Shown: piece after piece, positions 1 through 64,000 of the stretch | Position numbering within the stretch: position 1 is the stretch's first letter | How the letters are laid out: the number at the start of each line of letters is the position of its first letter | Origin: Raillietiella orientalis | Lineage: Eukaryota | Direction: 5' to 3' | NCBI GenBank assembly: GCA_036172245.1 | Contig: JAYWIR010000049.1 | Location: forward strand, 62,001-126,000 | Length of the DNA stretch: 64,000 bases | Made by a program: the position numbers and the translations under genes | Notes under the pieces: model-generated | Seen by the model: only the letters and a program-made list of their open reading frames with translations | Database searches by the model: none | What the model was told of the DNA's origin: nothing

Positions 1-358
1 TTTTCAAGGAGGCGGTTGCGCCCTTTTCCAGGGTTGCGGTTGTCCCATTATTCAAGGGGGCGGTTGCACCCTGTTCCAGAGGGGCTTTAGTTCCCTTTTT
101 CAAGGGGGCCTTTGCCCTCACTTCCGAGGCGGCGGTTGCCCCCTTTTTAAGGGGTGCGGCTGCCGTCGCCTCCGTGAGGGCGGTTGCCCCCACCTCCGTG
201 GGTTGCGGAGAGGAGCAAGCCTCTCCCCCTCCTATATCCATCGCGGTGTCCACAGGCATTTCTGCCATTGGACACCGCAGATGCTTCACCCACAAACACA
301 ATCGAAATCAACCGCTTTACACCAGGCGCAATGGAGCGCTACAAAAACACGTCCGCAC
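1..358 (-). mobile_element. 5' end of lineage-C non-LTR retrotransposon (C1): 5' UTR plus start of ORF1 (ATG at 268), runs off the window
   Basis: Reverse complement matches 55135-55490 (GTGCGGACGTG terminus, MAEMP.DTAMDIGGGEACSSPQPTE, APLKKG repeats). It abuts an RT 'AKL' codon run at 359-367. Confidence 0.85.
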
Positions 359-630
359 GCCAAGTTGACAGCAGGGCTATGGGCTTCGCGTCTCAGGCAG
401 GTGGCAGATTCCATAATTAGCACAGAGCAGACATATGCTGTTCCCGGGCGATGTATGGATGCCAACCTCTTCTTCGCAAGCACATGGGTGCACCTGCAGA
501 GAAGAGAGTAGAAAGGGATAGGGAAAGTCAGCAACCCCACATTGGGGCCGCCAGCCGGGCTGGGAAGGGATCCCCGGGCGGGGAGGGGGGCCCTAGCGCT
601 CGCAGTCGATCTCCACAAGGCGTTCGATTT
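359..630 (+). pseudogene. RT fragment of a lineage-B element, trapped between the C1 and A1 insertions
   Basis: Translates AKLTAGLWASRL..EQTYAVPGR..NLFFASTW..ALAVDLHKAFD; homologous to 26240-26510 (-). Confidence 0.85.
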
Positions 631-843
631 TCACACGGATTACGCCGGGGCGTTTATTGTAAAATAAACTTCTACAAAGAAGTACGGTGGCTGGACCATT
701 GCTCCAGCCACGCACAAAGAAACAGAGCCGGCCGGGTCACCGGTTCGCGGACCGGTACGGTCCACCACGGCAGCAGGGGGAAGGGGGAAAAACAAAAAAC
801 AAAACAAAAAAGAAAAGAAAAGTTGGGAGGGTAAGGGAAGGGA

Positions 844-3800
844 TCACAGTTGCTGGTGGGGCCGTCGCATCCTTTGCAGAATGCCGGCAAGCTCCTTCTG
901 TATTCCTGGATCCAGGTGGTGACATCGGGACGCCCTCCTCAGGAACTGGGAGGCTGGCTGGATAGCACCCTGGTCGCGTTGTGCTCTCGTAGCCTTGCTC
1001 CAAGCAGTGACAATCCCGCGTAGGCAGCACAAAGCTGCTAACGAGGCCGCTGGCCGGAGGGCGTTGGCAAAAAGAGGGCTTTCAGTGCGCCCTGGGGTTG
1101 TCGCAGGGGATTCCGATGGCCGCGGCAAAGCGAAACCAAAGGGGCCGAAGTGCAACACAATCCACTAGCAGGTGGGGGAGGGACTACCGTTCCCCACACC
1201 TGACGCAATTAGGGTCCACCGCACCCCAGGTACAGTGGTGTCGGCGGGCGTTGCAGGAAAGTCCCCAGTGCTGCAACAGGAGAGCCGACTCCTGCCATTT
1301 TAAATGGAGGGAGGAAGTGTTCATGAGCACCGGGGGCCACTTCAGATGTTCAATGGGAACATCGAGCGGCGCGCCCCAGCGCAGAAGTCCATTGGGAGGC
1401 GTACTCGGGGTCGCAGCATCTGTTAACTGGCCCGTCTTCCACTCTCCTATCTTCTTCTCCTTTCCGGAGATTGTTATTGTAACCACCCACTTCGCCGCAA
1501 CATCGCTGTTCCGATCTTCCATCAGGGAGGGCAGCGCAGCAGCGAGGGGGGTTCTTCCTGCCCACGCTCTCTTCTTTGGATCCTCCAGGATCTCGCAGAG
1601 CGTGCAACTTCTATAACCCCCAAACAGGAACCTTCGTTCCTGTTGGGAGCGTTGCATGCCGAACTGTCCCCACGTTCGGACGGTTTCCTGCAACCAGGCA
1701 CTACCGTTCAACGGGCGACAGGTGAGCAATCCTGGGTTTTTCCGATACAGCGCAGCCACCCTCCGTAGCTGGAGTCCGCATCGGTTGACGCGGCGACGGA
1801 GTGCAAGAAACGACGTCAGTCCCGTCTTGCCGGTGGTTTGCTGGAGAAGGAGACGTGCAGGGACGCACCAACAGGTGCACCACAACTCTAGAACGAGTGC
1901 CGACAAGCATAACTGGAGCTGAAGCTCCAGCCGCTATAGCGACAGGAGGCCCAGACTACCATCCCGACGAGGAGCTCACAAGTCCTTTAAGCGGACTCGG
2001 GCCCTCCCGTTGCACCAAAGAGCGATACGGAGGAGGTCCTTTGTCCGCTCTTCAATCCTCTCTGTGGGGGGTCAAACAAAAAGCAAGGGGCGGAGGAGAA
2101 GAGCCGCGAACGTGTTCCAAACCGCGGCCCGTTCGGGCATGAAAAACCTGCCGCCACGGAACGGGCTGATCACCGTCTCTACTTTTTGAAGGCAGCCGGA
2201 CCACGCTTCCGCGGGGGAGTAGTCCCCCAACGGCACACCAAGGTACTTGAAGTACCTCACCGTGGGGATCCCCAAATGGACCCAGTCCTGCTGCCCTGCC
2301 CACGCCGCACCAACTGGCATCACGGACGACTTCGCCCTGTTCACCGTAACTCCCGTTTCCCGATGCAGCAGGTCGAAGGACTCCTCGACCGCCGCAGCCG
2401 GGGTATACATAGGGAGCAGCAGCGGAAGGTCGTACGCGTATGCTGAAACGGCCGGCGTACCGGCACAGTCGTGCGGCAAGTGCGCTAGTGTTCCCCTGTA
2501 CGCTCTCAGTACCAACTCAAAGTAAGTACTGAAGAGCAAGGGGCTCAGGCTGTCTCCCTGCCGGATCCCACGCCGCACCGGCACGCCGTGCACGGTCTGC
2601 CCGCTGAAAGTAACCTTGATGAGCGCGTCGCGCCAGCAGGAGCGCAGATAGGCCACTAATGATGCCGCGAAGCCCAAGCGTCCCAGAAGCTCCAGAAGGA
2701 GATTCTGGTCGACGCAATCGAATGCTTTTCGCAAGTCGATTGCGACCGCAAGGGCTCCCTCCCCCACCCGAGCATGCGATCATTTGTCGGCGCACGCACC
2801 GGAATTCCGGCTGCCCCCCATGCTCCTTTCATGTTGGAGCTCTAGCGAGGTGGAAGCGTGGAACAGGTTCGCCTCCATGCTTCGCCCGGGAACAGCACAT
2901 GTCTGTTCCGGGCTGATGAGGATGTTGGCAACCCGTCCCAGACGCTCTGCTTAAACCTTAGCCAGCAGCTTTACGTCAGCATTCACTATTGTGATGGGAC
3001 GCCAGTTGTTCATGCTCCTCAGATCCTTTCCCTTAGGGAGGAGCCGCACCTTTGCCGAAAGAAACAAGGCGGAAACGTCACCTGTTTCGCGTATCAGCAA
3101 GGTGAGTTGCTGTACCAGGGGGGTAAGCTCAGCCGCGAAAGTTTGATAAAACTCCGCGGGCAGGCCGTCCTCCACTGGAGCCTTTCGCCTCTTGAGCTTT
3201 CCGATGGCCGAGAGGATCTCGTCCATCGTGAAAGGCTTGTCGAGGGTCTTTCTCTGCTCCTCCCCGATCGCGAAAGCGCCTTCCAGAAGCAGGAGTCGTA
3301 AGATGTTCCTCTCCGAAGGTGCCCTGGCATACAGGGAGGAGTAGTAACTCCGCAGCAGGCCGCAGATTTGGGCAGGTGCCGAGAGCTCCTGGCCCTGATC
3401 GTCCATTAAGCCGGCCGATCCGGAATGCGAGGCTTGCCTCTCGGCTCCCGCTTTCTATTCCGCCAGCCTGCGGATGTCGGGAATCCTGGCGTAACGGCGA
3501 GCCTGCAGGTAGGCTCGTTCGTTACGGACTCCGGTCCCAAAACTCGTAGGTAGGCGGTGCAGAGGGAAATGGACGCAGAACTCCTGGACCGACCGCTTGA
3601 AGCGGTCCCAATCTTGGAGTGTCCGCAGCCTGGAGCTCCGTATGAACGTGCGGAGATGTTCCGCCGCGTCAGGGAGCTTCAGTCATTCCCCTGGGAGACG
3701 CCACGCTGACGGGGGGGGTCCCTGTCGCGCGGATGGATCTCGAGGACAAGCGGGCGATGGTCGGACAGCTCGCACGGTAACTTGCCGCGATAGCCCACGC

Positions 3801-4420
3801 GAGGGCACAGGTGCTCGTCAAGAAACACGTGGTCAATGCTGTCTTCCATCCCCGGTGCACTGGCCAACAAATTACAGGTGTGCACCGCCATGCACACCTC
3901 GTTGACCAGGTCACGCTCGGGATTGTGCCCATCTGGTTTCAGGCGAACGTTGAAATCGCCTGCAACCAGATGGGCATTCCGCACGCCTGCTTCGGTGAGC
4001 CAGTCTCGCTAAGGGCAAGAAAAACTCTTTCCTCGCTTTCCTGTTCATCAGGTCCTTGCCGCTCGGTGCGTACACGTTCGTGACGATCAGATCGATCGAG
4101 TCGGACCACCTGAGAGTCAGCTGGCCTACACGATCGTGATCGTCGAACCGTACGCCGTGAGCCGCGGTCTCGACGGCTGGCCGAAGCAGCTAGGCGACAC
4201 CGCAACTTTTCGTACTCCCACACATGTACCATAGCCGTCCTCCGGAGATCCGTTCGATCTCTAGCGCTTGTTCTGCAGAGATCACGTGGATCTCCTGCAG
4301 CAGCGCAAGGTCGTAGGAATCCAGAAGGGCGGATATGTCTCGTCTTCTGCCGGCGTCTGTCATGCCGTTCACGTTTCAAACGGCGATGCGGAGACGACGG
4401 CGGGAGGAGATTCCCGGCAT
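844..4420 (-). pseudogene. A1 ORF2, APE endonuclease-RT-CCHC (broken)
   Basis: Fragments carry NVNG/LLQEIH, GDFN, SDH, KAPxEDGLP, NWRPIT, DLRKAFD, QGDSLSP, YAYD, KYLG and CVRCGER..H..C. Confidence 0.9.
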
Positions 4421-4434
4421 TACTGCTGGGAAGA

Positions 4435-6087
4435 TTAAGGTGTCGGGGAGCCCTCCTCTTGCGAGGCGGGCAAGATGTCCATGGGGGTTTCGGCCTTCTC
4501 AGGCACCTGAGGCACCTGTTCGGCCTCCACCCCCTCCATCTCCTCCGTGTCCGTGCGTGGGAGTCTCTCGGGCGACGGGTGCCGAGAGTTTCCCACGCTC
4601 ATGGCACCCTCGCTTGCGGAAGCCATCTCTTCCCCTTCGCTGGGGAGACGAGCTTCCTTGGCTTTGTAGACTTACGTCCAGCCTTCTTGCAAGGTGCCGT
4701 GGAAACGGAGTCTGCGTTTCCGGCCGCCACCTCGGGGTCGGAAGTGTGGGACTCCTGAGGGGAGGCCGGACTCCTTACGGCCTTCTTGCCAGCCATGCAG
4801 AGTTCTGGCTGCACCGAAGCTACCAGCTCCTCTGAGGCTCGCACGAAGGCTACGTCATCGATGGTGGTGTCGATGACGGACGCCGCCGCCGGCTCGCTCC
4901 CCTCGCTGTTGACTGTGTCAACAGAGGGGAGGTCGTCGGAAGCAGTCAGGTCTTTCCGGCAGCGTTCGGCAACATCGTGAACGCGTTCGACACTGACCCT
5001 GCACTCTTTAATAATCGCGCTACCCTGCTCTTTCTGCTTCTGTTGCTAGGCGATTTTCTTTTCCATCCTCCTCTTCTTCTTTGATTCTATGGCCGTTGCC
5101 ACTTGCCACCCAGTCTCCTGACCGGCTTCCTCAACTTTTTGGCGTTGGCCGCCGGGGTCTCGGGTGCGGCCTGGGTCTTGGGCGCGGGTGGCACAGCCTG
5201 CGCGGCAGCTTTCGCCGCCAGCCTTTTCTGCAGAAACCGGGCGCGTTTTTTAAGGTTTCTCTTGGAACCCACCCGCACTGCGACTTTTGGGCACACCTTC
5301 CTCGTGTGGCCCATTGTGCCGCATACTTGGCACTGCACATTGGGACACCTCTTTTTGAGGTGGCCCGACGTATTGCAGAAGCCACAGTATTTCGGCTTCC
5401 CCACATACCAGAGGTCGACGGTTTCGCCTTCGACCACCAGTTTGTGGGAAGAGTGGAGCCCTCCCGAACGGTCACGCGGGTAGCAGTGAGGCCGTGTTGG
5501 AGCCACGTGTAGTCCTCGAAAGGACTTACTTTCGTCCACTGCGCGTGGACCGTTCCTAACTGTTCCAAAGCGGCGCGACCCTGTTCTTCGCGCATTCGCG
5601 CGGTGACGCCTAACAGGTGGAACACCATGCTGCAGTCCGCCGTAGTGGGGAGGAGCCTGCGCGTCCCCATCACAAAGGGGGTTTTAAGCAGTCGTTGGGC
5701 CAGCTCTGCATGTTTGCAGATGACCTCAACGTACTGACCCTTGCTGCGGATGGTCATAGCGCTGAGCTCCTCCTCTTTCACATCGAGAGCGCGTATGCCC
5801 TTCGAGAAGGCACGCGCGCTCTCTAAAGAATATAAATTGCCTACCTTGTAGAACATAGAGGGGTTGTACCCCTCCTCTACATAGGCCCACAATTCCGCTG
5901 CGGCTGCAGGCGATGACGCCGTCTAAACGGCGCTCCACGCCCGCACTGCAGCATGAACCGATTTTGTAAAGGCGGATGCCTCCACATCCACCGCCACCGG
6001 GGGCGACGTTGCCACCGCCCCCTGGCTCTTCATCGTTTCTGAGGGCGGCGTTACCCCCTGGCCATCCCTGGTGGTCGCGTCAGGCAT
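4435..6087 (-). pseudogene. A1 ORF1, gag-like nucleic-acid-binding protein (frameshifted, stops)
   Basis: CGFCNTSGHLKKRC and CQVCGTMGHTRKVC knuckles (ORF 5087-5539); colinear with 29752-31407. Confidence 0.85.
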
Positions 6088-6197
6088 CGCTGCCTGATCG
6101 ACCACCGAGCCACACGACGCTTGCACTGGGATAGACTTTCTGGCACGAGGAGAACCGAGAAAACACGTCCACCCTGTAGCACGCAAGGCGGTCGATT

Positions 6198-8264
6198 GCG
6201 TAAACCAAAAGCTGCTTTTGGAGCTTATGGAACGCCTAGGGTTCCCTGCACATCTCCTGATGTATTTGCGCGCTTGCTGGCGCCACGCGCTAATCTGCAG
6301 CACTTTCAGCGGCTGCCGGGTGTATGGTATTCCCGTGCGTAGGGCATCCGACAGGGCGACAGCTTGAGCCCGTTGCTCTTTAGCATCTTCGTTAAGTTGG
6401 TGCTGAGAGCATACAGGGTGAACTTGGCCCCCTTGCCGAGCTCGTGCCCCGGCACGCCCGCCGCAGCAGCGTACGCCGACGATCTTCTGCTCTTGTTGCC
6501 AATGTCATCCTCGGCAAAGGCGGTCGGAGACTTCTTCGATCTGCGCAGCCGCGGGACCGGACTGCAGGTTAACAGCGCGAAGTCGTCGGTTGTGCCAATA
6601 GGTGCGGCGTGGGCAGGGCAGCAGGACTGGGTCAGTCTGGAGATCCCCACGGAGAGGTGCTTCAAGTACCTTGGTGTGCCGTTGGGGGACTACTCCCCTG
6701 CGGAAGCGTGGTCGAGCCGCCTCCAAAAAGTCGAGACGGCGATCGGCCCGTTCCTGGAAGGCAAGTTTCACTTGCCGGAACGGGCCGCGGTTTGGAACGC
6801 CTTCGCGGCCCCTATTTTCCTCCTCTTGCTTTTTGTTTGCCCCGCCACCATGGAATCGACGAAGAAGACAAAGGACCTTTTCCGTATCACCCTTTGGGGC
6901 AAGAGGAGGCCCCGAGTACCTCTGAAGGACTTGTGCGCTTCGCGTCGGGACGGCGGTCTTTACCTCCTGACGCTGGAGCGCGTGGAGAAGCAGCTGCAGT
7001 GGCGAACCCTCGCCATCGCAGCGAAGATGTGGAGCACCCCTTGGTGCACTCCGGCCCGCCTCCTGGCCAGCCGTGTGTCCCGATGCGATGGACTCGCATC
7101 TTTTCTTGTGAGCCGTTGCCGGAAGATGCAAAGATGCGGCCTACTGATCGGGCGCATGGCAACATTTGCCAAGGAGAACAGCTGGATGGTTTGCTGCCCC
7201 GCCAACTCCCCCGCCTAGCTGGAGGAGAATATTGGAACGTGTTCAGCGGTTAAGCAGAGGAGCCACGAAACGTGGAATCGTCTCCGATGCAGCCCCTACG
7301 CCCGCTGCACGCTGCGGAATCTCCTGGAGAGTCCAGCATGATGCACGTGGGCAGAGACGATTTGCCTTGCTACGGCGCTGCCCTTCCTGAGAAGGGCACT
7401 TCACAGCTCTAGGACGCCAAGGTGGCTAGTATGCTGCTGCATCGAGGGAAGCGAGAAGTTGATCAGCGGCTGGACAACAGGAGAACTGGTTGACGCCACG
7501 AACCCGAGCGTCCAGCCGCGAGGATTATTAAGATGGGGCGAGCTGCTCGCCATCCCCAGGGATGAGCTGAAGTGGCTCCCGGTAATGAAGGAATCCAGGA
7601 TCCTGCCCCTCAAGTGGCAAAAGTCGGCGTTGCTTTTGTTGCACTGGGGTCTACCCTGCAACGCGCGCCGCTTCCACTGGGCGAGGGGAGCTGTGGATCC
7701 TGCGTGTGGCAGGTGCGGGGAGCGGGAGTCGCTTCCCCACCTTATTGTGGATTGTGCTGCCCTCTGACCCCTTTGGGAACGGTTCGGGATCACCCTCGGT
7801 CTCCCTACAGGCAGCACCCCCAGGTACGTTCTTCGGCCCCTCTTCGTGGAGGACGCACTACAGCCCGCCGCAGCCATCGCAGCCTTGTGCTGCGTCCGTG
7901 GCAACGTGGCGGCATGGAGCGACGCCAACAACGAAGGAGTAGGTCCACAGGCGAGGTATGTCATCTTGTATGCCCAGCGCTTCATGCGAAGAGCTGCCGG
8001 ATGGCCCCAACTGGGGAATATGCAGACAGACCTCGAGGGCTTCGTAGGACGGATGGGCCCTTCTCATAGCGACCAGTGATCCCTTCCCTGCCCTCCAGCT
8101 TCTTTTTGTTTGTTTGTTTTTATTTTTCTTTTTGTCTTATCCCCATCCTCCTTCGCTGTCGAGGAGTGCCACGCCGGGCTGCGTTCCGGTGTCCGGACAG
8201 GTCCTGCGTCTACGGCCGTGGTGGGGCCTCGTACCACGCATGTAGGGTTTACGTACGTAGGTGA
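6198..8264 (+). mobile_element. 3' half of a lineage-B element (B1): RT C-half, CCHC, 3' UTR. The first ~230 nt are G-type and the terminal hairpin is deleted.
   Basis: ORF 6364-7218 has YADD and KYLG; stop at TGATCCCTT 8077; UTR matches 24152-24360 and 41239-41445. Confidence 0.85.
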
Positions 8265-11004
8265 CAACGCCGAATCCCCGGGGCAGACGTTGTACAGGGA
8301 ACTGTTCGCAGAACTCCCGGCCCGAGTCCTTAAATAGGACCCAATGCGCGAGACTCTGGAGGGTGACGGCTCGCAGGAATTCGCGAAGATGTTCTTCCGC
8401 TCCTGAAAGGCGCGTGCAGTCCCCTGGCATACGCCAATCCCTGGATGGCGGTCCCTTGTCGCGCGGGCGCATCTCGAATAATAACCGGGAATGGTCCGAC
8501 AGCGTCGATTTTAAGTGTCCCTCGTTTTCCGACCCGTGTGCACAGGTCTTCGTCGAGGAAGACGTCGTCCACGCTGCTGACCATCCCGCTTATTTCTGTC
8601 AACAAGTTGCGCGCCCGCATGGCGTCACACAACTCGTTGATCGCCTTCCCCTGTGCTCCGGGCTGAGCTGAGAGCAGACGGACGTTGAAATCCCCTGCTA
8701 TCAGATGCGCCTTTCGCACGTCCGAGTCCACCAGCCATTCGCGCTTCAAGGTTTCCAGTAACGCGTTGCGCTGCTGGTATCCCTGTTTACCGCTAGGAGC
8801 TTACACATTGGTGACGATGAGGTCGATCGAATCGGACCATCTGAGAATCAGTTGGCCGATCCGTCCGTCGTCTCCAAAGCGCACGCCCTTCACGGCCGCG
8901 TTAATGGCTGGCTTTAGGAAGAACGCGACCCCCCAAGTGTTGCGGGCGCCGCATCGCCAGTACAACCGCCCTCCCGCGATCCTTTCGATCTCCTGGGCGT
9001 CTTTTGCGGTGATCACATGGATCTCCTGCAAAAGCACCAGGTCGAAATCTCGCACGGTGGCGGCTGTATCTCGTCTGTTTCCGTCGTCGCGCAGCCCGTT
9101 AACATTCCAACTGGCCGCGTGGATCCGACGGCGACAGGCGAGTCCAGGTGTTATTCCTGGGAACCTGGCGGTGGTGCTCCCGCCACCTTTTGGGGCGGGT
9201 CGCTGGACGGGGTTGGCGTCTTGCCGACCAACTCCCCATCCTTCTTACGTGCCGACGTCTCCGGCTGCCCGTGCGAAGGGAGTGTTGCTCGTACCTGTTG
9301 GCCCACATCCATTGGTGTGGGTGGTTCAGGTTCGGCGGTTTCAGAGGGCATTGCTGACCCCTGGTTACCCTCCTCCATTGGAGTCTCCTCCTCGTCGGCT
9401 TCCGCACGTGGGTGATGCCCGAATTGGGCTCCCACGCTGCCATCCACTGGTTCCTCCACCATTAAATCCCCCTCGCGCGGAGGCGGATTGCACCTTCGGG
9501 GTTTCTGGGATTTTCGCCCCGCTTTCCTTGGTGGTGCTTCCGCAGAAGAGGATGCACTTCCGGCCTCCAGGTCCGACTCACCTGCGGGGGCCACTTTAGC
9601 CGCTGCCGGCCTACGCAACCCCTTTCGCGAAGGGTTCTCGCGTTCGGCAAGCGTTGCCGCAAGCTCATCGGCGGCCTTCTCGAAGGCTGCGTCCTTGGTT
9701 TCGGCGATTTGGTCGTCCGGCTGACCCTCTTCGCAAGCAGGGGGTGGGTTTTCGCGCGCATTCGTCGCGGCGGGAAAATCGATCGAAGCCGTATCGCCTC
9801 CGGTGGTGTCGACGGGAACGTCAATGGGCTCCAGCGTAACCGTGCATTCTCGGAGAGTTTTTACGCGCTACACGGATTGAGCTTTGGTTCCGGCCGCCGC
9901 CTTCTCTCCTTTCTTCGGGACATGCTTGTCTTTTTTCTCTTTTTTGGCTTTGACTAGCTGCCAGCCCTGTTCTCCCTCTGCGGTTTCGGGAAGATTTTTC
10001 TCCGATGCCGCGCTTGGAGCTTGGGTTATTGGCAGCTTTTCTCGGCCAGTTTCACGCTTTTCCAATTTTTCTTTCCCCGCGCGTTTCCCTTGCGCCTTTT
10101 TGGCGGCCGAGCAAATTGGGGTGGGGCGTTTAGGGCACACGCGACGGACGTGTCCCTTCTCCCTGCACTAGTAGCATACGATGTTTGGGCACCACTTTCG
10201 GATGTGTCCGACCGCATCGCAGTAGCCGCAATATCGTGGCTTGCCCGCATACCAGAGGTCTACCGCTTCTCCCGCGACCTCAAGTTTGTGGGGTAGCTTC
10301 GCTTCGTCTTTTGGGGTTACGCGTGCCGCGGCGAGGCCCCCGAAGTGGCGTCCGTAGCCCTCAAAGATTGTGGGCTTCGGCCACAGCGCGTGTACGTCCC
10401 CGTACTTACTTAATTCTGCTTTTACGGCAGTGCGCGTCATGCGCTTGGATATTCCTGTCAAGTGGACAACTACCGAGTGGTCCATTGACACCGGGAAGAT
10501 CTTACGGCCGTCCATGATCAGCGGGGTATTTATAAGGCGATCGGCTAGGCTGATGCTCTTGCACACCAGCTCAACCCGCTGCGCCCCGCTAAGCACGCAC
10601 AGACCTTCCAGATCTTCCTCACGGACATTAGCATATTGAAGTGCTCTGCTAAAAGAGCGCGCCGTGTTTCCTTCAAACAAAGGGCCTACCTTGTATATAA
10701 ACGATAACTTGTATTCAGAGGCCCGATAGGCGGCTTCCTCGGCCATGGCCTCCGCACAGGGGGCGGCGACCATTTCACTCCAAGTCTTCGCCGGCTGCGA
10801 AGACGTTCCAAGGACTATAGCCCCCATAGCTGTAGGTCTTGTGGAAGGACTTGCCTCCCCACAACTACATCCATCGCGGTGTCCTCTGGCACGGCTGCCA
10901 TAGGACACCGACGACTCACACTTTACGCCTGACTACACTAAAAACTCCGGTTGCTTCCCAGACAAGCGCTGGCGGAGCGACCAAAAAACACGTCCACTCG
11001 CCAA
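8265..11004 (-). mobile_element. 5' half of a B-like element (B2): ORF1 (~10901-9151) plus EN, cut at RLPRGFG
   Basis: GGACGTG at 10989-10995; CGYCDAVGHIRKWC knuckle; WNVNG, LLQEIH, GDFN; ends at REFCEQFPVQRLPRGFG. Confidence 0.85.
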
Positions 11005-11018
11005 GGGATTTGGCGATG

Positions 11019-14000
11019 CCACCCGGATACGCCAAGACGTTTATTAAAAACATTTCGACAGTCAATACAGAACGTGGTACAAGGCCCCACTGACGGCCAC
11101 GCAATACCGGAACTGCCGGGACACCGGGACGCAGCCCGGTGTGGCTGTTCTCGGCCGTGGAGAGGGATGGGGGAGAAAACAAAAATAAAATAAAAGAGAA
11201 AAACAAACCACAAACAAAAAAGTTTGGAGGGCCGGAAAGGGATCACAGAAAACTGCAGGGAGCGCCCATCCTTTCCAGGATGCCTTCTAGTTCCATTTTC
11301 AGTTTTCCTAGATGGGGCCATCGGGTAGCTCTCTGCAAGAAGCGAGAAGCATACTCGATGACGTCTCTCACGATGCAGTCTTCATCTTCGGCATCACTCC
11401 AGGCCGCCACGATACCACGAATGCAGCAAAGTGCTGCCAGGGCTGCGGCTGGACTGAGAGCGTCCCGCACGAAGACAAGACTGAAGATACATTCAACGTT
11501 GCCACCATCCGGTATCCGGAGGGCCGTTTTAAGACGATCCCAAAGAATCTGGACGGCAGAGCATTCAACTAAGAAGTGGGGGAGCGACTCCCGCTCCCCA
11601 CACCTGGCACACGCAGGATTTACACTTCCCTGCGTCCAGTGGAAGCGGCGCGCGTTGCAGGGTAGACCCCAATGCAGCCACAGAAGCGCCGATTCTTGCC
11701 AATTCAGGGGAAGAATCCTGGATCCAAGTAGAACCGGTAGCCACTTCAGGTCATCCAATCGAATGCCGACCAGCTCGCCCCATCTTCTTAATCCACGCGT
11801 CTGGAGACTAGGGGTCGTTGCATCTGTCAACTCTCCCATGGTCCAGCCGCTCATCATCTTCTCTCTGCCTGCGATACGGCAGCACACTTGCCACCTTGCC
11901 TTCCGGCTTCTGTGAAGCGCCCTTTGGAGGAAGGGCATCGCCGTAACAAGGGGTGTGCCTTCCGCCCACGTGCAACTCGGTGGAAATTCGAGAATTTCAC
12001 GGAGAGTTCGGCGGGCGTAAAAGCCGACTTGCAGGCAGTTCATCCGGTCTTCGCACCTCTGGTTCTGCTTGGCCCAGGTGCCAGCAGTCTCTTCCAGCCC
12101 AGCGGAGGAGTTGACGAGGCCACAAACCATCCAGTCGTTCTCCTTTGCCAGGGTTGCCATGCGGCCGAACAGTAGACCGCATCATCAAATCTTCCGGCCA
12201 GGGCACAGAAGAAACGATGCAAGTCCTTCGCAGCGGGACACACGCCTGGGCAGGAGGCGGGCCGGAATGCACCAAGCGGTGCTCCACATCATCGCTGCGA
12301 TGGCGAGGGTCCGCCATCGCAGCTGGGTTTCTACGCATTCCAGCGTCAGGATGCTGAGACCGCCGTCGCACGCGGAGCGCACAAGTCCTTCAAAGGGAGT
12401 CGGGGCCTTTCCTTGCCCCAAAGAGGTATGCGGAGGAGATTCTTCGTCCGCTTTTTTGATTCCACGGGGGCGGGGCATTCAAAAAGCAAGGGGCGGAGGA
12501 TAGGGGCCGCGAAGGCGTTCCAACCCGCGGCCCGTTCTGGCAAGTGAAACTTGCCTTCCAGGAACGGGCCGATCGCCGTCTCGACTTTTTGGAGGCAGCT
12601 GGACCACGCTTCCGCAGGGGAGAAGTCCCCCAACGGCACACCAAGGTACTTGATGCACCTCACCATGTTGATCCCCAGACGAACCCAGTCCTGCTGCCCT
12701 GCCCACGCCTCACCAACTGGCATCACGGACGACTTCGCCCTGTTCACCGTAAGTCCGGTTCTCCGATGCAGGTGGTCGAAGAACTCCTCGACCGCCGCAG
12801 CCAAGGTGGTCATAGGGAGCAGCAGCAGTAGGTCGTCCGCGTATGCTGAAACGGCCGGCGAACCGGAACAGTCGTGCAACAGGTGCGCCAGAGTTCCCCT
12901 GTACGCTCTCAGTACCAACTCAAAGTAGGTACTGAAGAACAAGGGGCTCAGGTTGTCTCCCTGCCGAAACATACGCCGCACCGGCACGCCGTGCACGGTC
13001 TGCCCGCTGAAAGTAACGTGGATGAGCGCGTTGCGCCAGCAGGAGCGCAGATAGGTTACTAATGAGGCCGAGGAGCCTAAGCGTTCCAGAAGCTTCAGAA
13101 AAAGATTCTGGTCGACGCAATCGAATGCTTTCCGCAAGTCGATTGCGACCGCAAGGGCTCCCTCACCCACCAGACCATCAAACCCCTTGCCGGCGCACGC
13201 ACCGAAATTCCTGCTGCGCACCAAACTCCTTTCATGTTGGGTCTCTAGCCAGGTGGAAGCGTGGAACGCGTTCGCCTCCTTTCTTCGCCCGGGAACAGCA
13301 CATGTCTGTTTCGGGCTGATGAAGATGTTGGCAACCCGTCTTAGACGCTCTGCCCAAACCGTTGGTAGCAACTTGGCGTCCGCATTCACTATTGCGATGA
13401 GACGCCGGTTGTTCATGCTCCTCAGATCTTTTCCCTTAGGGAGGAGCCGCACCTTTGCCGAACGAAACGAGGCGGGAACGTCACCTGTTTCGCGTATCAG
13501 CAAGGTGAGTTGCTGTGCCAAGGGGGTAAGCTCAGCCGCGAAAGGTTCATAAAGCTTTGCGGGCAGGCCGTCCTCCCCTGGAGCCTTGCGCCTCTTGAGC
13601 TTTCCGATGGCCGAGAGGAACTCGTCTATCTAGAAAGTCTCGACGAGGGTATATCTCTGCTCCTCACCGATCGCTGGAGCGTCTTCCGGAAGCAGGAGTC
13701 GTGAGTCCTTCCTCTCCGGAGGTGCCCTGGCATACAGGGAGGAGTAGTAACTCCGCAGCAGGCCGCGGATTTGGGCAGGTGCCGACTGCTCCTGGCCCTG
13801 ATCGTCCAGCACACTGGCCGATCCGGACTGCCAGACTTGCCTCTCGCCTTCCGCTCTGTATTCCGTCAGCCTGCGGATGTCGGGTGTCCTAACGTAACGT
13901 CGAGCCTGCAGATAGGCTCGTTTGTTACGTACGCCGTCACCAAATCCCGCAGGTAGGCGGTGCAGAGGGAGCTGGTCGCAGAACTTCTGGACCGACCGCT

Positions 14001-16243
14001 TGAAGGGGTCCCAATCCTGGAATGTCCGCAGCATGAAGCTCCGCATGAACGTGCGGAGATGTTCCGCAGCGTCCGGAAGCTTCAGTCAGTGCCCTGGCAA
14101 ACGCCACTCTGACGGGGGGGGCCTCTGTCGCGCGGATGGACTCCGAGGACCAGCGGGCGATGGTCGGACAGCTCGCAGGGTAACTTGCCGCGCATGCCCA
14201 CGCGAGGGCACAGGTGCTTGTCAAGAAACACGTGGTAAATGCTGTCTTCCATCCCAGGTGCACTTGCCAACAGATTACAGGTGTGCACCGCCATGCGCAC
14301 CTCGTTGACCAGGTGACGCTCGGGATTCTGCCCATCTGGTTTCAGGCGAACGTCGAAATCGCCTGCAAGGTCGTAGGATTTTAGATGGGCGGCCATGTCT
14401 CGTCTCCTGCCGAAGGCTGTCATGCCGTTCACGTTTCAAACGGCGATGCGCAGACGACGGCGGGAAAAGATTCCCGGCATTACTGCTGGGAAGATTAAGG
14501 TTTGGGGGAGCCCGCCTCTTGCGAGGCGGACAGGATGTCCATTGAGGTTTCGGCCTTCTCAGGCACCTGAGGCACCTTCTCGACCTCCACCCCCTCCATC
14601 CCCTCCGTGTCCGTGCGTGAGATTGTCTCGAGCGACGGATCCCGAGAGTTTCCCACGCTCATGGCACCCTCGCTTGAGGAAGCCATCTCTTCCCCTTCGA
14701 CGGGTGGACGAGCTTCCTTGGCTTTGTGGACTTACGTCGAGGCTTCTTGCGCGGCGCCGTGGATACGGAAGCTGCTCTTCCGGCTTCCACCTCTGGGTAG
14801 AAAGTGGGGGACTCCTGAGGGGAGGCCGGACGCCTTACAGCCTTCTTACCAGCCTTGGAGGGTTCTGGCTGCAACGAGGCTGCCAGCTCCTCCGCGGCTC
14901 TCGCGAAGGCTACGTCATCGATGGTGGTGTCCATGACGCACGCGGCCGCCGGCTCGCTCCTTTCGCTGTTGACAAAATCAGCAGAGGTGAGGTCGTCGGT
15001 AGCGACGAGTTCATTCTGGCAGCGGTCGGGAATACGGTCGACGACAACGCTGCATTCTTTAATTTGCTCGCTTGACTGCTGTTTTTTCTGGCGGTACGCG
15101 AGCTTTTTCTCCATCCTCCTCTGCTTATTTGATTTTTTGGCCGTAGCCACCTGCCACCCAGGCTCCTGGCTAGTTCCCTCGACTTGTTCGGCGTTGTTCG
15201 CCGGGGTCTTGGGTGCGGCTTGGGCCCTGGGCGCGGGCGGCACAGCTTTCGCGGCAGCTTTCGCCGCCAGCCTTTTCTGCAGAAGCCAGGAGCGTTTTTT
15301 AAGGTTTCTCTAGGAAAACACCCGCACTGCTGCTTTAGGGCACACTTCCTTCGTGTGACTGATTGTGCCGAATACTTGGCACTGCACTTTGGGACACCTC
15401 TTTTCGAGGTGGCCCGACGTATTGCAGAAGCCACAGTATTTCGGCTTCCCCACATACCGGAGGTCGACGGTTTCGCCTTCGACCTCCAGTTACTGGGGAA
15501 CAGTGGAGCCCTCCCGAACGGTCACGCGCGCAGCCGTGAGGCCGTGTTGCATTCCTCGAAAGGACTAACTTTCGTCCACTGCGCATGGACCGTTCCGTAT
15601 TCCTCCAACGCGGCGCGAACCTGTCGCTTGCGCATCCGCGCGGTAACACCTAACAGGTGGACCACCATGCTGCGATCCTCCGTATTTGGAAGGAGTCTGC
15701 GCGTCCCCATCACCACGGGGGTTTTAAGCAGTCGCTAGGCCAGCTCTGCATGTTTGCAGATGACCTCAACGTACTGACCCCCGCTGCGCATGGTCATAGC
15801 GCTGAGCTCCTCCTCTTTCACATCGAGAGCGCGCATGCCCTTCGAGACGGCGCGCGCGCTCTTTAAAGAATATAAATTGCCTACCTTGTAGAACAATGAG
15901 GGGTTGTACCCCTCCTCTACATAGGCTGACAATTACGATGCGGCTGCAGGCGTTGGCGCCGACACAACGGCGCTCCACGCCCGCGCTGCAGCGGGGACCG
16001 ATTCTGTGGGGGCGGATGCCCCCACCTCCATCGCCTCTTGGGACGACGTTTCCGCCGCCCCCTGGCTCTCCATCGCCTCTGAGGGCGGCATTGCCGCTGC
16101 CTCCTGGCCATCCCTGGTGGTCGCGTCAGGCATTGCTGCCTGATAGACCACCGAACCACACGATGCTAGCACTAGGTAAAACTTCCTGGCACGAGGAGCA
16201 CCGAGAAAGCACATCCACCCTGGAGCACGCAAGGCGGTCGACT
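11019..16243 (-). mobile_element. Chimeric element: lineage-A 5' part (ORF1 16133-14495, EN, RT) fused to a B-type 3' part (stop 11243)
   Basis: ORF 12346-13521 is A-like up to KYLG and then has B-type IGPFLEGKFHLPE. The 5' junction is A-type and the 3' junction B-type. There is an EN internal deletion at ~14365. Confidence 0.8.
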
Positions 16244-18331
16244 ACGTCGACCAGGATCTCCTTCTGGAGCTCCTGTAACGCATGGGGTTCCCGTCCGTGC
16301 TCCGGTCTTACCTGCGCTCCTGCTGGCTCAATGCGTATATCAATATTGGTTTCAGCGTCCGGCACGTGTACGGCGTGCCAGTGCGCCGCGGCATCCGGCA
16401 GGGTGACACCCTGAGTCCCTTGCTCTTCAGCATCTACTTCGAGTTGGTGCTGAGGGCATACAGGGTAACTCTGGCAACTCTGCCGAGCTCGTGTGACGGC
16501 ATGCCTGCCGGGTCGGCCTATGCAGACGATCTTCTGCTGCTGCTTCCAGGGTCCAACCCGGCGAGTGCGCTCGAGGACTTCTTCGAGTTGTTGCGCCGCG
16601 GGACGGGCCTGGAGGTGAGCAGGTCGGAGTCGTCCATGGTCTTTGTCTGTTCGGCGAGGGCTGGAGGGTAGGACTGGATCCGCTTGGATATCCCCACGAG
16701 CAGGTGCTTCAAGTGCCTTGGCGTTCCGTGGAGGGACTTCTGCGCAGCAGAAGCCTGGTCCGACCATCTCCAAAAGGCAGCTTGGGCGATCGGTCGGTTC
16801 CAAGAGAGCAAGTTCTACTTGCAGGTACAAGCCGCGGTGTGGAACGCGTTTGCGGCCTTCCTCCTTCGCCCCTTACTTTTTGTGTGTCGCCCCTCATTTT
16901 GTTCGGAAAAGAGCAGCGGGCCTTCTGAGGACAGTCCTTTGGGGCAAAGGGAGGTCCCGTGTGAGGCTCAAAGACTTGTGCGCTCCACGTAAGGACGGTG
17001 GTCTCGTGGAACTTACGCTGGAGCGCATGGAACTGCAACTGCAATTCAGGATTCTCGCCCTCGCGGCCGAATCGTAAGACACGCCTTGGTGCGTTCCAGC
17101 ACGCCTCTTGGCCCAACGAGCCGTCGGATCCGGCGGACTTTTGTCGTTTCTGTCTGCGCGCGTCTGCAGAAGAGCACACTGTGGCTCTATGCTGCGACGC
17201 ATCTTCGTTGCGGTTCGGGAGAAAGCCTGGATCTCCTGCCTCCCAGGGAACTACTCTGCCTTGTTGCACGAGTCAGTCTCCAGCTGGGAAAACATCCACG
17301 TCCCGGCGGGCACAAGGGACACTTGCCTAAAAAGGCACGCCCACTGGACGCTGAAGAAGATCGTGCAGTCCAACGACAAGCTTCTGTGGGCCTTGAGAAC
17401 CCCCTTCGCCCCAGTGCTGCCTTTCCTTGTGGATGCCAGGGACAGTAGCGAGCAGGGGAAATGGACCGTGTCCTGCACCATAGGCGGCAGGACACAATCG
17501 ATAAAGGCGTGGACATCTCGGCAGCTAGCGGATGCTGCTACTCCGAGTGTCCCGCTCAACGGAATTCGACCCTGGGTAGAGCTACTCGGACTTTCTCCGG
17601 AGGAGATGTAGTGGCCCCCAGCGTCCTGGAACAGTGGATTCCTACCCCTGAAATGGCAGGATGTGGCGTTGCTTGTGGTCCTCTGGGGATTACCATTCAA
17701 AGCACGCCTGCACCACACCACCCGGGGGCTGTGGATCCTAATTGTGACCGGTGTGGGGAAACAGAAACATTTCCCCACCTTCTCCTGGAGTGCAGAGTCG
17801 TCCGCCCTTTGTGGGATCGTTTCGCGGCGATCCTGGACTTGCGCGGATGCTGTCTAAAGGACTTTTTAAGGCGCCTCTTCTGTAGTGAAGCCTCGTCCCC
17901 GCCCGCTAGTGTAGCAGTCCTCTGCTGCATCAGAGGAATAGTGGCGGCTTCGAAAGCCACCAGAAGGAGGCGTCAGTTAATCGGCAACGCCTTACACTGG
18001 ACTCCCCTTTTCGCGCGCAATGTCTGCAAGTGGCGCCACTAAGGCGCTGAAAGGACTTAGCTTGTGCGGATCCTGAACAGGATCTAGAGGACCTGTCCAC
18101 GCGCACCGTGATCCCTTCACCGCCCTCCCACCCTACAACATTTGTTCCCCTCCCCCCACATTTGAGCTTTTTGTTTTTATTTATTTCGCATCCCCGCGCA
18201 TCGGAAGGACCTCTCCGGCATGGAGCCGGTAACCAGCAAGCTGTTTTGGAGTGGTGAACCTTCGAGTTCGCCACGCGACATTTCAAGGAATTTTTATTTC
18301 AAAGAAATAAATGCCCCGGCACATCCGGGTG
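16244..18331 (+). mobile_element. 3' half of a lineage-D element (D1), RT to 3' terminus
   Basis: QGDTLSP, YADD, CDRCGETETFPHLLLEC; terminus AATAAATGCCCCGGCACATCCGGGTG at 18306-18331. Confidence 0.85.
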
Positions 18332-20699
18332 TAAATCGCGACGGCGCGCGTCACCACGGACGACCGGAGGCTCATGCCTTCGCAGATCCTCCTCGGCGAC
18401 GTCGTCGTCTATCTCCGGTTTGCCGGGCAAACCCCCGCTTGCGGCAACTGCGGGAAGGAGGGTCACCGTCCACGGAAGTGCCCAACACGCAGTTGCCGAT
18501 ACTGTAAGCTGCTCAATCACTCGATTAACGAGTGCGTCGACATAAAAAGAAAAAGAAGGGCGAGAAACCTCCCTGCAACATCGCCGTCCACGCCGACTTT
18601 ATCCGCCATGTTCTCGGGGAAGAAATCAGGCGCGAACGAGGATTCGCAGCGAAGTGAAAAGTCCGCTTCCGCGGGCGATTCTCGGAGCAATACTCTACAA
18701 AAACCCGCGCGAAAGGACAAGAAGCTTCTTCAGGCTGCTTCAAGAAACCCCCGAGCGACCCAGCCCGGAGGGAAATCGCGGTTGCACGTCCGGGAAGCCC
18801 ACCGGATCGTCAAAAAAGGGGTCGCGCGCCCCTTTGCCCGCGACAGGTAAGCCGGCCACGGCGGGCCGCACGCCACCAAAGGCCGAAAAGCCTCGCATGA
18901 CCTAAAATCCCGCCACTCTGCCCGCACCTTCCGGTAAGGAGGTGCAAAATGCAGACGTGGCGAAGAAGACACTGGCCTCCCTTGCCGTATCCGAGGCCTT
19001 GGAAAGGATGCGAAGGACCCTGGAAGCCCTCGCGCCCAACCAAGGCAAACCGGAAGGCGGCGAGGATGGCTGGACCTTCGTCGAGGGAAAGAAGGAGCGC
19101 AAACCGCGCGATCCTTCCCACTTCCCTATCAAAAAGGTAGGCGGGGTGAAGAGGCAACCCCGCGCGCCCAGAAAGGCGCAAGGAAAAGCCTCTGTTGACG
19201 CTGCGCGCGCCGCCGCAAACACCTGCGGCGAGAGGGGAGCCGCCAAAGGCGTGACCCCGAAAGGGGGATCCGCGACGAAGGCACCCTCTCAGAGTGCTGG
19301 ACCAGCTCCGGGCTGCCAGCAAAAAAAGAGGCAGGCGAAACGCCCGCCGCGCACGCGCGATTCAGACTCCGAGGTAGAGTCCGAGAACAGCGCTAAGGCT
19401 CGCCAAGCCCCGTTCAAGGCCAGGGCTGTGCGCAAGCCAAAACTTGCCAGGCAAGAGCCTGATGCCCGGAACGGTTCCCGATGCTCCTCGGAGCATGAGG
19501 CAATAATCCACGACTCCACCGAGCCAGCCGCGAGCGGCGCGGCGGGGACAGGAAGCGCTTGCGCTACCTCATCCGCCGTGCTGCCGGCTGATGCCTCGCT
19601 GGACGGGCAGAGGAACGCACCTCCATGTCCGTAGTGGCAATGCGCGGTCTCACTTCTTCCCGTCGCGTCCGAGTGGCCTGTTGGAACGTCAAGGGACTGC
19701 AGGACAACGAGAAGAGGGGACTGGTTGCCAACGTCTTGCGCGACTTCGATCTGGCCCTGCTGCAGGAGATTCACGCACTCTCCGTGCAGCAAGCTGCCGA
19801 TCTGCAAGTTCGCGCAGGAGACACGCTCCATTGGAGGTCAGGCTCCCAGAATACCTGCGGAGACGCATTCCTTGTCCGGGGCAGGGTGGCGGGAGCTGTG
19901 CAAAACGTTTGTTTTGACGAGGAAGGTCGTGTGGGCCAACTTGTTCTCAAGTGGTCCGAATCGATCAACCTTGTCGTCACGAACGTGTACGCGCCGAGCG
20001 GCTTTGCGCGTCACACCGAGAAAGCGGAGTTTCACGAGAGACTGCGCGACCGCTGGGTCAGCAACTCCGGCCCCGACGTGGCTCACCTCGTAGACGGGGA
20101 CTTGGACGTCCACGCGCTATCGGAGGAGTCTCACCGTCGCCAAGAGAAACAGCTGGTGAACGAGGTGTGCACGTCGGTGCACGCCTCGAATTTGCTGGCC
20201 GACGATCCCGGGATGCGTGCTTTGCCGGACCATGTGTTCCTCGACGATCACCTGCATTGTCGGGTGGGTCGAAGAGCTCCCGTGCCGTCCGAGCTTTCCG
20301 ACCACTACAGGCTGGAGTTTGAGCTATTCTTGCCTGGCAAGGGCCCTCCGACACACGTCTGGAGGTTGCCGGCCGACTGCCTGAGAAATCCGGTGGCTGC
20401 TAAGCACCTCCGCCAGCATCTCCGGACCTTGGCTGTTAGAATACTTGTGGACTGGGACGATCTGAAAGATTGGTCCGCGAGTTCTACAGCCGGTTTACCT
20501 TGCGCCTGCTTCCTTGAGGCTTCGGAAAAGGCGTGGCCAACTGCAGAGAGTTTCTGCAGGCCCGCCAATTCTCCCGATGCCCGGACGTCCGATACCTTGC
20601 AAAGTACAAGGCCAAGGCCGAGCGCCAGGTCTGGCAGTCAGGAGCGGCTTGTCTGCTCGACGACCAGGGCCTGGAGTGCTCGGGCGCGGTAGAAGTTTG
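18332..20699 (+). mobile_element. Internal piece of a lineage-E element (E1): ORF1 C-part (to 19634) plus ORF2 EN (ATG 19625)
   Basis: CGNCGKEGHRPRKC and CRYCKLLNHSINEC knuckles; WNVKG, LLQEIH, NVYAP, SDH. Confidence 0.85.
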
Positions 20700-23600
20700 T
20701 CAACCGGATATGCCGGGGCATTTATAATTCTAATTTTTTACAAAAATTAGATAATAAAGTCTTTAAAAAGATGTTTTCTGCGGAGAAACACTGGGTTCTT
20801 TCACCTTACATGACGTGTCGGTTGCCGGTGCATAGACCGGTTAGGTCGATTCTCCAGGCGCATGGGAAGGGAAAACTACAACAAAAACAAACAAAAAGAG
20901 AGATAACGGGAAGGGAAACAGTTATATGGGGAGAAGCAGGGAAGGGATCACTGGGCGCCAGGGTCGGTCCTCCGCATCCTCTTGAGGATGCAGTCAAGTT
21001 CGGTTTTTATTGTGAAAAGTAGACGCCACCTTGTCGCCGTCTCTAAAGAGATCTTCATCCAGTGGATGGCGTCTTTGCATCTTGGGCCTCTTCTTCTGGC
21101 ATGCCACCTTTGCACAATGCCGCGCACGCAGCAGAGGACTGCTAAAGACGCAGCGGGGAGCAGGCCGTCACGCAGAAAGAGTCGACGGTAAATTTCCTTA
21201 GGGTCGCCTACTGGAAGATGGAGGATTGGGGCGATTCGACTCCGGAGTGCATCCAGGGCGACACACTCGAGGGTGAGATGCATGAAGGTTTCTCTTTCTC
21301 CGCACTTGACACAGCGGTCATCCACATTCCCCAGTGTCCAGTGAGACAGGCGTGCTCTGCTTAACAGTCCCCAGTTCAGAAATAGCAACGCCGTCCCCTG
21401 CTACTTCAACGGAAGTGTGCCGCAATCCCAACACGCTGGGGGCCACTTCACCTCCTCCGGAGGTATCGCGAGCAGCTCTCCATAGCGCGCAAGTCCGTGA
21501 GGCGGGACGCTCGGTGTGGGAGCGTCCGTGAGCTGCCGAGTCGTCCACGCCTTTAAAGGTTTTTTCCTGCCTCCGATGAGGCAAGACACTTCCCACGATG
21601 CCCGCTCGTTGCTGCTCCTAGTGTTTTTTAGTGAAGACAGAACGGGGGCAAGGGGGCTGGAAGAAGCCCACAGAAACTTCCGGGGCGTGTTGATAATCTC
21701 CTACAGCGGCTGTCGAGCGTGCGTTCCTCGTCGTAGGCAGTTGTATTCCGCCTCGCTCGTGCCGTTGATCTTAGCCCACGCGAAAGCTGACTGCTGAAGC
21801 CAGGCAGTGCAGTTCGCGGGGATCCAGGAGATCCAGGTATTCTCCCTCATCAGGGCGACCATCTGGCGCAAATCGGGACCACAGTTGGAGAGGCTGCGCT
21901 GGTAGGCCACGAGGATCGAGGACAATCCTTCGCAGCCGGTCGCTCTTCTGGCGAGGAGCCGTGCCGGATCGCACCATGGCGTCATCCATAAGCTGGCCGC
22001 AAGGGCTAACTTTCGAAGTGTTGTTTGTAGTTGGATGCGCTCCAACGTAAAGGGGCCAAAGCCACCATCCCTGCGTGGGGCGCACAAGTCTTTCAATCGG
22101 ACTCGCGACCTTGCTGTGCCCCAAAGGGCAGTCCTCAAGAGGGCTTTGGTCCGTCTCTGTATGATGGGAGGGGCGGGGCAAACAAAAAATAAAAGGCGAA
22201 GGAGGGGGGCCACGAACGCGTTCCACAACGCGGTCCGCTCCTGCAAGTAAAACTTGCCGTTCCGGAACGGGCCGATCGCCAACTCTACCTTTTGGAGACG
22301 CTCGGAACAGGCTTCTGCAACACAGAAGTCCCCAACGGAACGCCAAGGTACTTGAAGCACCTGCCCTTGGGGATCCCCAAGAGGATCCAGTTTGGCCATC
22401 CGGACCAAGCCGTATTGTTTGAAAGTAGTGGTGATGTTGGAACGATGGAAGATTTCTCTCTGTTCACCTCGAGGACCGTCCCGCGGCGTAACAACTCAAA
22501 GAAATCTTCGAGCGGCGACGCCAAGGTGGACCCGGGGAGCAGCAGCAGAAGCTCATCGGCGTAGGCCGACACGGCAGGCGTGCCGGGACACAAGCTTGGC
22601 AGGGTTGCCAGAGTCTCCCTGTATGCCCTCAGCACCAGCTCGAAATAGATGCTGAAGAGCAAGGGGCTCAGACTGTCACCCTGCCTTATGCCACGCCGAA
22701 CCGTCACGCCGTACAAGTGCCGGCCGCTGAAAGAGATCCAATCAGAGCGAAGCGACAGAAGGAGCGCAGGTTAGCTCGGAAGTCGGCCGGGAATCCCAAG
22801 CGTTCAAGGATCTCCAGAAAGAGTTCCTGGTCGACGCAATCGAACGCTTTACGCAGATCGACTGCGACCGCAAGGGCACCGGGCGCGTCTGTTCCATGAA
22901 GAACGTCTCCTCCCTGGTCAGAGGAGAATCCAGGATTCTCTTGTCCTTCCTGGTCTCCGCTTTGTTGCAACTGCCACCATGTACTGGCGAGGAACAGGAT
23001 GGCCTCCATGCTTCGTCCGGGAACAGCGTATGTCTGCTCCGGACTCACCACGGATTCCGCCACCCGTCCCAGTCGCTCAGCCCAAAGCTTGGCAAGCAAC
23101 TTCGCATCCGCATTCACTACTGTGATGGGACGCCAGTTGCCTACGTTGCGATTGCCTCCTCCTTTCGGCAGGAGACCTACTACAGCTGACCGGAACGATT
23201 TTGGGACGTCCCCTTGTTCTCGGATGAGCATGCAAAGCCGATGCACCAAAGGGGCCAGCTCCGCCACAAAGCCTTGGTAGAGCTCTGCGGGCAGACCGTT
23301 TTCACCTGGTGTTTTCCTCTTTCTGAGCTTTCCGATGGCGGAGACGATCTCCGCCATCGAGAAAGGCTCTTCGAGTTGATGTTTCTGCTCCTCCTGTAGC
23401 GCGGGGGCGCCTTGCTGCAGCAAGCGCTGCGCCACTGCGCGCTCTGTTGTTCTACGCGCGTACAAAACGGAGTAATAGTCCCGCAGGATGCGGTTTCTCT
23501 TCGCCGGAGCTCAGCATTCCTGACCTTGGGCGTCCAGCATGCTTGCCGATTCGGATTACCAGGTAAGTCGCAAATACCCAGCTTTATACTTCGCCAGGCG

Positions 23601-24097
23601 TCCAACTTCGGGAGTCCTAGAGTAAAGACGGGCGTATTGGTATGCCCGGTCGTTCTTCAGCCCTTCACCTAAACCTAGAGATAGACGGTTCTGGGGAAAC
23701 TGGTTGCAGAACTCGCGGACTGAGCTCTTTAAGTCGTCCCAGTCCGCGAGCGACTGCAGATGGAAGCCTAGCAGGAATGAGCGAAGATGTTGCGCTTCTC
23801 CTGCGAGGCGCAACCAGTCCCCTGACAAACGCCACGCTGTGGAGGGTGGACCTCTACCACGCGAGTGTATTTGAAGCACGAGCCGGGAATGGTCGGAAAG
23901 TACGGATGGCACTGCCCCACGATTTCCCACCCGCGAACACAGGTGGTTGTCGAGGAACATGTGGTTGATCCTCGTCTCCGTCCCGGCGTCACCGGCCAAC
24001 AAGTTGCGCGCGTGCATGGCAGCGCACATCTCGTTGACCAGCTGTGCGCGAATGTCGGGCGCACCTGCCACCAGGCGAACGTTAATGTCCCCGGCAA
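20700..24097 (-). mobile_element. Lineage-I element, ORF2 from mid-EN to 3' terminus (stop 20948)
   Basis: AGDINV, SDH, NWRPIT, DLRKAFD, QGDSLSP, YADE, CVKCGERETFMHLTLEC; hairpin terminus at 20700-20726. Confidence 0.85.
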
Positions 24098-24110
24098 AGA
24101 AAGGACTTTA

Positions 24111-24151
24111 ACAGTTCCCTGTGCAACGTCTGTCCCGGGGAATCGGCGTTA
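24111..24151 (+). pseudogene. About 40-nt remnant of the host ORF2 into which B4 inserted
   Basis: Reads QFPVQRLSRGIG and is nearly the reverse complement of 8265-8305. Confidence 0.7.
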
Positions 24152-27100
24152 TCACCCGGCTACGCCCGGGCGTTTATTCATAAACTCGACATGCGTGGTA
24201 CAAAGCCCCACCACGGCCGTAAACACAGGACCTGTCGAAACTGCGGGACGCAGCCCGGCGTGGCACTCCCCGACAGCAAAGGGGGATGGGGATAAGACAA
24301 AAAGAAAAGATAAAAAGAAACAAGCAAAAAGAAGCTGGAGGGCAGGGAAGGGATCACTGGTCGCTGTGAGGAAGGGCCATCCGTCGAACGAAGCACTCGA
24401 GCTCTGTCTGCATATTCCCCAGTTGGGGCCATCCGGCAGCTCTTCGCAAGAAGCTTTGGGCATACGGGATGACATCCCTCGCCTGTGGAGCCACTCCTTC
24501 GTTGTTGGCGTCGCTGCATGCCGCCACGATGCCACGGACGCAGCACAAGGCTGCGATGGCTGCGGCTGGCTGCAGTGCGTCCTTCACGAAGAGGGGCCGA
24601 GGAAAGTCTCTGGGGGTGCTGTCTGTAGGGAGCCCGAGGGTCGTCCCGAACCATTCCCAAAGTGGTCGGAGGGCTGCACAATCCACAATAAGGTGAGGGA
24701 GAGACTCCCGCTCCCCGCACCTGGCACACGCATGATCCAAAGCTCCGCTCGTCCAGTGAAAGCGGCGCGCGTTGCAGGGTAGACCCTAGTGCAACAGGAG
24801 CAACGCCGACTCATGCCACTTGAAGGGCAGGATCCTGGATTCCTTCATCACCGAGGGCCACTTCAGCTCATCCCTGGGGATGACGAGCAGCTCGCCCCAT
24901 CTTAATAATCCTCGCGGCTGGAAGCTCGGGGTCGTGGCGTCGGCCAGTTCTCCTGTTGTCCAGCCGTTAATCAACTTCTTGCGTCCCTCGATGCAGCAGG
25001 GGACTTGATACCTTGGCGTCCGGCTGCTGTGAAGTGCCATCCTCAGGAAGGGCAGCGCCGAAGATAGGCAGGTCGTCTCTGCCCTCGTGCATATTGCTGG
25101 ACTCTCCAGGAGAATCCGCAGCGTGCAGCGGGCGTAAAGGCTGCATCGGAGACGATTCCACGTTCCGTGGCTCCTCTGGTTAACCGCTGCCCACGTTCCG
25201 ATATTCTACTACAGTCAGGCGGGGGAGTTGGCGGGGCAGCAAACCATCCAGCTGTTCTCCTTGGCCAATGTTTCCATGCGCCCGAGCAGTAGGCCGAATC
25301 GTCACATCTTCCGGCAACGGCTCAGAAGAAAAGATGCGAGTATATCGCACCCGGACACACGGCTGGCCAGGAGGCGGGCCGGAGTGCACCAAGGGGTGCT
25401 CCACATCTTCGCTGCGATGGCAAGCGTTCGCCACCGCAGCAGCTTCTTCACGCGCTCCAGCGTCAGGAGGCCAAGACAGCCGTCCCGACGCGGAGCGCAC
25501 AAGTCCTTCAGAGGGACTCGGGGCCTCCCCTTGTCCCAAAGGGCGATACGGAGGAGGTCCTTCGTCCTCTTCTTGGATTCCAAGGTGGGGGGGCAAACGA
25601 AAAGCAAGGGGCGGAGGATGGGGGCCGCAAAGGCGTTCCAAACCGCGGCCCGTTCCGGCAAGTGGAACTTGCCTTCCAGGAACGGGCCTATCGCCGTCTC
25701 GACTTTTTGAAGGCAGCAGGACCACGCTTCCGCAGGGAAGTAGTCCCCCAACGGCACACCAAGGTACTTAAAGCACTTCGCCGAGGGGATCCCCAGACGG
25801 AACCAGTCCTGCTGTCCTTCCCACGCCGCACCTATTGGCACAACCGACGACTTCGCGCTGTTAACCTGCAGTCCGGTCCCGCGGCTGAGCAGATCGCAGA
25901 AGTGTCCGACCGCCTTTGCCAGGGTGGACATTGGCAACAAGAGCAGAAGATCGTCGGCGTACGCTGCTACGGCGGGCGTGCCGGGGCACGAGCTCGGCAA
26001 TGGGGCCAAAGTCATCCTGTACGCTCTCAGCACCAGCTCAAAGTAGGTGCTGAAGAGCAGGAGGTTGAGGCTATCTCCCTACCTTATGCCCCGCCGCACC
26101 GGCACGCCATACACTCTGTAACCACTGAAAGAGACGGTAATCATCGCATTCCGCCAGCAAGAGCGCAAGTAGGAAATCAGGGAGGGTGGGAAGCCCATGC
26201 GACCCAGAAGCTCCAAGAGGAGTTCCTGGTTTTCACAGTCGAACGCTTTGTGGAGATAAACTGCGAGCGTTAGGGCCTGTTCCCCCGCCCGGGGCTCCCT
26301 TCCCAGTCCGGCTGGCGGCCCCAATGTGGGGTTGCCGACCTTCCCTATCCCTTTCTTCTCTCTTCTCTGCAGGTGCACCCATGTGCTTGCGAAGAAGAGT
26401 TTGGCATCCATACTTCGCCCGGGAACAGCATAAGTCTGCTTCGGAGTAATTACGGATTCTGCCACCTGCCCCAGACGGGAAGCCCATACCCTGCTATCAA
26501 CTTGGCGTCCGTATTTACGATCGTGATCGGAAGCCAGTTTTTTAAATTCCTGAGGTCTCTTCCTTTCGGAAGGAGCCTCACTCTGGCTGACCGAAACGAG
26601 GCGGGAACATCGCCTTCGTCTCGGATCAGCCTGATCAACTTGAGCAGCAGGGGTGCCAGCTCTTCCGCAAAGCTCTGAAAGCACTATGCGGGCAAGCCGT
26701 CTTCCCCTGGAGCTTTACGCCTCTTGATTCCTTTGATACCGGCGAGATTTTCGCCAGTGGTAAAAGGCTCGTCGAGGTTTTCCATCTCCTCCTCCCCTAT
26801 TGCCAGGGCGCCATCCGGAATCAAGCGCCGAGAGTCGTTTCGATTGGGGGCTCCCTGGCGTAAAGCGAGGAATAAAAACTCCGCACTAGATGCCGTACCG
26901 ACGCCGGGGACGAACATTCCCGGCCCTGGTCGTCCAGCCAGCTGGCCGACCCAGATTGCCAGGCTTGGCGTTCGGCCTCGGCGCGGTACTCGTCCAGGCG
27001 ACGGACATTAGGAGTTCTCTCTAACCTACGAGCCTGTAAGTAGGCCGGATGGTTGCGAGGACCCTCGACGAATCCGGGGGGAAGGCGGTCCAGGGGGAAC

Positions 27101-27490
27101 TGCTCGCAGAACTCTCGGACAGATGCCTTGAGTAGGTCCAATACAGAGAGATTCTCGAGTGTGACGCCTCTCAGGAATTCGCGAAGGTATTCCTTCGCCC
27201 CTAAGAGTCGCATCCAGTCCCCCGGCAGACGCCAATCCCTAAATGGCGGTCCCTTGTTACGAGACCGCATCTCGCAAATTAACCGGGAATGGTCCGACAA
27301 CGTCGACGCAACCCTCCCCCGTTTGCCGACCCGTGAACACAGGTCAGCGTTGAGGAAGACGTAGTGGATGCTGCTGACCATTCCACTCTCACCCGCGAAC
27401 AAGTTGCGCGCACGCATGGCAGTGCACAACTCGTTCATCGCGTTCTTTTGTGTTTCAGGCTCACCTGTTACCAGAAGGAGATTGAAATTT
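24152..27490 (-). mobile_element. Lineage-B element B4, 3' part (EN C-half, RT, 3' terminus)
   Basis: FNL..GEPETQ.NAMNELC continues the EN left at 38905; LHKAFD, YADD; terminus at 24152-24178. Confidence 0.88.
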
Positions 27491-27491
27491 A

Positions 27492-29641
27492 TCTCCCGGT
27501 CACGCCGGGGCGTTTATTAATAAAAATAAACTGGTCAGGGACAATGTCTTTAACCAACAGTACGACAGGGAACATAGAAAAATTACCGCCACGCAGGCCT
27601 GGTAAACAAATCGCTCGCAGCGTGGGAGGAATGAGGGGAAACAAACAAAAATCAAAAACTGGAGTAAAGGGTAACAGGTTTTAGGATAGGCTTTGTACTC
27701 ACGGGGATTTATACGATGAGCACCTGAAATCTTCAGGAGCCTATGGGGACGCGGGTGTAAAAAGAAAATACAAAATTAGTTTATGGAGGGTAGGGCAATG
27801 ATCACCGTGTTGGCCGCTGCTCAGCGTGTGTAAACCGGAGGTGTATTGCGGCGAGATTCCTTTTTGTCTCCTTGTCAAATGAGACCATCTAGCGGATGCT
27901 CCCATGTAGAAGGATGCTTTTCTGATTACCTCTTGGTGCTATCCGTTGATTACCAACGACTGGCAGACGGAAACTATCGCGCGTATGCAACCGATGGTTG
28001 CAATCCTTGCGCAAAGAGACAGCCCGCTCGGCGTGAAGAATCGTCGCAGAAGTCTCTTGCGGTGTCCACGGGATGCATTAGTGCAGTAGCCAGCCTACGC
28101 CACAGTTTTTGTAGGACACCGCAGTCCAGAACCGAACGCAGTTCGCAGACGCAAGTCCCCCGGAGTCACGATGCCAACGCTCGTTTCACTGAAAACCCCA
28201 GCAAACGAAAAGCAACACGGCTTGTTTTCAAGCAAGGGGGAGCAGCGAACTGTCAATACACTGTGGAGGGACTACAAGTTCTTCGGGGGTGACAGCAAGT
28301 TCTTCTGCCCACCGGACGAGTCCCTTTGCAGTAACAAGATAAGTGGCGGCGTCCGCCAACTCACTCGTGTTCTAGGCGCCAAGGAGTTTGGTTTTTCCCA
28401 CTATCGTGCAAGGAAACTTCCACTTCGCCGGTTGGTAATTGTCCTTTCTTGCCCTGAGTGCAGACAGCGCTGCGGCAAGAGGCGTGGCAGCCAGGGTAGA
28501 AAACTTCACCTCGTCCTGCAATACTTCTTCCAAGGATCGTAAAAAAAATTGGCGCAAGGGGCGAAGATCTTCAGGTCGTATTCCTTGGAACGTCGCCCAG
28601 GATTCAACAGACTCCTGCCGCCAAGCTTCAAAGTTCATTGGGCGGCAGGACATCCACGAGTGAGCTTCCAGAAGTGCGGTCAACTACCGCAATGGAATCC
28701 CGAAACCCTGCTTCCTGTATTGAGTACACGGCAAAAGCGAGAGAAATCCTCCGCTGCCGGCGCATCTCCGCAGGAGAATGCGGCCTGGCACACACAGGGG
28801 GGATGTCCATAGCTGGACACACAGCGCCAGCAGTCGGAACTGCACCTGCAGTCCGATTCGCTCCATTGTCAGGATACCCATACCAGCATCCCGACGCGGA
28901 GCTAACAAATCTTTGAGGCGGATTCTGGATCTCGCCGGACCCCGGAAAACGTTCCTGTGCAGGCGATTAGCCAGCTGTCTTGCCGCATAGGGGGGGTCCA
29001 TAACAAAATACAGGGGATGGAGGAGGGGGGCCACAAAGGTGTTGCAAATAGTCTCCCGTTCCTGAGGATTAAACTTGCCGTTAATTAACGGAGTGATGGC
29101 CAACTTTGCTTTCTGAAGACAGTTTGCCCAAGCATTGGCTCCGTCAACAGCGCCCAACGGAACGCCAAGGTACTAAAAGTACCCGCCCGTGGGGATCCCC
29201 AGGCGGATCCAGTCGGACTGCCCCTCCCACGACGCACCCACAAGAGCAAACACGCTCTTCTCTCTGTTCAGGCTCACGCCCGCCCCCCGACGAATCAGGT
29301 CGAAGAAATCCTCGAAACTGGACGCCGGGATGGACATGGGGAGCAGAAGAAGCAGGTCATCAGCTTAGGCGGCAATGGCAGGCGTACCAGGGGAGTAGCA
29401 TGGCAAGTGAGACAGAATCAGCCTGCACGCTCTCAGCTCCAACTTAAAGAAGATGCTATAGAGCAACGGGCTTAAGCTCTCGCCCTGTCGGATGCCCTAC
29501 GCACGGGAATACCGTACACGCGGCAGCCGCTGAAAGTGATGCAGGTTAGCGAGTGGCGCCAGCACTCGCGCAAATACAGCAGGAGATGCGCCGGGAACCC
29601 TAGGCGTTCCATAAGCTCCAAAAGCAGCTTCTGGTTTACGC
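27492..29641 (-). mobile_element. Lineage-G element, 3' part (RT C-half to terminus)
   Basis: DCVNQKLLLELMERLGFP.., RIRLKDLLAPRRD; stop ~27802; terminus at 27492-27518. Confidence 0.82.
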
Positions 29642-29675
29642 AGTCGACCGCCTTGCGTGCTACAGGTTGGACGTG
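29640..29675 (+). promoter_or_regulatory. Putative internal Pol II promoter: Inr-like GCAGTC plus DPE-like GGACGTG at +28
   Basis: A at 29642 lies 27 nt before GGACG at 29669. GGACGTG (once GGATGTG) is found at all 9 clear 5' ends. Confidence 0.5.
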
Positions 29676-29751
29676 TTTTCTCGGTGCTCCTCGTGCCAGG
29701 AAGCCTCCCCCAGTGCAAGCGTCGTGCGGTTCGGTGGTCGATCAGGCAGCG

Positions 29752-31407
29752 ATGCCTGACGCGACCACCAGGGATGGCCAGGGGGTAACGCTGCCCTCAG
29801 AGGCGATGGAGAGCCAGGGGGCGGTGGCAACGTCGCCCACTGAGGCTTTGGAGGTGGGGGCATCCGCCCTCACAGAATCGGTGCCCGCTGCAGCGCGGGC
29901 GTGGAGCGCCGTTGTGTCGGCGCCATCGCCTGCAGCGGCGGCGGAATTGTCGGCCTCTGTAGAGGAGGGTTGTACCCCTCCTCTACAGAGGAGGGATGTA
30001 CAATTTATTATCTTTAGAGAGCGCGCGCGCCTTCTCGAAGGGCATGCGCGCTCTCGAAGAGAAAGAGGAGGAGCTCAGCGCTATGACCATCCCCAGCGGG
30101 GGTGAGTACGTTGAGGTCATCTGCAAACATGCAGAGCTGGCCCAACGACTGCTTAGAACCCCCGTTGTGATGAGGACGCGCAGGCTCCTCCCCACTACGG
30201 CGGACCGCAGCATGGTGGTCCACCTGTTAGGTGTTAAAGCGCGAATGCGCAAGGAACAGGTTCGCGCCGCGTTGGAGGAATACGGAACGGTCCACGCGCA
30301 GTGGACGAAAGTTGTTCCTTTCGAGGACTACACGGGGCTGCAACACGGCGTCACTGCTGCGCGCGTCACCGTTCGGGAGTGCTGCACTCTTCCCCACAAA
30401 CTGGTGGTAGAAGGCGAAACCGTCGACCTTTGGTATGTGGGGAAGCCGAAACACTGTGGCTTCTGCAATAAGTCGGACCAACTCAAAAAGAAATGTCCCA
30501 ATGTGCAGTGCCATGTATGCGGCACAATGGGTCACACGAGGGAGGTGTGCCCAAAAGAAGCAGTGCGGGTGGTTTCCAAGAGAAACCTTAAAAAACGCGC
30601 CCTGCTTTTGCTGAAAAGGCTGGCGGCGAAAGCTGCCGCGAAGGCTGTGTCACCCGCGCCCAAGACCCAGGCCGCAATCGAGACCCGGCGGCCAACGCCG
30701 GAAAAGTTGAGGAAGTCGGTCAGGAGACTGGGTGGCAAGTGGCAACGTCCAAAAAATCAAAGAAGCAGAGGAGGATGGAAAAGAAAATCGCCTTCCAACA
30801 GAAGAAGAAAGAGCAGGGTAGCGCGATAATTAAAGAGTTCAGCGTCGTTGTCAAACGCGTTCTCGATGTTGCCGAACGCTGCCGGGAAGAACTCCTTGCT
30901 ACCGATGACCTCCTTTCTGTTGACACTGTCAACAGCGAGGGGTGCGAGGCGGCGGCGGTGTCCGTCATCGACACCACCATCGATGACGTAGCCTTCGTGC
31001 GAGCCTCAGAGGAGCTGGTAGCTTCGGTGCAGCCAGAACTCTGCATGGCTGGCAAGAAGGCCATAAGGAGTCCGGCCTCCCCTCAGGAGTCCCACACTTC
31101 CGACCCCGAGGTGGCGGCCGGAAACGCCGACTCCGTTTCCACGGCACCGCGCAAGAAGTCTGGAAGTAAGTCCAGAAAGCCAAGGAAGCTCGTCTCCACC
31201 GTCGAAGGGGGAGAGATGGTTTCCGGAAGCGAGGGTGCCATGAGCGTGGGAAATTCTCGGGACCCGTCGCCCGAGAGACTCCCACGCACGGACAAGGAGG
31301 GGATGGAGGGGGTGGAGGCCAAACAGGTGCCTCAGGTGCCTGAGAAGGCCAAAACCTCCATCGACATCCCACCCGCCTCGCAAGAGGCGGGCTCTCCCAC
31401 ACCTTAA
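29752..31407 (+). pseudogene. A3 ORF1 (frameshifted)
   Basis: ORFs 29536-30105, 29996-30829 and 30739-31407 join; contains zinc knuckles. Confidence 0.85.
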
Positions 31408-31421
31408 TCCTCCCAGCAGTA

Positions 31422-34400
31422 ATGCCGGGAATCTCCTCCCGCCGTCGTCTGCGCATCGTCGTTTGGAACGTGAACGGCATGACAGACGCCGGCAGGACAC
31501 GAGACATGGCCGTTCTTCTCGAGTCCTACGACCTTGCGCTGCTGCAGGAGATCCACATGATCTCTGCAGAGCAAGTGCAACAGATCAAAGAGATCTCCGG
31601 TGGACGGCTATGGTACAGGTGTGGGAGAGCGGAAAGTTGCAGTGTCGCCTACCTGCTTCGGCCAGCCGTCGAGGCCGCGGCCCGGGGCGCACGGTTCGAC
31701 GATCACGGTGGTGTCGGCCAGCTGACTCTCAGGTGGTCCGACTCGATCGTTCTGATCGTCACGAAGGTGTACGCACCGAGCAGCAAGGACCTGATAAACA
31801 GGAGGGCGAGGAAAGAGTTTTTTCTTGCCCTCCGGCGAGACTGGCTGACCGAAGCAGGCGTGCGGAATGCCCATCTGGTTGCAGGCGATTACCAAGTTCG
31901 CCTGAAACCATATGGGCAGAATACCGAGCGTGACCTGGTCAACGAGGTGTGCATGGCGGTGCACACCTGGAATTTGTTGGTCAGTGCACCGGGGATGGAA
32001 GGCAGCATTGACCACGTGTTTCTTGACGAGAACCTGTGTCCTCGCGTGGGTAGGCGCGGCAAGTTACCGTGCGAGCTGTCCGACCATCGCCCGCTAGTCC
32101 TCGAGATCCATCCGCGCGACAAAGGCCCCCCCTCTTCAGCGTGGCGTCACCCAGGGGACTGGCTGAACTCCCGAACGCGGCGGAACATCTCCGCACGTTC
32201 ATGCGCAGCTTCAGGCTGGATTGGGACCGCTTCAAGCAGTCGGTCCAGGAGTTCTGCGACCAGTTCCCTCTGCACCGCCTACCTACGGGTTTTGGGATCC
32301 GGGTCCGTAACGAACGAGCCTACCTGCAGGCTTGTCGTTACGCCAGGACCCCCGACATCCGCAGGCAGGCGGAATACAAAGCGGGAGCCGAGAGGCAAGC
32401 CTGGCAGTCCGGATCGGCCAGCTTACTAGACGATCAGGGCCAGTAGCACTCGGCACCTACCCAAATCCACGGCCTGCTGCGGAGTTACTACTCCTCCCTG
32501 TATGCCAGTGCACTTCCGGAGAGGAACGTCTCACGACTCCTGCTTCCGGAAGGCGCTCCAGCGATCGAGGAGGAGCAGAGAAAGACCCTCGACGAGCCTT
32601 TCACGATGGACGAGATCCTCTCGGCCATCGGAAAGCTCAAGAGGCGAAAGGCTCCAGGGGAGGACGGCCTGCCCGCGGAGTTTTATCAAACTTTCGCAGC
32701 TGAGCTTTCTACCCTGGTACAGCAACTCACCTTGCTGATACGGGAAACAGGTGACGTGCTCGCCTCGTTTCGTTCGGCAAAGGTGTGGCTCCTCCCTAAG
32801 GGAGGAAATCTGAGGAGCATGAACAACTGGCGTCCCATCACAATAGTGAATGCGGACGGCATATTGATAGCCAAGATGTAGGCAGAGCGACTGGGACGGG
32901 TTGCCAACATCTTCATCAGCACGGAACAGACATATGCTGTTCCCGGGCGAAGCATGGAAGCGAACCTCTTCCACGCTTCCTCCTGGCTAGAGCTCCAACA
33001 TGAAAGAAGCTTGGTGCGCAGCCGGAATTGCGGGACGTGCGCCGGCAAGGAGTTGGATAGTCGGGTGGGGGAGGGAGCCCTTGTGGTCGATATCGAATTG
33101 CGAAAAGCATTCGATTGTGTCGAACAGAATCTCCTTCTGGAGCTTCTGGAACGCTTGGACTTCCCGGCCTCATTAGTGGTATATCTGAGCTCCTGAAGGC
33201 GCGACGCGCTCATCATTACTTTCAGCGAGCAGACCGTGCACGGCGTGCCGGTGCGGCGTGGGATCCGGCAGGGAGACAGCCTGAGCCCCTTGCTCTTCAG
33301 TACCTACTTTGAGTTGGTATTGTAACCGTACGGGGGATCTCTGGCGCACCTGCGGCACGACTGTGGCGGTACGCCGACCGTTTCAGCATACGCGGACGAC
33401 CTTCTGCTGCTGCTCCCTATGTCCACCCAGGCTGCGGCGGTCGAGGAGTTCTTCGACCTGCTGCATCGGGGAACCGAACTTAAGGTGAACAGGGCAAAAT
33501 CGTCCGTGATGCCAGTTGTTGCGGCCTGGGCAGAGCAGCAGGACTGGGTCCGTTTGGGGATCCCCACGGTGAGGTACTTCAAGTACCTTGGTGTGCCGTT
33601 GGGAGACTACTCCCCTGCGTTAGCGTGGTCCGGCCGCCTTCAAAAAGTAGAGACGGCCATCTGCCCGTTCCGAGGCGGCAGGGTTTTCCTCCCTGAAAGG
33701 GCCGCGGTTTGGAACACGTTCGCGGCTCTTCTCCTCCGCCACCTGCTTTTCGTTTGCCCCCCACAGAGAGGATTAAAAAGCGGACAAAGGATCTCCTCCG
33801 TATTGCCGTTTGGGGCAACGAGAGGGCCCGAGTCCGCTTAAAGGACTTGTGTGCTTCTCGTCGGGATGGTGGTCTGGGCCTCCTGACGCTGGAGCGGCTG
33901 GGGCTTCAGCTCCAGTTCCGCTTGTCGGCACACGTTGTAGAGTTGTGGTGCACCTGTTGGTGCGTCTCTGCACGTCTCCTTCTCCAGCAAGCCACCGGCA
34001 AGACGGGACTGACGTCGTTTCTTACACTCCGTCGCCGCGTCAACCGATGCGGACTCCAGCTACGGAGGGTGGCTGCGCTGTATCGCATAAACACAGAATT
34101 GCTAACTTGTCGCCCTTTGAACGGTAGTCCCTGGTTGCAGGAAACCGTTCGAACGTGGAAACAATACGGTATGCAACGCTCCCAACAGGAAAGAAGGTTC
34201 CTGTTTGGGGGTTACAGAAGTTGCACGCTTCGCAAGATCCTGGAGGATCCACAGAAGAGAGCGTTGGCAGGAAGAATCCACCTGGCTGCTGCGCTGCTCT
34301 CCCTGATAAAAGATCTGTACAGCGATGTTGCGGTGAAGTGGGTGGTTACAGTAACAATCTCCAGAAAGGAGAATAAGATAGGAGAGTGAAAGACGGGCCA

Positions 34401-34986
34401 GTTAACATACGCTGCGACCCCGAGTACGCCTCTCAATGGAATTTTGCGCTATGGCGCGCTGCTCGATGTTCCCATTGAACATCTGAAGTGGCCCACGGGG
34501 CTCATGAACACTTTCGCCCTTCCCTTCAAATGGCAGGAGTCCGTTCTTCTGTTGCAACACTGGGGACTCCCCTGCAACGCCCGCCGACACCACTGGACCT
34601 GGGGAGCGGTGGACCCCTATTGCGTCAGGTTTGGGGAACGGGATTCCCTTCCCCACCTGCTAGTGGATTGTGTTGCCCTTTGGCCCCTTTGGTTTCGCTT
34701 TGCCGCGGACATCGGAATCCCCTGCGGCTACCCCAGGGACGCACTGAAAGTCCTATTCGTTGCCAACGCCCTTCGGCCAGCGTCCTCGTTAGCAGCTTTG
34801 TGCTGCCTACGCGGGATCGTCACCGCTTGGAGCAAGGCTACGGGAGGACAACGCGACAAGGGTGCCATCCAGCCAGCCTCCCAGTTTCTGAGGCGGGCGT
34901 CCCGATGGCCCCACCTGGATCCAGGAATAAAGAAGGAGCTCACCTGCATCCTGCAACGGATGCAACGGCCCAACCAGCTGCTGTGA
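31422..34986 (+). pseudogene. A3 ORF2, APE-RT-CCHC (stops and frameshifts)
   Basis: MPGISSRRRLRIVVWNVNG, LQEIH, VYAP, SDH, KAPGEDGLP, WRPIT, RKAFD, QGDSLSP, YADD, KYLG. Confidence 0.9.
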
Positions 34987-35200
34987 TCCCTTCCCTTACC
35001 CTCCCAACTTTTCTTTTCTTTTTTGGTTTGTTTTTTGTTTTTCCCTTTTCCCCCTGCTGCCGTGGTGGACCGTTCACGTCTGCGAACCGGTGACCCGGCA
35101 GGCTCTGTGTTTCTTCGTGCGTGGCTGGAGCAATGGTCCAGCCACCGCACGTCTTTGTAAAAGTTATTTTGCAATAAACGTCCCAGCGAAATCCGGGTGA

Positions 35201-38200
35201 AAATCGAACGCCTTGTGGAGATCGACCGCGACCGCTAATGCACCTGGCGTTCCCTCCTGCCGTCGGCGCCTGTTCTTCTCGCCTGCGGCAGTGACTTTCT
35301 CAGCAGCCTGACTTTGCTGCGCCACAACTTCCTGCAGCAGCTTTCATGAACGCGCGAAAAGGATGTTCGCCTCCATGAATCGTCCCGGAACCGCGTAGGT
35401 TTGTTCCGGACTCACCACAGATTCCGCGAAACATCCTAGCCGCGCGACCCACAGCTTGGAAAAGAACTTGACGTCCGAGTTCACCAAGGTAATCGGACGC
35501 CAGTTGTTAAGCTGACGCAAGTCTCCGCCTTTCGGCAGGAGACGCACCTTCGCTGAGCGGAAGAAATCCGGGACATTCCCGGATTCACTCATCAGCGTCG
35601 CGAGTCTCAGCATCAAGGGAATAAGCTCCACGTCAAAGCGCTGATAAAACTCTCCAGGGAGTCCATCCTCGCCTGGCGCCTTTCGTCTCTTCAGCCCAGC
35701 GATGGCGGACGAAAATTCATCCGCCGTGAAGGGCCCGTTGAGACGTTCGCCATCCTCCTCGCCGACAACACGAGCATCCTGAGACAGGAGTATCTCAGAG
35801 AGAATATCCTCCGTCGGGGATTCCGCGTTCAGCGAGGAGTAGTAGCGTCTCACAATGCGGCGTACTTCGGCTGGGGCCGAACATTCCTGGCCCTTGCCGT
35901 CCAACAGGCATGCTGCTCCGGACTGCTAGACCTGGCCCTTGGCCCTCGCCTTGTACTCCGCTAGACGCCCGACATCCACGCGTCTCGAAAACGTGCGGAC
36001 CTGCACAGAGTCTCTACTGTCGGCCACGACCTCTCCGAAACCGCGTGGAAGCCGGTGCAAGGGGAATTGGCGGCAGAACTCGCGGACAGATCTTTTGAGA
36101 TCGTCCCAGTCCACAAGTTCTTGAATGGCAAAGCCTCGGAGGTGTCCACGTAGATGCTCCGCAGCCTCCGGTTGGCTCAGCCAATCCGCCTGCATCCTCC
36201 AGTTTTGCAACGGAGGCCCCCTGCCTGGCGGAAGGATCTCAAACACCAACCTGTTGTGGTCAGAAAGCCTAGTCAAAAATCTTCCTCTCCTACCCACACG
36301 CGAATGCAGGTTTTCATCGAGAAGAACGTGGTCGAGCGATATTTACTTCCCAGGTTCGTTGGCCATCAAGTTGGCGGCGTGCACGGACGCCCACATCTCG
36401 ATGGGCAGCGCGCGCTCCCTCGGGCGGCTCCAATCGTCGGAGAGCAGGCGGACGTTGAAGTCCCCAGCGACGAGAGGCGCCACTTGGAAGCCGGAGTTGT
36501 TGAGCCAGTGGCTCTGCCCCTCACCGAAGGAAGGTACTCTTTCTTCGAGGTAGCGAGAGCCACTCGGCGCGTAGACGTTCGTAACGACGAGATCGATGGA
36601 CTCGGACCACTTGATGACAAGCTGGCCTATCCGTCCGTCGTCGTCGAAACGAACACTACGCACTGCTTTCGCCATTTTTCCTCTTACGAGAAACGCGACG
36701 CCGCACGTGTTTGCTCCGCCGCACCGCCAATGTAGCATTCCGCCTGCGCTCTAGTCGATTTCGGAAATTACGTGAATCTCCTGCAGGAGCACGAGGTCGA
36801 AGGGTCGCAAGGCGTTGGCTACTTATCGCCTCTTCTCGTCGTTCTGTAGTCCGTTCACGTTCCAACACGTTACGGACAGACGACGAAAAGACGCGATTCC
36901 CCGCACTACTGTTGGGAAGGTGGCGGCTTTTCGCTCCCTTTATCCGGCGAGCAGACGGCGAGCAGCACGACTGGCTGGAGAAGACGGTCGCCACCTTCCT
37001 CCGTCGTGCTGCATGCATGTAATACCTCCACGCCAGGCTTAACCCCGTCGGGTTTCGTGTACACTTCGCGTTGCTTCGCGGCGAGCGTTGCCTGGCTGCT
37101 TACTTTCGATCGGCGCGCACACGCTTTTGAACGAGTTGTCCTCGTCTCGTTGATCGGAAGGGCATCCATTTCGGAGTCCGACCGGCGCATGTTCGATCGG
37201 GTTTCGGTCTTCCGCGAAGTAGTGACAGGTTCTGCTGGATTAACAGCTGTCCTGCTTTCGTTTTCCGTCACCAGAGCATCGCTTTTGGTGACGGCTGCTT
37301 TCCCGGCGCGCGCGTTCTCAGCGTGCTCACGCGCAGTTGCACGAGGGACCTTTGCTGAAGTCTTCTTTACTTCATTACGGTTCCTCACTTCGCGTGGCGC
37401 CGTAAATGGAGATTGTGCTCCATTGCCATCTTTGAAGCCATCTGCGTCTTTGGACGGGAGCACTTTCGATGGCTCCGACACAATCGTCATGGACGCTGCC
37501 TTCGGAAGGGCTTTTAATCCCTTCGTTGGCATGGCATCCGCGCCAGTCTAGAGCTTGCTCTCCGACTGCGACGGCGTGAGATTTTTCTCCGCTTTCGCGG
37601 TGTTGGATTCCGACGCGGATTCTTTTTGCCGACTTTCGAAGTCGACATGGCACAAACCTTCTTAGCCGATTTCAGCTTCTCAGCCACTGCAGGAGGTGAA
37701 GGAATGGATCTGACGGTACTGGAAGTGTCCTTACCGCCGTTGTCCATTGGCGTCGCCGCCGGTTGCTCGAACTCCGAGAGAGCTGGGCGTGCTTGGGAAG
37801 GACAGCTATTGCGCCTAGGGGGACTTACCATTGCCCCGGATTCCCCGCACTCTTTCTTTTGCGGCTTCCCTGCCGCGAGCAGGGGCGCGCAGGGCTTCGC
37901 GTGCGAGGTTTCCTGCTGCTTTGGGGCGACATTCCGCCTCGCGTTTTTACGGAATTTCTGCCGTGATGTCTCCAGGTTTTTCGCAGATTTTTTCTTTTTA
38001 TCCGCGCTTTGTTTTTTAAGATGGAGCTCCGCGGCTGCCTTTTTCCGCAAAAGATCCGGGCAATTTTTCAATTGGTGCCCAGATAGTTTGCAATAACGGC
38101 ATTTTCCAGAGGGGCATTTATCCAAACAATGCCCCTCCTTCCCGCCTTGCTCGCACGTTCTTTTTTGCCCACGTACCACAGGTGAACGACCGTGTCTTTC

Positions 38201-38902
38201 ACCTGTAGTTTGGTGGGCAGCAGACGGCGGTCCGGCATTGTAAGCCGGACTCCAGGGACTCCGCTGTGTATGGACGGGAAGTCCTTGAGGTTGCTACGCA
38301 CCCTCCACAGCGCATGGACCGTGGCGAATTTCGCCAACGCGTTTCGAATATCAATATCCGAGATTTCCGACTCGATGTCGAAGATCTCCGCCACAAATGA
38401 GTCGTTCATGGCGGCCGGAAAGACCTACTGGCCACGGATCGACAACGGGGTGCTCAGCAAGCGTTGCACAAGTGCAGCGTCTTTGCAACGCACCTTGAAA
38501 TAGCCCATAGCCTTATCGGGCATAATGGCGAGGATGTCCTCCTCCCGCACGCGAACACGGGTCAGTTCATCGTTGAACTGATTCCCGTCGCGCGCAGAAA
38601 GAAAACCACTCACCTTATATCGGAGAGCAGGTCTATAGCCTTGGGCTACGTATGCTCGCAACTCCGACTCGTCGAGTGGTTTCCCTTTGACAGCTGCTGT
38701 GGCAGCAACGTCAGGAAAACTCGTCTCCATTTGCGAGAAAGACGAAGTGGAGGCGGCCGTCGGTTCCGCGATTGCAGATCCAGATGCTGTTCCTCTAACT
38801 ACAGTAGCTTACTGTTGGGTCAACATCGTCGTCAAAATGTACGACACCAAGATAAAGCGGATGAAAGCACGGAGACGAGAGCGAAGAAAAACACGTCCGC
38901 AC
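35201..38902 (-). mobile_element. Lineage-G element, 5' part (ORF1 ~38826-36906, EN, RT N-part)
   Basis: GTGCGGACGTG at 38892-38902; CRYCKLSGHQLKNC; NVYAP, GDFN, SDH, NWRPIT, ending at AVDLHKAFD. Confidence 0.85.
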
Positions 38903-41224
38903 TCGATTGAAATCTCCCGTTATCAGCTGAGCGTTCCGCACGTTCGTGTCTGCCAGCCAGTCACGCTTTAGGGATTCCGGCAAGCTGGTGCGGTCGCTGT
39001 ATCTCTGTTTACCGCTGGGTGTGTACACATTCGTGACGATCAGTTCGAGCGAGTCGGATTAGCTGAGAATTAGCTGACCGACCCGAACGTCGTCATCGAA
39101 GCGCACGCCCTTCACGGCAGCGTCAATGGCCGGCTTCACGAAGAACGCGACCCCGCAGATGTTTCGGAGGCCGCACCGCCAATACAACCGGCCTCCCGCG
39201 ATCGTCTCGATCTCCTGGGCGTCTGCCGCGGTGATTACGTGGATCTCCTGCAGCAGGGCCAGGTCGAGCTCACGCAGGGTGTCGGCCGTATCTCGCCTGT
39301 TACTGTCGTCGCGCAGCCCGTTGACGTTCCAACAGGCGGCGCGAATCCGACGGCGACTGGCGAGCCCAGGTGTTACCTCTAGCAAGATGGCTATGCGGCG
39401 TCCGCCACCTGTTGGGGCGGGATGCTAGGTGGAAGAGAAGGGCCAGGCGCTGCATGCACCTGGTTCATCTCCTTCATGGGTAACGGTGCTTCGAGCGGGT
39501 CACCCTCAGGTGGGGTGGCGCCCACCTGTTGGCCCTCCTCCATGTGGGTGGGCTGTTCAGGCTCGGCGACTGCATGCAGGACTTCGCTCCCCCGCTCACC
39601 CTCCTCCATGGGAGTGGCCGGCTCGACGGCTTCGAGCGTGTGAGTTCCCCCTCCGGAATTCCCACGCTAACGCTACCTTCCTGCTTCTTTTCCTCGTTGG
39701 TGGAGGGGAGGCACCTCTTGGGTTTCTGGGACTTGCGTCCCGACATTCCTGGGGGGTGCCTCCAAGGAGGAGAATGCGCTTCCGGCCCCCAGGTCCAACT
39801 TACCTGTGGGGGCCTTTTTCGCGGGAGCCGGACTTCGCACGGCCTTGCGCGAGGGGTTCTCACGCGCGGCCAGCGTGGCCGCGAGCTCCTCCGCCGCCTG
39901 AGCGAACGCGGCGTCCTCGGCTTCGACCGCCGCTATTTCGCGCGGCTCACTTTTTGTGTAAACAGAGGGTTCGCCGTTGCGAACCTCGGGCGCGGCGGAA
40001 ACGGCGAGGGAAGGCTCGTCTCCCGTGTGGCAGTCTCGGGAACGGCTATGCGCTCCAGTTCCACCGTACAATCCCGCATGGACTTGGAGCGCGGCCCAGG
40101 ATTTTTCGCCTTGCCTGCTGCCTTTTTTTCCGCTTTCGCGGGTTCCGCGGGGGAACCTCTTTCTCCTTCCTGGCTTTGACCAGCTGCCAGCCGTCTTTTA
40201 CTTCCGCGTCTTCGGAAGGTTTTTTTTCCTACGCCTGTGTGGGAGGTACAGGGACTATCGGCTGCTGCCGGCTAGTATCTCTTTTTGGTCTTTCGACCAA
40301 TGTTCCGCGTTTTGCATGTGCTTTCTTTGCAGCAGGCGGCATCGAAGTGGTGCGTTTAGGGCATACGCGGCGCACGTGGCCCTTCTCCACGCAAACGTGG
40401 CACACAATGTTCGGGCACCGCTTGCGCAAGTGTCCTACTGCATTGCAGTAGCCAAAGAAGCGGGATTTCCCCACGTACCATAGGTCTACGATTTCGTCAT
40501 TGACCTCTAGTTTGTGGGGAAGCCCACTCTGTTTCACCGTCACGCGCGCGGCGGCCTGCCCTCCGAAAAGGCTATCGTAGCCCTCGAAGATTGTGGCCTT
40601 TGGCCATAGCGCGTGAACATCGCCATATTTTCTTAACTAATCACCAACCGCAGACCGCGTCATGCGGCTGGTGATCCCTGTCAGATGGACCACTACGGAG
40701 CGGTCCATCGTGACTGGTAGGATCTTGCGTCCGTCCACGTTCAGCGGGGTGGTTATCAAGCTTTGCGCCAAGGTGATGTCCTTGCAGACAACCTCGATGC
40801 GCTGTCCCCCGCTCAGCACGAACAGGCCGTCAAGATCTTGTTCTTTTACTCCGGCATTTTGCAGCGCCCTCAAAAAAGCGCGTGTAGTTCGCCCGTCAAA
40901 GAGATTGCCTACCTGGTACACCAGGCTGGGTTTGTACCCAGCTGCACGGTAGGCTGCCATCTCGGCCATGGTTTCCGCGTTCGGCGCGGCCACCATGGCG
41001 CTCCATCTCCTCGCCTTGGGTTGCGAGGGAGATTTCGGGGCGGGCGCTTCTCATTCTGTAAGCTGTGGGGGTGGGTAAGCCTCTCTCACAACTACCTTCA
41101 TCGCGGTGTCCTCAGGCATCGCTGACATCGGACACCAACGATGTTCCACACGAACACACACAAATAAAAAACCGCTCCATGTCGACTCACTCGGGAGCAA
41201 AGGAAAAACACGTCCACTCGCCAA
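38903..41224 (-). mobile_element. Lineage-B element B4, 5' part (ORF1 plus EN up to GDFN)
   Basis: Close homolog of 50135-52455; GGACGTG at 41209-41215. Confidence 0.88.
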
Positions 41225-41238
41225 GGGAGTCGGCGTAG

Positions 41239-43596
41239 TCACCCGGGTACGCCCGAGGCGTTTATTAATAAACTCTACATGCGTGGTACAAAGCCCCTTC
41301 ACGGCCGTAAACACAGGACCTGTCGGGACAGCGGGACGCAGCCCGGCGTGGCACTCCCCGACAGCGAAGGGGGATGGGGATAAGACAAAAAGAAAAAATA
41401 AAAAGAAACAAACAAAAAGAATTTGTAGGGCAGGGAAGGGATCACTGGTCGCTGTGAGGAGGGGCCATCCGTCGAACGAAGCCCTCGAGGTCAGTCTGCA
41501 TATTCCCCAGTTGGAACCATCTGGCAGCTCTTCGCAAGAAGCTTTGGGCGTACAACATGACATCCCTCGCCTGTCGACCCACTCCTTCGTTGTTGGCGTC
41601 GCTGCATGCCGCCACGATGCCACGGACCCAGCACAAGGCTGCGATGGCTGCGGCTGGCTGCAGTGCGTCCTTCACGAAGAGGGGCCGAAAAACGTCGCTG
41701 GGGGTGCTGCCCGTAGGGAGCCCAAGGGTCGTCCCGAACCGTTCCCAAAAGGGTCCCAGGGCAGCACAATCCACAATAAGGTGGGGAAGCGACTACCGCT
41801 CCCCGCACCTGCCACACGCAGGATACACAGCTCCCCTCGTCCAGTGGAAGCGGCGCGCGTTGCAGGGTAGACCCCAGTGCAACAAAAGCAACGCCGACTC
41901 TTGCCACTTGAGGGGAAGGATCCTGGATTCCTTCATCACCGGGGGCCACTTTAGCTCATCCCTGGGTATGGCGAACAGCTCGCCCCATCTTAATAATCCT
42001 CGCTGCTGGACGCTCGGGGTCGTGGCGTAGGCCAGTTCTCCTGTTGTCCAGCCGCTGATCAACTTCTCGCGTCCCTCGATGCAGCAGGAGACTTGCCACC
42101 TTGGCGTCCGGGTGCTGTGAAGTGCCCTCCTTACGAAGGGCAGCGCCGTAGCTGGGCAGGTCGTCTCTGCACACGTGCATCTTGCTGGACTCTCCAGGAG
42201 ATACCGCAGCGTGCAGCGGGCGTAGGGGCTGCATCGGGACGATTCCACTTCTCTTGGATTCTCTGGTTAACCACTGCCCACGTTCCAATATTCTCCTCCA
42301 GCCAGGCGGGGGAGTTGGCGGGGCAGCAAACCATCCAGCTGTTCTCCTTGGCCAATGTTGCCATGCGCTTGAGGAGTAAGCCGCATCCTCGCATCTTTCG
42401 GCAACGGCTCAGAAGAAAGGACGCGAGTCCATCGCACCGGGGCACACGGCTGGCCAGGAGGCGGGCCCTCGTGCACCAAGGGGTGCTCCACATCTTCGCT
42501 GCGATGGCAAGGGTTCGCCACCGCAGCTGCTTTTTCACGCGCTCCAGCGTCAGGAGGCCAAGACCGCCGTCCCGACGCGGAGCGCACAAGTCCTTCAGTG
42601 GGACTCGGGGCTTCCCCTTGCCACAAAGGTTGATACGGAGGAGGTCCTTCGTCCTCTTCTTGGATTCCAAGGTGGGGGTGCGAACAAAAACAAAGGGCGG
42701 TGGATGGGGGCCGAGAAGGTGTTCCAAACCGCGGCCCGTTCCGGCAAGTGAAACTTGCCTTCCAGGAACGGGCCGATCGCTGCCTCGACTTTTTGGAGCC
42801 AGCTGGACCACGCTTCCGCAGGGGAGTAGTCCCCAAACGGCACACCAAGGTTCTTGAAGCACCTCGCCGAGGGGATCCTTAGACGGAACCAGTCCTGCTG
42901 TCCTGCCCAAGCCACACCTATTGGCACAACCGACGACTTCTCCCTGTTAACCTGCAGTCCGGTCCCGCGGCTGAGCAGAACGAAGAAGTCTCCGACCGCC
43001 TTAGCCGGGGAGGACATTGGCAACAAGAGCAGAAGATCATCAGCGTACGCTGCAACGGCGGACGTGCCGGGGCAGAAGCTCGGCAATGGGGCGAGGGTCA
43101 CCCTGTACGCTCTCAGCACCAACTCAAAGTAGGTGCTGAAGAGCAGGGAGCTGAGGCTATCGCCCTGCCTTATGCCCCGCCGCCCCGGCATGCCATGCAC
43201 CTTGTGACCGCTGAATGAGACGGTAATTATCGCATTCCGCCAGCAAGAGCGCAGGTAGGAAATCAGGAAGGGTAAAATGCCCATGCGACCCAGGAGCTCC
43301 AAGAGTAGTTACTGGTCTACACAGTCTAACGCTTTGTGGAGATCGACTGCGAGCGCTATAGCCGCCTTATCCGCCCGAGATTTCCTTCCCAGCCCGGCTG
43401 GCGGCCCCAATGTGGGGTTGCCGACCTTCCCTATCCCTTTCTTCTCTCTTCTCTGCAGGTGCACCTATGTGCATGCGAAGAAGTGGTTGGCATCCATACT
43501 TCGCCCGGGAACAGCATAAGTCTGCTCCGGGCTAATTATGGAATTGGACACCTGCCCCAAACGCGACGCATACAGCCCGGCAATCAACTTGGCGTC
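41239..43596 (-). mobile_element. Lineage-B element B5, 3' part, head-to-tail with B4, cut at DAKL
   Basis: QGDSLS, YADD; terminus at 41239-41266; begins at GAC GCC AAG TTG. Confidence 0.85.
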
Positions 43597-46500
43597 CGAG
43601 CTGTCCGACCATCGCCCGCTGGTCCTCGTAGTGCATCTGCGCGACAGAGGACCCCCTCGTCAGCGTGGCGTCTACCAAGGGACTAAGTGAAGCTCCCGGA
43701 CTCGGCGGAACTCCTCCGCACGTTCATACGGAGCTTGAGGCTGTGGACACTCCAGGATTACGACCGCTTCAAGTGGTCGGTCCAGGAGTTCTGCGACAAG
43801 TTCCCTCTGCACCGCCTACCTACGGGTTTTGAGACCGTGAACTTTAACGAACTTGCGTACCTGCAGGCCCGTCGTTACGCCAGGACCCCCGACATGCGCA
43901 GGCTAGCGGAACACAAAGCGAAAGCACAGAACCAAGCCTGGCAGTCCGGATCGGCCAGCTTGCTGGACGATCAGGGCCAGGAGCACTCGGCACCCGCCCA
44001 AATCCGCGGCCTGCTGCCGAGTTACTACTCCTCCCTGTATGCCAGGGCACCTCCGGAGAGGAACATCTCACGACTCCTGCTTCCAAAAGGCGCTCGAGCG
44101 ATCGGGGAGAGGCCGAGAAAGACCGTCGACCAGCCTTTCACGATGGACGAGATCGTCTCGGCCATCGGAAAGCTCAAGAGGCGCAAGGCTCCAGGGAAGG
44201 ACGGCCTGCCCGCGGAGTTTTACCAAACCTTCGCGGCTGAGTTTACCCCCCTGGTACAGCAACTCACCTTGCTGATAGGCGAAACAGGTGACGTTCCCGC
44301 CTTGTTTCGTTCGGCAAAGGTGCGGCTCCTCCCTAATGAAGGAGATCTGAGGAGTATGAACAACTAGCGTCCCATCACAATAGTGAATGCGGACGTCAGG
44401 TAGCTAGCTAAGGTTTGGGCAGAGAGGTTGTGACGGGTTACCAACATCTTCATCAGCTTGGAACAGACATATGCTGTTCCCGGGCGAAGCATGGAGGCAA
44501 ACCTGTTCCACGCTTCCACTTGGCTAGAGCTCCTACATGAAAGGAGCTTGGGGTGCAGCCAGAATTCCGGTGCGTACGCCGGCAAGACGTTGGATGGTCG
44601 GGTTGGGGAGGGAGCCCCTGCGGTCGCAATCGACTTGCGGAAAGCGTTCTCTTGCGTCGACAAGACTCTCCTTCTGTAGCATTTGGAAAGCTTGGGCTTC
44701 CCGGCCTCATTAGTGACCTATCTGCGCTCCTGCTGGCGCGATGCGCTCATCAATGTTACTTTCAGTGGGCAGACCGTGCACGGCGTGCCGGTGCGGCGTG
44801 GGATATAACAGGGAGACATCCTTAGCCCTTTGCACTTCAGTACCTACTTTATGTTGGTACTGAGAGCGTACAGGGGAACTCTGGCGCACCTGCCGCTCGA
44901 CTGTGCCGGTACGCCGGCCGTTTCAGCGTACGCGGACGACCTTCTGCTGCTGCTCCCTATGTCCACCCCGGCTTTTTGGGGAACTGGACTTACGGTGAAA
45001 TGGGCGAAGTCGTCCGTGATGCCAGTTGGTGCGACGTGGGCAGGGCAGCAGGACTGGGTCCGTCTGGAGATCCCCACGGTGAGGTACTTCAAGTACCTCG
45101 GTGTGCCGTTGTGGGACAACTTCCCTGCGGAAGCGTGGTCCTGCTGCCTCAAAAAAGTAGAGACGGCGATCGGCCCGTTCCGAGGCGGCAGGTTTTTCCT
45201 CCCTGAAAGGGCCGCGGTATGGAACACGTTGGCGGCTTCTCTCCCGCATCCTGCTTTTTGTTTCACCCCCGCAGAGAGAATTCAAAAGCGGAAAAAGGAC
45301 CTCCTTCGTATCGCCCTTTGGGGCAACGAGAGGGCCCACGTCCGCTTAAAGGACTTGTGCGCTCCTCTTTGGGACAGGGGTCTGGGCCTCCTGACGCTGG
45401 AACGGCTAAAGCTTCAGCTCCTGTTCCGATTGTCGGCACTAGTTCCAGAGTTGTGGTGCACCAGTTGGTGCGTCCCTGCACGTCTCCTTTTCCAGCATGC
45501 CACCGGCAAGACGAGACTGACCTCGTTTCTTGCACTCCGTCGCTGCGTCAGCCGATGCAGACTTCAGGTACGGATGGTGGCTGCGCTGTCACGGAAAAAC
45601 CCAGGATTGGTCACCTTTCGTCCTTTGAACGGTAGTGCCTGGTTGCAGGAAACCGTTCCAACGTGGTTACAGTTCGGCATGAAACGCTTTGAACAGGAGC
45701 GAAGGTTCCTATTTGGGGGTCGCAAAAGTTGCACGCTTTGCGACTTCCTGGAGGATCCAAAGAAAAGAGCGTGGGCAGGAAGAATCTCCATCGCTGCTGC
45801 GCTGCCCTACCTAATGGAAGATCTGGACAGCAATGTTGCAACAAAGTGTGAGGTTACAGTAACAATCTCCGGAAAGGAGAAGAAGATAGGAGAGTGGAAG
45901 ACGGGCCAGTTAACAGACGCTGGGACCCCGAGTACGCCTTCCAATGGACCTCTACGCTGGGGCGCGCTGCTCGACGTTCCCATTGAACGTTTTAAGGGGA
46001 TCCCGGTACTAATAAACACCTCCACCCTTCCCTTAAAATGGCAAAAGTCGGCTCTCCTGTTGCAGCACTGGGGACTGCTGTGCAACGCCCGCCGAAACCA
46101 CTGGACCTGGGGAGCGGTAGACCCCAATTTCGTCAGGTGTGGTGAACGGGAGTCCTTCCCCCACCTGCTAGTGGATTGTGTTGCCCTTCGGCCTTTTTGC
46201 TTTCGCTTTGCCGCGACCATCGGAATCCCCTGCGGCAACCCCAGGGACGCACTGAAAGCTTTCTTCGTTGCCGACGCCCTTCGGCCAGCGGCCTCGTTAG
46301 AAGGTTCGTGCTGCCTACGCGCGATCGTCAGTGCTTAAAGCAAGGATACGGGAGGACAACGCAACCAGGGTGCCATCCAGCCAGCCTCCCAGTTCCTGAG
46401 GAGAGCGTCGCGATGGCCCCTTCTAGATCCAAACATGCAGCAAGAGCTTGATGGCATCCTGCAAAGGATGCAACGACCCCACCAGCAACTGTGATCCCTT

Positions 46501-46710
46501 CCCGTACCCTCCCAGTGTTTTCCTTTCTTTTTGTTTTGTTTTTTGTTTTTTCCCTCTTCCCCCTGCTGCTGTGGTGGACCGTACCGGTCTGCGGACCGGT
46601 GACCCGGCAGGCTCTGTGTTTTTTCGGGAGTGGCTGTAGCAATGGACCAGTCACTGTACGTCTTTGTGAATGTTTATCTTAAAATAAACGCCCCGGCGAA
46701 ATCCGGGTGA
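43597..46710 (+). mobile_element. Lineage-A element A4, lacking its 5' part (starts at EN SDH)
   Basis: ORFs 43687-44367 and 44830-46338 (YADD); terminus at 46683-46710. Confidence 0.88.
46683..46710 (+). terminator. Representative conserved 3' terminal signal: AATAAA plus CCCGG-loop-CCGGG-TGA
   Basis: 13 copies, one at each intact 3' end. The function is inferred. Confidence 0.7.
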
Positions 46711-47372
46711 AAATCGAACGCCTTGTGGAGATCGACCGCTACCGCTAAGGCAACCGGCGCTTCTTCAGGCCAAATGCAACGACGCCTAGCTCTGGCAGCC
46801 GCAAATGCGGTTGCCTGGCATTCGTGCTCCACGCAACGTTGCAGCTCGAGCCACGTGCGCGCGAATAACAGATTCGCCTCCATAGAACGCTCGGGAAAAG
46901 CGCAAGACTGCTCCGGACTTACCACGGATCCAGCGATCCTGCCAAGGCGCGGGAGCCACATCCTAAAGAACAACTTGACGTCCTCATTCACCAAGGCGAT
47001 GGGGCGCCAGTTGCTTAAATGGCGCATGTCTCCGCCTTTCGGCAAGAGACGCACCTTTGCTGGGCGAAACGAGGCCGGCACATTGCTCGTCTCTCGCATC
47101 AGCGCAGAAAGCCTAAGCACCAGGGGGATGAGTTCCGAGGCGAAGCACTGGATGAATTCCGCAGGCAGACCATCCTCACCTGGCACCTTGCGCTTCTTTA
47201 GGCCCGCTATGGCAGAAGACACTAGTTCCGACGTGAAGAGCAAGTCAAGAGTGGCGCGTTCCTCTTCGTCGTCAGCAGGGGAATTTGCCGGCAGAAGCAG
47301 CTTCGAGAGACAGCGTTCCGTCGGCTCCCTTGCATACAACGAGGAGTAGTAGCGCCTTAGCAGGCGGCGAAC
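46711..47372 (-). pseudogene. Lineage-E ORF2 fragment (E2), between the VRR and KAFD sites
   Basis: ORF 46674-47441 is homologous to 59510-60172. Confidence 0.85.
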
Positions 47373-47387
47373 GGCGGACGTTGAGTA

Positions 47388-49291
47388 AACTTTGAGTTGG
47401 TACTGGGAGCGTACAGGGGAACTCTGGCGCACCTGCCACATGAATGCGCCGGAACGCCTGCGGTTTCAGCATATGCGGACGACCTCCTGCTACTACTCCC
47501 TATCTCCACCCCGGCTTCGGCGGTCGAGAAGTTCTGCGACCTGCTGAATGGAGGAACCGGGCTTACGGTGAACAGGGCGAAGTCGTCCGTGATGCCAGTT
47601 GGTGTGGCGTGGGCAGGGCAGCAGGACTGGGTCCGTTAGGAAATCCCCACGGTGAGGTAATTCAAGTACCATGGTGTGCCGTTGGGGGACTACTCCCCTG
47701 CGGAAGCGTGGTCCGGCTGCCTCCAAAAAGTAGAGACGGCTATCGGCCCGTTCCGAGGCGGCAGCTTTTTCCTGCCTGAACGGGCCGCGGTTTGGAACAT
47801 GTTCGCGGCTTCTCTCCTCCGTTCCCTACCTTTTGTTTGCCCCCCCACAGAGAGGATCAAAAAGCGGACGAAGGACCTCCTCCGTATCGTTCTTTGGGGC
47901 AACGGGAGGGTCCGAGTCCGCTTGAAGGACTTGTGCGCTCCGCGTCGGGACTGTGGTCTCGGCCTCCTGACATTGGAGCGGCTGGAGCTGCAGCTCCAGT
48001 TCCGGATTTTGGCACTTGTCCCGGAGTTGTGGTGCACCTGTTGGTGCGTCCCTGCACGTCTCCTCCTTCAGCAAGCCACCGGCAAGACGGGACTTACGTC
48101 GTTTCTTGCACTCCATCAAAGCCGCATCAACCGATGTGGGCTTCAGCTACGGAGGGTGGCTGCGCTGACAAGGAAAAATCAAGGATGGATCACCTGTCTC
48201 CCCGCGAACGGTAGTGCCTGGTTGCAGGAAACCGTTCGCACGTAAGGACAGTTCGGCATGCAACCCTCCCATCAGGAACGAAGGTACCTGTTTGGGTGTT
48301 ACAGAAGTTGCACGCTCCGTGAGATCCTGGAGGATCCTAAGAAGAGAGCGTGGTCAGGAAGAACCCCCCTCGCTGCTGCGCTGGACTCCCTAGTGGAACA
48401 TCAGGACAGCGATGCTGCGGCGAAGTGGGAGGTTACAATAAAAATCTCCGGGAAGGAGAAGAAGCAGAGAAAGTGTAAGACGGGCCAGCTAACGGATGCT
48501 GCGACCCCGAGTACGCCTCCTAATGGACTTCTGCGCTGGGGAGCGCTGCTGGATGTTCCCATTGAACATCTGAAGTGGCCACCGATTCTTATGAACACTT
48601 TCATCCTCCCCCTAAAATGGCAAGAGTCGGCATTCCTGTTGCAGCACTGGGGACTCCCCTGCAACGCCCGTCGACACCACTGGACCTGGGGAGCGGTGGA
48701 TCCCAATTGTGTAAGGTGCGGGGAACGGGAGTCCCTCCCCCACCTCCTAGTGGATTGTGTTGCCCTTCGGCCCTTTTGGTTCCGCTTTGCCGCGGCCATC
48801 GGTATCCCTTGCAGCAACACCAGGGACGCACTAAAAGCCTTCTTCGTTGCCGACGCCCTGCGGCCAGCGTCCTCGATAGCAGCTTTGTGCTGCCTTCGTG
48901 GGATCGTCGCCGCCTGGAGCACGGCGACGGGAGGACCTAGCGATCAGGAAGCCATCCAGTGCGCCTCCGAATTCCTGAGGAGGGCGTCGCGATGGCCCCA
49001 CCTGGATGTTCAGAACAAACAAGAGCTTGTCAGCATCCTGAGAGGGATGATGCGGCCCCAGCAGCAACAGTGATCCCTTCACTTTTCCTCCCACCCTTTG
49101 TTTTTTTTTTTTGTCTAGTTTTTTTCTTTTTTCCCTTTCCCCTGCTGCCTTGGTGGACCGTAGCGGTGTAGAAACCGGTGAATTGGCAGGCGCCGTGGTT
49201 CTTAGCTTCTTGCTGGAGCATTACCACAGCCATTAATAATTTGTTTACAAAGTTTATTTTTTTAATAAACGACACGGAGAAATCCGGGTAA
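47388..49291 (+). mobile_element. A-subfamily element A5, 3' part
   Basis: YADD; CVRCGERESLPHLLVDC (ORF 48258-49073); divergent 3' UTR; terminus at 49264-49291. Confidence 0.85.
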
Positions 49292-50134
49292 AAATCGAAT
49301 GCCTTATGGAGGTCGACTGCGATTGCTAAGGCCCCCTTTCCCGCATGAGGGTCCCTACCCTGTGCCACTGGCGGCCCCAAAGTAGGGTTGCAAATTTTCC
49401 CTTTCCCTTCTTTCTTACTCCGCTGCGCGTGTATCCATGTGCTCGCGAAGAAGAGGTTGTCCTCCATGCTTCGCCCGGGAACAGCGTAAATCTGCTCCGG
49501 GCTAATTATGGAATTGGACACCTGCCCCAATCGCGACGCATACAGCCCGGCAATCAACTTGGCGTCCGTGTTTACAATCGTGATCGGACATCAATTGCAA
49601 AATTTCCTGAGGTCTCCTCTCCTCGGGAGGAGCCTCACTCTGGCTGACCGAAACGAGGCGGGAACATCGCCTTCGTCTCGGATTCACCTTGTCAACTCGA
49701 GCACCAGGGGGGCCAGCTCTTCCGCGAAACTCTGAAAGAACTCCACGGGCAAGCCGTCCTCCCCTGGCGCCTTACGCCTCTTGAGCCTTTTGATACCGGC
49801 GAGAATTTCGCCGGTAGTGGAAGGCTCATCGAGGCTTTCTCTCTCCTCCTCCCCTATCGCCACGGAACCACTCATGAGCAATCGCCGCGAAGCGTCTTGT
49901 TCGGGTGGTGTTTTGGCGTAAAGGGAGAAATGAAAACACCGCACGAGATTCCGTACCGCAGACGGGGACGAACGTTCCCGGCCCAGGTCATCCAGCATGC
50001 TGGCTGACCCGGATTGTCAGGCTTGTCGCTCGGCTCCGGCGCGGTATTCTGCCAGGCGACGGACACTGGAGTTCCTCTCGTGACGACGCGCGTGCAAATA
50101 CGCGCGTTGGTTGCGAGCCTCTTCGCCGAATCCC
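49292..50134 (-). pseudogene. B-like ORF2 fragment (B6), between the GFG and KAFD sites
   Basis: GFGEEARNQRAYL..KAPGEDGLP..DAKLIA..AVDLHKAFD. Confidence 0.85.
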
Positions 50135-52793
50135 TTGGCAAGTGGACGTGTGTTTCCTTCGCTCCCGAGTGAGTCGACAGGAAGCGGTTTTTTTCTTGTG
50201 TTGTTTGGTGTGGAACATCGTTGATGTCCGATGGCAGCGATGCCTGAGGACACCACGATAGAGGTAGGTGTGAGGGAGGCTTGCCCACCCCCACAGCCTA
50301 CAGAATCAGGGGCGTACGCCCCGGAATCGCCCTTGTTGCCCAAAGCGAGGAGCTGGAGCGCCATGGTGGCCCCGCCGAGCGCGGAAACCATGGCCGAGAT
50401 GGCGGCCTACCGGGCAGCTGGGTACAAGCCCAGCTTGGTTTACCAGGTAGGCAATCTCTTTGACGGGCGAACTGCACGCGCTTTTTCGAAAGCGCTGCCG
50501 AACGCAACCGTGTTGGAAAAGGACCTTGACGGTCTATCCGTGCTCAGAGGGGGTCAGCACGTAGAGGTTGTCTGCAAGGACATCACCTTGGCGCAAAGCT
50601 TGATGACCACCCCGCTGAACGTGGACGGACGCAAGATCCTACCAGTCACGATGGACCGCTCCGTAGTGGTCCATCTGACAGGGATCACCAGCCGCATGAC
50701 GCGGTCTGCGGTTGGTGATCAGTTAAGAAAGTATATAGGTGTTCACGCGCTATGGCCAAAGGCCACAATCTTCGATGGCTACGATAGCCTTTTTGGAGGG
50801 CAGGCCGCCGCGCGCGTGACGGTGAAGGAGAGTGGGCTTCCCCACAAACTAGAGATAAATGGCGAAGTCGTAGACCTCTGGCACGTGGGGAAACCCCGCT
50901 TTTGTGGCTACTGCAATGTAGTAGGACACTTGCGCAAGCGGTCCCCGAACATTGTGTGCCACTTATGGAGAGAGAAGGGCTACGTACGCCGCGTATGCCC
51001 TAAACGCCCCACTCCGGTGCCGCCTGCTGCAAACAAAGCACAGGCAAAACGCGGTAAACTGGTCGAAAGACCAAAAAGAGATACTGGTCGGCAGCAGCCG
51101 CTAGCCCCTGTTCCTCACACACAGGCGTCGGAAGAAAAACCCTCCGAAGACGCGGGAGTCCAAGACGGCTGGCTGCTGGTCAAGGCCAGGAAGGAAAAAA
51201 AGGTGCCCCCCGCGGAACCGGCGAAAGCGGAAAAAAAGGCAGCAGCCAAGGCGAAAAAACCTGGGCCGCGCTCTAAGACCATGCGGGAGTGTGCGGTAGC
51301 ACTGGAGCGCATAGCCGTTCCCGAGATTGCCACCCGGGGCGACGAGCCTTCCCTCGCCGTTTCTGCCGCGCCCGAGGTTCGCGACGGCGAACCCTCTGTT
51401 TACAAAGAGGGTGAGCCGCGTGAAATAGCGCCGGTCGAAGCCGAGGACGCCGCGTTCGCTCAGGCGGCGGAGGAGCTCGCGGCCACGCTGGGTGAGCGTG
51501 TGAACCCCTCACCCAAGGCCGGGCGAAGGCCGGATCCCGCGAAAAAGGCCCCCACAGGTGAGTCGGACCTGTGGGCCGGAAGTGCATCCTCCTCCTCGGA
51601 GGCACCCCCCAGGAAGTCGGGACGCAAGTCCCAGAAACCCAGGAAGCGCCTCCCTCCACCAGCGAGGAGGAGACGCAGGAAGGTAGCCGTAGCGTGCAAA
51701 TCCCGGAGGGGGAACTCCCACGCTCGGAAGCCGTCGAGCCGGCCACCCCCATGGAGGAGGGTGAGCAGGGGGGCGAGGTCCTCCCTGCAGTCGCCGAGCC
51801 TGAACAGCCCGCCCCCATGGAGGAGGGCCAACAGGTAGGCGCGACCCCACCTGAGGGAGACCCGCTCTACGCGCCGTTACCCATGGAGGAGGGGGACCAG
51901 CTGCACGCGGCGCCTGACCCTCCTCCTCGATTTAGCGTCCCGCCCTAACAGGTGGCGGACGCCGCATCGCCATCTTCCCAGGAGTAACACCTGGGCTCGC
52001 CAGTCGCCGTCGGATTCGCGCCGCCTGTTGGAACGTCAACGGGCTGCGCGACGACGGTAACAGGCGAGATACGGCCGAGACCCTGCGTGAGCTCGACCTG
52101 GCCCTGCTGCAGGAGATCCACGTGATCACCGCGGCAGACGCCCAGGAGATCGAGACGATCGCGGGGGGCCGGTTGTATTGGCGGTGCGGCCTCCGCAACA
52201 CCTGCGGGGTCGCGTTCTTCGTGAAGCCGGCCATTGACGCTGCCGTGAAGGGCGTGCGCTTCGATGACGACGTTCGGGTCGGTCAGCTGATTCTCAGCTG
52301 TTCCGACTCGATCGAACTGATCTTCACGAATGTGTACGCTCCAAGCGGTGAACAGGGATACAGCGACCGTATTAGGCTGCTGGAATCCCTGAAGCGCGAC
52401 TGGCTGGCTGACACGAACGTGCGAAAGGCTCACCTGATAGCGGGAGATTTCAATCTCCGTCTGCTAACAGGTGAGCCAGAAACACAAGGGAACGCGATGA
52501 ACGAGTTGTGCGCCGCCATGCGTGCGCGCAACTTGTTCGCAGGTGAGAGGGGAATGGTCCGCAGCATCGACCACGTCTTCCTCGACGCTGACCTGTGTTC
52601 ACGGGTCGGCAAACGGGGAAGGGTTGCGTCGACGTTGTCGGACCATTCCCGGTTAATTTTCGAGATGCGGTCTCGCGACAAAGGACCGCCCTCCAGGGAT
52701 TGGCGTCTTCCGGGGGACTGGACGCGACTTTTAGGTGCGAAGGAACACCTTCGGGAATAGCTGAGAGGCGTCACGCTCCGGAATCTCCATTGA
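50135..52793 (+). mobile_element. Lineage-B element B7, 5' part (ORF1 plus EN), cut at GVTLRNL
   Basis: GGACGTG at 50144; ORF 50231-51838; EN ORF 52122-52760 with NVYAP, GDFN and SDH. Confidence 0.88.
50231..51948 (+). pseudogene. B7 ORF1 (one late frameshift, degenerate knuckles)
   Basis: 535-aa ORF plus overlapping ORF 51571-51948; CGYCNVVGHLRKRS. Confidence 0.8.
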
Positions 52794-55134
52794 TACCCGG
52801 GTGCGCCGGGACGTTTATTCTCACGAATAAACCTATACAATCTGTGACTGGACCAGTAGTCCAGCCACGCCCTGGAAAGATATAGCCTGCCGGGCTACCG
52901 GTGCGCAGACCGGCGCGGTCGACCTCGGCAGCAGAGGGGAGGGGGAACGAAACAAAAAGAAAACAAAAAATAAACAAAAATCAGGGAGGGAGCGGGAAGG
53001 GATCACAGTCTGCTGGGAGGGTCCGTCATCCTCTGGAGGATGCCGGCAAGCTGTTTCTGCTTGTGTGGTTCCAGATAGGGCCATCGCGTCGCCATCCTGA
53101 GGAAACGGGCGGCATACACGTTGGCATCCCTGTCGCTGGATCCTCCCGTCGCTTTGCTCCATGCCACGACGATCCCGCGTAGGCAGCACAGGGCTGCAAG
53201 CGAGGCCGCTGGAGGCAGGGCGTCACGGACGAAAAGGGGGCGCAATGCGTCTCTGGGATTGCTTCCGAAGATCCCCAGGGCTGCGGCAAAGCGTTCCCAC
53301 AAGGGACGGAGGGCAACACAATCCACTAACAGGAGGGGGAGGTATTCCCTCTCCCCGCACCTGACACAATTAGGGTTGACACCCCTCCGCGTCCAGTGGT
53401 GTCGGCGGGCGTTGCAAGGAAGCCCCCAATGCAACACCATCAGAGCCGACTTTTGCCACTTCATGGGGAGGGTGCGTGAGTCCATGAGCACCGGGGGCCA
53501 CTCGAGATGTTCCTCTGGAACATCCAGTAGCTCTCCCCAGCGCAACAGTCCATTTGGGGTGGTCCTCGTGGTCGCATCGTTGGTGAGCTGACCCGTTCTC
53601 CAATCTCCGATGTTCTTTGCCCTGCTGGCGATCTTGACAGTAACCTCCCATTATGCCGCGAGGTCGCTGCCCAGATGTTCCTGTAGGGTAGGCAGTACCG
53701 CAGCTAGGGAGGTACTTCGTGCCCACGCTCTCCTTCGGGGATTCTCGATGATTTCTCGGAGCGTGCGGCGGGCATGCGGCCCGAACAGAGCTATTCGCTC
53801 GTGTTGCCGGCTCTGCTCCTGAATCATCGCCCATGTGCGGAGGTTTCCTGCAACCAGGCAGGGCCGTTCGCGGGGCGTACGAGGATCCGCACCGAGTTGT
53901 TCTTCACGAGCTTGGCCGCCCTCCGAAGTTGAAGTCCGCAGTGGCAGATGGGGCTTCGGAGTGCAAAGTAGGACGAGAATCCCGCATTGCCGGTGGCCCG
54001 CTCGACCAGGAGACGTGCAGGGAGGCACCAAGGGGTGCACCAATTTTCTGCCATAAAGGTAACAACTCGGAACTGGAGCTGTAGCTCCAGCCGCTCCAAC
54101 GTCAGGAGGCCCAGACCACCATCCCGACGAGGAGCGCACAAGTCCGAAAGACGGACTCGGGGCCTCCCTCTGCCCCAAAGGGCGATCCTCAGGAGGTCCT
54201 TCGTCCTCTTCTTTGACTCCGCTGAGGGGGGCCAAACAAAAAGCAAGGGGCGAAGGAGGATGGCCGCAAACGCGTTCCACGCCGCGGCCCGTTCATGCAG
54301 GAAGAACCTGCCGTCCTGGAACGGGCCGATCGCCGCCTGAGCCTTCTGAAGGCAGCCGCACCACGCTTCCGCAGGGGAGTAATCCCCCAACGGCACACCA
54401 AGGTACTTGAAGTTCCTCACCGTGGGGATCCCCAAACGGACCCAGTCCTGCTGCCCTGCCCACTCCGCTCCGACTGGCATTACGGACGACTTCGCCCTGT
54501 TCACCGTCAGTCCTGTTCCACGACTCAGCAGGTCGAAGAAGTCCTCGACCGCCGAGGCCGGGGTGGACATAGGCAGCAGCAGCAGAAGATCGTCCGCGTA
54601 CGCCGAAACCGCAGGCGTACCGGGGCAATGGCACGGCAGGTGCGCCCGAGTCTCCCTGTACGCTCTCAGCACCAATTCGAAAAAGGCGCTAAAGAGCAGG
54701 GGTCTCAGGCTGTCTCCCTGCCGTATGCCGCGTCGCACCGGTACTCCGTGCACGGTTTGCCCGCTGAAAAGAACATTAATGAGCGCGTCGCGCCAGCTGG
54801 AGCGCAGGTGAGCCAACAAAGAGGCCGGAAAGCTCAAGCGTTCCAGAAGCTCCAGCAGGAGATTCTGGTCGACGCTGTCGAATCCTTTACGCAAGTCGAC
54901 AGCGACCGCAAGGGCTTCTTTCCCCACCCGACCGTTCCGTCTCCCGCCAACGGACGCACCCGAATTCCGGCTGCTCAATAAGCCCCTTCCTTGTTGGAGC
55001 TCTAACCATGTGGAAGCGTGGAACAGGTTTGCCTCCATGCTCCGCCCGGGAAAAGCATAAGTCTGTTCCGGGCTGATGAAGATGTTGGCAACCCGTCCCA
55101 AACGCTCTTCCCACATCTTGGCTAGCAACTTGGC
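52794..55134 (-). mobile_element. Lineage-J (A-related) element, 3' part, cut at AKL
   Basis: ORF 53824-55290 has DLRKGFD, QGDSL, YADD and KYLG; stop 53003; terminus at 52794-52819. Confidence 0.87.
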
Positions 55135-55224
55135 GTGCGGACGTGTTTTTGTAGCGCTCCTCCGCGCCTGGTGTAAAGCGTTTGGTTTCTTTTGTGTTTG
55201 TCTGTGGAGCATCTGCGGTGTCCA

Positions 55225-57246
55225 ATGGCAGAAATGCCTGAGGACACCGCGATGGATATAGGAGGGGGAGAGGCTTGCTCCTCTCCCCAACCCACGGAGG
55301 TGGGGGCAACCGCCCCCACGGAGGCGACGGCCGCCGCACCCCTGAAAAAGGGGGCAATTGCCGCCTCGGAAGCGAGGGCAAAGACCCCCTTGAAAAAGGG
55401 AACAAAAGCCCCGCTGGAACAGGGTGCAACCGCCCCCTTGAAAAAGGGGACAACCGCAACCCTGGAAAAAAGCACAACCGCCTCCTTGAAAAAGGGGGCA
55501 CCTGCACCCTTGAATGCGTCTTCGGCATCGCCGAAGGCCTGGAGTTCAGTGGCTGCAGCCCCATCTCCTGCAGCCCTCGCCGAGCAGAAAGCCTACCTGG
55601 AGCAGGGATACAAGCTGTCCTTGATATACAAGGTAGGCAATCTGTTTGTCGGGAACACCGCTCGTAACTTTGAAAGGGAGTTACAGCGGTTGGATGTTAA
55701 AGAGGAAGACCTGGAAGGTCTCTCCGTGATGAGTGGGGGCCAGCGGGTGGAGCTGATGTGCAAAAATGCAAGTCTGGCTCAACGCCTGCTGAACACTCAT
55801 ATCACTCTGGAAGGCCGAAAGGTCTTCCCTGTAACGGAGGACCGCTCCATTGTTGCCCACCTTACGGGTGTATCTCTTCGCATGACCAAAGCTGGCGTGC
55901 AGGAAGAGTTACAAAAACATGGTACGGTGCACGCGCTCTGGACCAAGCCCAACGTCTTCCAAACATACGGAAGACTGTTCAGTGGCATGGCTGCAGCGCG
56001 TGTGACGGTCCACGAAAACGGTGGGCTGCCCCACAAACTCGACGTCGGCAACGAGGTCGTCGATGTCTGGTACGTGGGCAAGCCCAAGTACTGTGGGCAC
56101 TGTGATGCAACAGGGCACCTGAAAAAACGGTGCCCCCACATCCAGTGCTTCCACTGCGGCGAAAAGGGCCACCTGCGAAAGGTGTGTCCTAAACGCGAAA
56201 CCCCGGCTCCCCCTGCTTTGAAAAAAGCCAAAGGGAAACGCGCGGGGCGATCGGACAAGCCTAAGGAGGCACCCGAGAGGCGGAACCCACAGCCAGAGCC
56301 CGAACCCGTGCAGCAAGCGCCGGTCGAGGGTACTCCCGACGACGCTGGAGAGAGCGAGGGCTGGCATATGGCTAAGCCTAAAAGTAAAAAATTCAAGAAA
56401 TCCGAAGAACCGACAGCGGAACCCGCGACATCTTCCTTAAATAGGAGACAACGCCGCGCGTTGCTCCGCGAATGTTCGGTCGCTTTGGAGCGAGTGGAGA
56501 TCCCCGAGACCTCCACCGGGGGAGATATCTCCCGCCTCGTTGACGCCGAAGCCGCGATCGAAAAAGGCGAACCCTCGGTGCAAACAGAGGGGGAGCCGAG
56601 CGACGCGCTCGCCGCAATCGAGGACGCCGCCTTCCAGCAGGCGGCGGAAGAGCTCGCGGCCGAACTCGCGGAGCGTGAGAACGGCGCGCGAAAGGCCTTG
56701 CGATGGCCGGCCGCGAGCAAGGCACCTCGGACAGGTGACCACGAACCGGATGCCGGAAGTGCGTCCTCCTCCGCGGAGGCGCCTCCGAAGAAGACTGGAC
56801 GGAAGTCCAAGAATCCCAAGAGGCGCATCCCGACAAAGAAGGAGGGGGACGCACCGGCATCCGAGGGGGAAGCCGGCAGCGTGGGAACGGAGGGAGGGAT
56901 TTTCCCACCCTCCGCTACCGAGCAACTGGAGACCCCCATGGAGGAGAGGGATAAGGTGAGTGATTGCCGCCCCCTCCCATCGGTGGAACCTGTCCAGGAG
57001 ATAGCCATGGAGGAGGAGGAGCAGACAGCTGACAATCGCTCCCCCCTGCCGTCCAACGCAGCCGACGAATCGGCCCCCATGGAAGAGGGGGTGCAGGTGC
57101 GTGAAACCCGCCCCCTTCAACCGTTGCGGTCCGCCGAGGAATCGGCCCCCATGGAGGAGGGAGAACCGGTGCGCGGTGATCCCGTTCCTCCATCCGTCCC
57201 GCCCGACCAGGTGGCGGGAACCCCATTGCCACTTTCCCAGGAGTAA
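55225..57246 (+). CDS. Intact ORF1 protein (gag-like; two CCHC knuckles; probable RRM-like region; acidic low-complexity tail)
   Basis: Open frame from ATG 55225; CGHCDATGHLKKRC and CFHCGEKGHLRKVC. Confidence 0.88.
   Translation: MAEMPEDTAMDIGGGEACSSPQPTEVGATAPTEATAAAPLKKGAIAASEARAKTPLKKGTKAPLEQGATAPLKKGTTATLEKSTTASLKKGAPAPLNASSASPKAWSSVAAAPSPAALAEQKAYLEQGYKLSLIYKVGNLFVGNTARNFERELQRLDVKEEDLEGLSVMSGGQRVELMCKNASLAQRLLNTHITLEGRKVFPVTEDRSIVAHLTGVSLRMTKAGVQEELQKHGTVHALWTKPNVFQTYGRLFSGMAAARVTVHENGGLPHKLDVGNEVVDVWYVGKPKYCGHCDATGHLKKRCPHIQCFHCGEKGHLRKVCPKRETPAPPALKKAKGKRAGRSDKPKEAPERRNPQPEPEPVQQAPVEGTPDDAGESEGWHMAKPKSKKFKKSEEPTAEPATSSLNRRQRRALLRECSVALERVEIPETSTGGDISRLVDAEAAIEKGEPSVQTEGEPSDALAAIEDAAFQQAAEELAAELAERENGARKALRWPAASKAPRTGDHEPDAGSASSSAEAPPKKTGRKSKNPKRRIPTKKEGDAPASEGEAGSVGTEGGIFPPSATEQLETPMEERDKVSDCRPLPSVEPVQEIAMEEEEQTADNRSPLPSNAADESAPMEEGVQVRETRPLQPLRSAEESAPMEEGEPVRGDPVPPSVPPDQVAGTPLPLSQE
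55335..55512 (+). repeat. 33-nt (11-aa) tandem repeat in the lineage-C ORF1 N-terminus (APLKKG-like); also at 1-165 (-)
   Basis: APLKKGAIAAS..KTPLKKGTKAPLEQGATAPLKKGTTATLEKSTTASLKKG. Confidence 0.8.
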
Positions 57247-57438
57247 CACCTGGGCTCGCCTGTCGCCGTCGATTACGCGTGACCTGCTGGAACGTGAACG
57301 GGCTGCGCGACGACGGCAACAGACGGGACACGGCCGCCACCCTGCGTGACTTCGACCTGGCACTCCTGCAGGAGATCCACGTGATCACCGCGGAGAACGC
57401 CCAGGAGATCGAAAGGATCGCAGGGGGACGGTTGATTG

Positions 57439-60400
57439 TCACCCGGGTGCGCCGGGGCGTTTATTATGAACTATCCGGGAACAGGGTTCCCGGACAAAGG
57501 GGAAAACAAGAGACGAAGGGGGTGGGATCCCCGACACGCAGGTCGGTATGCCGAAAGTCCGGAACTGGAGGGAAGGGACCACAAACACACTACTATATAA
57601 AAACAATAAAAGAAGAATATGGAGGGCAGGGGACAGGGGTCTTTGGTAAATCCGTTCCTTCCTTTCAAAACCGGCGATGGATGGCGGCGATCTCTCTCCT
57701 TACGCCCTGTGGCGGATGGGCCCACTGGGCAGCCGACAACATGTTTGCGCTGGCTAATCCAGTGGGCTGACGAAGGATGGCCAGCTTCTCCAACTTTCGG
57801 TGGGCCTTGTCGATGGCGCGGGTGCAACACACGGTTGCAACGACAGCACCCAATGACAGGCCGCCTGGCGTGAAGAAGCGTCGCATCAACTCCCTCGCGG
57901 TGTCCCCCTGGTGCAGGAGAGCTGAGGACAGCCTTCGCCAGAGTCCTAGAAGGGCACCGCAGTCCAGGAGCAGGTGCGGGAGCGTTTCCACTTCCCCGCA
58001 CCGCTTACAGTTTGGGGAGACGACTCCCCCGGAAACAAGGTTCGTGCGCTGGTTGGAGTGAAAACCCCAATGCACCAGCATGATGACGTCCTGCTTCCAC
58101 GAAAGAGGGAACACGGAAGTGTTCAAACAGGAGGGAGGGACCACAAGTTCTGTGGGGTGCACACTCAAGTGTTCACTCCACCGAAGGAGTCCCTTCGAGA
58201 TGTGGCGAGGCGTGGCGGCGTCTGCCAGCTCGCAAGTCCTCCAGCCGCCAATAGGTCGTGTTGTTCATGCAATGGTGCAGGCGACCTCCCATCTCGCCGG
58301 TTTGCAGCTGTCATCTCTTGCCCTGAGGGCTGACAGCGCGTCGGCGAGGGGCGTGACGGCCAGGCGAGTCCACTTCTCCTGGCTGTTGCACACCTCATAC
58401 ACCGTGCAGTACGGGGAGAGGTGAGCGCAACGGAGTTCCAGGAGGGAAACATCCTGGTGCTTTGCCTAACCATGCAACGGTTCCTGCCGCCAGGCTTGAA
58501 AGTTCGTTGGGCGGCAGGAGATCCATTCCTGGGCTTCCAGGAGCCGATACAGCGGTTTCAAGGGGAAACCGAAGCTTCTCGTGGCGCGCTCCGTGTGCGG
58601 CCGCAGCGACAGAAGTCCATCGCTGCCTGTGCAGCGCCGCAGAAGCAGGCGCGCGGGAGCGCACCACGGTGTGGACCAAAGGTTGGCGCACAGGGCCAAC
58701 ATCCGAAGCTGCACCTGCAGCTCGATTCTCTCCAGCGTCAGGATGCCTAAGCCTGCATCCCGACGCGGAGCCGCCAAGTCTTTGAGGCGGATCCTGGACC
58801 TCGCAGGTCCCCACAGAGCGTTCCTCAACAGGCTGTGCGCCTGGAGCTTGGCCGAGTAGGGGGGCGGGCAAACAAAAAGCAGGGGGCGCAAGAGAGGGGC
58901 AACGAAGGTGTTCCATATCGTGGCCCGCCCCGGCAGGACGAACCTGCCATGGTGGAACGGGCTCAGGGCATTCGAAGCCTTCCGAAGGCAGTCCGACCAC
59001 ACTTCCACTGGGCTGATGTTCCCCAGCGGAACGCCCAGATATTGCACGGAGGAAGCTGTCGGGATCCCCAGGCGGATCCAGTCGGACTGCCCCTCCCACG
59101 CCGCACCAATAGGTACGACCACGCTCTTGCTCCAGTTTACGCTCATGCCCGCTCCCCGGCGAATCAGCTCGAAGAAATCCTCGAGACTGGATGCCAGGGT
59201 GGTCATGGGTAAGAGGAGAAGCAGGTCGTCAGCATAGGCCGCCACGGACGGCGTTCCTGGACAAGAGCTCGGCAGGTTGGCCAGCGTCAGCCTGTACGCC
59301 CTCAGCACCAACTCAAAGAAGATGCTGAAGAGCAACGGGCTTAAGCTGTTGCCCTGCCTGATGCCCCGCCGCACCGGCACGCTGTACACGTGGCAGCCGC
59401 TAAAAGAGATAAAAATGAGCGCGTGGCGCCAGCAAGCGCGCAAATACGCCACGAGGTGCACCGGGAGACCGAGGCGTTCCAGGAGCTCCAGGAGGAGATC
59501 CTGATTTACGCAATCGAACGCCTTGCGGAGATCGACCGCGACCGCCAAGACACCCGGCGCTTCCCCAGGCCGAAAGCAGCGACGCCTAGCCTCGGCAGCC
59601 GCAGACGGGGTCGCTTGGCTGTCGTGAGCCACGCAGCGTTGCAGCTCGAGCCACGTGCGCGCGAAGAACAGGTTCGCCTCCATGGACCGCCCGGGAACAG
59701 CGTAAGACTGCTCCGGACTTACCACGGATCCAGCGATCCTGCCCAGGCGCGCGACCCACAGCCTGGAGAACAACTTGACGTCCGCATTCACCAAGGTGAT
59801 GGGACGCCAGTTGCTTAAATGGCGCATGTCTCCGCCTTTCGGCAACAAACGCACCCTTGCTGAGCGAAACGAGGCCGGGACATTGCCCGTCTCTCGCATC
59901 AGCGCAGAAAGCCTCAGCACCAGGGGGATGAGTTCCGCCGCGAAGCACTGGAAGAACTCCGCAGGCAGACCATCCTCACCTGGCGCCTTGCGCTTCTTGA
60001 GGCCCGCTATGGCGGAAGACACTTCTTCCGCCGTGAAGGGCAAGTCAAGAGTGGCGCGTTCCTTCTCGTCGACCGCCGGGGAATCCGCCGGCAGAAGCAG
60101 CTCCGAGAGACTGCGTTCCGTTGGCTCCCTAGCGTACAACAAGGAGTAATAGCGCTTTAGGAGGCGGCGAACTTCGGCCGCGCCCGAGCACTCCAGGCCC
60201 TGGTCGTCGAGCAGACAAGCTGCTCCTGACTGCCAGACCTGGCGTTCGGCCTTGGCCTTGTACTCCGCAAGGTACCGGACGTCCGGGCTTCGAAAGAATT
60301 GGCGGGCCTGCAGAAACTCTCTGCTGTTGGCCACGCCTTCCCCGAAGCCACGGGGAACCAGGCGCAAGGGGAACCGGCTGCAGAACTCGCGGACCGATCT

Positions 60401-62601
60401 TTTCAGATCGTCCCAGACCACGAGCTCTCGAACGGCAAAGGTCCGGAGATGCTAGCGGAGATGCTCCGCAGCCACCGGATTTCTCAACCAGTCGGCCGGC
60501 AACCTCCAGACGTGCGTCGGAGGGCCCTTGCCAGGCGGGAGTAGCTCAAACTCCAGCCTGTAGTGGTCGGAAAGCTCGGACGGCACGGGACCTCTTCGAC
60601 CCACCCGACAATGCAGGTGATCGTCGAGGAACACATGGTCCGGCAAAGCACGCATTCCGGGATCCTCGACCAGCAAATTCGAGGCGTGCACCGACGTGCA
60701 CACCTCGTTCACCAGCTGTTTCTCTTGGCGACGGTGAGACTCCTCCGATAGCGCGTGGACGTCCAAGTCCCCGTCTACGAGGTGAGCCACGTCGGGGCCG
60801 GAGTTGCTGACCCAGCGGTCGCGCAGTCTCTCGTGAAACTCCGCTTTCTCGGTGTGACGCGCGGAGCCGCTCGGCGCGTACACGTTCGTGACGACAAGGT
60901 TGATCGATTCGGACCACTTGAGAACAAGTTGGCCCACACGACCTTCCTCGTCGAAACAAACGCTCCGCACCGCTCCCGCCACCCTGCCCCGGACAAGGAA
61001 TGTGACTCCGCAGGTATTCTGGGAGCCTGACCTCCAATGGAGCGTCCCGCCTTCGCGAACTAGCAGATCGGCCGCTTGCTGCTCGGAGAGTGCGTGAATC
61101 TCCTGCAGCAGGGCCAGATCGAAGTCGCGCAAGACGTTGGCAACCAATCGCCTCTTCTCGTTGTCCTGCAGCCCCTTGACGTTCCAACAGGCCACTCGGA
61201 CGCGCCGGGAAGAAGCAAGACCGCGCATTGCTGCTACGGACATGGAGGTGCGTTCCTCGCCCCGTCCGGCGAGGTATCAGTCGGGAGCACGGGGGATGAG
61301 GTAGCGCATGCGCTTCCTGTCCCCGCCGCGCCGCTCGCGGCATGCTCGGTGGAGTCGAGGACCTTTGCCTCGGGTTCCGAGGAGCATCGGGAACCGTTCC
61401 CGGCATCAGGCTCTTGCCTGGCAAGTTTTGGCTTGCGCGTCGCCCTGGCCTTGACCGGGGCTTGGCGAGCCTTAGCGCTGCCCTCGGACTCCACCTCGGA
61501 GTCCGAATTGCGCGCGCGCGGCGGCGGGCGTTTCGGCTGCCTCTTTGTTTGCTGGCAGCCCGGAGCTGGTCCAGCACTCTTAGAGGGTGCCTTCGTCGCC
61601 GATCCCCCTTTCGGGGTCACGGCTTCGGCAGCTCCCCTCTCGCCGCGGGTGTTTGCGGCGGCGCGCGCGGCGGCAGCAGAGGCTTTTCCTTGCGCCTTTG
61701 TGGGCGCGCGGGGTTGCCTCTATACCCCGCCTTCCTTTTGGATCGGGAAGTTGGAAGGATCGCGCGGTTTGCGATCCTTCTTTCCCCCGACGAAGGTCCA
61801 GCCATCCTCGCCGCCTTCCTGTTTGCCCCGGTAGGGCGCGAGGGCTTCCAGGGTCCTTCGCATCCTTTCCAAGGCCTCGGATACGGCGATGGAGGCCAGT
61901 GTCTCCTTCGCCACGTCTGCCTTCTGCACCTCCTTACCGGGAGGTGCGGGCACAGTGGCGGGATTCTCGGGTGTCGCGCGAGGCTTTTCAGCCTTTGCTG
62001 GCGTTCGGCCCGGCGTGGCCGGCTTGCCTGTCGCGGGCAAAGGGGCGCGCGACCCCTTTTTCGACGCTCCGGTGGTCTTCCCGGGCGTGCCACCGCTATT
62101 TCGCTCCGGAGCGAGAGCAAACGGAAGCGGCGGTGGTTTTGCAGCCTGCCCGATGTTATCGGCGGGCTGGGTCGCTCGGGACTTCACTGAAGCAGCCTGG
62201 AGAAGCTTCTTGTCCTTTCGCGCGGGTTTTTGTGGTGCATTGCTCCGAGAATCGCCCGCGCAAGCGGACTTTTCACTTCTCCGCTGAGAATGCTCGTTCG
62301 CGCCTGATTTCTTCCCCGACGACGGGGCGGATGGAGTCGGCGCGGACGGCGCTGTTGCGGGAAGGTTTCTCGCCCTCCTCTTTCGTTTCAGCTCAGCGCA
62401 CTCGTTAATCGAGAGGCCGAGCAGCTTATAGTATCGGCAACTGCGTGTTGGTTACTTCCGCGGACGGTGGCCCTCCTTCCCGCAGTTGCCGCAAGCGGCT
62501 GTTTGCCCTGCAGACCGGAGATAGACGACGACGTCACCGAGGAGGATCTGCGAAGGCATGAGCCTCCGGTCGTCCATGGTTACGCGCGCCGTCGCAATTC
62601 A
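57439..62601 (-). mobile_element. Lineage-E element E3: ORF1 C-part, whole ORF2 (61243-57665) and 3' terminus
   Basis: Homolog of E1 and E2; CKRCGEVETLPHLLLDC; terminus at 57439-57465. Confidence 0.9.
57665..61243 (-). pseudogene. E3 ORF2, the least decayed pol in the window (EN 60452-61243; 651-aa open RT stretch 58466-60421)
   Basis: WNVKG, LQEIH, NVYAP, SDH; NWRPIT, DLRKAFD, QGNSLSP, YADD, YLG; in-frame stops at 60452 and 58466. Confidence 0.9.
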
Positions 62602-64000
62602 CACCCGGATGTGCCGGGGCATTTAATTCTTGGAAATGAAAATACATGAAATATCGCGTGGCGAACTCGAAGGTTCACCACTCCAAAACAGCTTGCTGGT
62701 TACCGGCTCCATGCCGGAGAGGTCCTTCCGATGCGCGGGGATGCGAAATAAATAAAAACAAAAAGCTCAAATGTAAGGGGAGGGGAACAAATGTTGCAGG
62801 GTGGGAGGGCGGGAAAGGGATCACAGTGCGCGCGGAAAGGTACTCTAGATCCTGTTCAGGATCCGCACAAGCTAAGTCCTTTCAGCGCCTTAGTGGCGCC
62901 ACTTGCAGACATTGCGCGCGAAAAGGCGAGTCCAGTGTAAGGCGTTGCCGGTTGGCTGACGCCTCCTTCTGGTGGCTTTCGAAGCCGCCACTATTCCTCT
63001 GATGCAACAGAGGACTGCTACACTAGCGGGCGGGGACAAGGCTTCACTACAGAAGAGGCGCCTTAAAACGTCCTTTAGACAGCATCCGCGCAAGTCCAGG
63101 ATCGCCGCGAAACGATCCCACAAAGGGCGGACGACTCTGCACTCCAGGAGAAGGTGGGGGAATGTTTCTGTTCCCCCACACCGGTCACAATTAGGATCCA
63201 CAGCCCCCGGGTGGTGTGGTGCAGGCGTGCTTTGAATGGTTATCCCCAGAGGACCACAAGCAACGCCACATCCTGCCACTTCAGGGCTAGGGATCCACTG
63301 TTCCAGGACGCTGGGGGCCACTACATCTCCTCCGGAGAAAGTCCGAGTAGCTCTCCCCAGGGTCGAATTCCGTTGAGCGGGACACTCGGAGTAGCAGCAT
63401 CCGCTAGCTGCCGAGATGTCAACGCCTTTATCGATTGTGTCCTGCCGCCTATGGTGCAGGACACGGTCCATTTCCCCTGCTCGCTACTGTCCCTGGCATT
63501 CACAAGGAAGGGCAGCACTGGGGCGAGGGGGGTTATCAAGGCCCACAGAAGCTTGTCGTGAGACTGCACGATCTCCTGCAGCGTCCAGCGGGCGTGCCTT
63601 TTCATACAAGTGTTCCTTGTGCCCGCCGGAACGTGGATCTTTTCCCAGGTGGAGACTGACTTGTGCAACCAGGCGGAGTAGCTCCCTGGGAGGCAGGAGA
63701 TCGAGGCGTTGTCCAGAACCGCAACGAAGATGCGTCGCAGCATAGACCCACAGTATGGTCTCCTGCAGACGCGCCCAGACAGAAACGACAAAAGTCCGCT
63801 GATTGCGCAGGCTCGTTGGGCCAGGAGGCGTGCTGGAACGCACCAAGGCGTGTCCCACAATTCCGCCGCAAGGGCGAGAGTCCTGAATCCAAGTTGTAGT
63901 TCCATGCGCTCCAGAGTAAGTACGCCAAGTCCACCGTCCTTACGTGGAGCGCACAAGTCTTTGAGCCTCACACGGGACCTCCCTTTGCCCCAAAGGACTG
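62602..64000 (-). mobile_element. Lineage-D element D2, 3' part, runs off the window
   Basis: Reverse complement of 16930-18331; terminus at 62602-62628. Confidence 0.88.

Follow-up and report, generated by a model that had tools for sequence, protein, structure and literature searches.

Nested L1-like elements fill the window

The window, by which we mean the single 64-kb stretch of DNA analysed here, contains only APE+RT non-LTR elements: its 30 LINE segments leave no other DNA between them (Table 1), and no Rfam family was found in it. In a domain search of the 118 open reading frames (ORFs) of at least 170 aa, 12 matched RVT_1, Exo_endo_phos, zf-CCHC or zf-RVT, and the same domains were seen again in a second search. 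The RT domain (PF00078) lies in 8 ORFs. Wherever the N-terminus of a lineage is visible, the APE domain (PF03372) is there too, and its E values of 9e-14 (B5), 9e-10 (E2) and 1.1e-8 (ORF P0121) all pass the gathering score. The best match in the PDB was human LINE-1 ORF2p (E 2.6e-39), R2 scoring 4.5e-17. A zf-CCHC domain was found in the 689-aa ORF1 of C1 (21.7 bits, cutoff 20.8), and CCHC strings were read in ORF1 of the E lineage. The zf-RVT matches (PF13966) are weak, both lying under the gathering score (E 1.3e-4 in A4 and 0.0033 in D1); D1 also has a CxxC...H...C string. The elements are thus L1-like APE non-LTR retrotransposons. The nearest named proteins share 24-33% identity with the window ORFs, the database matches listed being otherwise unnamed or generic, and no protein of Coccomyxa, Chlorella or Chlamydomonas occurs among the 120 matches listed or among the 15 of the second search.

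Common to the elements are a 5' head, GYGGACGTGTTTT, and a 3' module, AATAAAYGCCCCGGCR-N3-4-CCGGGTG-A1-3. A poly(A) or simple-repeat tail is absent from 13 of the 13 aligned 3' ends, all of which close with CCGG(G/T)TG plus 0-4 nt, 23-25 nt past AATAAA. A census of the head motif gave 13 matches, namely nine true 5' ends (356, 6172, 10997, 16218, 29667, 38900, 41217, 50142 and 55137) and four internal matches with one mismatch. The 3' module matched 15 times, with 13 true 3' ends and two matches within ORF1 of C; the degenerate 3' end of B1 at 8264 was recovered by alignment, which brings the 3' ends to 14.

Table 1. Segments of the window in order of position
Feature	Positions	Strand	Description
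C2, C-lineage 5' part	1..357	-	head at 356, ORF1 aa 4-105; 93% alike to 55126-55492; cut by left window edge; 5' end adjoins B1 DAKL site
B1 ORF2 piece, DAKL to KAFD	358..629	+	ORF2 aa 486-588; 87-90% alike to B2, B3; hosts C2 at 357 and A1 at 630
A1, full-length A in B1 KAFD	630..6196	-, antisense	3' module ends 631, 5' head 6172; ORF1 and ORF2 mapped; 89% alike to A2 across 6.1 kb
A1 carried 12-nt target copy AAGGCGGTCGAT	6185-6196	-	junction read
B1, KAFD to 3' end	6197..8264	+	3' end 8264 antisense in B'4 GFG site
Non-B-like start of this B1 part, ~215 nt	6197-6410	+	matches flank of A2
B'4, B-related, 5' head (10997) to GFG	8265..11010	-	ORF1 aa 112-689, ORF2 aa 19-322; hosts B1
GFG target remnant, 14 nt, CATCGCCAAATCCC	11011..11024	-	between tandem AB5 and B'4
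A5/AB5 chimera	11025..16243	-	5' head 16218 in D1 KAFD site; A-like down to 12342; 340-nt deletion at 14366
A5/AB5 3' part	from 12342	-	in-register switch to B-like; 3' end in GFG site
D1, ORF2 KAFD to 3' end	16231..18334	+	hosts A5; 3' end sense at IATARVT of E1 ORF1
E1, ORF1 ATARVT to ORF2 aa 369 (EV|RR)	18335..20699	+	92% alike to E2
I	20700..24105	-	3' end (20700) antisense in E1 EV|RR; 5'-truncated ~18 nt before GDIN
X, 45-nt B'-like ORF2 remnant (aa 308-322)	24106..24150	+	ends at GFG; hosts B2 3' end
B2 C-terminal part, GDFN to 3' end	24151..27490	-	KAFD, DAKL sites empty
G, KAFD to 3' end	27491..29642	-	3' end sense at B2 GDFN
A2, full-length A	29643..35202	+	antisense in G at KAFD
G, 5' head (38900) to KAFD	35203..38905	-	5' end at B2 GDFN
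B2 N-terminal part, head 41217 to GDFN	38906..41225	-	90% alike to B5
GFG target remnant, 14 nt, CTACGCCGACTCCC	41226..41239	-	between tandem B3 and B2
B3, 3' end back to DAKL	41240..43596	-	broken exactly at DAKL cut position; KAFD empty
A3, 5'-truncated (from ORF2 aa ~253)	43597..46712	+	3' end antisense in E3 KAFD
E3, E-like ORF2 piece, EV|RR to KAFD	46713..47372	-	89% alike to E2
5'-head-like 15-16 nt, CGGCGGACGTTGAGT	47373..47388	+	at EV|RR cut site
A4, diverged A, from ORF2 aa ~652	47389..49293	+	3' end antisense in B6 KAFD
B6, B-like ORF2 piece, GFG to KAFD	49294..50134	-	hosts A4 and B5
B5, 5' head (50142) to ORF2 aa 285	50135..52790	+	GDFN empty; hosts J
J, up to DAKL	52791..55134	-	3' end antisense in B5 TLxNL; hosts C1
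C1, 5' head to ORF2 aa 79 (GGRL)	55135..57438	+	intact 689-aa ORF1; hosts E2
E2	57439..62601	-	3' end antisense in C1 GGRL; ORF2 936 aa, one stop; ORF1 from ATARVT onwards; KAFD, EV|RR empty
D2, D 3' part	62602..64000	-	3' end sense at E2 ORF1 ATARVT; cut by right window edge

Contigs from an independent run covered 30 of the 30 bins of positions 44001-64000, most at less than 90% likeness, so that individual joints are not verified by them.

Target sites in the ORFs of other lineages

Where in the other elements do these termini lie? All 14 3' ends and all nine 5' ends map to one of eight ORF positions or, where copies stand in tandem, to a 14-nt remnant of a target (11010, 41230). When 14 termini were placed by chance on 12,000 states, four termini fell within 4 nt in 0 of 200,000 simulations. 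Reading of the sequences confirmed that the 21 junction coordinates given by the first-pass annotation are all real junctions of an element terminus with the interior of an ORF, right to about 3 nt, but its count has to be lowered: 630/6197, 29642/35200 and 27490/38905 are in each case the two ends of one insertion, so that the events number five for A, two each for C and D and one each for G, E, I and J, with five junctions for B. At 50134 the junction is formed by a 5' end instead of a 3' end. Two further breaks lie at known sites, 43596 (DAKL) and 47372 (EV|RR), and the breaks at 14366 and 24105, 6-18 nt away from GDFN, were left out of the counts.

Lineage A has its 3' end antisense at KAFD (RT motif A), always at the same nucleotide position, in elements of B, G, D and E type (B1, G, D1, E3 and B6). 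Antisense insertion was likewise found for B at GFG (at least three contexts for the five junctions), for C at DAKL of B1 and J, for I at EV|RR, with junctions in two E copies (E1, E3), and, with one event each in the window, for E at GGRL and J at TLxNL. Two lineages insert in sense orientation, namely G at GDFN (one event in the window) and D at ATARVT of ORF1 (two junctions). Based on an identity matrix over the last 500 nt and an ML tree of 13 rows, we grouped the elements into the clades (A1-4)+J, B1-3, I+D and E+G (supports 92-100), and different sites are used by sister clades. Matrix, tree and target comparison support the earlier proposal that the site follows the inserting lineage, not the host. 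The accompanying description of the sites as essential motifs of relatives is overstated, since only KAFD, DAKL and GDFN are conserved across lineages, the nucleotide sequences at GFG, EV|RR, TLxNL and GGRL being specific to their clades.

Filled and empty versions of one site occur side by side: KAFD is filled in B1 and empty in B2 and B3, GDFN filled in B2 and empty in B5, EV|RR filled in E1 and empty in E2, and DAKL is empty in B2. Identical target sequence is unoccupied in E2 (KAFD, EV|RR), in B2, B6 and A5 (DAKL) and in B5 (GDFN), and site occupancy is therefore not saturating. Target-site duplications measure 14 nt for B2 (11 of 14 alike) and 8-9 nt for G. With independent insertions at one nucleotide of different targets and with sister sites empty, the elements belong to the site-specific non-LTR class.

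Integration and 5' joining

We propose, with a probability of about 0.78, that the window belongs to a LINE-only cluster of more than 64 kb, which arose from one L1-like radiation by sequence-specific mutual integration, in which target-primed reverse transcription from an APE nick is completed by leader-guided 5' joining and followed by later scrambling. Each element would encode a CCHC-knuckle ORF1 together with an ORF2 that combines APE, RT and a predicted C-terminal zinc-binding motif. A clade-specific APE nick would likely start target-primed reverse transcription, and cDNA synthesis would begin from the defined 3' module, not from a poly(A) tail. The RNA would carry a target-derived leader at the 5' end, measuring 12 nt in each of the three A copies and some 215 nt in the case of A1, and 5' joining would be precise because of this target-derived sequence, which by analogy with R2 may anneal to the homologous target and replace it in the in-register pattern seen at A1. 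Target-site duplications would rebuild part of the site, and thus lead to tandem copies with a 14-nt remnant between them. Finally, deletions and ectopic recombination among same-orientation copies would have scrambled parts of the nest; five joints are unlike simple insertion (43596, 47372/47389, 24105, 12342 and 14366).

The carried sequence can be followed at the A 5' junctions, which in three of three cases read AAGGCGGTCGA(T/C), the hit hosts reading AAGGCGTTCGAT. Next to A1, the initial 200 nt match the A2 flank at 90-96% and B2 and B3 at 52-74%, and beyond about nt 250 from A1 the sequence is 84-98% B-like. About 215 nt adjoining the A1 5' end were brought along by the element and took the place of host sequence in register, which points to homology-guided 5' joining. 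The tract shared by A1 and A2 could also stem from gene conversion between the two loci.

Does homology guide the choice of the site as well? Specificity might come mainly from the nucleic acid instead of the endonuclease, with read-through or leader RNA pairing with the target, or with a recombination-like integration. The 12-nt target copy in three of three A 5' junctions and the A1 tract of about 215 nt would fit such a scheme, and so would the R2 model, which postulates that annealing of target sequence kept on the cDNA makes the 5' junctions uniform (PMC3774820). Against it, what the two C 5' junctions have in common with their flanks is only the 11-nt target. The 3' tail of G, CGGGAGAT, repeats the 8 nt found upstream of the G cut site; for the tails of A, B, E, I and J, no evident match to the sequence past the cut is seen. 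Beside the A 3' end, three different hosts have the same 24 nt of sequence; on the other hand, sister clades whose 3' modules are nearly the same go into different sites, and the APE domain is found wherever an N-terminus is visible. We consider specificity from homology unlikely on this balance.

A much smaller chance is left for an origin of the recurrent junctions by segmental duplication or rearrangement of a few original ones, in which case the recurrence of a site would not reflect targeting. Compared pairwise at their 3' junctions, A1, A2 and A3 are 86-91% alike on the element side and 56-60% on the host side past 40 nt; over five of the six A pairs, the hosts, which differ in lineage, are 51-60% alike compared with 69-91% for the element side, and in the sixth (A1/A4) the two hosts belong to the B type and show 76% likeness. 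For the C 5' junction pair, the elements are 93% and the hosts 62% alike. Unlike hosts next to alike elements rule out segmental duplication as the full explanation for A and C, and the A (KAFD) and C (DAKL) events are independent. Furthermore, the breaks at the I site lie in two differently truncated E copies, and sister copies in which the site is still empty demonstrate insertion accompanied by target-site duplications. The D junctions behave differently, with 94.1% likeness on the D side and 92.0% on the host side (p=0.013), and the match of 16932-20697 to 64000-60170 runs at 92-93% through the junction of D with E, so that both may be one event duplicated later. The 3' junctions of B1 and B2, whose flanks are 93% alike over 42 nt, could be another such case, and deletions or recombination are evident at 12342, 14366, 24105 and 43596. 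Chimeric joins at conserved motifs of a repeat-rich assembly are hardly credible as the source of the pattern, since, even if some breakpoints lie within conserved motifs and might be repeat mis-joins, canonical termini joined to internal, mostly antisense sites with target-site duplications are not producible by mis-assembly of homologous stretches.

Beyond mutual integration as such, we see an even chance that the elements form a self-contained ecosystem, in which specificity would have re-evolved repeatedly, the clades would reside only in the ORFs of others, the megaclusters would possibly be centromeric and the leaders would serve as homology arms. The directed network would then run from A to B, G, D and E, from C to B and J, from G and J to B, from B to B, from D and I to E, and from E to C.

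Implications and relation to known systems

At least eight sister clades, each with its own nucleotide-precise target in the ORFs of relatives, would amount to a natural experiment, and because the sister clades A/J, I/D and E/G differ in site and orientation, the window would inform how APE/RT elements change specificity. It would give a tangible example of transposons living as parasites on other parasites, and a possible route by which gene-free LINE islands, candidate centromeres, grow without harm to the host. That some 215 nt beside a full-length insertion were replaced in register suggests homology-arm-assisted 5' joining, which bears on programmable DNA insertion with site-specific retrotransposons.

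Site-specific LINEs find safe harbours in host multicopy genes, microsatellites, telomeres and a DNA transposon, and Zepp-type LINEs pile into themselves. Tx1L of Xenopus inserts into the DNA transposon Tx1D. Together with other target-specific APE LINEs of the Tx1 and R1 clades, Tx1L resembles the window elements in being an APE non-LTR element from the L1 group or one related to it, and in having a nucleotide-precise, multicopy target; here, however, the targets are protein-coding sequences of sister LINE lineages, and at least eight clades use eight different sites in one cluster. The targets known for site-specific non-LTR elements include transposons (PMC4640811).

The centromeric L1 clusters of Zepp (Chlorella, Coccomyxa) and ZeppL (Chlamydomonas) are likewise nested, LINE-only and formed as elements insert into copies already present. 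An (A)n 3' end is given for Zepp and L1-1_CR (Table 3 of PMC3747384), in contrast to the window elements, which have no poly(A), and Chlamydomonas has a single ZeppL family (PMC9940879), compared with at least eight clades, each with its own site, in the window. Zepp arrays are described as consisting mostly of 5'-truncated 3' ends, whereas nine copies in the window keep their 5' heads.

HeT-A, TART and TAHRE of Drosophila telomeres are several LINE lineages known only on or beside one another in head-to-tail arrays, and they attach to chromosome ends with no known sequence-specific internal target. Unlike the window elements, they are not known to enter one another's ORFs at fixed codons. R1 and R2 of the rDNA have in common with the window elements precise sites and the use of one multicopy target unit by several lineages, but their target is a host gene and those in the window are other retrotransposons. 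R2 has a restriction-like endonuclease and an HDV-like ribozyme. The R1Bm APE cuts both strands specifically (PMC1919474), and target-derived sequence at the RNA 5' end, as postulated for uniform 5' junctions (PMC3774820), is a further likeness to the leaders described here.

In line with the first-pass annotation, to whose author such a network was unfamiliar, our literature search found no description of a multi-lineage pattern of fixed sites in the ORFs of other lineages. Relative to known site-specific APE LINEs such as Tx1L and to Zepp-type nests, what is new is that many clades each use their own site in the ORFs of their relatives.

Junctions at fixed coding positions

The elements nested in the window fall into lineages (clades) of L1-like non-LTR elements with APE and RT domains, here lettered A to E, G, I and J, with numbers for their copies. 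The first-pass annotation had placed 21 element termini at eight fixed sites, each named by ORF residues of the interrupted host element. We read all 21 of these coordinates and confirmed the observation, each being an element terminus that adjoins a position inside the ORF of another element (see table). The A 3' junction invariably reads ...GGGTGAAA|ATCGAACGCCTTGTGGAG, the antisense of VDLHKAFD. At two GFG junctions a 3' end, a target remnant and the next head follow in succession, and these B copies are therefore tandem. Two extra breaks, in B3 and E3, join the list. Sister copies carry the same sites uninterrupted (KAFD in B2, B3 and E2; DAKL in B2 and B6, a B-type copy; GDFN in B5; EV|RR in E2) and thus provide direct comparisons of filled with empty sites. 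The breaks at 14366 and 24105 were rejected as GDFN insertions, as they lie 6-8 nt and ~18 nt from the site.

Junctions, rearranged joints, repeats and reference reading frames, with positions within the window
Feature	Position	Site and context
A 3' ends	630, 35200, 46710, 49291	KAFD, antisense
A 5' ends	6197, 16243, 29642	KAFD
B 3' ends	8264, 24151	GFG: GGGTGA|yAACGCCGAwTCCCC, antisense of PRGFGV
B-type 3' ends	11010, 41230	14-nt GFG target remnant, then 5' head of next B copy
B 5' head	50134	Against other half of a GFG site
C 5' heads	357, 55134	Adjoin ACGCCAAGTTG (DAKL)
G, single insertion	38905 to 27490	Sense, at GGAGATTTCAAT (GDFN) of B2; 8-9-nt duplication
D 3' ends	18331, 62601	Sense, at IATARVT in ORF1 of E
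E 3' end	57439	In GGRL of C1
I 3' end	20700	In EV|RR of E1
J 3' end	52791	In TLxNL of B5
Extra break in B3; 5' truncation point of A3	43596	Exactly at DAKL of B3; 3' end of A3 in KAFD of E3
Extra break in E3; A4 joined to head fragment	47372-47389	Break in EV|RR at 47372, then 15-16 nt resembling a 5' head from 47373
I meets X head to head	24105-24150	X, 45-nt B'-like ORF2 remnant, GFG host of B2; I 5'-truncated
A5 switch, A-like (88% to A1) to B-like (75%)	12342	In register within one ORF2
A5 internal deletion	14366	340 nt
Tandem repeats, 24/48 nt (TRF)	1-163, 55385-55514	N-terminal part of ORF1 of C; encode repeated 'PLKKG(A/T)...' units
Reference ORF1	55177-57243	689 aa
Reference ORF2	58469-61276	936 aa, minus strand, one stop

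Site choice, chance and duplication

Does the site follow the inserting clade, as the annotation had proposed? Over their last 500 nt, copies A1-4 are 73-91% alike, B1-3 88-93% and D1-2 95%, while E, G and I each stand separate and J is closest to A (~70%). A maximum-likelihood tree, computed from 13 rows for the C-terminal part of the RT, recovered (A1-4)+J, B1-3, I+D1 and E2+G as clades, each supported at 92-100; the row of A5 (AB5), an A/B chimera, is itself chimeric, and its position with B does not denote lineage identity. It follows from these clades that sister clades use different sites, even in different orientations. In the target matrix, all four sites hit by A read CTCCAYAAGGCRTTCGAT and A's own RT reads TTGCGAAAAGCATTCGAT. 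This region of A (2728, 13131, 33104, 44641) differs from the target at 6-7 of 18 nt, and none of the window's A copies has another element inserted in it. B inserts only in B-clade sequence (GGATTCGGCG), breaks at the I site are confined to E-clade sequence, and conservation across clades is limited to KAFD, DAKL and GDFN. The 500-nt groupings, the tree and the target matrix therefore agree that site choice follows the inserting clade.

Could repeated junctions be copies of one event? The D|E junction pair may indeed be a single event that was later duplicated, with the D side 94.1% alike (1317/1399) and the E side 92.0% (2176/2366; p=0.013), under strong local heterogeneity. Likewise, the 3' flanks of B1 and B2 could descend from one event, since both copies have a 42-nt flank in common that is 93% alike. 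As the source of the repeated A and C junctions, however, segmental duplication is contradicted by alike elements in unlike hosts: at the 3' junctions of A1/A2/A3 pairs, the element side is 86-91% alike and the host side, from 40 nt outwards, only 56-60%, and at the two C junctions the values are 93% and 62%. In pairs with the diverged A4, similarity is 69-73% between the elements and 51-76% between the hosts; the hosts of A are B1, G, D1, E3 and B6. Chance placement of 14 termini on 12,000 states brought four termini within 4 nt in 0 of 200,000 runs.

For A, B and C clade-specific insertion is supported, and for I it largely is. For the thinly sampled D, E, G and J the same interpretation is plausible on few events, with a single one in the window for each of E, G and J.

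Element family and shared termini

The window has a GC content of ~59% throughout and is tiled on both strands by tblastn matches to the reference ORF1 and ORF2; many of the copies are 70-93% alike by self-blastn. Searches of the 64 kb returned no tRNA gene and no Rfam family, and the 5' ends are therefore without a known ribozyme. Pfam matches were found in 12 of the 118 stop-to-stop ORFs of at least 170 aa, namely RVT_1 in eight, Exo_endo_phos (the APE endonuclease) in two, and zf-RVT and zf-CCHC in one each. The best solved relative is human LINE-1 ORF2p (E 2.6e-39; R2 at E 4.5e-17). Among the matches listed from a large protein collection, the metagenome protein P0001, 61% identical to the RT of E2, is the sole close relative, and the remaining ones share no more than 33% identity and have the L1-type domain combination PF03372+PF00078+PF13966. 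From this LINE-1 affinity and the few close proteins, the elements are classed by sequence as APE LINEs of the L1 group, on a branch that is poorly sampled, a family that P0001 places in at least one other sampled organism. A search of the ESM Atlas gave nothing beyond generic RT clusters, and a degenerate 3'-module pattern, too generic for metagenomes, returned 120 loci, none of which was related by tblastn or blastn.

Every lineage starts with a head containing GYGGACGTGTTTT and ends in a common 3' module, AATAAA-YGCCCCGGCR-N3-4-CCGG(G/T)TG plus 0-4 nt. In a motif census, 13 of 15 matches to the module were true 3' ends (14 with the degenerate B1 end, placed by alignment) and nine of 13 matches to the head were true 5' ends; the others are internal, with one mismatch each. 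For 13 3' ends RNAalifold predicted no more than a 4-bp stem (-2.9 kcal/mol), in which one pair changes from C-G to U-A in three sequences of two lineages, and we claim no structured element. None of the 3' ends in the window carries a poly(A) tail. AATAAA lies 23-25 nt upstream of every element 3' end (e.g. 35174-35202, 57439-57464), the usual spacing of a polyadenylation signal, in DNA copies that lack poly(A). The 3' tail of G, CGGGAGAT, is identical to the 8 nt immediately upstream of the cut in the GDFN target (27491-27500; 38906-38918), and TTGGCG at the start of the B head resembles the antisense DAKL target at the C junctions. We speculate that these likenesses are left over from target pairing or assist it.

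The DNA sequencing run X1 contains 21% of the sampled words; no RNA run was listed as containing them. Its contigs on 44001-64000 are short (24 of 591 at least 99% alike, 320 of 591 below 90%) and most of them represent other copies or a relative. In one contig the GFG site is uninterrupted (50133 to 60381), and two show other letters before the E 3' end, with a mutual agreement of 0.72; both observations are too weak as evidence. Contig depth peaks at 48670-49336 (659, compared with ~2-30 elsewhere), and loose ends rich in T occur at 49097-49133; the peak probably reflects a low-complexity stretch of the A4 3' UTR that is common to unrelated DNA.

Joining, rearrangement and comparison with known systems

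At all three A 5' junctions the sequence is AAGGCGGTCGA(T/C), whereas the hosts that are hit have AAGGCGTTCGAT; the apparent duplication copy therefore travels with the A element. In the stretch next to A1, the first 200 nt of supposed host match the flank of A2, an element lying in a G host, at 90-96% identity, and match B2 and B3, the sister copies of the B element that A1 actually entered, at only 52-74%. Beyond about nt 250, B-like sequence (84-98%) that does not resemble A2's flank takes over, and the switch out of this ~215-nt tract (6197-6410, compared with 29642-29430) is in register, with a continuous RT frame. In the simplest reading, the RNA of A would begin upstream, within antisense host sequence; the end of the cDNA would then anneal to a homologous target, and the point at which the joint is resolved would vary (~215 nt in A1, <=12 nt in A5). 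The common tract could alternatively stem from gene conversion between the A1 and A2 loci.

Five joints are not simple insertions and look like deletions, ectopic recombination between like-oriented copies, or events in which a second break captured a cDNA end. The 5'-truncated A3 and A4 each have the 3' end in the KAFD of one host and the 5' end exactly at another lineage's cut site (DAKL, EV|RR) in a different host. A 270-bp target duplication was rejected for the two flanks of A3, as B3 and E3 are only 61% alike there. The chimeric A5 begins in a KAFD site and finishes in a GFG site, which together with its internal switch suggests an ectopic recombination between two insertions.

How do these elements compare with known systems? 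Zepp forms one nested cluster per chromosome (PMC3446292), Chlamydomonas has a single ZeppL family (PMC9940879), and algal centromeres are rich in transposable elements, with no site rule given (PMC11005252). PMC4640811 counts transposons as known targets of site-specific non-LTR elements and singles out the Tx1 and R1 clades as the APE-type specialists. Literature searches, chiefly of openly accessible papers, turned up no report of several LINE clades that each target a fixed ORF position of the others. The elements of the window work like the known site-specific APE LINEs and like the Zepp nests, whose target rule is taken here as cited in PMC8226300. They differ in the many clades and many sites, in the choice of relatives' coding sequence as target, and in the lack of a poly(A) tail, Zepp and L1-1_CR ending in (A)n according to Table 3 of PMC3747384.

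Follow-up and report, generated by a model that had tools for sequence, protein, structure and literature searches.

Copies of one LINE lie antisense at a single nucleotide of the reverse transcriptase motif A codons of sibling LINEs, a probable case of sequence-specific targeting

The window, a stretch of 64 kb from a contig of Raillietiella orientalis, is made up almost entirely of nested L1/Tx1-like LINEs, which encode an ORF1 with a zinc knuckle, an APE endonuclease and a reverse transcriptase (RT). ORF2 fragments of several lineages tile both strands, and the window shows the nested clustering of LINEs only that is a Zepp-like trait. Matches to RVT_1, Exo_endo_phos, zf-CCHC or zf-RVT were obtained for 13 of the 134 ORFs of at least 158 amino acids; the other 121 match no Pfam family, no non-LINE gene family was found in the window, and no Rfam family reaches its gathering score anywhere in it. 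The RT aligns with structures of human L1 ORF2p (E 2e-35). A protein search with the RT of lineage E returned a single close match, on a metagenome contig (61% identity), all remaining matches being at most 33% identical among alignments covering at least half of the query. The nearest named relatives are animal RT proteins with zf-RVT and Exo_endo_phos domains (24-33% identity), and the matches in a protein atlas are generic RT clusters only.

A BLAST search of the window with one full copy of the lineage that we call A (629-6196, minus strand) gave five copies, A1 to A5, at an identity of at least 84% (Table 1). The lineage is 5.57 kb long, with copies that are 81.4-90.5% alike, and it is an APE-type non-LTR retrotransposon, L1/Tx1-like: ORF2 has an N-terminal APE followed by the RT, ORF1 has CCHC motifs, and some copies are truncated at the 5' end. 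In A3 the order is ORF1 with CCHC, APE and RT, the CCHC motifs lying in the ORF at 29963-30829; the zf-CCHC Pfam match belongs to an ORF of a sibling lineage. A1 aligns with residues 2-932 of E ORF2 and is dead, since its ORF2 frame holds 13 in-frame stops. A2 has an internal deletion of A positions 1892-2232 and turns into B-like sequence further 3', so that its own 3' junction is lost. Its break at E ORF2 residue 169 was considered as another target and rejected, being an internal deletion at a TTGCA microhomology. Both A4 and A5 are truncated at the 5' end, where their joints are non-homologous. All five insertions come from one 64-kb window, and every copy is dead or broken.

Table 1. Lineage A copies, their host elements and related sites in the window
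Feature	Position	Strand	Remarks
A1 host, B lineage, upstream fragment	357..628	+	unoccupied B copy at 26238 is 89% identical
Last 24 nt of A1 host, GTCGATCTCCACAAGGCGTTCGAT	605-628	+	encodes V-D-L-H-K-A-F-D; ends at the insertion point
A1, full-length lineage A LINE, 5568 nt	629..6196	-	ORF1 with CCHC; ORF2 with APE and RT
Target-like 17-18 nt at the A1 5' end, GCACGCAAGGCGGTCGA+T	6179..6196	+	same sequence in A2 and A3
G-lineage RT sequence that arrived with A1, ~202 nt	6197..6398	+	in register; replaces the B host's own
A1 host, B lineage, downstream part	6399..8306	+	reaches the host 3' end
A2, lineage A	12342..16241/2	-	A-like from the 5' end to about A position 4250
A2 host, D lineage, downstream part	16243..18335	+	begins with the codons after KAFD
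Unoccupied KAFD site, D-related copy	22839..22856	-	4 mismatches to the 18-nt target
Unoccupied target, B copy	26238..26255	-	2 mismatches
A3 host, G lineage, downstream part	27480..29642	-	groups with E in the downstream tree (100/100)
A3, full-length lineage A	29643/4..35202	+	90.5% identical to A1
A3 host, G lineage, upstream part	35203..38904	-	E ORF2 residues 2-588; ends at KAFD
Unoccupied target, second B copy	43324..43341	-	3 mismatches
A4, lineage A	43585..46712	+	5'-truncated at A position 2413
A4 host, E-like fragment	46713..47380	-	ends at KAFD; matches the E copy at 59513 with 86-89% identity
A5, lineage A	47389..49293	+	5'-truncated near A position 3655-3674
A5 host, B-like fragment	49294..50148	-	ends at KAFD
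A', sister lineage	52795..55136	-	77% identical to A
Unoccupied target, nearly intact E element	59513..59530	-	1 mismatch (CGC for CAC)

Each copy of A sits in the RT of a non-A element, and all five are antisense to their host. A six-frame search for tetrapeptides resembling K-A-F-D gave 10 sites in the window. Four of them (617-628 on the plus strand; 35203-35214, 46713-46724 and 49294-49305 on the minus strand) continue directly into TTTCACCCGGATT, the lineage A 3' end in reverse complement, and at the remaining six the RT reading continues intact. The 3'-end motif of A occurs four times in the window, with none expected from shuffles, and every time it adjoins the 18-nt target CTCCACAAGGCGTTCGAT (0, 0, 0 and 2 mismatches), which itself is found at seven sites when up to three mismatches are allowed (0.05 expected). 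The four 3' ends and three 5' ends that can be seen all share a single position to the nucleotide, following the GAT that closes the K-A-F-D codons. The 3' junction reads GTGAAA/ATCG in all copies in which it is visible, with no variable run of A, and the 24 nt on this side are identical in three hosts. The 5' ends at 6196, 16241/2 and 29643/4 terminate in GCACGCAAGGCGGTCGA, followed by the host codons downstream of KAFD. Chance is excluded, because three further 3' junctions fall on the same base and strand of an element of about 5.5 kb (P ~(1/11000)^3). The sequence-only reading had already described A termini that abut KAFD codons, always antisense, and its positions prove correct to 1-3 bases. 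It had also placed the first catalytic aspartate of the RT in the motif: one residue of D-L-x-K-A-F-D does align with Asp600 of human L1 ORF2p, presumably a catalytic position, and the cut lies six codons after it.

Searches of other data touched the same region. In metagenomes, a degenerate pattern of 26 nt, derived from the 3' end of A, had 0 matches, and the RT part upstream of KAFD gave 20 loci, all distant (24-45% identity) and with no usable junction. One DNA sequencing run contains 13% of the words sampled from the window, and it gave 548 short contig pieces against 29601-49600, mostly less than 95% alike. A 3755-nt contig with a G-like element stops at 35204, beside an insertion point; since contigs break at any repeat branch, we place no weight on it.

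The hosts belong to four clades, with B represented twice beside D, G and E. In a tree of 250 nt of upstream flank, from which the shared 24-nt target was excluded, the hosts of A1 and A5 fall within the B clade (99/99), the A4 host is sister to E (99/97) and the A3 host forms a separate G branch. In the tree of downstream flanks the A1 host is again in B, the A3 host groups with E (100/100), and the A2 host groups with I4 in clade D (98/97), where its sister is the copy at 22839. The host lineages are 45-79% alike, and host flanks of different clades 44-72%. The A1 host is 89% and 86.5% identical to the two unoccupied B copies and 78% to the A5 host; it is thus nearer to the unoccupied copies, and both insertions in the B clade are therefore separate events. 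For A1 and A3 both flanks come from the same host lineage and are colinear with uninterrupted relatives, and in the case of A4 and A5 the downstream half of their own host does not follow.

Same-nucleotide, same-orientation copies of A hence stand in four host clades within this window. A single ancestral insertion spread by segmental duplication, with divergence or conversion of its flanks, or else an assembly artefact at a conserved motif, is an alternative, and the array does hold recombinant elements and duplicated blocks (for instance 16932-20697 versus 64000-60170, 91% identity). We regard this as highly improbable. The flanks are placed in four well-supported clades beside unoccupied relatives, and they diverge far more than the A copies do among themselves. 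In approximately unbiased (AU) tests a single host clade is rejected, with p 5.9e-58 for the four upstream and 3.4e-23 for the three downstream flanks, and the A end of each junction has no homology to the host that could mislead an assembler. The earlier proposal of independent insertions into at least four host lineages is supported by these trees and tests: the flank alignment it had suggested does put the hosts in different RT clades, and the one-lineage case that it had named as its refutation is rejected.

The 5' ends tell more about the origin of the junctions. All three copies with a full-length 5' end carry a 17-nt copy of the target there, with 0 mismatches, despite residing in B, D and G hosts. 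A is flanked by a repeat of 13-17 nt of the target, and three hosts have one and the same variant of the 5'-side copy, which indicates that this copy was inherited with A and not made anew; a genuine target-site duplication is inseparable from such a target copy carried by A. In the case of A1 this donor sequence is much longer. The interval 6197..6398 is 92.5% identical to the flank of A3 and 66.7% to B, whereas beyond 6398 the identity is 91.8% to B and 64.6% to G; nearly all sites that distinguish G from B have the G state for about 202 nt, after which the flank changes sharply to B. The donor-type tract of A2 measures just 17 nt. Because of the 17-nt copy and the G flank of about 200 nt in A1, we infer that integration uses the homology of the donor flank, similar to R2 with 28S. 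Part of the apparent specificity may then come from the donor flank homology carried with A and not from the endonuclease alone. All four flanks on the 3' side have CAC/CAT...AAG...GAT in common, which the unoccupied E and B relatives lack; donor sequence could possibly have been copied on that side too, which simple nick priming does not predict.

Such flanks would also be left by homing at the DNA level, in which a break at an empty KAFD site, made by the A endonuclease or by any other cause, is repaired, as in intron homing, from an A-occupied copy with co-conversion of the donor flank. No reverse transcription would be needed for these events. Junctions in register, the full-length 5' end in three of the five copies, the G-type flank of about 202 nt beside A1 inside a B host and the donor-like 3'-side flanks where B and E relatives differ all fit this route, and so do the in-register lineage switches that other parts of the array show, the A2 chimera among them. 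We nevertheless consider it unlikely, as the 5' truncation and non-homologous joints of A4 and A5 are a mark of target-primed reverse transcription, and the homology on the 3' side, at most 24 nt between host lineages that are only 45-72% alike, makes a poor repair substrate across a heterology of 5.5 kb. The donor-type tract of just 17 nt in A2 points the same way.

The sequence shows directly how A is built, that its junctions are identical, that its hosts belong to different clades, and that there is a common target copy as well as a donor-type flank. From this we propose that A is probably a sequence-specific APE-type LINE that targets the DNA for D-L-H-K-A-F-D, the RT motif A region, of other LINEs. 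The A endonuclease would nick the host coding strand between ...AAGGCGTTCGAT and TGCG..., and reverse transcription would start from the freed 3' OH directly on the 3' end of the A RNA, which is conserved and hairpin-like (...AATAAACGCCCCGGCGAAATCCGGGTGAAA), with no poly(A) tract being copied. Priming on a nick in the host coding strand would place A antisense to its host. The A RNA or donor DNA would carry host-derived sequence upstream of the A body, at a minimum the target copy of 13-17 nt, to which A1 adds some 200 nt from a G-type host. The new cDNA end would anneal to the matching stretch of RT sequence in the element being entered, and the 5' junction would thereby be closed in register. 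In this scheme we infer the cutting protein, the position of the second-strand nick and the travel of the flank as RNA. An A' copy at another site, the missing A2 3' junction and the lack of the hosts' own downstream halves at A4 and A5 are points against it.

The choice of site could alternatively be guided by homology without any endonuclease specificity, if A RNA that reads through at both ends into antisense RT sequence paired with nicks or single-stranded DNA at the conserved RT motif. The target copy at the 5' end, the 200-nt donor flank and the 24 nt that three hosts have in common on the 3' side can be read in this way, and PMC4494074 states that cotranscription with a target can reinforce target-specific integration. 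Pairing alone should produce scattered starts, however, and all four 3' junctions use one phosphodiester bond; in addition, A', with a similar 3' end, lies at a non-homologous site, and unoccupied sites with 1-3 mismatches exist. The odds appear to us to be well against this explanation, even somewhat more so than against DNA homing.

Unoccupied sites also bear on the evolution of the target. They differ from it at 1-4 of 18 bases, mostly in third codon positions, and A's own RT differs at 6 of 18, which weakens the earlier suggestion that the motif is hard for a host to escape. A' has its 3' end in antisense orientation within the linker between APE and RT of another element, away from KAFD. 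Its flank, ending in ATCTCCATTGAT, was considered as a decayed KAFD site and rejected; by eye it is the native linker of the host element.

LINEs with a fixed target site are known that enter rDNA, telomeres, genes for small RNAs, microsatellites or one of a few DNA and LTR transposons. According to PMC4494074, LINEs of the Tx1 clade target other transposons: Tx1 is found in the Tx1D DNA transposon, the crocodilian Tx1-Mar in Mariner-N4_AMi, and Tx1-8_Crp and Tx1-4_AMi in LTR retrotransposons. These elements resemble A in being APE-type, in having ORF1 and ORF2 and in placing copies at one site of another multicopy mobile element. In the case of A, by contrast, the target is a coding motif of the catalytic core of sibling LINEs, entered in at least four host lineages and always antisense. 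A text search of the literature, with many journals outside its coverage, gave no report of a LINE that targets the RT motif of another LINE. In our reading, a site-specific, target-primed LINE is known, and the catalytic-core motif of sibling LINEs as its target is new.

Similar comparisons can be made with other systems. R2, like R1 an rDNA-specific LINE, is transcribed together with the 28S gene; its endonuclease is restriction-like, and it has a ribozyme at the 5' end. R2 and A both have a target defined to a single nucleotide and a precise 3' junction without variable poly(A). PMC3774820 describes R2 RNAs in which as many as 36 nt of 28S sequence are retained, giving uniform 5' junctions by a postulated annealing, and target sequence at the RNA 5' end that anneals to the target would likewise be a trait of both. 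Unlike R2, A has an APE endonuclease, and Rfam gave no sign of a 5' ribozyme, with two chance-level matches only around the 5' end of A3; being antisense to the host gene, A cannot ride on its sense transcript. The Zepp arrays among the Zepp/ZeppL clusters of green algae are described as mostly 3' ends in tandem, whereas the present window has several full-length elements, several lineages and antisense entry at a defined codon. Homing of group I and group II introns involves entry at one conserved gene site with co-transfer of flanking donor markers. A likewise enters one conserved gene site with donor flank, but it is a LINE without intron features that inactivates the host gene and is never spliced out.

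The array may extend this behavior beyond A. It is conceivable, although we would sooner bet against it, that a guild of LINE lineages homes into the codons of each other's catalytic motifs. In this reading, A enters K-A-F-D in the RT motif A region, lineage Y lies antisense at the same nucleotide of an N-x-D-x-K RT motif in two different hosts, and G occupies codons for G-D-F-N within an APE domain. A short target-derived leader would precede a shared 5' start, GAGTGCGGACGTGTTTTT, in each lineage, and this leader would lead to in-register stitching by homology, a retrotransposon version of homing. If true, mutual targeting disables rival elements and builds a self-feeding, LINE-only chromosome domain, possibly of centromere type.

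In summary, A seems to use the most conserved coding sequence of its rivals as a landing site. Of all steps in LINE integration, the one understood least is how the 5' junction is closed, and the donor-flank tract of A1 is natural evidence for a homology-assisted way of doing so. A short, defined target of 18-24 nt with a matching endonuclease could interest those who build tools for targeted insertion. A LINE that lands in the codons for the polymerase active-site region of its competitors would clearly exemplify parasitism of one transposon on another, with a target that is multicopy, renewed by the activity of the rivals and constrained by protein function, and with each insertion killing a rival copy. 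This would supply a concrete mechanism for the growth of LINE-only islands such as the Zepp-type clusters.

Lineage A, a LINE of 5.57 kb, is present in the window in five copies, identified by BLAST with full-length copy A1 (5568 nt) as query. All five lie antisense to their host, a LINE of another lineage (B, D, E or G). A six-frame search of the window gave ten K-A-F-D-like tetrapeptides; K-A-F-D belongs to the motif A region of RT (D-L-x-K-A-F-D). Six of them run on as normal RT (...KAFDCVDQ.LLLELL...); in the other four the D codon is directly followed by TTTCACCCGGATTTCGCCGGGGCGTTTATT..., the reverse complement of the A 3' end. This 3'-end motif occurs four times in the window versus none expected from shuffles, each time adjoined by the 18-nt target CTCCACAAGGCGTTCGAT (0, 0, 0 and 2 mismatches). 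The three 5' ends present all terminate in GCACGCAAGGCGGTCGA(T/C), and beyond them the host codons normally found after KAFD resume (TGCGTAAACC... or TACGTCGACC...). The sequence-only reading, which had placed A termini at the KAFD codons and always antisense, is borne out, with coordinates right within a few bases.

Copies of lineage A and 5' junctions of the further lineage Y
Feature	Position (nt)	Strand	State or host	Method
A1	629-6196	minus	full length	BLAST
A2	12342-16241	minus	5' end present	BLAST
A3	29644-35202	plus	full length	BLAST
A4	43585-46712	plus	5'-truncated	BLAST
A5	47389-49293	plus	5'-truncated	BLAST
Y junction 1	356/357 (348-367)		B host of A1	
Y junction 2	55136/55137 (55126-55145)		A' (sister lineage of A)	

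The A copies share 81.4-90.5% identity and all are dead; the ORF2 frame of A1 contains 13 in-frame stops. The truncated copies are not followed by the remainder of their own host, since A4 adjoins a B copy and A5 an E-like fragment. Near A position 4100-4250 the A-like sequence of A2 gives way to a B-like one, by which the copy has lost its own 3' junction. The resulting chimera (10900-16242, minus strand) consists of about 4.2 kb A-like and then about 1.3 kb B-like sequence, with the switch in the most conserved RT block; A positions 1892-2232 are missing from it through an internal deletion at a TTGCA microhomology. Lineages of this array do recombine or switch templates with one another.

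The hosts of A differ. Maximum-likelihood trees of 250 nt upstream of the site (shared 24-nt target excluded) and of 800 nt downstream, or 600 nt from +220, placed the hosts of A1 and A5 in clade B, that of A4 beside E, that of A2 beside the copy at 22839 (clade D) and that of A3 on a separate branch, G, with 95-100% support. Between clades the host flanks are 44-72% identical. A single host clade, the grouping named beforehand as the counter-case, was rejected by AU tests run after the trees were known (p-AU 5.9e-58 with the four upstream flanks, 3.4e-23 with the three downstream ones). Within clade B, the A1 host shares 89% and 86.5% identity with a pair of unoccupied copies and only 78% with the A5 host, indicating that A1 and A5 are separate events. 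In A1, as in A3, the flanks on either side stem from a single host lineage and are colinear with uninterrupted relatives, the classical picture of a filled versus an empty site. Of the non-A-clade RT copies spanning the site, five are occupied and four unoccupied (22839, 26238, 43324, 59513); the KAFD site of A' itself (about 54870) is free as well. The earlier proposal of differing host lineages (B, D, E and G) therefore stands, and that of independent insertions is supported within the window by the four host clades and the A1/A5 split inside B.

In the alignment with human L1 ORF2p, AVAVDLRKAFD pairs with IISIDAEKAFD, and the first D of the motif corresponds to residue 363 of chain 8c8j_A, or residue 600 in full-length chain 8sxt_A (offset +237). 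We take Asp600 of human L1 ORF2p to be the motif-A catalytic residue. The cut lies six codons downstream of this Asp codon, which is contained in the shared 24 nt. It had been argued that the motif holds the first catalytic Asp of RT and that a host can hardly escape it; the alignment with residue 600 agrees with the first part of that argument, but the unoccupied copies deviate from the 18-nt target by one (E; CGC for CAC), two and three (B) and four bases (the D-related copy). The site of A itself differs at 6 of the 18 bases. The target is not immune to change, and these differences fall mostly at codon third positions. Judged from these sequences, escape by silent change looks possible, and the same may explain why A does not enter itself.

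All lineages terminate in a conserved AATAAACGCCCCGGCG....CCGGGTGA with 4-6 nt between (e.g., 629-660, 57439-57470, 18300-18335). This terminus could form a short predicted hairpin (CCCGG/CCGGG), and none of the lineages has a poly(A) tail. The A end ...CCGGGTGAAA is joined straight to ATCGAACGCC... without a variable A-run, indicating a fixed starting point of reverse transcription. On the host coding strand the junction reads ...GCGTTCGAT/TTTCAC (slash, joint). It is consistent with nicking of this strand just behind the D codon GAT and subsequent target-primed reverse transcription, a course that places A in antisense. The 3'-side flanks read CCA(C/T)AAGGC(G/A)TTCGAT in all four cases, while at the same positions unoccupied E reads CGC and both unoccupied B copies AAA...GA(C). 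Either the endonuclease needs these bases, or sequence of the former host (donor) was copied on this side too. Donor copying here, if real, would speak more for a homing-like route by DNA repair than for simple target priming.

Donor sequence is visible at the 5' side. The full 5' ends of A1, A2 and A3 have in common a 17-nt near-copy of the target, CACGCAAGGCGGTCGA versus CAC-AAGGCGTTCGAT. Its two differences from the target are common to all three copies though the hosts are B, D and G; it was thus inherited with A and not remade at each insertion. A1 is inserted in a B host. Over the first ~202 nt beyond the element, identity is 92.5% with the G-type flank of A3 and only 66.7% with B; past this point it is 91.8% with B and 64.6% with G. 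At the sites that distinguish G from B, this flank has the G state nearly throughout and then changes abruptly to B, indicating that A1 was copied from an A residing in a G-type host, of which about 200 nt were copied along. By its sequence, the A1 joint appears to have been closed in register inside a conserved block of the RT gene. The donor-type tract of A2 ends after the 17 nt. An Rfam search of the window and around the A3 5' end detected no ribozyme.

Other lineages show related insertions. The 3' end of A' (77% identical to A; 52787-52803) is located within the APE-RT linker of an element of type X (a 5' half with UTR, ORF1 and APE start), in antisense (..GGAATCTCCATTGAT/ACCCGGG) and away from KAFD; close lineages seem to have different targets. 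In two hosts, which belong to different lineages, the 5' end of Y is found antisense at one and the same nucleotide within the codons of the RT motif N-x-D-x-K (...CACGTCCGC/ACGCCAAGTTG). The B copy at 43324 likewise begins at this motif (43598), beside the truncated 5' end of A4. The G element carrying A3 is inserted in sense in a B-type element, within the G-D-F-N codons of its APE. Its joints (38897-38918 and 27471-27490, minus strand) read GGGAGATTTCAATC / G 5' end ... G 3' end TAAATTTCAATC / TCCTTCTGG and show that X and B (3' half) are one lineage. The 5' start GAGTG(C)GGACGTGTTTTT is common to all lineages, with short target-like leaders in front of it. Each of the four B-type 3' ends (8306, 24155, 41225, about 11016) is immediately followed by the X-type 5' leader ACGCCGA.TCCC..., which twice runs on as a full X 5' half (head-to-tail tandem) and twice ends after about 45 nt. 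The Y and G sites and the common 5' start with its leaders point to a wider rule, as leads from single or double events.

The window has a G+C content of 59% and is without long clean genes. Among stop-to-stop ORFs with a length of 158 amino acids or more, 134 in number, Pfam families were assigned to 13 (RVT_1, nine; Exo_endo_phos, two; zf-RVT and zf-CCHC, one each), with no match in the other 121. With E, the element in the best state of preservation, as source of the ORF2 query (58469-61276, minus strand; 936 amino acids, one in-frame stop as X), tblastn revealed ORF2 pieces on both strands along the entire window, and the RT aligns with the solved human L1 ORF2p (E-value 2e-35). Together, these results mark the window, at the sequence level, as a eukaryotic nest of APE-type, L1/Tx1-like LINEs. 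The sole close protein to E in a large protein database is a metagenome RT (61% identity). The E element (57439-62596, minus strand) looks nearly intact, the stop in its ORF2 lying between APE and RT. An inverted duplicate of 91% identity (16932-20697, plus; 60170-64000, minus) spans the joint of a D-type 3' end and an E-type 5' end, and 20698-21284, between an E-like fragment and the D-related copy, was assigned to none of the lineages.

LINEs that target other transposons are known from the Tx1 clade, as described in excerpts of PMC4494074: Tx1 in Tx1D, Tx1-Mar in a mariner family and two further families in LTR retrotransposons. Clusters of Zepp are said, in an excerpt of PMC8226300, to grow by nested insertion into existing copies. 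In the full-text literature covered, which takes in few subscription journals, we found no description of a LINE targeting the conserved RT-motif coding sequence of other LINE lineages. The 5' junctions of A, with the donor flank of A1, match the behaviour that an excerpt of PMC3774820 postulates for R2 elements with some 28S sequence retained at the 5' end of their RNA. The donor flank of A1 also agrees with the remark, in the excerpts of PMC4494074, that target cotranscription can strengthen target-specific integration. Within the window, A probably represents sequence-specific, homology-assisted LINE insertion. We class it as a new target class, antisense, across lineages and with visible donor-flank transfer, within the already known kind of non-LTR retrotransposon that is sequence-specific.

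Follow-up and report, generated by a model that had tools for sequence, protein, structure and literature searches.

Identification and distribution of the 3′-terminal motif

The question raised by this locus is why LINEs of several families end in one and the same short palindrome, and what that palindrome does. An earlier note on the 64-kb stretch of Raillietiella orientalis DNA analyzed here (the window) had listed 13 ranges carrying the motif AATAAA-YGCCCCGG-loop-CCGGGTG, described as a universal 3′ terminus. Each of these ranges was found to hold the motif (nine on the minus and four on the plus strand), three as the exact consensus and the other ten with 1–3 substitutions. A fuzzy pattern gave 13 matches in the window and none in each of 30 block shuffles. 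The ORF2 C-terminal region is located upstream of all 13 motifs on the same strand, at a distance of 204–274 nt for 12 of them (at site 27492 it aligns only in part). Nested L1/Tx1-like LINEs of approximately eight families have their same-strand 3′ ends at these 13 motifs.

The genome search proposed in the earlier note, performed with a strict pattern, yielded 1,386 exact matches (704+682), compared to none for the reversed control. The copies observed are decayed and all come from one genome. A comparison of 22 families gave a median score of 0.38 for the 150 nt preceding the motif (shuffled, 0.33) and 0.85 for the motif itself; the description of the 3′ UTRs as otherwise dissimilar is therefore correct. 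The AATAAA hexamer, exact in 74/93 unselected ends, lies approximately 21–25 nt from the end of the element.

Two full-length family A LINEs were identified in the window. The first, a decayed element of 5,554 nt (628–6181, minus strand) with an ORF1 zinc knuckle and an ORF2 reverse transcriptase (RT), is inserted into a sister LINE in antisense orientation, at the KAFD codons. Its terminus (628–658, minus strand; loop CGTAAT) consists of AATAAA, the hairpin, TG and the tail AAAA. The 3′ copy of its 14-bp target-site duplication (614–627, minus strand) is identical at 12/14 positions to the 5′ copy (6182–6195, minus strand), which carries a variant common to other full-length A copies. The adjoining 5′ flank of approximately 230 nt (6196–6420, minus strand; right boundary approximate) matches another host lineage than the remaining flank, and may have arisen by 5′ transduction or gene conversion. 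The second LINE (5,546 nt; 29658–35203, plus strand), also antisense in KAFD, is bounded by a duplication (29644–29657 and 35204–35217) and terminates at 35173–35203 (plus strand; loop CGAAAT, tail AAAA). Two further family A termini on the plus strand, one matching the consensus exactly (46684–46713) and one of a decayed copy (49264–49294), have the tail AAAA followed by antisense KAFD.

Family B is represented by two minus-strand termini, at 24149–24178 (tail ATAA) and 41236–41266 (tail ACTA). The remaining minus-strand termini are located at 11016–11045 (loop CGTAT, tail GCA(T); with 11017 as a possible alternative end), 20697–20726 (CATAT, ACAA; a recurrent antisense site in a sister ORF2), 27489–27518 (CGTGA, ATAA; inserted into a sister LINE in sense orientation, at the endonuclease codons for GDFN), 52790–52819 (CGCAC, TCAA), 57436–57465 (CGCAC, ACAA; its family's recurrent antisense endonuclease site) and 62598–62628 (CACAT, TGAA), and one more lies on the plus strand at 18306–18335 (CACAT, TAAA). 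A 14th LINE 3′ end, missed in the earlier note, was found at 8252–8267 (plus strand); it is devoid of AATAAA and the stem but retains GGTG-ACAA, and its hairpin may, most simply, have been lost by a later deletion. The terminus is thus shared by the 13 sites but is not strictly universal, given this 14th end and the five A-tailed loci described below.

Element boundaries and the 4-nt register

Judged by the target-site duplications (mode 14 bp), the element ends four bases past the hairpin (CCGGGTG-NNAA). The hairpin does mark the 3′ end, as had been claimed, but the element stops 4 nt beyond CCGGGTG and not at it. An exact upstream repeat of at least 10 nt was detected at 44/133 loci, compared to 45/2,397 in the control; the repeat begins at +5 in 25 loci and at +4 in eight, with a length mode of 14. 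Adenine occupies +3 in 130/133 loci and +4 in 122/133, and the register is unchanged across the tails AAAA, TAAA, GCAA, TCAA and ATAA. The element thus closes with the motif and 4 further nt (NNAA), directly followed by a duplication of approximately 14 bp, which suggests that the enzyme sets the start of copying by its distance from the hairpin. Shared downstream sequence had suggested that the motif is internal to the element; the duplications show that this sequence is a shared target site.

As in the L1 group, target-site duplications are accompanied by 5′ truncations, and the short insertions found are 5′-truncated LINE ends. Duplication-bounded insertions of the hairpin alone also occur (L054, L120 and L262).

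The statement that no A-tail follows the motif was confirmed in 146/146 ends examined, where the longest A run within the first 15 nt did not exceed five; the variable poly(A) tail of relaxed, mammalian-type L1 elements is not seen. A genome-wide search with hairpin patterns covering 6-nt and 5-nt loops detected six matches, corresponding to five independent loci (compared to the 1,386 strict matches), in which A9–15 runs follow a hairpin that is intact or nearly so. All five have A at +2 (34/159 in the background), and slippage on a short A run therefore fits better than poly(A) in all families. No long tails were found in family A, whose targets begin with T. The situation in which copies end in poly(A) and the motif is dispensable, named in the earlier note as evidence against its proposal, was not encountered: the rare A-tailed copies, found by hairpin pattern, retain the hairpin.

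Predicted structure of the hairpin

The stem pairs hold in 81–97% of 93 unselected ends, with a bulge alternating between C and T, and the loop changes in sequence and length between families while both arms remain complementary. The proposed covariation analysis did not reveal the expected signal: the stem is near-invariant, and 0 compensatory cells were found in the 13 window copies and one in the 93 ends, where only four substitutions were allowed. With such a stem and essentially no compensatory change, the fold is a putative one. Folding z-scores ranged from −1.7 to +0.6 (not significant), and the hairpin is present in the minimum-energy fold of about 7/10 sequences. Rfam gave no matches at gathering score in the window; over 20 loci, one U4 snRNA match was recorded.

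The AAUAAA hexamer has an upstream complement in 31/72 clusters, compared to 15–17 for hexamers of the same composition, while a longest-stem test for its masking was flat (4.9 vs 4.7). These data lend weak support to a putative second hairpin masking AAUAAA.

Target sites

Insertions occupy conserved codons of sister LINEs, with family-specific hotspots in several host lineages, and are also found in one tRNA-like repeat; sequence-specific insertion into other repeats is a hallmark of the Tx1 clade. The family A hotspot comprises 25 junctions across 13 host groups with no near-identical pair, which rules out co-duplication as its source. Co-duplication may account for smaller hotspots, e.g. 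antisense 1940 (7/9 in one host group).

At ten off-target family A sites, G was present at −4 in 9/10 and G or C at −1 in 10/10. Both preferences fall on the side of the target with which an RNA tail cannot pair. The bases past the tail differ by family; TCG was present in 10/10 of the off-target sites. Four of these ten rows had been chosen as off-target, so a Fisher test on them is inflated and was not relied on. In a tree built from 60 family A ends, host class was not clustered (25 changes compared to a shuffled mean of 28.4; values as low in 17/200 shuffles), i.e. no inheritance of host class along the tree was detected. No 3′ transduction was recognised among duplication-bounded copies.

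Encoded proteins

ORF2 gave matches above the Pfam cut-off to Exo_endo_phos and RVT_1 and a weak match to zf-RVT; it combines an APE endonuclease, an RT and a C-terminal CCHC finger, as in the L1 group. A separate ORF1 lies upstream, comprising frames with zf-CCHC, one of which reaches the Pfam cut-off. The best PDB match is human L1 ORF2p (RT, E 2e-25; endonuclease, TM 0.79). Among the motif-bearing families, the RT core is 66–76% identical to one reference. The best named homologues, from ticks, fish and frogs, are at most 33% identical, and a named Tx1 reference was absent among the matches; one JGI protein is 61% identical.

The endonuclease, exemplified by the copy at 52005–52682 (plus strand), is devoid of most of the βB6-βB5 hairpin segment, the minor-groove hairpin typical of Tx1-type endonucleases. 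Its GDFN-to-IDH span is 42–44 residues, approximately 20 shorter than the 54–80 residues of 46 homologues, and alignment with L1-EN shows a 16-residue gap at this hairpin, whose loop is described as having a role in groove reading (PMC1950540). The endonuclease model built from 56 rows was used, a 10-row model being unreliable past residue 150.

Possible role of the hairpin

We consider it probable (approximately 0.62) that the motif is a clade-wide 3′ recognition element of this L1/Tx1-like radiation, serving both ORF2p binding and a fixed-distance start of reverse transcription. The RNA would form a hairpin in which G-U and Y-G pairs lengthen a 5-bp GC stem, with one bulged pyrimidine and a family-variable loop. 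Once bound to it, ORF2p would begin target-primed reverse transcription at a constant spacing from the hairpin, and a variable tail would therefore not be copied. AAUAAA probably still works weakly as a poly(A) signal, and cleavage 1–2 nt past GUG would supply the invariant A's; read-through and precisely trimmed RNAs would give an identical DNA product. Target choice may depend, at least in part, on approximately 9 bp that are read by the protein and differ between families, which would land copies in conserved codons of sister LINEs; the preferences at −4 and −1, on the side unreachable for RNA, appear to favour such readout. The earlier note had proposed a shared ORF2-binding or 3′-processing element, and the marking of the element end, conservation in diverged UTRs and the constant 4-nt spacing from the duplication fit a cis element read by ORF2p. 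What speaks against this reading is the missing covariation, the non-significant folding z-scores and the hairpin-less end at 8252–8267.

Precedents exist for both functions: ZfL2 elements have a conserved stem with a family-specific loop, as described in PMC4176376, and in the account of human ORF2p given in PMC10830416 a stem-loop helps define the initiation site. The human enzyme is described there as needing approximately 15 unpaired nt plus 5 paired between the stem-loop and the active site; with only 4–6 nt available here, the geometry must differ.

A role of the RNA in choosing the site is a less likely explanation. A weak or masked AAUAAA would be passed, and the RNA would extend into the target duplication of its own donor, whose initial bases then pair with the nicked strand acting as primer; the register would be set by the hairpin, and the read-through bases would help pick the site, each family thereby inheriting its address. 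This would account for the family-specific bases past the tail (TCG at all ten off-target sites), and is consistent with the shortened endonuclease, the excess of upstream AAUAAA complements, the element-borne variant shared by 5′ duplications and the mosaic 5′ flank of one copy. Annealing of 3′ read-through sequence is also described as boosting R2Ol (PMC6530143). However, target preference extends to the side beyond the reach of RNA, host class is unclustered on the family A tree, the masking test was flat and 3′ transduction was unrecognised. It is rather improbable that the clade has exchanged endonuclease groove reading for RNA-assisted targeting, with a masked poly(A) signal, a 4-nt hairpin register, read-through pairing and a heritable address. 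If it has, the family address in conserved codons of sister families would be heritable and potentially reprogrammable.

Slightly more doubtful still is a role restricted to 3′ processing, in which the hairpin and AAUAAA fix cleavage or protect a trimmed end (NNAA-OH) and ORF2p begins at the last RNA base without specific hairpin recognition. The distance of the conserved hexamer from the end (approximately 21–25 nt) is the canonical one for a poly(A) hexamer, an invariant sequence without covariation would equally suit recognition by a host factor, and long A runs occur only in N-AAA tails, as predicted by slippage on a short end. Against this, Rfam gave no family matches in the window, family-specific loops suit a co-evolving ORF2p better than a single host factor, and a mechanism for poly(A) removal is not in evidence. 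The lack of covariation and of significant folding energy, together with several 5′-truncated copies ending at the hairpin base, would also agree with a palindrome read as sequence, acting at the DNA level (a cDNA hairpin or a second-strand step) or inherited without function. This is very improbable, since its maintenance across families, next to UTR sequence at background level, argues for selection, and the arms stay complementary around varying loops.

Comparison with other LINEs

A conserved 3′ stem-loop beside the start of reverse transcription, as seen here, is characteristic of stringent-type LINEs. A terminal stem-loop with a general stem and family-specific loop is shared with the L2-clade elements ZfL2-1 and ZfL2-2 (zebrafish) and UnaL2 (eel); according to the description in PMC4176376 it is read by ORF2p, and a bulged base matters in UnaL2. 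UnaL2, however, is described as ending in TGTAA repeats (PMC3747384), whereas the L1/Tx1-like elements analyzed here have a fixed, non-repeated 4-nt tail and, unlike stringent L2-clade elements, make approximately 14-bp duplications. Stringent L1-clade LINEs (the monocot LINE1-1_ZM lineage and Chlamydomonas L1-1_CR) also have a conserved structured 3′ end, tail-less families accounting for 9/233 L1-clade families in flowering plants and 5/15 in green algae (PMC3472496, Table 1). In monocots the stem varies and shows compensatory changes, in contrast to the near-invariant stem directly following AAUAAA; L1-1_CR ends in poly(A), whereas no tail is copied here.

With the Tx1 clade (Tx1L in Tx1D, Tx1-Mar in Mariner-N4_AMi, Keno, Kibi, Koshi), as described in PMC4494074 and PMC5203782, these elements share an animal APE-RT-zf organization, a zinc knuckle in ORF1 and the tendency to insert into other repeats. 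They differ in their targets, in lacking the βB6-βB5 hairpin described for Tx1L-EN (PMC1950540), and from Tx1-associated SINEU elements, which end in poly(A). Human LINE-1 ORF2p/Alu, with the closest solved RT and endonuclease structures, is similar in that a stem-loop helps set the initiation site (described in PMC10830416), but human L1 requires approximately 20 A's and the poly(A) that it copies varies, while this clade copies 2–4 A's in a fixed register. The Dictyostelium TRE5-A C-module belongs to another target-directed non-LTR element whose 3′ stem-loop is described as needed for retrotransposition (PMC3159450); TRE5-A is targeted by position via Pol III factors, whereas here a short sequence within other LINEs is used.

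A protein-alignment scan of metagenome contigs confirmed 0/462 candidate stretches. Eight loci found by DNA pattern were treated as chance matches (an ORF2 match in none, bacterial look), and viral contigs gave 0 matches. No description of a hairpin-4-nt terminus was found in the literature searched, largely open-access papers. Stem-loop recognition is an established idea, and the comparisons suggest that the present terminus is a sharper form of a strategy of other LINE groups.

The terminus provides a natural test system of approximately 30 nt for template and start-site choice by an L1-type ORF2p without a poly(A) tract, offering one stem, many loops, a fixed 4-nt register and more than 1,000 genomic products. 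Tools for gene writing by target-primed reverse transcription seek just this combination of a homogeneous 3′ junction and sequence-specific insertion. The precise landing of elements whose endonuclease has no groove-reading hairpin prompts the question of how the target is read.

Occurrence of the conserved terminus

The earlier note had placed a motif consisting of AATAAA, a GC hairpin and TG at 13 sites of the window. All 13 are present (9 on the minus and 4 on the plus strand), three of them matching the consensus exactly and the other ten carrying 1–3 substitutions. A fuzzy pattern found these 13 window sites and none in 30 block shuffles; across the whole 210-Mb genome, a strict pattern had 1,386 exact matches, compared to 0 for the reversed control. 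The window is composed of nested, decayed LINEs (APE endonuclease, RT, C-terminal finger and zinc-knuckle ORF1), and in 13/13 cases the C-terminal region of an ORF2 on the motif's own strand lies closely 5′ of it. A 257-residue actin exon has its best scores with cytoplasmic actins, led by Drosophila Actin-5C, which places the host among animals and, probably, invertebrates. The motifs sort by UTR into about eight families, whose 3′ UTRs are otherwise dissimilar, as had been proposed: for 22 families, each with at least two copies, the 150 nt upstream gave a median score of 0.38 (shuffled 0.33), compared to 0.85 for the motif. The description “universal” suits the 13 listed sites but not a 14th LINE end (8252–8267), which retains GGTG-ACAA but is missing AATAAA and the stem.

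The best relative with a solved structure is human L1 ORF2p. A metagenome protein (P0121) shares 61% identity with the window ORF2, which shows that the clade is present beyond this assembly; among the matches listed for the RT region, all other homologues with strong hits were at most 33% identical. One family contains a 24-nt tandem repeat in its 5′ region (window 1–163 and 55385–55514), and a U4 snRNA match (55.3 bits; positions 873–1001 of the genomic LINE-end locus L097) lies no more than about 500 nt from a LINE end.

Delimitation of the 3′ end

Stem patterns yielded 150 loci, reduced to 133 upon removal of one non-element and duplicates. An exact upstream repeat (at least 10 nt) of the post-motif sequence was identified in 44 of the 133, compared to 45 of 2,397 mismatched pairs; the duplication length has its mode at 14 in these 44 loci, a few of which are tandem junctions rather than duplications. 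The repeat begins after 4 tail bases in 25 loci and after 3 in 8, the latter reflecting either a 3-nt tail or a target that happens to begin with A. Within the 133 loci, A occupies position +3 in 130 and +4 in 122, while +1 and +2 are family-specific. Furthermore, three loci of the genome (L054, L120 and L262) are duplication-bounded insertions of scarcely more than hairpin and tail. The terminus is therefore AATAAA-Y-G-Y-CCCGG-loop-CCGGG-TG-NNAA. The hairpin thus marks the 3′ end, as previously claimed, but the duplications put that fixed end 4 nt after CCGGGTG (NNAA).

The proposed lack of an A-tail applies to all 146 ends examined, in which the longest A run within the first 15 nt did not exceed 5, and no 6-nt-loop copy followed by NN and 8 A's was found genome-wide (one mismatch allowed). 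However, it does not extend to five independent loci, represented by six of 29 matches in a 5-nt-loop search, that carry runs of 9–15 A's. One of these (L262) is clearly duplication-bounded, with a target devoid of an A run, and a second (L264) probably is likewise. Such copies arose either from polyadenylated RNA cut one base past GUG or by RT slippage on a short A run. The presence of A at +2 in 5/5 of these few loci, compared to 34/159 in the background, leans towards slippage or an aberrant class and away from a single poly(A) common to all families.

The structure was analyzed in 93 ends unselected by stem, taken from a search that allowed up to 4 substitutions and gave 234. Each of the seven stem pairs is kept in 81–97% of copies and the loops differ, in agreement with the earlier description; C or T occupies the bulge, and AATAAA is exact in 74. 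In the covariation check, the near-invariant stem showed a compensatory, two-sided change in one cell of this sample and in none among the 13 window copies. When ten 61-nt segments were folded, z-scores ran from −1.7 to +0.6 and about seven folds contained the hairpin. The stem is conserved in sequence, and we infer that it folds as a hairpin. No Rfam match to the window was obtained. An upstream complement able to mask AAUAAA was detected in 31 of 72 clusters (15–17 for same-composition hexamers), but the longest-stem control was flat.

Insertion sites

Downstream of the tail lies the target, whose sequence is specific to each family. For family A (full-length at 628–6181, minus strand, and 29658–35203, plus strand), a pattern search gave 135 hits; by eye, about 80 of 100 listed run into the KAFD codons of sister RT genes in antisense orientation. 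Of the best 30 matches to the family A 5′ end, 29 occupy the KAFD site, two of them with short flanks, and the other one is a head-to-tail tandem; 25 family A junctions are spread over 13 host groups, and no two of them are near-identical. Each of the other families has recurrent sites of its own, for example two antisense endonuclease sites with 9/9 and 8/18 junctions, and GDFN codons with six junctions in sense orientation. Some of these recurrences may stem from common ancestry. Among ten off-target sites of family A, four of which were chosen as off-target, TCG starts the duplication in 10/10 and, on the other side, G is present at −4 in 9/10.

While 29/30 near-full-length family A copies occupy KAFD, about 4/10 short, duplication-bounded, unselected loci do so; this difference may reflect selection or a 5′-homology step. 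Self-avoidance is possible, as few of the 100 listed family A junctions enter, by eye, the family's own KAFD variant, even though intact sites of this variant are common in a separate listing. At five loci (L103, L114, L125, L130 and L132), a TCAA-tail family has inserted at one constant position in a dispersed repeat, probably a SINE, with what we take to be a tRNA-like B-box.

Over ~230 nt, the 5′ flank of the 628–6181 element (6196–6420, minus strand) agrees with the host lineage in which the 29658 copy lies (83–95%) and then switches to its own host (80–100%), by 5′ transduction with homologous joining or by gene conversion. The 5′ duplications at 6182–6195 and 29644–29657 and at L167, L169, L173, L174, L183, L237 and L241 have C at position 5, which is absent from the 3′ duplications of these full-length family A copies where both ends are visible; part of the 5′ duplication therefore seems to travel with the element. 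One full-length family A copy (L190/L232), whose entire 5′ and 3′ flanks derive from different host lineages, is probably a product of ectopic recombination. Family A also forms head-to-tail tandems (L188/L230, L237 and L242), in which one copy has inserted at the 5′ junction of a second.

Endonuclease

The endonuclease is shortened: 42–44 residues separate the GDFN glycine from the IDH aspartate in 10/10 sampled copies, compared to 54–80 in 46 homologues. The gap spans the strand leading into the βB6-βB5 hairpin of L1-EN, which probes the minor groove (PMC1950540). The predicted structure (pLDDT 93.7) matches 1vyb (TM 0.79). The hairpin of the Tx1L-type endonuclease is absent here but present in Tx1L.

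Discussion

We favor, with a probability of about 0.62, a mechanism in which ORF2p would bind the hairpin and begin reverse transcription at a fixed distance from it. The register is constant although the tail carries 2–4 A's, which fits such a ruler. What counts against it is that in human ORF2p about 15 unpaired bases must separate the stem-loop from the active site (PMC10830416); the geometry here would therefore be nearer that of L2-type tails. An unlikely alternative is that the RNA reads into the donor target duplication, whose bases pair with the nicked strand. The missing endonuclease hairpin speaks for such guidance, as does the increased efficiency of R2Ol upon annealing of 3′ read-through (PMC6530143), but the target preference also holds beyond the nick, and host classes show no clustering in the tree built from 60 family A ends. 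It is rather improbable that hairpin and AAUAAA act only in RNA 3′ processing, and a role at other than the RNA level is very improbable.

In its working, ORF2p recognition of this kind would resemble the stringent tails of ZfL2/UnaL2 (PMC4176376). There are L1-clade precedents, including families without a 3′ repeat (PMC3472496; PMC3747384), and Tx1 families are known to target other mobile elements (PMC4494074). The terminus is undescribed in the open literature searched, including passages of PMC7265360, PMC5203782, PMC12503042 and PMC3159450 and of preprints 10.1101/2024.03.13.584159 and 10.64898/2026.09.17.752431; a prior annotation is possible in Repbase, Dfam, subscription papers or supplements. 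The terminus is real, precise and clade-wide within the R. orientalis genome, and the lineage that carries it is L1/Tx1-like, with what would be an altered form of stringent 3′-end recognition.

What the first reader, a model, noticed from the sequence alone, without database searches (positions are those of the whole stretch)
16205..16250. The 5' end of lineage A also carries a target mimic (RKAVD instead of RKAFD)
Seen: all three A 5' junctions read GCACGCAAGGCGGTCGA on the host strand (6179-6195, 16225-16241, 29643-29660 rc). They have GTC (Val) where nearly every intact site has TTC (Phe), in both D-type and G-type hosts. Inference: the apparent target-site duplication is partly element-encoded, so A RNA has target homology at both ends. 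This recalls R2 elements using co-transcribed 28S sequence for 5' joining.
Basis: partly seen in the sequence, partly recalled or inferred. Interest (0 to 1): 0.72.

Follow-up and report, generated by a model that had tools for sequence, protein, structure and literature searches.

The report
Retrotransposon carries inherited target-like 5' flank
Three copies of one LINE-type retrotransposon, each inserted backwards into another LINE's reverse-transcriptase gene, share the same slightly wrong copy of the target at their 5' junction, so this piece seems to travel with the element instead of being copied from each new host.

Summary
GCACGCAAGGCGGTCGA occurs exactly three times in the window (0.03 expected), each time at the 5' junction of a full-length 'A' element. 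A is an APE+RT, L1-like LINE lying antisense in the RKAFD-coding site of another LINE's RT. None of the 13 other copies of this site in the window has GTC.

The block sits where a 14-15 bp target-site duplication (TSD) would sit, but it does not behave like one:
- In copies 1 and 3 it differs from the copy at the 3' junction at the same two bases (CGC/GTC against CAC/TTC).
- It is identical in hosts of three lineages.
- In copy 1, about 200 nt of copy-3-type host flank came along with A into a G-type host. The join is in register, at a conserved patch (46 of 57 against 5 of 234 informative sites, p=9e-40).

So the junction block is inherited with A. The most likely route is a co-transcribed 5' flank of variable length (16 to about 200 nt) that completes integration by homology, as proposed for R2. 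A fixed 14-nt 'mimic' is not shown.

The limits are three copies, two of which share flank, no RNA data and no copies from outside the window. DNA-level gene conversion remains a serious rival. This is a new variant of a known kind, of moderate interest.

The parts
16225..16241 (+). Junction block GCACGCAAGGCGGTCGA at the 5' end of A copy 2, on the host strand. The last 14 nt (CGCAAGGCGGTCGA) are target-like and read RKAVD.
6179..6195 (+). The same block at the 5' end of A copy 1.
29644..29660 (-). The same block at the 5' end of A copy 3 (host strand is minus).
629..6195 (-). A copy 1, full length (about 5.57 kb), antisense to its host. APE lies at 4465-3650 and RT at 3658-1685 by tblastn. 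The reading frames are broken.
29644..35202 (+). A copy 3, full length, antisense to a D-related host. It is 88.6% identical to copy 1 over 6238 aligned columns, flanks included.
12339..16241 (-). A copy 2, the A-like part. Below about 12339 it continues as a G-type 3' part, so the element is chimeric. Its own 3' junction with the host of 16242 onward is not in the expected place.
614..628 (+). The host's own copy of the site at the 3' junction of A copy 1: CACAAGGCGTTCGAT. It differs from the 5' block at 2 of 15 bases.
35203..35217 (-). The host's own copy of the site at the 3' junction of A copy 3: CACAAGGCGTTCGAT. It differs from the 5' block at 3 of 15 bases.
6196..6397 (+). Host flank next to the A copy 1 5' end that is foreign to its host. 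It is 91-93% identical to the host of copy 3 and 61-68% to G-type. It carries the same 1-nt deletion (frameshift) as copy 3's flank.
29442..29643 (-). The corresponding flank of A copy 3, part of its D-related host. The end coordinate is approximate.
6394..6401 (+). Crossover interval in the host of copy 1, from copy-3-type to G-type. It lies at the left edge of a patch conserved in all lineages (about RT residue 377).
6398..8306 (+). The G-type remainder of the host of copy 1, about 87-95% identical to the copies at 26250-24110 and 43336-41269.
381..613 (+). The G-type upstream part of the host of copy 1 (RT residues about 222-308). It is G-type at 79 of 84 informative sites.
16242..17278 (+). 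The 3' part of the host of copy 2 (RT residues about 313-659). It belongs to a third lineage, 66-69% identical to the hosts of copies 1 and 3 in the first 200 nt.

Best explanation
A is an APE-type, L1-like LINE that inserts antisense into the RKAFD-coding site of other LINE lineages' RT genes. The target-like block at its 5' junction is passed on with the element. It is not copied from each new host.

Proposed mechanism, with shown and inferred steps marked:
1. Inferred: A is transcribed from a start upstream of its own 5' UTR, inside the flanking antisense host RT sequence. The RNA therefore carries a leader homologous to the target, from about 16 nt to 200 nt or more.
2. Shown by anatomy: the 3' junction lies at ...TTCGAT^, next to A's AATAAA...GTGAAAA end, as target-primed reverse transcription on the host sense strand would leave it.
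3. Inferred: the 3' end of the cDNA, which is the complement of the leader, anneals in register to the homologous host sequence downstream of the nick. This completes the 5' junction. The new copy keeps the donor's version of the site (CGC...GTC), plus as much donor flank as lies before the crossover. That was about 16 nt in copy 2 and about 200 nt in copy 1.

The GTC (Val) base is thus a heritable marker of the lineage's ancestral flank. As speculation only: it would put a G/A mismatch five bases from the priming end, which might make the 5' site copy a poorer target for re-insertion.
For: Evidence for inheritance with the element:
1. The block is identical in three copies and found nowhere else. 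0 of 13 other site copies has GTC.
2. In copies 1 and 3 the 5' block and the host's surviving 3'-side site copy differ at the same two bases (CGC against CAC, GTC against TTC), although the hosts are of different lineages.
3. The host of copy 2 belongs to a third lineage and diverges from the others within about 2-5 nt after the block.
4. The host of copy 1 is a mosaic. Of 291 informative sites, the 57 left of the breakpoint (window 6394-6401) split 46 copy-3-type, 6 G-type and 5 neither. The 234 right of it split 5, 217 and 12. Fisher p=9e-40. A shared 1-nt deletion lies in the co-mobilised part.
5. On the other side the host of copy 1 is G-type at 79 of 84 informative sites, up to within 24 nt of A's 3' end. 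The foreign DNA is therefore A plus flank on the 5' side only. This is what retrotransposition with a 5' leader predicts.
6. The crossover lies in register in a patch conserved in all lineages.

Support from the related X lineage: it carries CTTGGCG at its 5' terminus although its host flank there is different (...GAATCCC|TTGGCGAG, 3 of 3 X 5' ends). This is the sequence of the target of the related E lineage (CAACTTGGCGT|GCGGACGTG). So 5' target-derived bases are element-borne in at least one relative.

Precedent: R2 RNAs that keep up to 36 nt of upstream 28S sequence give uniform 5' junctions, postulated to arise by annealing of the cDNA to the target (PMC3774820, abstract).
Against: - Only three copies exist, and all are old and broken (11-20% diverged).
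- Copies 1 and 3 share flank, so there are effectively two independent junction types.
- There are no RNA, 5' RACE or CAGE data, so nothing shows that the block or the flank is transcribed.
- No other copies could be found outside the window.
- The array contains chimeric elements: copy 2 is A/G. It also contains duplications at about 90% identity. DNA-level exchange is therefore common here and could mimic the pattern.
- No ribozyme or other known processing signal was found at the 5' end.
- The 3' junction of copy 2 is not available for comparison.
- A cDNA/target heteroduplex should sometimes resolve to the host version (TTC). No such copy is seen, but n=3.
Confidence: 0.55

Rival explanations
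1. DNA-level copying. One ancestral A insertion acquired the two mutations in its 5' TSD copy. Then A plus adjacent flank spread to other host elements by gene conversion or segmental duplication within this recombining array, for example by repair of a break at an empty RKAFD site using an A-occupied element as template. No RNA-borne mimic is needed.
For: - The window holds duplications at about 90% identity and chimeric elements.
- Copies 1 and 3 share the A body at 88.6% and the flank at 91-93%, with a shared frameshift.
- The crossover in copy 1 lies in a conserved patch, as homologous recombination would also give.
Against: - On the 3' side of A, the foreign tract in copy 1 would have to end within 9-24 nt of the element's end. 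In copy 2, it would have to end within about 5 nt of the block. Retrotransposition gives such boundaries automatically; conversion tracts would hit them only by coincidence.
- Homology available on the 3' side for strand invasion is only about 24 nt between these host lineages.
Confidence: 0.25
2. A fixed element terminus. The 14-17 nt block is simply the first bases of A's 5' UTR, transcribed from an internal promoter that starts exactly there. The 200-nt shared flank of copies 1 and 3 is then a separate, later event.
For: - The block is invariant in 3 of 3 copies (P about 0.02).
- Copy 2 shares only the block.
- Relatives E and X have homologous 5' UTR starts with target-like bases at the same distance from the GGACGTGTTTTT box.
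- The block can pair over 9 bp with the 5' strand of a conserved 5' UTR hairpin. This is my own reading of the sequence, not a tool prediction.
Against: - It does not explain why copy 1 carries 200 nt of copy-3-type flank contiguous with the block, ending in register.
- The MFE folds do not consistently pair the block with the hairpin.
Confidence: 0.12
3. An ordinary target-site duplication. The three hosts natively encoded KAVD with CGC at this site, or each TSD copy mutated independently, and the identity is coincidence.
For: - The block lies exactly where a 14-15 bp TSD would lie.
- Other lineages in the window show 11-13 nt target overlaps at their junctions.
- Two or three differences in 15 nt are within what 11% divergence could give by chance in a single copy.
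Against: - 0 of 13 other site copies has GTC.
- The same hosts read TTC and CAC in their surviving 3'-side copy.
- Identical double changes in three copies in three host lineages are not credible as independent events.
Confidence: 0.05

Closest known systems
R2 elements whose 5' ribozyme cleaves upstream in 28S rRNA (Eickbush, Burke & Eickbush 2013, PMC3774820; abstract read)
   Same: The element is site-specific. The RNA 5' end is proposed to carry upstream target sequence. [quoted passage not shown] Here the junctions are uniform in 3 of 3 copies.
   Different: - R2 has a restriction-like endonuclease, a single ORF and an HDV-like ribozyme. A has an APE endonuclease, and no ribozyme was detected.
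- The target is another LINE's RT gene in antisense, not rDNA.
- Because the targets here are diverged paralogues, the carried sequence is visibly different from the local target. In R2 the two are identical, so inheritance cannot be seen.
L1 5' transduction and homology- or microhomology-mediated 5' end joining (recalled from the L1 literature; no paper read for this here)
   Same: Upstream flank of a source copy is carried to the new locus, and the 5' junction forms at a stretch of homology.
   Different: In L1 the transduced flank is unrelated to the new target and lies inside a new TSD. Here the flank is homologous to the target. The join is in register, so the host RT sequence continues without duplication or loss.
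Zepp and Zepp-like L1 LINEs of green algae (statement in PMC8226300, passages read; PMC3446292, passages read)
   Same: L1-type LINEs that target existing copies and build nested clusters. Zepp is about 61% G+C in Coccomyxa; this window is 54-64% in 2-kb windows.
   Different: - No relationship to Zepp was tested. The closest database protein is 61% identical and unnamed, and the next hits are about 25-33% identical L1-like proteins of animals, plants and fungi.
- The passages read give no specific target motif, orientation rule or junction inheritance.
Target read-through at the 3' end of site-specific APE LINEs such as R1Bm, and completion of the R2Bm 5' junction by homologous recombination (recalled; not read here)
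   Same: Target-homologous sequence on the template RNA or cDNA guides precise junctions.
   Different: Those cases concern rDNA targets and experimental constructs. No natural, heritable variant copy of the target has been traced there, as far as I recall.

Membership tests
APE-type (L1-like) non-LTR retrotransposon | Apurinic-like endonuclease domain upstream of the RT in ORF2 | tested here: met
   Pfam PF03372 hits in the window ORFs 51936-52757(+) and 60455-61276(-). By tblastn, the APE of A copy 1 lies at 4465-3650(-) and that of copy 3 at 31377-32165(+).
APE-type (L1-like) non-LTR retrotransposon | Reverse transcriptase domain (RVT_1) | tested here: met
   PF00078 hits in A copy 1 (2075-2779-), in copy 2 (12349-13629-) and in the hosts. 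tblastn covers RT residues 1-657 in A copy 1.
APE-type (L1-like) non-LTR retrotransposon | Placement in the L1 clade by phylogeny of APE+RT | not tested
   There are only similarity hints. Distant hits carry PF00078+PF03372+PF13966. One zf-RVT hit (23 bits) is below the Pfam cut-off of 27.5.
Ordinary target-site duplication | The two flanking copies are the same host sequence, identical at insertion and differing afterwards only by independent mutations | tested here: not met
   The 5' and 3' copies differ at 2 of 15 bases (copy 1) and 3 of 15 (copy 3). Two of these changes are the same in both, and the 5' version is identical in a third host.
R2-like 5' processing (ribozyme-cleaved co-transcript) | HDV-like or other self-cleaving ribozyme at the element's 5' end | tested here: inconclusive
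   Rfam gave 0 matches at gathering score over the whole window. At E<=10 in 5700-6400 there were only three chance-level miRNA/lncRNA matches. Covariance models can miss HDV-like folds, and no dedicated descriptor search was run.
R2-like 5' processing (ribozyme-cleaved co-transcript) | Uniform 5' junctions carrying target sequence | tested here: met
   3 of 3 full-length A junctions are identical over 17 nt.
R2 clade | Restriction-like endonuclease C-terminal to the RT, single ORF, 28S rDNA target | tested here: not met
   The endonuclease is APE, N-terminal to the RT. In the related E lineage a separate ORF1 with a CCHC knuckle stands upstream of ORF2. The target is an RT gene.
L1-type 5' transduction | Source-locus upstream flank present at the new locus, contiguous with the element's 5' end | tested here: met
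   About 200 nt of copy-3-type flank lie next to A copy 1 inside a G-type host. However, no separate TSD lies outside it, and a DNA-level origin is not excluded.
Zepp / Zepp-like | Nested clusters made by insertion into existing copies | tested here: met
   The window is a nest of LINE copies in which several lie inside the ORF2 of others.
Zepp / Zepp-like | Phylogenetic grouping with Zepp/ZeppL ORF2 | not testable with these tools
   No Zepp sequence was at hand, and no algal protein was among the 120 hits listed.

The most novel reading that the evidence does not exclude
The window shows a guild of related L1-like LINE lineages, each specific for a different conserved motif of the others' ORF2:
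- A at RKAFD.
- E at about RT residue 222.
- G/X at RGFG.
- B at the APE/RT linker.
- The D-type element in the APE.
- At least one lineage at GDFN in sense orientation.

In this reading their RNAs carry heritable target-derived sequence at the 5' end, and perhaps at the 3' end too. Integration is then completed by homology-directed, in-register joining. This would be a natural 'homology-armed' retrotransposon. The diverged paralogous targets record every event as a mosaic flank.
Probability: 0.35. Interest if true: 0.75.

Novelty: new variant of a known kind. Interest (0 to 1): 0.5.

Why it matters
How the 5' end of a LINE is joined to the chromosome is the least understood step of target-primed reverse transcription. 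In rDNA-specific elements such as R2, carried target sequence is identical to the local target, so its inheritance cannot be seen.

Here the targets are diverged paralogues, namely other LINEs' RT genes. Donor-derived and host-derived bases can therefore be told apart. Each insertion leaves a readable crossover point: about 16 nt in one copy and about 200 nt in another.

If this holds genome-wide, the system would give:
- a natural record of homology-guided 5' joining by an APE-type LINE;
- a way to measure leader lengths and crossover preferences;
- a parallel to engineered R2 templates with homology arms.

It also bears on how nested LINE arrays grow and homogenise. Such arrays are candidate centromeric repeats in some algae.

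Tried and rejected
Searches for more copies or outside context, all without useful result:
- No whole genome is held for this window.
- Earlier scan notes returned nothing, by place or by sequence.
- The sequencing-run search gave one run, X1, holding 0.08 of the words. Laying its contigs on 14400-17400 at 80% likeness gave 130 short pieces, 80-95% alike. No listed row concerned position 16237, and no piece bridged the junction informatively. I draw nothing from it.
- Exact scans for a 23-nt invariant A 5' UTR block found 0 hits in metagenome contigs and 0 in genome contigs.
- Scans for the family's 3' end pattern also found 0 hits.
- The protein search with the 661-aa RT ORF gave one unnamed relative at 61% identity on a 2.9-kb metagenome contig. 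All other hits were at most about 33% identical. The source genome is evidently not in that collection, so searching for junction-spanning ORFs was not tried.

RNA structure:
- Rfam gave nothing.
- Single-sequence folds of the first 146 nt of A gave z-scores of only -1.8 to -2.1 and no consistent pairing of the block.
- An alifold on the hairpin used badly chosen coordinates for two sequences and recovered only the 4-bp inner stem. The outer-stem compensatory change is my own reading.

Other points considered:
- An open frame on the A strand runs from the host flank through the block in all three copies. Long antisense ORFs are common in this G+C-rich array, so I treated it as not significant.
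- I could not resolve the 5' junctions of the two 5'-truncated A copies (43598 and 47389). They abut host pieces of the wrong lineage and position.

Literature:
- A search for LINEs inserting antisense into other LINEs' RT found 0 papers. That search covered only the held open-access library and used one set of phrases.
- The search gave no paper that I used.
- Higashiyama et al. 1997 on Zepp is not held.
- The passages returned for my search terms in PMC11005252 and PMC9940879 give no target-site detail.
Full report
WHAT THE WINDOW IS. The 64 kb are 54-64% G+C throughout. A self-comparison shows the window to be almost wholly repeats of one kind. Six-frame ORFs hit Pfam RVT_1 (PF00078) and Exo_endo_phos (PF03372). 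One is a weak zf-RVT hit, and one ORF1-like frame has a CCHC knuckle. tblastn with the best APE and RT frames (60455-61276-, 58469-60451-) maps about 20 ORF2 pieces on both strands. These are APE-type, L1-like non-LTR retrotransposons of several lineages, 65-90% alike. In the 5.8-billion-protein collection the RT frame has one unnamed relative at 61% identity. All other hits are at most about 33% identical and are L1-like proteins of animals, plants and fungi. The organism is not known to me, and no genome is held.

THE OBSERVATION. GCACGCAAGGCGGTCGA is at 6179-6195(+), 16225-16241(+) and 29644-29660(-). There are no other matches with up to 2 mismatches, against 0.03 expected. On that strand each reads ARKAVD and continues into the C-terminal two-thirds of an RT. 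Upstream of the block the three copies share sequence. Downstream, the hosts differ. The nine uninterrupted copies of the site in the window read TTC in 8 cases and TTA in 1. The four site copies next to A 3' ends read TTC. So GTC occurs in 0 of 13.

ANATOMY. A lies antisense to its host.
- Copy 1 is 629-6195(-), copy 3 is 29644-35202(+), and both are about 5.57 kb.
- Read on the host strand, copy 1 runs: ...GATCTCCACAAGGCGTTCGAT | TTTCACACGG... (reverse complement of A's 3' end ...AATAAACGCCCCGGCGTAATCCGTGTGAAAA) ... A ... CCTGTAGCA CGCAAGGCGGTCGA | TTGCGTAAACC...
- Copy 3 has the same layout.
- The block therefore sits exactly where the 5'-side copy of a 14-15 bp target-site duplication would sit. 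Other lineages in the window show comparable 11-13 nt target overlaps.
- Two further A-like copies, 5'-truncated, have the same 3' junction (46712/46713 and 49293/49294).
- Copy 2 is A-like from 16241 down to about 12339 and then continues as a G-type 3' part. Its 3' junction cannot be paired with its 5' junction.

IS IT A PLAIN TSD? No.
- In copies 1 and 3 the host's own site survives at the 3' junction as CACAAGGCGTTCGAT. The 5' block is CGCAAGGCGGTCGA(T/C). The same two differences occur in both copies, although the upstream host parts are of different lineages: G-type for copy 1 and D-related for copy 3.
- Copy 2 has the identical block in a third host lineage, which is 66-69% identical to the other two hosts over the first 200 nt and diverges within a few bases of the block.
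- The 17 nt are invariant among the three, while 60 of the next 300 A columns vary (crude P about 0.02).

THE FLANK OF COPY 1 IS A MOSAIC. This is the most informative result.
- Downstream of the site, the host of copy 1 is 91-93% identical to the host of copy 3 and 61-68% to the two G-type copies for the first 200 nt. From there on it is about 87-95% G-type and 51-74% to the host of copy 3.
- There are 291 sites where the two G copies agree and differ from the host of copy 3. Of the 57 left of the best breakpoint (window 6394-6401), the host of copy 1 follows copy 3 at 46, G at 6 and neither at 5. Of the 234 right of it, it follows copy 3 at 5, G at 217 and neither at 12. Fisher p=9e-40.
- The co-inherited part includes a shared 1-nt deletion.
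- The switch is in register, at the left edge of a patch conserved in all lineages.
- Upstream of the site, the host of copy 1 is G-type at 79 of 84 informative sites. Only one copy-3-type base lies in the last 24 nt, at -9 (AAA to AAG).
- So the DNA that is foreign to this G-type host is A plus about 200 nt on A's 5' side, with an essentially exact boundary on A's 3' side.

RELATIVES IN THE WINDOW. Searching the conserved 5' box GGACGTGTTTTT and the 3' motif AATAAACG located further element ends.
- E-type 5' ends (about 380-, 55139+) abut antisense RT at about residue 222: host CAACTTGGCGTCCGCATT, junction CAACTTGGCGT|GCGGACGTG.
- X-type 5' ends (11016-, 41238-, 50121+; X is the 5' part of the G-type lineage) abut the antisense RGFG site...CGCCGAATCCC|TTGGCGAGTGGACGTG.
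- The X terminus CTTGGCGAGT-GGACGTG matches the E junction CTTGGCGTGC-GGACGTG at the same spacing, although the intact RGFG site continues differently (TCCC|CGGGG...). In X, bases that look like E's target are therefore element-borne. This is independent, if modest, support for the idea that 5' target-derived bases become heritable in this family.
- A's start, CGCCTTGCGTGC...GGACGTG, may be related, but two alignments are possible.

RNA FEATURES.
- Rfam gives nothing.
- Folds of the first 146 nt are only mildly better than shuffles.
- A hairpin just before the ORF1 ATG is conserved in A, E and X, with a two-sided change of the outer stem (GGTGTCC/GGACACC against GGTGGTCG/CGACCACC). This is my reading; the alifold was not informative.
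- I also note, without a test, that the block (UCGACCGCC) is complementary over 9 bp to the 5' strand of that hairpin in A. The Val-codon base makes a Watson-Crick pair there; the host-type base would not.

OUTSIDE DATA. No further copies could be obtained.

LITERATURE.
- For R2, cleavage up to 36 nt upstream in 28S leaves target sequence on the RNA. [quoted passage not shown] - I found no description of LINEs specific for the RT motif of other LINEs (0 papers, one phrase set, open-access library only).
- L1 5' transduction, R1Bm 3' read-through and R2Bm 5' homologous recombination are recalled, not read.

MECHANISM. My best reading (0.55) is that A RNAs start in the upstream flank, which is antisense host RT. 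They therefore carry a target-homologous leader. After priming on the host sense strand at ...TTCGAT^, the end of the cDNA anneals in register to the homologous target downstream of the nick, and the crossover point decides how much donor flank is kept. The anatomy, the non-TSD behaviour of the block and the mosaic are shown. Transcription of the flank, annealing and strand resolution are inferred.

RIVALS.
- The main rival (0.25) is DNA-level gene conversion in a recombining array. It needs tract ends to coincide with A's 3' end in copy 1 and with the block in copy 2.
- A plain TSD (0.05) is close to excluded within the window.

VERDICT. The junction block is inherited with the element, but it is better described as the proximal part of a co-mobilised flank of variable length than as a fixed mimic. 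The route, RNA or DNA, is unproven, and n is 3. I rate this a new variant of a known kind (R2-like homology-guided 5' joining, here in an APE-type LINE that targets other LINEs). Interest is 0.5.

Noticed in passing
window 380, 55139 (E); 11016, 41238, 50121 (X/G 5' ends); 8267, 24149 (G 3' ends); 52795 (B 3' end); 57437 (3' end of the D-type element 57437-61276): Each lineage seems to have its own target motif inside other lineages' ORF2, mostly in antisense:
- A at RKAFD.
- E at about RT residue 222 (..ADVKL..).
- G/X at RGFG (about RT residue 35).
- B at the APE/RT linker of X'.
- The D-type element inside E's APE (..AENAQEIERIAGGRL).

This guild of mutually targeting LINEs is more unusual than the single finding.
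   Followed up: partly
window 27490 and 38905: Two junctions at the APE GDFN motif are in sense orientation. At 38905 an E-like 5' end follows X'' sense ..ITGDFNRV. At 27490 an element 3' end is followed by sense ..FNLLL.. of a G-type copy. Antisense insertion is therefore not universal in this array.
   Followed up: partly
window 11005-11045 and 41225-41266: Head-to-tail pairs: a G-type 3' end, then 11-13 nt of antisense RGFG target (CGCCRAnTCCC), then an X 5' end. This is consistent with re-insertion into the site copy regenerated on the 5' side of an earlier insertion. That would be a simple way to build same-orientation arrays.
   Followed up: partly
window 614-628, 35203-35217, 46713-46727, 49294-49308: All four hosts next to A 3' ends read CA(C/T)AAGGC(G/A)TTCGAT. 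Their nearest uninterrupted relatives differ at one base each (G-type AAA against AAG at -9; D-type CGC against CAC at -13). Either A selects such sites or 9-13 nt on the 3' side also travel with A. There is only one informative base per host.
   Followed up: partly
window 12339 (A copy 2); 43598 and 47389 (5' ends of truncated A copies): Copy 2 is an A/G chimera. The identity profile suggests the switch begins about 400-500 nt after RKAFD, in a stretch where the lineages are about 90% alike; A-like BLAST homology ends at 12339. The truncated copy at 47389 starts at the same conserved patch (about RT residue 377) where the flank of copy 1 crosses over. The truncated copy at 43598 abuts a G-type element exactly at the E-type site. 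Neither 5' junction fits a simple nested insertion.
   Followed up: partly
window 6068-6104(-), 29735-29771(+), 16112-16148(-) and the equivalents in E (about 55219-55250) and X (about 50220-50251): A hairpin just upstream of the ORF1 ATG is conserved in A, E and X, with a two-sided change of the outer stem (GGTGTCC/GGACACC against GGTGGTCG/CGACCACC). Its function is unknown. In A its 5' strand is complementary to the junction block.
   Followed up: partly
window 16932-20697 and 60170-64000: An inverted duplication, 91% identical over 3.8 kb, runs from the RT C-terminal part of the copy-2 host lineage into a D-type APE and RT start, so it may span a junction between two elements, which would show that DNA-level segmental duplication also shapes the array.
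   Followed up: no
window 6343-6346 and 29496-29502: The host flanks of A copies 1 and 3 share a 1-nt deletion that shifts the RT frame (..VRRASDR..*). The flank that travelled with A was therefore already a dead gene, or it was copied after decay.
   Followed up: partly

Follow-up and report, generated by a model that had tools for sequence, protein, structure and literature searches.

The segment 24138-41235 of the window, by which we mean the whole 64-kb stretch of DNA analysed here, holds three dead LINE retrotransposons stacked inside one another, A3 within G within B4. The nest is genuine, as the initial annotation had observed, and it was probably built by target-primed insertion at family-specific targets in ORF2, within a 64-kb block made up of LINEs only. 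All the evidence comes from this one 64-kb window of one assembly. The parts of the nest, its outer neighbours and the unoccupied counterpart of one insertion site are as follows:

20697-24109, minus strand: H, the 3' portion of another LINE family and the left outer context, comprising RT, EN from just upstream of the GDIN codons, and the 3' terminus at 20697
24110-24148, plus strand: T, a C/E-type LINE scrap of 39 nt (QFPVQRLSRGIG, the EN-RT linker); its last 11 nt form the repeat that flanks B4 on the left
24138-24148, no strand assigned: left 11-mer GGGAATCGGCG, B-family target and 3'-side flank of B4
24149-27488, minus strand: B4 3' part, with EN from GDFN|L on, RT, C-terminal region and 3' terminus; 9-nt copy at 27480-27488 and unoccupied KAFD site at 26239-26250
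27489-29655, minus strand: G 3' part, with RT from KA(V/F)D on, C-terminal region and 3' terminus; 12-nt copy at 29644-29655
29656-35203, plus strand: A3, an A-family LINE at full length (5,548 nt), with ORF1, EN, RT and a weak zf-RVT-like C-terminus; dead
35204-38904, minus strand: G 5' part, with 5' terminus, ORF1, EN and RT up to HKAFD; 12-nt copy at 35204-35215
38905-41224, minus strand: B4 5' part, with 5' terminus TTGGCGAGTGGACG.., ORF1 and EN up to GDFN; 9-nt copy at 38905-38913
41225-41235, no strand assigned: right 11-mer GGGAGTCGGCG, 5'-side flank of B4 and also 3'-side flank of B5
41236-43598, minus strand: B5, a second B copy, spanning B coordinates 3289 to the 3' end; 90% identical to B4
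52447-52455, plus strand: unoccupied counterpart of the G insertion site, in B6

Judged by their sequence, the nest members are non-LTR (LINE) retrotransposons with a putative APE-type endonuclease and an L1-like layout. Among sibling copies, three long ORFs match RVT_1 (E 2e-17, 4.2e-17 and 2.1e-22); the nest members themselves yield RVT_1 fragments below threshold only and are collinear with the sibling RT ORFs at 56-67% identity. An F-family ORF1 matches zf-CCHC at 21.7 bits, where the cut-off is 20.8. This ORF1 aligns with the corresponding regions of A3 and of the rejoined B4 and G, and a CCHC-like motif can be read by eye in the ORF1 of A3. For the endonuclease domain the tested ORFs gave no Pfam match above threshold; phmmer against the PDB returned weak matches of the endonuclease region to ExoIII (E 0.0013) and to the L1 endonuclease 2v0s (E 0.026), and GDxN and SDH motifs, read by eye in the translations, stand at the expected endonuclease positions. 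The zf-RVT match (E 0.055-0.058) lies below threshold, and the nearest named proteins among the matches listed are EN+RT+zf-RVT ORF2s at about 28% identity. Self-comparison of the window revealed no LTRs. The elements have flanking repeats of 9, 12 and 11 nt and no terminal repeats, and they share a conserved 3' end (..AATAAACGCCCCGGCG..CCGGGTGAnAA) without poly(A), in whose predicted stem we saw no covariation. The termini within the nest agree with the 13 3' ends and nine 5' ends inspected, and at least nine copies (A1, A2, A3, B4, B6, C, G, F and F') have a canonical 5' terminus. Self-alignment identifies nearly the whole window as LINE sequence, belonging to at least seven diverged families (65-78% alike), with many full-length copies and both orientations represented.

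G (27489-38904, minus strand) breaks the endonuclease codons GDFN|L of B4 and is flanked by a perfect 9-bp duplication, GATTGAAAT, at 27480-27488 and 38905-38913. This 9-mer occurs three times in the 64 kb, at the two flanks of G and at the empty site in B6, where 0.28 occurrences are expected. In an alignment to B6, to which the B4 5' part is 89.8% identical, the B4 sequence upstream of G reaches the last base of the 9-mer and the downstream sequence starts at its first, giving an exact 9-bp overlap. After in-silico excision of G, with one copy of the 9-mer kept, B4 reads ..GDFNLLLVTGEPETQ.. and B6 reads ..GDFNLRLLTGEPETQ.., and translation yields a healed endonuclease frame, with an ORF of 270 codons across the junction. 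A3 in turn breaks the codons HKAFD in the RT of G, where its flanking 12-nt repeat carries one mismatch (TCGACCGCCTTG at 29644-29655, TCGAACGCCTTG at 35204-35215). Both halves of G align with an overlap of 12-14 nt to two uninterrupted RTs, at the B4 site 26239-26250 and in a G-like copy at 58469-60451. Excision of A3 heals the RT frame, which reads ..AVDLHKAFD|CVNQKLLLELMERLGFP.. within a 103-codon ORF across the A3 site, and an RT probe of 661 aa placed on rejoined G gives a single gap-free HSP across the junction (residues 1-360, 66.6% identity).

Because of these empty-site overlaps, a random origin of the repeats flanking G and A3 is excluded. The initial annotation had proposed that each pair of halves belongs to one element, and the overlaps bear this out; its insertion order at this locus, B4 followed by G and then A3, is supported by the inner-inside-outer layout. 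Inspection of the sequence also located its three pairs of flanking repeats where it had placed them or a few bases off, and the limits of the two inner elements needed adjustment: G, given as 27492-38902, runs from 27489 to 38904 in the B6 alignment, and A3, given as 29642-35200, runs from 29656 to 35203 in the alignment to the uninterrupted RTs. Rejoined B4 measures 5,651 nt and rejoined G 5,856 nt, in agreement with the roughly 5.55 kb of full-length A1 and A3, which are 90% identical to each other over 5,570 nt. Both rejoined elements are collinear in ORF1-EN-RT, with an open frame through each healed junction. The expectation that full-length B and G could be rebuilt from the locus holds in this way for extent and gene order, but not for coding capacity, as several frameshifts and in-frame stops interrupt both. 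A3 carries frameshifts and in-frame stops as well, and all three elements are dead. The 64-kb window yielded no further G-subfamily copy, whether holding an A element or free of one.

Absent from the initial annotation, and to us of main biological interest, are the repeated hits on the same sites. In the A family, five copies have a preserved end, and each of them sits antisense at the same KAFD codons, every time in a different host LINE; the 3' junctions fall at host coordinate 3561 (4/4) and the 5' junctions at 3550/3551 (3/3), all of them antisense. The four hosts with an A 3' flank are 65-77% alike, and the A copies 77-91%. The KAFD 17-mer has nine matches in the 64-kb window against 0.39 expected, of which four are occupied, four are good empty sites (in B4, B5, the G-like copy and H) and one is unrelated. 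For the B/C families, the 11-mer class CGCCRANTCCC also has nine matches in the 64-kb window (0.54 expected), five of them adjoining B/C-family termini, and the 3' end of B1 and the 5' end of B6 lie at host coordinates 2734 and 2725, both antisense. The 5' ends of F and F' (2/2) are both found at coordinate 3289, in two different host families. Given that the A, B/C and F ends recur at their own sites, the flanking "TSDs" are family-specific targets and the insertion sites are not random. These targets belong to the ORF2 of sibling LINEs, where they code for the motifs KAFD (RT) and PGF/IG (EN-RT linker). Site specificity applies to the A, B/C and F families, and G, being a single copy, falls outside this claim; six of the 13 inspected 3' termini, including that of G, are at sites seen once, and that of D recurs only in an inverted duplicate.

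The repeat TCGAmCGCCTTG, which had been reported at both ends of A3, is present there, but it is not a plain duplication: its position "m" varies systematically between 5' and 3' copies. All three A-family 5' copies have GACC, whereas the four 3' copies and the four empty sites have GAAC, GAAT or TAAC (GACC in 0/8). The shared GACC variant implies that the 5' repeat copy was brought by the element and travels with it. A longer foreign sequence adjoins the 5' end of A1, where the first ~200 aligned nt of its host B1 are 92-93% identical to G (66-69% to B4), followed by sequence 89-95% identical to B4. This G-type tract measures ~215 nt inside a B-type host; in a hand count, 48 of the first 59 informative sites are G-type, six B-type and five neither, and the informative sites past ~6400 are B-type except two. 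On its 3' side, A1 is flanked by B-type sequence from the first bases on (89-91% identical to B4), and the foreign sequence at A2 amounts to at most ~15 nt.

Such a tract beside A1 could also mean that the recurrent junctions spread at the DNA level, either by segmental duplication of composites or by gene conversion of a homing-like kind, with an A-in-G locus serving as template for the repair of a broken host RT and its flanks being dragged along. The window does contain an inverted composite duplicate (16932-20697 vs 64000-60170, 91% identical) and a chimeric A/C element that switches at homologous positions (12338/12339), and ZeppL arrays in Chlamydomonas are altered by unequal exchange (10.1101/2022.05.23.493040). 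We nevertheless consider this explanation unlikely: the foreign tract is one-sided, which fits priming from a nick and not a two-sided co-conversion, the host flanks of the other A copies belong to unrelated families, and the foreign sequence at A2 is very short.

B4 is not the outermost level of the stack, since its right 11-mer is also the 3' flank of B5 and its left 11-mer is part of the scrap that adjoins H. Both 11-mers, given in the initial annotation as the flanking repeat of B4, are indeed present at 24138 and 41225, immediately outside the family-typical 3' and 5' termini, but they represent the recurrent B/C-family target rather than a duplication private to B4. On the right, B5 stands head-to-tail with B4 and its inner end adjoins the 5'-truncated A copy A4; at 11005, too, the 11-mer stands between a 5' end and a 3' end. 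On the left, T matches, at 36/39 positions, the sequence that flanks the B1 3' end within element C (8268-8306, reverse complement), and no other T-like site within 11 mismatches exists in the 64-kb window. T ends abruptly against H, at a non-target position. H is about 66% identical to B4 coordinates ~2300-4455, its 3' terminal motif is present and its ORF 23556-24107 reads ..FFAGDINVRL... We found neither a duplication nor a common host framing the B5-B4 pair, with the scrap and H on the left and B5, then A4, on the right, and the outer flanks do not rebuild one host.

These flanks raise the question of whether composites moved as units. G could have entered B4 already holding A3, or else B5, the 11-mer, B4 and the 39-nt tail could have arrived beside H together, by 3' transduction, as one read-through transcript made from a tandem pair within a C-type host. 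The near-identity of the scrap to the B1 flank in element C, its abrupt stop and the repeated layout at 11005 would suit such a transfer, and an A-in-G composite did once exist elsewhere or earlier, since A1 carries G-type sequence. Movement of this kind is still quite improbable, as the supposed B5-B4-39-nt unit has no framing duplication and an A3-bearing G could have moved only as an 11.4-kb transcript that reads across an antisense LINE and relies on RT provided in trans. Separately, the 5'-truncated copies A4, A5 and B5 adjoin elements other than the holder of their 3' end, so that rearrangement or unequal exchange must have intervened at a later time as well.

Nested transposons with duplications are commonplace, and random nesting in a transposon graveyard, the repeats being plain target-site duplications without sequence preference, would agree with the six 3' termini at once-seen sites, that of G among them. 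It is a very remote prospect, however, when five A copies share one nucleotide position and orientation in such diverged hosts, five B/C ends share one 11-mer and two F ends one site; by our own arithmetic, the probability that four more insertions would fall on the first A site by chance, with ~5.6 kb and two strands available, is of the order of 1e-16. Scarcely credible is an assembly artefact in which collapsed or mis-joined repeats mimic a nest, for although the region is entirely repetitive and the junctions are known from one assembly, mis-joins fall inside shared sequence, while here all junctions lie exactly at canonical termini, each with a matching short duplication and a frame healed on excision, and the copies concerned are only 82-90% alike.

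We thus return to target-primed insertion at family-specific ORF2 targets as the preferred reading of the observed junctions, empty sites, healed frames and recurring sites. B4 was split by G, and G subsequently by A3. In each case a nick at a defined target would prime copying from the conserved 3' end (target-primed reverse transcription), and a second nick 9-12 nt off would produce the flanking repeat. The targets differ by family and fall in conserved coding parts of ORF2 in sibling LINEs. The A family strikes the RT codons HKAFD in antisense; the B/C families strike, also in antisense, the 11-mer of the EN-RT linker (..PGF/IG..), and they may re-use the regenerated site and in this way give rise to the head-to-tail pair B5-B4; G struck the EN codons GDFN. 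The A-family RNA would carry host-derived sequence before its 5' end, and the 5' junction would then be sealed through pairing with the homologous host RT; such a leader would explain why the 5' repeat variant is identical in every A copy. We infer the strand nicked first and an RNA-borne leader instead of DNA co-conversion, and likewise the history of the outer flanks.

LINEs that combine an APE-type endonuclease with a fixed target are known from the Tx1 and R1 clades (Tx1, Keno, Mutsu, R1 and TRAS/SART). In Tx1, R1 and Keno, each family has its own precise target, the 3' junctions are exact, and insertions at a regenerated target now and then stand in tandem (PMC4640811). The window resembles these systems in its independent copies with the same target flank and a precise 3' junction (A, B/C and F families). 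The nearest named proteins listed have an L1/Tx1-like EN+RT+zf-RVT layout, and the endonuclease region may be of the APE type too. The window differs in the nature of the target: Tx1/R1-type elements are known to insert into multicopy host genes, microsatellites, telomeric repeats or a DNA transposon, whereas here the targets are coding motifs of sibling LINEs, and each hit therefore kills a relative. R2 (and R1) form their 5' junction through target sequence on the element RNA. The A family is comparable in that the upstream repeat copy and, in A1, the ~215 nt of host-type RT sequence arrive with the element, and in that the join to the new host falls within homologous sequence. R2 encodes a restriction-like endonuclease and depends on co-transcription with 28S rRNA and on processing by a ribozyme; unlike R2, the A family is antisense to its host. 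The intergenic nests of maize are among the classic nested stacks for relative dating and consist of LTR elements without a common site. They share with the window that inner elements are younger and that excision heals the outer ones, but the window is built of LINEs and its sites recur.

A parallel in layout is offered by Zepp and ZeppL (L1-clade LINEs of the green algae Chlorella, Coccomyxa and Chlamydomonas), which likewise form LINE-only islands of nested copies, the ZeppL clusters being later reshaped by the unequal exchange mentioned above. In Zepp and ZeppL the clusters are centromeric, one to a chromosome. Both systems have a high GC content (61% for Zepp, 54-64% per 2 kb in the window), and no green-algal names appear among the 120 protein matches listed. 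ZeppL-1_cRei is a single family of ~8.3 kb, against the at least seven diverged families in the window, which also differs from Zepp and ZeppL in its many full-length copies, both orientations, lack of poly(A) and perhaps in its hits at exact codon blocks. Zepp and ZeppL arrays are described as consisting mostly of 5'-truncated 3' ends (PMC8226300), a trait that the window lacks, with its nine or more canonical 5' termini and mixed orientations. The window is apparently a LINE-only cluster like those of Zepp, built by target-specific LINEs inserting into each other's ORF2.

In its fullest form, to which we assign an even chance, this reading describes a guild of related LINE families, each recognising a different conserved ORF2 codon block of its siblings in antisense, with the A family adding an R2-like host-derived RNA leader that seals the 5' junction by homology. 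If true, each insertion kills a relative and makes new targets, and a LINE-only island, possibly a Zepp-type centromere, would be both self-seeding and self-confining without a chromatin cue. Insertion at fixed sites in each other's genes could in this way explain how a LINE-only island builds itself.

The 64-kb window has a GC content of 54-64% per 2 kb and, in self-comparison, nearly all of it matches other parts of itself at 65-91% identity in both orientations. The longer open frames contain the non-LTR reverse transcriptase domain RVT_1 (E 2e-17 to 2e-22), and in an ORF1 a zinc knuckle is recognized as zf-CCHC (21.7 bits, cut-off 20.8). The region upstream of the reverse transcriptase (RT) has a weak ExoIII/APE match (E 0.0013; L1 endonuclease 2v0s at E 0.026), and GDxN and SDH motifs could be read there by eye. 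The closest named proteins are animal and plant ORF2 proteins with EN, RT and zf-RVT, at about 28% identity; 61% is reached by one unnamed metagenome protein. Taken together, the RVT_1, zf-CCHC and weak APE matches and the ORF2 neighbours point to a block made up solely of related L1-like LINEs. Pfam searches with individual ORF fragments from the nested elements gave RVT_1 below threshold only and no EN family, a Protein Atlas search returned generic RT clusters only, and a scan of viral_contigs with a 661-aa RT probe detected no relative.

Element limits were set by the termini, without recourse to flanking repeats. The conserved 3' end (sense ..AATAAACGCCCCGGCG..CCGGGTGAnAA, without poly(A)) has 10 motif matches in the window against 0.32 expected, and alignment added three more, giving 13 inspected 3' ends. 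Nine 5' ends were inspected as well; these have ..G(T/C)GGACGTGTTTTT.. in common near the first base. About 30 nt of the 3' end are common to all families and comprise AATAAA, a GC-rich palindromic core and ..GGGTGAnAA, without poly(A) (13 termini, e.g. 24149-24190, 27489-27530 and 35162-35203). RNAalifold predicted a 5-bp stem from 12 3' ends, which never varies; with 0 compensatory pairs, the prediction neither supports nor contradicts a structure. Five metagenome loci matching the 3'-end motif were dismissed as chance, since none resembled the window by blastn or tblastx.

With these limits, three LINEs are nested within each other, and the members and their neighbours are as follows.

24149-41224, minus strand: B4, the host element, split by G
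27489-38904, minus strand: G, in the same orientation as B4, split by A3
29656-35203, plus strand: A3, antisense to G
24110-24148: T, a 39-nt LINE scrap
20697-24109, minus strand: H, a LINE to the left of B4
41236-43598: B5, a B copy to the right of B4
50135-52787: B6, a B copy 89.8% identical to B4

The initial annotation had proposed this nest with matching target-site duplications; empty-site overlaps and healed frames confirm the nest and its flanking repeats, with limits corrected by 2-14 nt. B6 is uninterrupted at the insertion point of G. Aligned to it, the part of B4 upstream of G reaches the last base of ATTTCAATC and the downstream part starts at its first base, an exact 9-bp overlap. 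This 9-mer, in the EN codons GDFN, occurs three times in the window, namely at the two G flanks and at the B6 site. After in-silico excision and translation the frames heal at both joins: with one 9-mer copy kept, B4 reads GDFNLLLVTGEPETQ across the join, in an ORF of 270 codons, and G healed over A3 reads AVDLHKAFD followed by CVNQKLLLELMERLGFP, within an ORF of 103 codons. The halves of G overlap by 12-14 nt on uninterrupted RTs (B4 26239-26250; the G-like copy 58469-60451), and the 661-aa RT probe spans the healed junction as one gap-free HSP. A3 is 90% identical to the full-length copy A1 over 5,570 nt. The order ORF1-EN-RT-C-terminal region is complete in rejoined B4 (5,651 nt) and rejoined G (5,856 nt). 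Probes match each of them in two or three different frames, stop-delimited pieces measure 90-270 codons, and A3 is equally decayed; 'full-length' is therefore true of extent only. Sequencing reads were available from one DNA run (X1), which contains 0.11 of the sampled words; no RNA run is listed with them. Over 23900-41500, X1 yields short contigs only, which are 95-99% alike and stem from other copies or from a relative. Its depth is zero in several bins, including the one with 27488/27489, and no X1 contig was shown to bridge any nest junction in this interval. Two reported X1 'joints' merely connect B-type RT sequence with a flank like that of G at the KAFD site (RT codons HKAFD). The nest in itself is ordinary.

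The outer flanks of B4 are less simple. Directly outside its canonical B termini lie 11-mers of the class CGCCRANTCCC, which has nine matches in the window against 0.54 expected, distributed as follows.

8268, 11005, 24138, 41225 and 50124: next to B/C-family termini (n=5)
one homologous position in B1, B4 and B5: internal (n=3)
within G: one match (n=1)

The 11-mers claimed as flanks of B4 are present at both ends and are not private to it. The earlier interpretation thus holds for the nest itself, and neither for 'full-length' beyond extent nor for the 11-mers as a private duplication. The right 11-mer directly precedes the 3' end of B5, which is 90% identical to B4, and the two therefore stand head to tail; a 5' end, an 11-mer and a 3' end follow one another in this way at 11005 too. 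The left 11-mer is the end of the scrap T, which reads QFPVQRLSRGIG and matches, at 36/39 positions, the sequence flanking B1 at its 3' end within element C. H breaks off shortly upstream of the GDIN codons, where T ends abruptly. At this junction (24107-24110) neither duplication nor microhomology was found. To the right of B5 comes the 5'-truncated A copy A4; on that side we searched for the rest of T, for the 5' portion of H and for a 3' portion of element J, none of which the window contains, and a duplication framing B5-B4-T was sought and not found. Given the tandem with B5, the T scrap against H and the missing remainders, a further layer lies outside B4, and it is unclosed within the window. 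The tandem can be read in two ways. B4 could have re-used the regenerated target beside B5, tandem insertion being described for target-specific LINEs in PMC4640811, or B5, B4 and the 39 nt could have come together as a read-through product.

To see whether insertion sites recur, 19 junction flanks were mapped on one common coordinate, that of rejoined B4. All A-family 3' junctions fall at coordinate 3561 (4/4; A1, A3, A4, A5) and all 5' junctions at 3550/3551 (3/3; A1, A2, A3). All of these are antisense, and five hosts are involved; the four hosts with an A 3' flank are 65-77% alike, the A copies 77-91%. The KAFD 17-mer has nine matches against 0.39 expected, of which four are occupied and one is unrelated; the remaining four, in B4, B5, the G-like copy and H, are empty. 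An identical 23-mer is found at the three best-kept occupied sites, and the empty sites differ from it at 1-4 positions. For the B/C families, whose 11-mer target lies in the EN-RT linker, the B1 3' end maps to host coordinate 2734 and the B6 5' end to 2725, antisense. Two F-family 5' ends are antisense at coordinate 3289, in one A-type and one B-type host, and share a 7-nt microhomology (TTGGCGT); beyond about 10 nt, no host tract co-mobilised beside them was found. Other sites were seen once: G at 2312/2320 (sense), the G-like copy at 2045, A6 at 2652 and H at about 2900. The D insertion site recurs only in an inverted duplicate.

Several further arrangements were observed. The F copies lie at 1-353 and 55140-57438, their 5' ends (TTGGCGTGCGGACG..) at one coordinate of two host families, and their 5' regions contain 24/48-bp tandem repeats (1-163, 55385-55514). 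A4 and A5, both 5'-truncated, abut B5 (at 43585-43598) and G' (at 47372-47389) rather than the elements holding their 3' ends, for which we suspect deletion or unequal exchange; B5 itself ends within 10 nt of the F-family site. In the chimeric element at 11017-16230, the 3' region is C-type (11017-12338) and the body A-type (12339-16230, with an internal deletion near 14365); the two are joined at homologous RT-end positions. The 5' end of this element is at a KAFD site of host D and its 3' end at the B/C 11-mer. The inverted duplicate (16932-20697 versus 64000-60170, 91% identical) is a composite of a D 3' part and a G-like element, the latter cut by the H 3' end at 20697 in one copy and uninterrupted in the other. 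Finally, a second, deeper stack (49295-64000) runs off the window as E[B6[A6[F[G-like]]]], each 3' or 5' end being antisense to its host.

The 5' repeat copy of the A family has its own peculiarity. It reads TCGACCGCCTTG in 3/3 cases, whereas the C at the variant position is replaced by A or another base in 4/4 3' copies and 4/4 empty sites. Beside the A1 5' end, the first ~200 aligned nt of B1 are 92-93% identical to G and 66-69% to B4; further away B1 is 89-95% identical to B4. By hand count, 48 of the first 59 informative sites beside A1 are G-type, and after about 6400 all but two are B-type. The G-family RT tract in B1 measures ~215 nt (6185-~6400) and is 92-93% identical to 29440-29655 before a clean switch to B-type. 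The A1 3' flank is B-type from its start. With the foreign tract on the 5' side only, A1 appears to have arrived with ~215 nt of RT sequence from the G family, and the A 'duplication' reads as partly element-borne.

To account for the observed exact termini, flanking repeats, healed frames, recurrent sites and one-sided foreign tract, we propose target-primed reverse transcription at family-specific nicks. In the B/C families the regenerated 11-mer would be used again. For the A family, the RNA would begin in host sequence ahead of the element, and the new cDNA end would find its pairing partner in the next host's homologous RT. In R2 the 5' junction is described as forming through target sequence carried on the element RNA, which the A-family sealing step would resemble. 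The main rival for this 5' step is DNA-level co-conversion as the source of the tract. The outer layers were probably scrambled by later unequal exchange; the chimeric A/C element (12338/12339) and the 91% inverted duplicate are in line with this, as is the behaviour of ZeppL arrays, described as reshaped by unequal exchange (10.1101/2022.05.23.493040).

Zepp and ZeppL are described as nested, GC-rich, LINE-only clusters that "target existing copies" (PMC8226300, PMC3446292), and the Tx1 and R1 clades contain target-specific APE LINEs with tandem insertions (PMC4640811). Unlike these, the window has several diverged families in one island, the targets are catalytic and linker codons of the siblings themselves, orientation is strictly antisense in three families, and the A-family 5' repeat copy appears element-borne. 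Within the literature collection and search terms used, full-text searches for self- or sibling-targeting LINEs turned up no account of LINE families that insert at one another's ORF2 codons. Judged from sequence, site-specific mutual targeting would be a variation on known kinds, based so far on one window. For annotation, matching flanks in such clusters may represent shared targets and are no proof of one former empty site; moreover, a 'duplication' may have come in part with the element. Zepp-type LINEs keep to a single island on each chromosome, in many cases the centromere, and these sources put this down only to a mechanism targeting existing copies (PMC8226300, PMC3446292). If endonuclease targets occur only within LINEs, confinement would follow from sequence specificity alone and, if true, this would be a clear example of predation among transposon families, with the catalytic codons of one family as the prey of another.

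What the first reader, a model, noticed from the sequence alone, without database searches (positions are those of the whole stretch)
35173..35226. Lineage A appears to carry its own copy of the target after the 3' hairpin (scaffold plus guide-like tail)
Seen: AAATCGAACGCCTTGTGGAGATCGAC follows the hairpin identically in three hosts (605-630 rc, 35201-35226, 46711-46736). Uninterrupted host sites differ: B has CAGTCGAACGCTTTGTGG (~26237) and E has CAATCGAACGCCTTGCGG (59511). Inference: the first ~16-20 nt are written from element RNA. A constant hairpin followed by a lineage-specific target-matching tail suggests RNA-DNA pairing helps prime target-primed reverse transcription or helps choose the site. 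That could make targeting partly reprogrammable.
Basis: partly seen in the sequence, partly recalled or inferred. Interest (0 to 1): 0.88.

Follow-up and report, generated by a model that had tools for sequence, protein, structure and literature searches.

The report
Retrotransposon carrying copies of its target
A family of jumping genes (LINEs) that lands in one conserved spot of the reverse-transcriptase gene of rival LINEs appears to bring short copies of that spot along at both of its ends, a natural variation on the target-matching RNA ends already known from the ribosomal-DNA elements R1 and R2.

Summary
The 26-nt string follows the element's 3' end exactly at 3 places and nowhere else.

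The window is a nest of endonuclease-plus-RT LINEs. Lineage A inserts, antisense, into the codons for RT motif A (AVDLRKAFDCV) of other LINE lineages. The "tail" is the right-hand copy of a 16-nt target duplication plus the next 10 host bases.

Both copies of the target look inherited from a donor element, not from the local host:
- In A1, which sits in a B-like host, about 213-220 nt of 5' flank are donor-type. The flank then switches sharply to B-type.
- In A2 only the last 16 nt of the 5' flank are donor-type.
- On the 3' side, two independent insertions in B-like hosts are donor-type at positions 3 and 12 and host-type from position 27 on.
- The left and right copies differ at the same two positions in independent insertions.

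So "carries its own copy of the target" is supported, strongly at the 5' end and moderately at the 3' end. Whether the tail pairs with the target, guides site choice or is reprogrammable is untested. Target-matching RNA ends are already known from R1 and R2. This is a new variant of a known kind and moderately interesting.

The parts
29658..35200 (+). A3: full-length lineage-A LINE body (reference copy, 5543 nt). It holds an ORF1-like CCHC region, an endonuclease-like region and RT pieces in several frames, so it is degenerate.
29642..29657 (+). Left copy of the 16-nt target at the A3 5' junction (AGTCGACCGCCTTGCG).
35173..35200 (+). Conserved 3' terminus: AATAAA, a short 5-bp stem-loop and GGGTGA. 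The motif is present at 11 LINE 3' ends of several lineages.
35201..35226 (+). The reported 26-nt tail: the right copy of the 16-nt target (to about 35217) plus the next host bases GAGATCGAC.
631..6181 (-). A1: full-length lineage-A copy, 87-93% identical to A3 along the body, inserted in a B-like host.
605..630 (-). Tail of A1. It is donor-type at positions 3 and 12, and B-type from position 27 on.
6182..6401 (-). Co-transferred 5' flank of A1: left target copy at 6182-6197, plus donor-type flank out to -213/-220. Beyond that point the flank is B-type.
11021..16227 (-). A2: lineage-A 5' part with an internal deletion and a B-type 3' part (recombinant). Its 3' end abuts another LINE's 5' end.
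16228..16243 (-). Left target copy at the A2 5' junction. It is donor-type at 4 of 4 informative sites. The flank beyond about -21 is like the h22838 host family.
43585..46710 (+). A4: 5'-truncated lineage-A copy (reference positions 2403-5543).
46711..46736 (+). Tail of A4, in an E-like host.
47387..49291 (+). A5: older 5'-truncated lineage-A copy (reference positions 3645-5542).
49292..49317 (+). Tail of A5 in a diverged B-like host. It has 3 private changes but is donor-type at positions 3 and 12.
59511..59536 (+). Uninterrupted target site in lineage E. On the minus strand it encodes VDLRKAFDC, which is RT motif A.
26236..26261 (+). Uninterrupted target site in lineage B (cAGTCGAACGCTTTGTGGAGATAAAC).
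43322..43347 (+). Uninterrupted B-like target site (cAGTCTAACGCTTTGTGGAGATCGAC).
22837..22862 (+). Uninterrupted target site of the h22838 host family (cAATCGAACGCTTTACGCAGATCGAC).

Best explanation
Lineage A is a site-specific LINE with an AP-type endonuclease and an RT. It inserts in antisense orientation into the DNA that encodes RT motif A (AVDLRKAFDCV) of other LINE lineages.

Each copy is bracketed by two imperfect copies of a 16-nt piece of that target. The left copy is A(A/G)TCGACCGCCTTGCG. The right copy is AATCGAACGCCTTGTG. The reported 26-nt tail is the right copy plus 10 further host bases.

These copies are not a fresh duplication of the local host site. They are inherited from the donor element together with a variable stretch of donor flank, that is, flanking co-conversion.

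The most likely route (inferred): new copies are reverse-transcribed from transcripts that begin upstream of, and run a little past, the donor element.
- At the 3' side, target-primed reverse transcription starts at or beyond target position 12-26, so the right copy is written from RNA.
- At the 5' side, the cDNA end, which is complementary to the donor's upstream flank, anneals to the homologous upstream part of the new host RT gene. The join resolves at a variable point, 16 to about 220 nt out.

This is the logic known for R2 and R1, here in a different LINE type with a different kind of target.

Shown: the anatomy, the independence of the hosts and the donor-type flanks. Inferred: an RNA rather than a DNA template, the nick positions, and any pairing role of the tail.
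For: 1. Target and anatomy. All 4 lineage-A 3' ends abut the same site, and all 3 lineage-A 5' ends abut its left part. The site encodes motif A within the RVT_1 match of the E ORF. An Exo_endo_phos domain is present in related copies.

2. Independent hosts. Beyond the junctions the hosts of A1 and A3 are only 46-66% alike on the left and 36-54% alike on the right. The two element bodies are 87-93% alike.

3. 5' co-transfer in A1. From -213 to -1, 49 of 60 informative sites are A3-type, 6 are B-type and 5 are neither. From -220 to -896, 213 of 229 are B-type, 5 are A3-type and 11 are neither. Flank identity between A1 and A3 is 213/231 = 92%, the same as the body.

4. 5' co-transfer in A2. 4 of 4 informative sites in the last 16 nt are A3-type, against 82 of 326 further out. 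The next three sites (-21, -22, -28) are host-type.

5. 3' side. A1 and A5, both in B-like hosts, are donor-type at positions 3 and 12. From position 27 to 119, A1 has 18 host-type sites of 18 and A5 has 15 host-type and 3 neither. No uninterrupted site in the window has the exact tail.

6. The left and right copies differ at the same two positions (GACCG/GAACG and TTGCG/TTGTG) in both A1 and A3. A fresh duplication at each insertion would not give this.

7. A5 and A4 are 5'-truncated, a hallmark of reverse transcription from the 3' end. A5 still has the donor-type tail.

8. A inserted into a host of the h22838 family, whose typical site differs from the tail at 4 of 25 positions. That argues against an absolute sequence requirement as the cause of the identical tails.
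Against: - The 3' evidence rests on only two informative positions in two insertions. Position 3 could partly reflect where priming started in a short A run.
- The E-like case is a single CpG transition, which is within background divergence.
- AATAAA lies 22 nt before the junction at all 11 3' ends. If it is the poly(A) signal, most RNAs would end at or within a few bases of the junction and would lack a 12-16 nt tail.
- In the classical R1/R2 annealing model the tail pairs with the primer and is not written into DNA, so writing requires a nick or primer trimming further downstream. That is unproven.
- No RNA data exist. No second genome or further copies could be obtained.
- The A3 flank shows no switch, so the donor type is defined from few copies.
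- A long-read assembly chimera in this repeat nest cannot be excluded with these tools.
Confidence: 0.5

Rival explanations
1. The tail is plain host DNA. The three copies are identical because the site lies in the most conserved RT motif, and because the element's endonuclease or RT only accepts host copies that already carry this exact sequence (target selection). Only the 5' side is carried.
For: The site encodes motif A and is similar in all lineages. E differs from the tail at only 1 of 25 positions. The positions nearest the cut are the ones most likely to matter for recognition. The AATAAA position suggests RNA ends near the junction.
Against: The host of A1 is 88-96% identical to B around the site, yet it differs from both uninterrupted B-like sites at exactly the two donor-diagnostic positions and nowhere else in the 26 nt. 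The more diverged host of A5 shows the same two changes. Two of 4 A 3' junctions lie in B-like hosts although 2 of 2 empty B-like sites lack those bases. A also entered a host of the h22838 family, whose typical site has 4 mismatches to the tail.
Confidence: 0.2
2. The spread is at the DNA level. The endonuclease breaks an empty site and the break is repaired from an occupied site elsewhere (homing-like gene conversion), or later ectopic gene conversion between nested copies produced the mosaics. No RNA tail is involved.
For: Co-conversion tracts of variable length on both sides (16 to about 220 nt on the left, 12-26 nt on the right) are what double-strand-break repair gives. The window is full of segmental duplications and recombinant copies, such as the 10.4-kb tandem spacing, the inverted duplications and the recombinant A2.
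Against: A5 and A4 are 5'-truncated and their left flanks are not the target site, which fits reverse transcription and not two-sided homologous repair. A5 nevertheless has the donor-type tail. The right tract is short in all 4 copies while the left tract varies, an asymmetry expected for target-primed reverse transcription. Flank and body of A1 and A3 are equally diverged, so no recent conversion is visible.
Confidence: 0.2
3. One reading: the tail is a guide. Its pairing with the target chooses or primes the site, so swapping tails would retarget the element.
For: The tail is carried, as argued in the best explanation. R2 templates need at least 4 nt of target sequence at the 3' end to pair with the primer (PMC13580325, passages). 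R1Bm needs downstream target sequence for accurate initiation (PMC7265360, passage).
Against: Nothing in the sequence shows pairing. In known systems the protein chooses the site and the tail only sets register. Other lineages with the same 3' terminus sit at different native sites, so specificity tracks the lineage's protein at least as well. If the tail is written into DNA, it cannot be the part that pairs with the primer.
Confidence: 0.12
4. Artefact: the three tails are copies of one event (segmental duplication), or the mosaics are assembly chimeras.
For: Large duplications exist in the window.
Against: The flanks beyond the tail belong to different host families (36-54% identity between A1 and A3) while the element bodies are 82-93% alike. 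The switch points are sharp and collinear.
Confidence: 0.03

Closest known systems
R2 (28S rDNA-specific LINE): template RNA with a target-derived 3' tail and about 28 nt of upstream rRNA at the 5' end
   Same: It is a site-specific LINE whose RNA carries target sequence at both ends. The 3' tail pairs with the nicked target, and the 5' target sequence lets the cDNA anneal upstream for second-strand priming (PMC13580325, passages read). The donor-type flanks on both sides seen here fit that logic.
   Different: R2 has a restriction-like endonuclease and a single ORF, targets rDNA, and is cut from a Pol I co-transcript by a ribozyme. Here the endonuclease is AP-type, a CCHC ORF1-like region is present, and the target is another LINE's RT gene in antisense. 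No Rfam ribozyme was found. Here the right-hand target copy seems to be written into DNA, not just paired.
R1Bm and SART1Bm (AP-endonuclease site-specific LINEs of silkworm)
   Same: Both are AP-endonuclease LINEs with a defined target. Read-through downstream target sequence, or target-like bases at the RNA 3' end, set the start of reverse transcription (PMC7265360, passages).
   Different: Their targets are rDNA or telomeric repeats, which are uniform, so inheritance of donor flanks cannot be seen. SART1 uses a poly(A) tail. No poly(A) tract is present at the junctions here.
Zepp / ZeppL L1-clade LINEs of green algae
   Same: LINEs that nest into existing copies and build dense clusters and tandem arrays (PMC8226300, passages). 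This window has the same look.
   Different: I saw no report of a defined target inside RT motif A, of antisense nesting between lineages, or of carried target copies. The original Zepp paper is not held. Relatedness was not tested. The best named protein hit here is a Tx1 protein at 32% identity.
Tx1 group of target-specific L1-clade LINEs (Tx1L, Keno, Mutsu)
   Same: The nearest named protein is 'transposon TX1 uncharacterized 149 kDa protein' (32% identity over 61% of the query). The group is known for target-specific insertion into repeated sequences, and co-transcription with the target is said to strengthen specificity (PMC4494074, passages).
   Different: Its targets are snRNA or 5S genes, DNA transposons and microsatellites, not LINE RT genes. 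Membership was not tested by a tree.
Flanking-marker co-conversion in intron homing and retrohoming (recalled from general knowledge; no call)
   Same: A mobile element enters a homologous empty site and drags donor flanking markers with it, asymmetrically in retrohoming.
   Different: Those are introns with ribozyme or maturase machinery. Here the mobile element is a LINE.

Membership tests
Non-LTR retrotransposon (LINE) with AP-type endonuclease | Reverse transcriptase domain | tested here: met
   RVT_1 at 2e-22 in the E ORF 58466-60421(-). A weak RVT_1 match (6.4e-5, below the cut-off) in the degenerate A3 copy.
Non-LTR retrotransposon (LINE) with AP-type endonuclease | Exo_endo_phos (AP-like) endonuclease upstream of the RT | tested here: met
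   PF03372 at 7.8e-10 (39.3 bits, cut-off 24.5) in 60452-61243(-) and at 2e-7 in 52122-52760(+). There was no hit in the degenerate A3 copy itself.
Site-specific LINE | All copies sit at one defined sequence in one orientation | tested here: met
   4 of 4 lineage-A 3' ends and 3 of 3 5' ends lie at the motif-A site, antisense to the host. This covers the window only.
Site-specific LINE | Target-site duplication made from the local host site | tested here: not met
   A 16-nt duplication exists, but its two copies differ at the same 2 positions in independent insertions and are donor-type, not host-type.
R2-like co-transcript / homology-assisted insertion | Restriction-like endonuclease and an rDNA target | tested here: not met
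   The endonuclease is AP-type. The target is a LINE RT gene.
R2-like co-transcript / homology-assisted insertion | Template RNA carries target sequence at its 5' and 3' ends | tested here: inconclusive
   Donor-type flanks in DNA fit this, but no RNA data exist: no RNA holder was listed.
R2-like co-transcript / homology-assisted insertion | Self-cleaving 5' ribozyme | tested here: not met
   No Rfam match with E up to 1 in 29400-35400 on either strand. A new ribozyme type would be missed.
L1-type 3' transduction | Carried flank ends in a poly(A) tract and is followed by a fresh duplication | tested here: not met
   There is no poly(A). The tail runs straight into host sequence.
Zepp/ZeppL or Tx1 clade | Phylogenetic placement of the RT/endonuclease | not tested
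   Similarity lists only. The best hits are 28-33% identical L1/Tx1-like proteins, plus one unnamed 61% relative.

The most novel reading that the evidence does not exclude
An AP-endonuclease LINE whose RNA is terminally redundant for a 16-nt piece of its own target. This would be a natural pair of RNA-encoded homology arms. The element would copy itself, plus variable donor flank, into the RT motif-A codons of rival LINE lineages. Its own motif A encodes the same peptide through 8-9 different bases and stays unoccupied. That would make it a hyperparasitic LINE with homing-like co-conversion and self-immunity by synonymous recoding.
Probability: 0.3. Interest if true: 0.7.

Novelty: new variant of a known kind. 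Interest (0 to 1): 0.5.

Why it matters
In R1 and R2 the idea that target-matching RNA ends steer insertion comes from assays, because rDNA targets are uniform and leave no trace of the donor. Here the targets are diverged LINE families, so natural insertions record how much donor flank travelled: about 16-220 nt at the 5' side and about 12-26 nt at the 3' side.

If this is confirmed genome-wide, three things would follow:
- Homology-assisted insertion would be shown to operate in an AP-endonuclease, L1/Tx1-like LINE.
- Tract lengths and nick positions could be read from genomes.
- It would document LINE lineages that parasitise the most conserved codons of other LINEs.

It does not, as it stands, show a programmable guide.

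Tried and rejected
1. I first took the 42 nt shared after the B-type 3' ends (8265-8306 and 24112-24153) for a transduced tail, and the 'ACGCCGA.TCCC' motif for a relic of the motif-A site. Rejected. The stretch is collinear with the host and homologous to a native site in the endonuclease-RT linker of B (around 27047). The pattern count itself was not above chance (6 found, 3.52 expected).

2. The flank of the E 3' end looked target-like. It is native host sequence.

3. No whole genome is held.

4. Pattern scans for the junction or the conserved 3' end found 0 loci in metagenome contigs, genome contigs and viral contigs.

5. Sequencing runs: one DNA(?) run, X1, holding 0.11 of the sampled words; no RNA holder listed.

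6. Laying X1 on 34700-35700 placed 27 contig pieces: none 95% alike or better, 4 at 90-95% and 23 under 90%. None of the 8 pieces listed (of 28) bridges the element 3' end and the tail. One 3755-nt contig matches the host side at 35204-35700 with no listed difference in 35204-35235. No conclusion was drawn from this.

7. RNAalifold on 10 3' ends gave only a 5-bp terminal stem with 0 covarying pairs. Single folds show a strong upstream stem-loop in A1 and A3 (z -2.8 to -4.1) but not in A4 (z -0.57).

8. Rfam: no match.

9. The Zepp 1997 and R1Bm 2005 papers are not held.

10. I did not resolve why A4 and A5 have left flanks from other host copies. Insertion-associated deletion is my guess.
Full report
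**What is in the window.**
- The 64 kb (about 59% G+C) is a dense nest of related non-LTR retrotransposons in both orientations. It contains many direct and inverted repeats of 60-94% identity, a tandem spacing of about 10.4 kb, and a large inverted duplication (16932-20467 against 60401-64000).
- Stop-to-stop frames of the copy at 29658-35200 show a CCHC ORF1-like region, an endonuclease-like region and RT pieces in several frames.
- Pfam finds RVT_1 (2e-22) in an intact 651-aa ORF of another lineage (58466-60421, minus strand) and a CCHC knuckle. It finds Exo_endo_phos in two copies (7.8e-10 and 2e-7).
- The nearest proteins in the large collections are L1/Tx1-like. One unnamed protein is 61% identical. 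The rest are at or below 33%, and the best named one is a 'transposon TX1 149 kDa protein' at 32%.
- No whole genome is held.

**Map.** I used 29658-35200 as the reference (A3) and ran nhmmer over the window. Lineage A has five copies:
- A1: 6181-631 (-), full length.
- A2: 16227-11021 (-), with an internal deletion. Its 3' part is B-type (family D13, 10, 14).
- A3: the reference copy.
- A4: 43585-46710, starting at reference position 2403.
- A5: 47387-49291, starting at reference position 3645.

All lineages share the 3' terminus AATAAACG.CC.GGCG.A..CCGGGTGA. It matches 11 times, against 0.07 expected.

**Check of the observation.**
- The 26-mer is exact at 605-630 (-), 35201-35226 and 46711-46736. 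It has 3 mismatches at 49292 and 2 at the uninterrupted site 59511. None is expected by chance.
- Each of the first four follows a lineage-A 3' end.

**What the tail is.**
- The sequence lies on the antisense strand of the host LINE's RT gene. In E it encodes residues 296-304, AVDLRKAFDCV, inside the RVT_1 match. Calling this RT motif A is my own knowledge, not a tool result.
- At the 5' junctions of A1, A2 and A3 the host ends ...A(A/G)TCGACCGCCTTGCG, directly before the element's first bases TGCTACAGG.
- So the element is bracketed by a 16-nt duplication of the target. The 26-mer is the right copy plus the next ten host bases.
- Lineage A's own motif A encodes AIDLRKAFDCV with 8-9 base differences from the tail in 25 positions. 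It is unoccupied in 4 of 4 copies. 5 of 10 sites in other lineages are occupied. These numbers are small and descriptive only.

**Are the insertions independent?** Yes.
- Beyond the junctions the host of A1 is B-like: 90-100% identity to B in most 50-nt windows from -250 to -900, and 88-96% from +27 to +200.
- The host of A4 is E-like (79-96%). The host of A3 is a third, E-related family. The host of A2 resembles the h22838 copy. The host of A5 is a diverged B-like copy.
- The hosts of A1 and A3 are 46-66% alike on the left and 36-54% alike on the right. The two element bodies are 87-93% alike throughout.

**The 5' side: donor flank travels with the element.**
- The left flank of A1 is 90-96% identical to the flank of A3 from -1 to -200, and only 54-74% identical to B. 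It then switches to B-type.
- Site by site, 49 of 60 informative positions from -213 to -1 are A3-type (6 B-type, 5 neither). 213 of 229 from -220 to -896 are B-type (5 A3-type, 11 neither).
- The shared flank (213/231 = 92%) is as diverged as the body. Flank and body therefore have one history.
- In A2 the last 16 nt are A3-type at 4 of 4 informative sites, against 82 of 326 further out. The next three sites are host-type.
- So the left target copy always comes with the element, with a variable further stretch. The joins are collinear with the host, which points to a homology-guided join.

**The 3' side.**
- Taking the A3 and A4 flanks as donor type and the two empty B-like sites as host type, A1 is donor-type at positions 3 and 12 and host-type at all 18 informative sites from 27 to 119.
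- A5 is donor-type at positions 3 and 12. After that it has 15 host-type sites, 3 neither and 0 donor-type.
- Given two donor-type sites among 20, the chance that they are the first two is 1/190 for each copy.
- For A4 the only difference from E in the tail is a CpG transition, which is within background divergence.
- The written stretch therefore ends somewhere between position 12 and position 26. This is compatible with the 16-nt copy.
- The left and right copies differ at the same two positions in A1 and in A3. Fresh duplications of different hosts would not give that result.

**Mechanism.**
- The simplest reading is that the donor's flanking target sequence is copied with the element. I favour an RNA template for three reasons. 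A4 and A5 are 5'-truncated. A5 still has the donor-type tail although its left flank is not the target. The short fixed right tract against the variable left tract is the asymmetry expected from target-primed reverse transcription.
- This matches what is described for R2: at least 4 nt of target at the RNA 3' end, and about 28 nt of upstream rRNA at the 5' end that lets the cDNA anneal (PMC13580325, passages). It also matches R1Bm (PMC7265360, passage) and the remark that co-transcription with the target strengthens specific integration (PMC4494074, passages).
- One difference matters. If the tail is written, the priming 3' end must lie at or beyond position 12-16, or a mismatched primer must be trimmed. 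Simple annealing of the tail to the primer would leave host bases in place.
- Against a long tail, AATAAA sits 22 nt before the junction in all 11 copies. No RNA data could be had.
- Target selection and DNA-level conversion remain live rivals.

**Other lineages.**
- The same 3' terminus is followed by different native host sequences. E sits in the endonuclease region of an antisense LINE.
- The B/C lineage sits at a site in the endonuclease-RT linker.
- Hence a 'lineage-specific tail' is, for them, just a lineage-specific target.
- The three C-type 5' ends do share one left copy in three different contexts. This hints that carrying the left copy is general.

**Novelty.**
- Nesting of LINEs into their own kind is known for Zepp/ZeppL (PMC8226300, passages).
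- My full-text searches found no description of LINEs aimed at RT motif A of other LINEs, or of donor-flank co-conversion by a LINE. The library lacks most subscription journals, I read passages only and no supplements, and the key Zepp paper is not held.
- I rate this a new variant of a known kind, with moderate interest.

Noticed in passing
57434-57442; 8264-8307; 24112-24154; 50112-50133; 52794-52801; 20705: Each LINE lineage seems to have its own target inside other LINE copies, mostly in antisense. E sits in the endonuclease region. The B/C lineage sits at a site in the endonuclease-RT linker (native form in B near 27047). Two further lineages sit near reference positions 2558 and 2796.
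   Followed up: partly
41218-41240 (-) and 10998-11020 (-): Head-to-tail junctions. A B-type 3' end is followed by a 22-23 nt spacer (a copy of the linker target) and then the 5' end TGGACGTGT of a C-type element. These look like tandem arrays built by re-use of a duplicated target.
   Followed up: partly
11006, 41226, 50133 (5' ends): The three C-type 5' ends carry the same about 20-nt left copy CGCC(G/A)A.TCCCTTGGC(G/A)AG in three different upstream contexts. In the one case inside a host body it differs from the native B form (CGACGAATCCGGGGGGAAG). This is the same behaviour as lineage A's left copy.
   Followed up: partly
2720-2745, 13120-13150, 33098-33123, 44640-44665 (approximate): Lineage A's own motif-A codons give the same peptide as its targets (AIDLRKAFDCV against AVDLRKAFDCV) but differ from the tail at 8-9 of 25 bases. 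None of the four is occupied. This may be self-immunity by synonymous change, or simply divergence.
   Followed up: partly
11021-12338 (-): A2 is a recombinant. Its 5' part is lineage A (82-86% identical to A3), but its last about 1.3 kb and its 3' end resemble B-type copies (73-75%) more than A1 (62%).
   Followed up: partly
43585-43599 and 47371-47387: The 5'-truncated copies A4 and A5 are joined on the left to other host copies, at host positions about 250-650 nt past the target. This suggests insertion-associated deletions or rearrangements.
   Followed up: no
1-18400; 16932-20467 against 60401-64000: There is a tandem repeat spacing of about 10.4 kb (10403 and 10047 nt) and a 93-94% inverted segmental duplication. 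Not all copies in the window are independent events.
   Followed up: partly
58466-60421 (-) and 60452-61243 (-): Lineage E keeps an open 651-aa RT frame and a 263-aa endonuclease frame with good Pfam scores, so it may have been active recently. The lineage-A copies are frameshifted.
   Followed up: no
all 11 LINE 3' ends (e.g. 35173-35178): AATAAA is invariant 22 nt before the end of every lineage's 3' terminus, and no poly(A) tract follows in the DNA. It may be a poly(A) signal or part of a protein-binding 3' motif.
   Followed up: no
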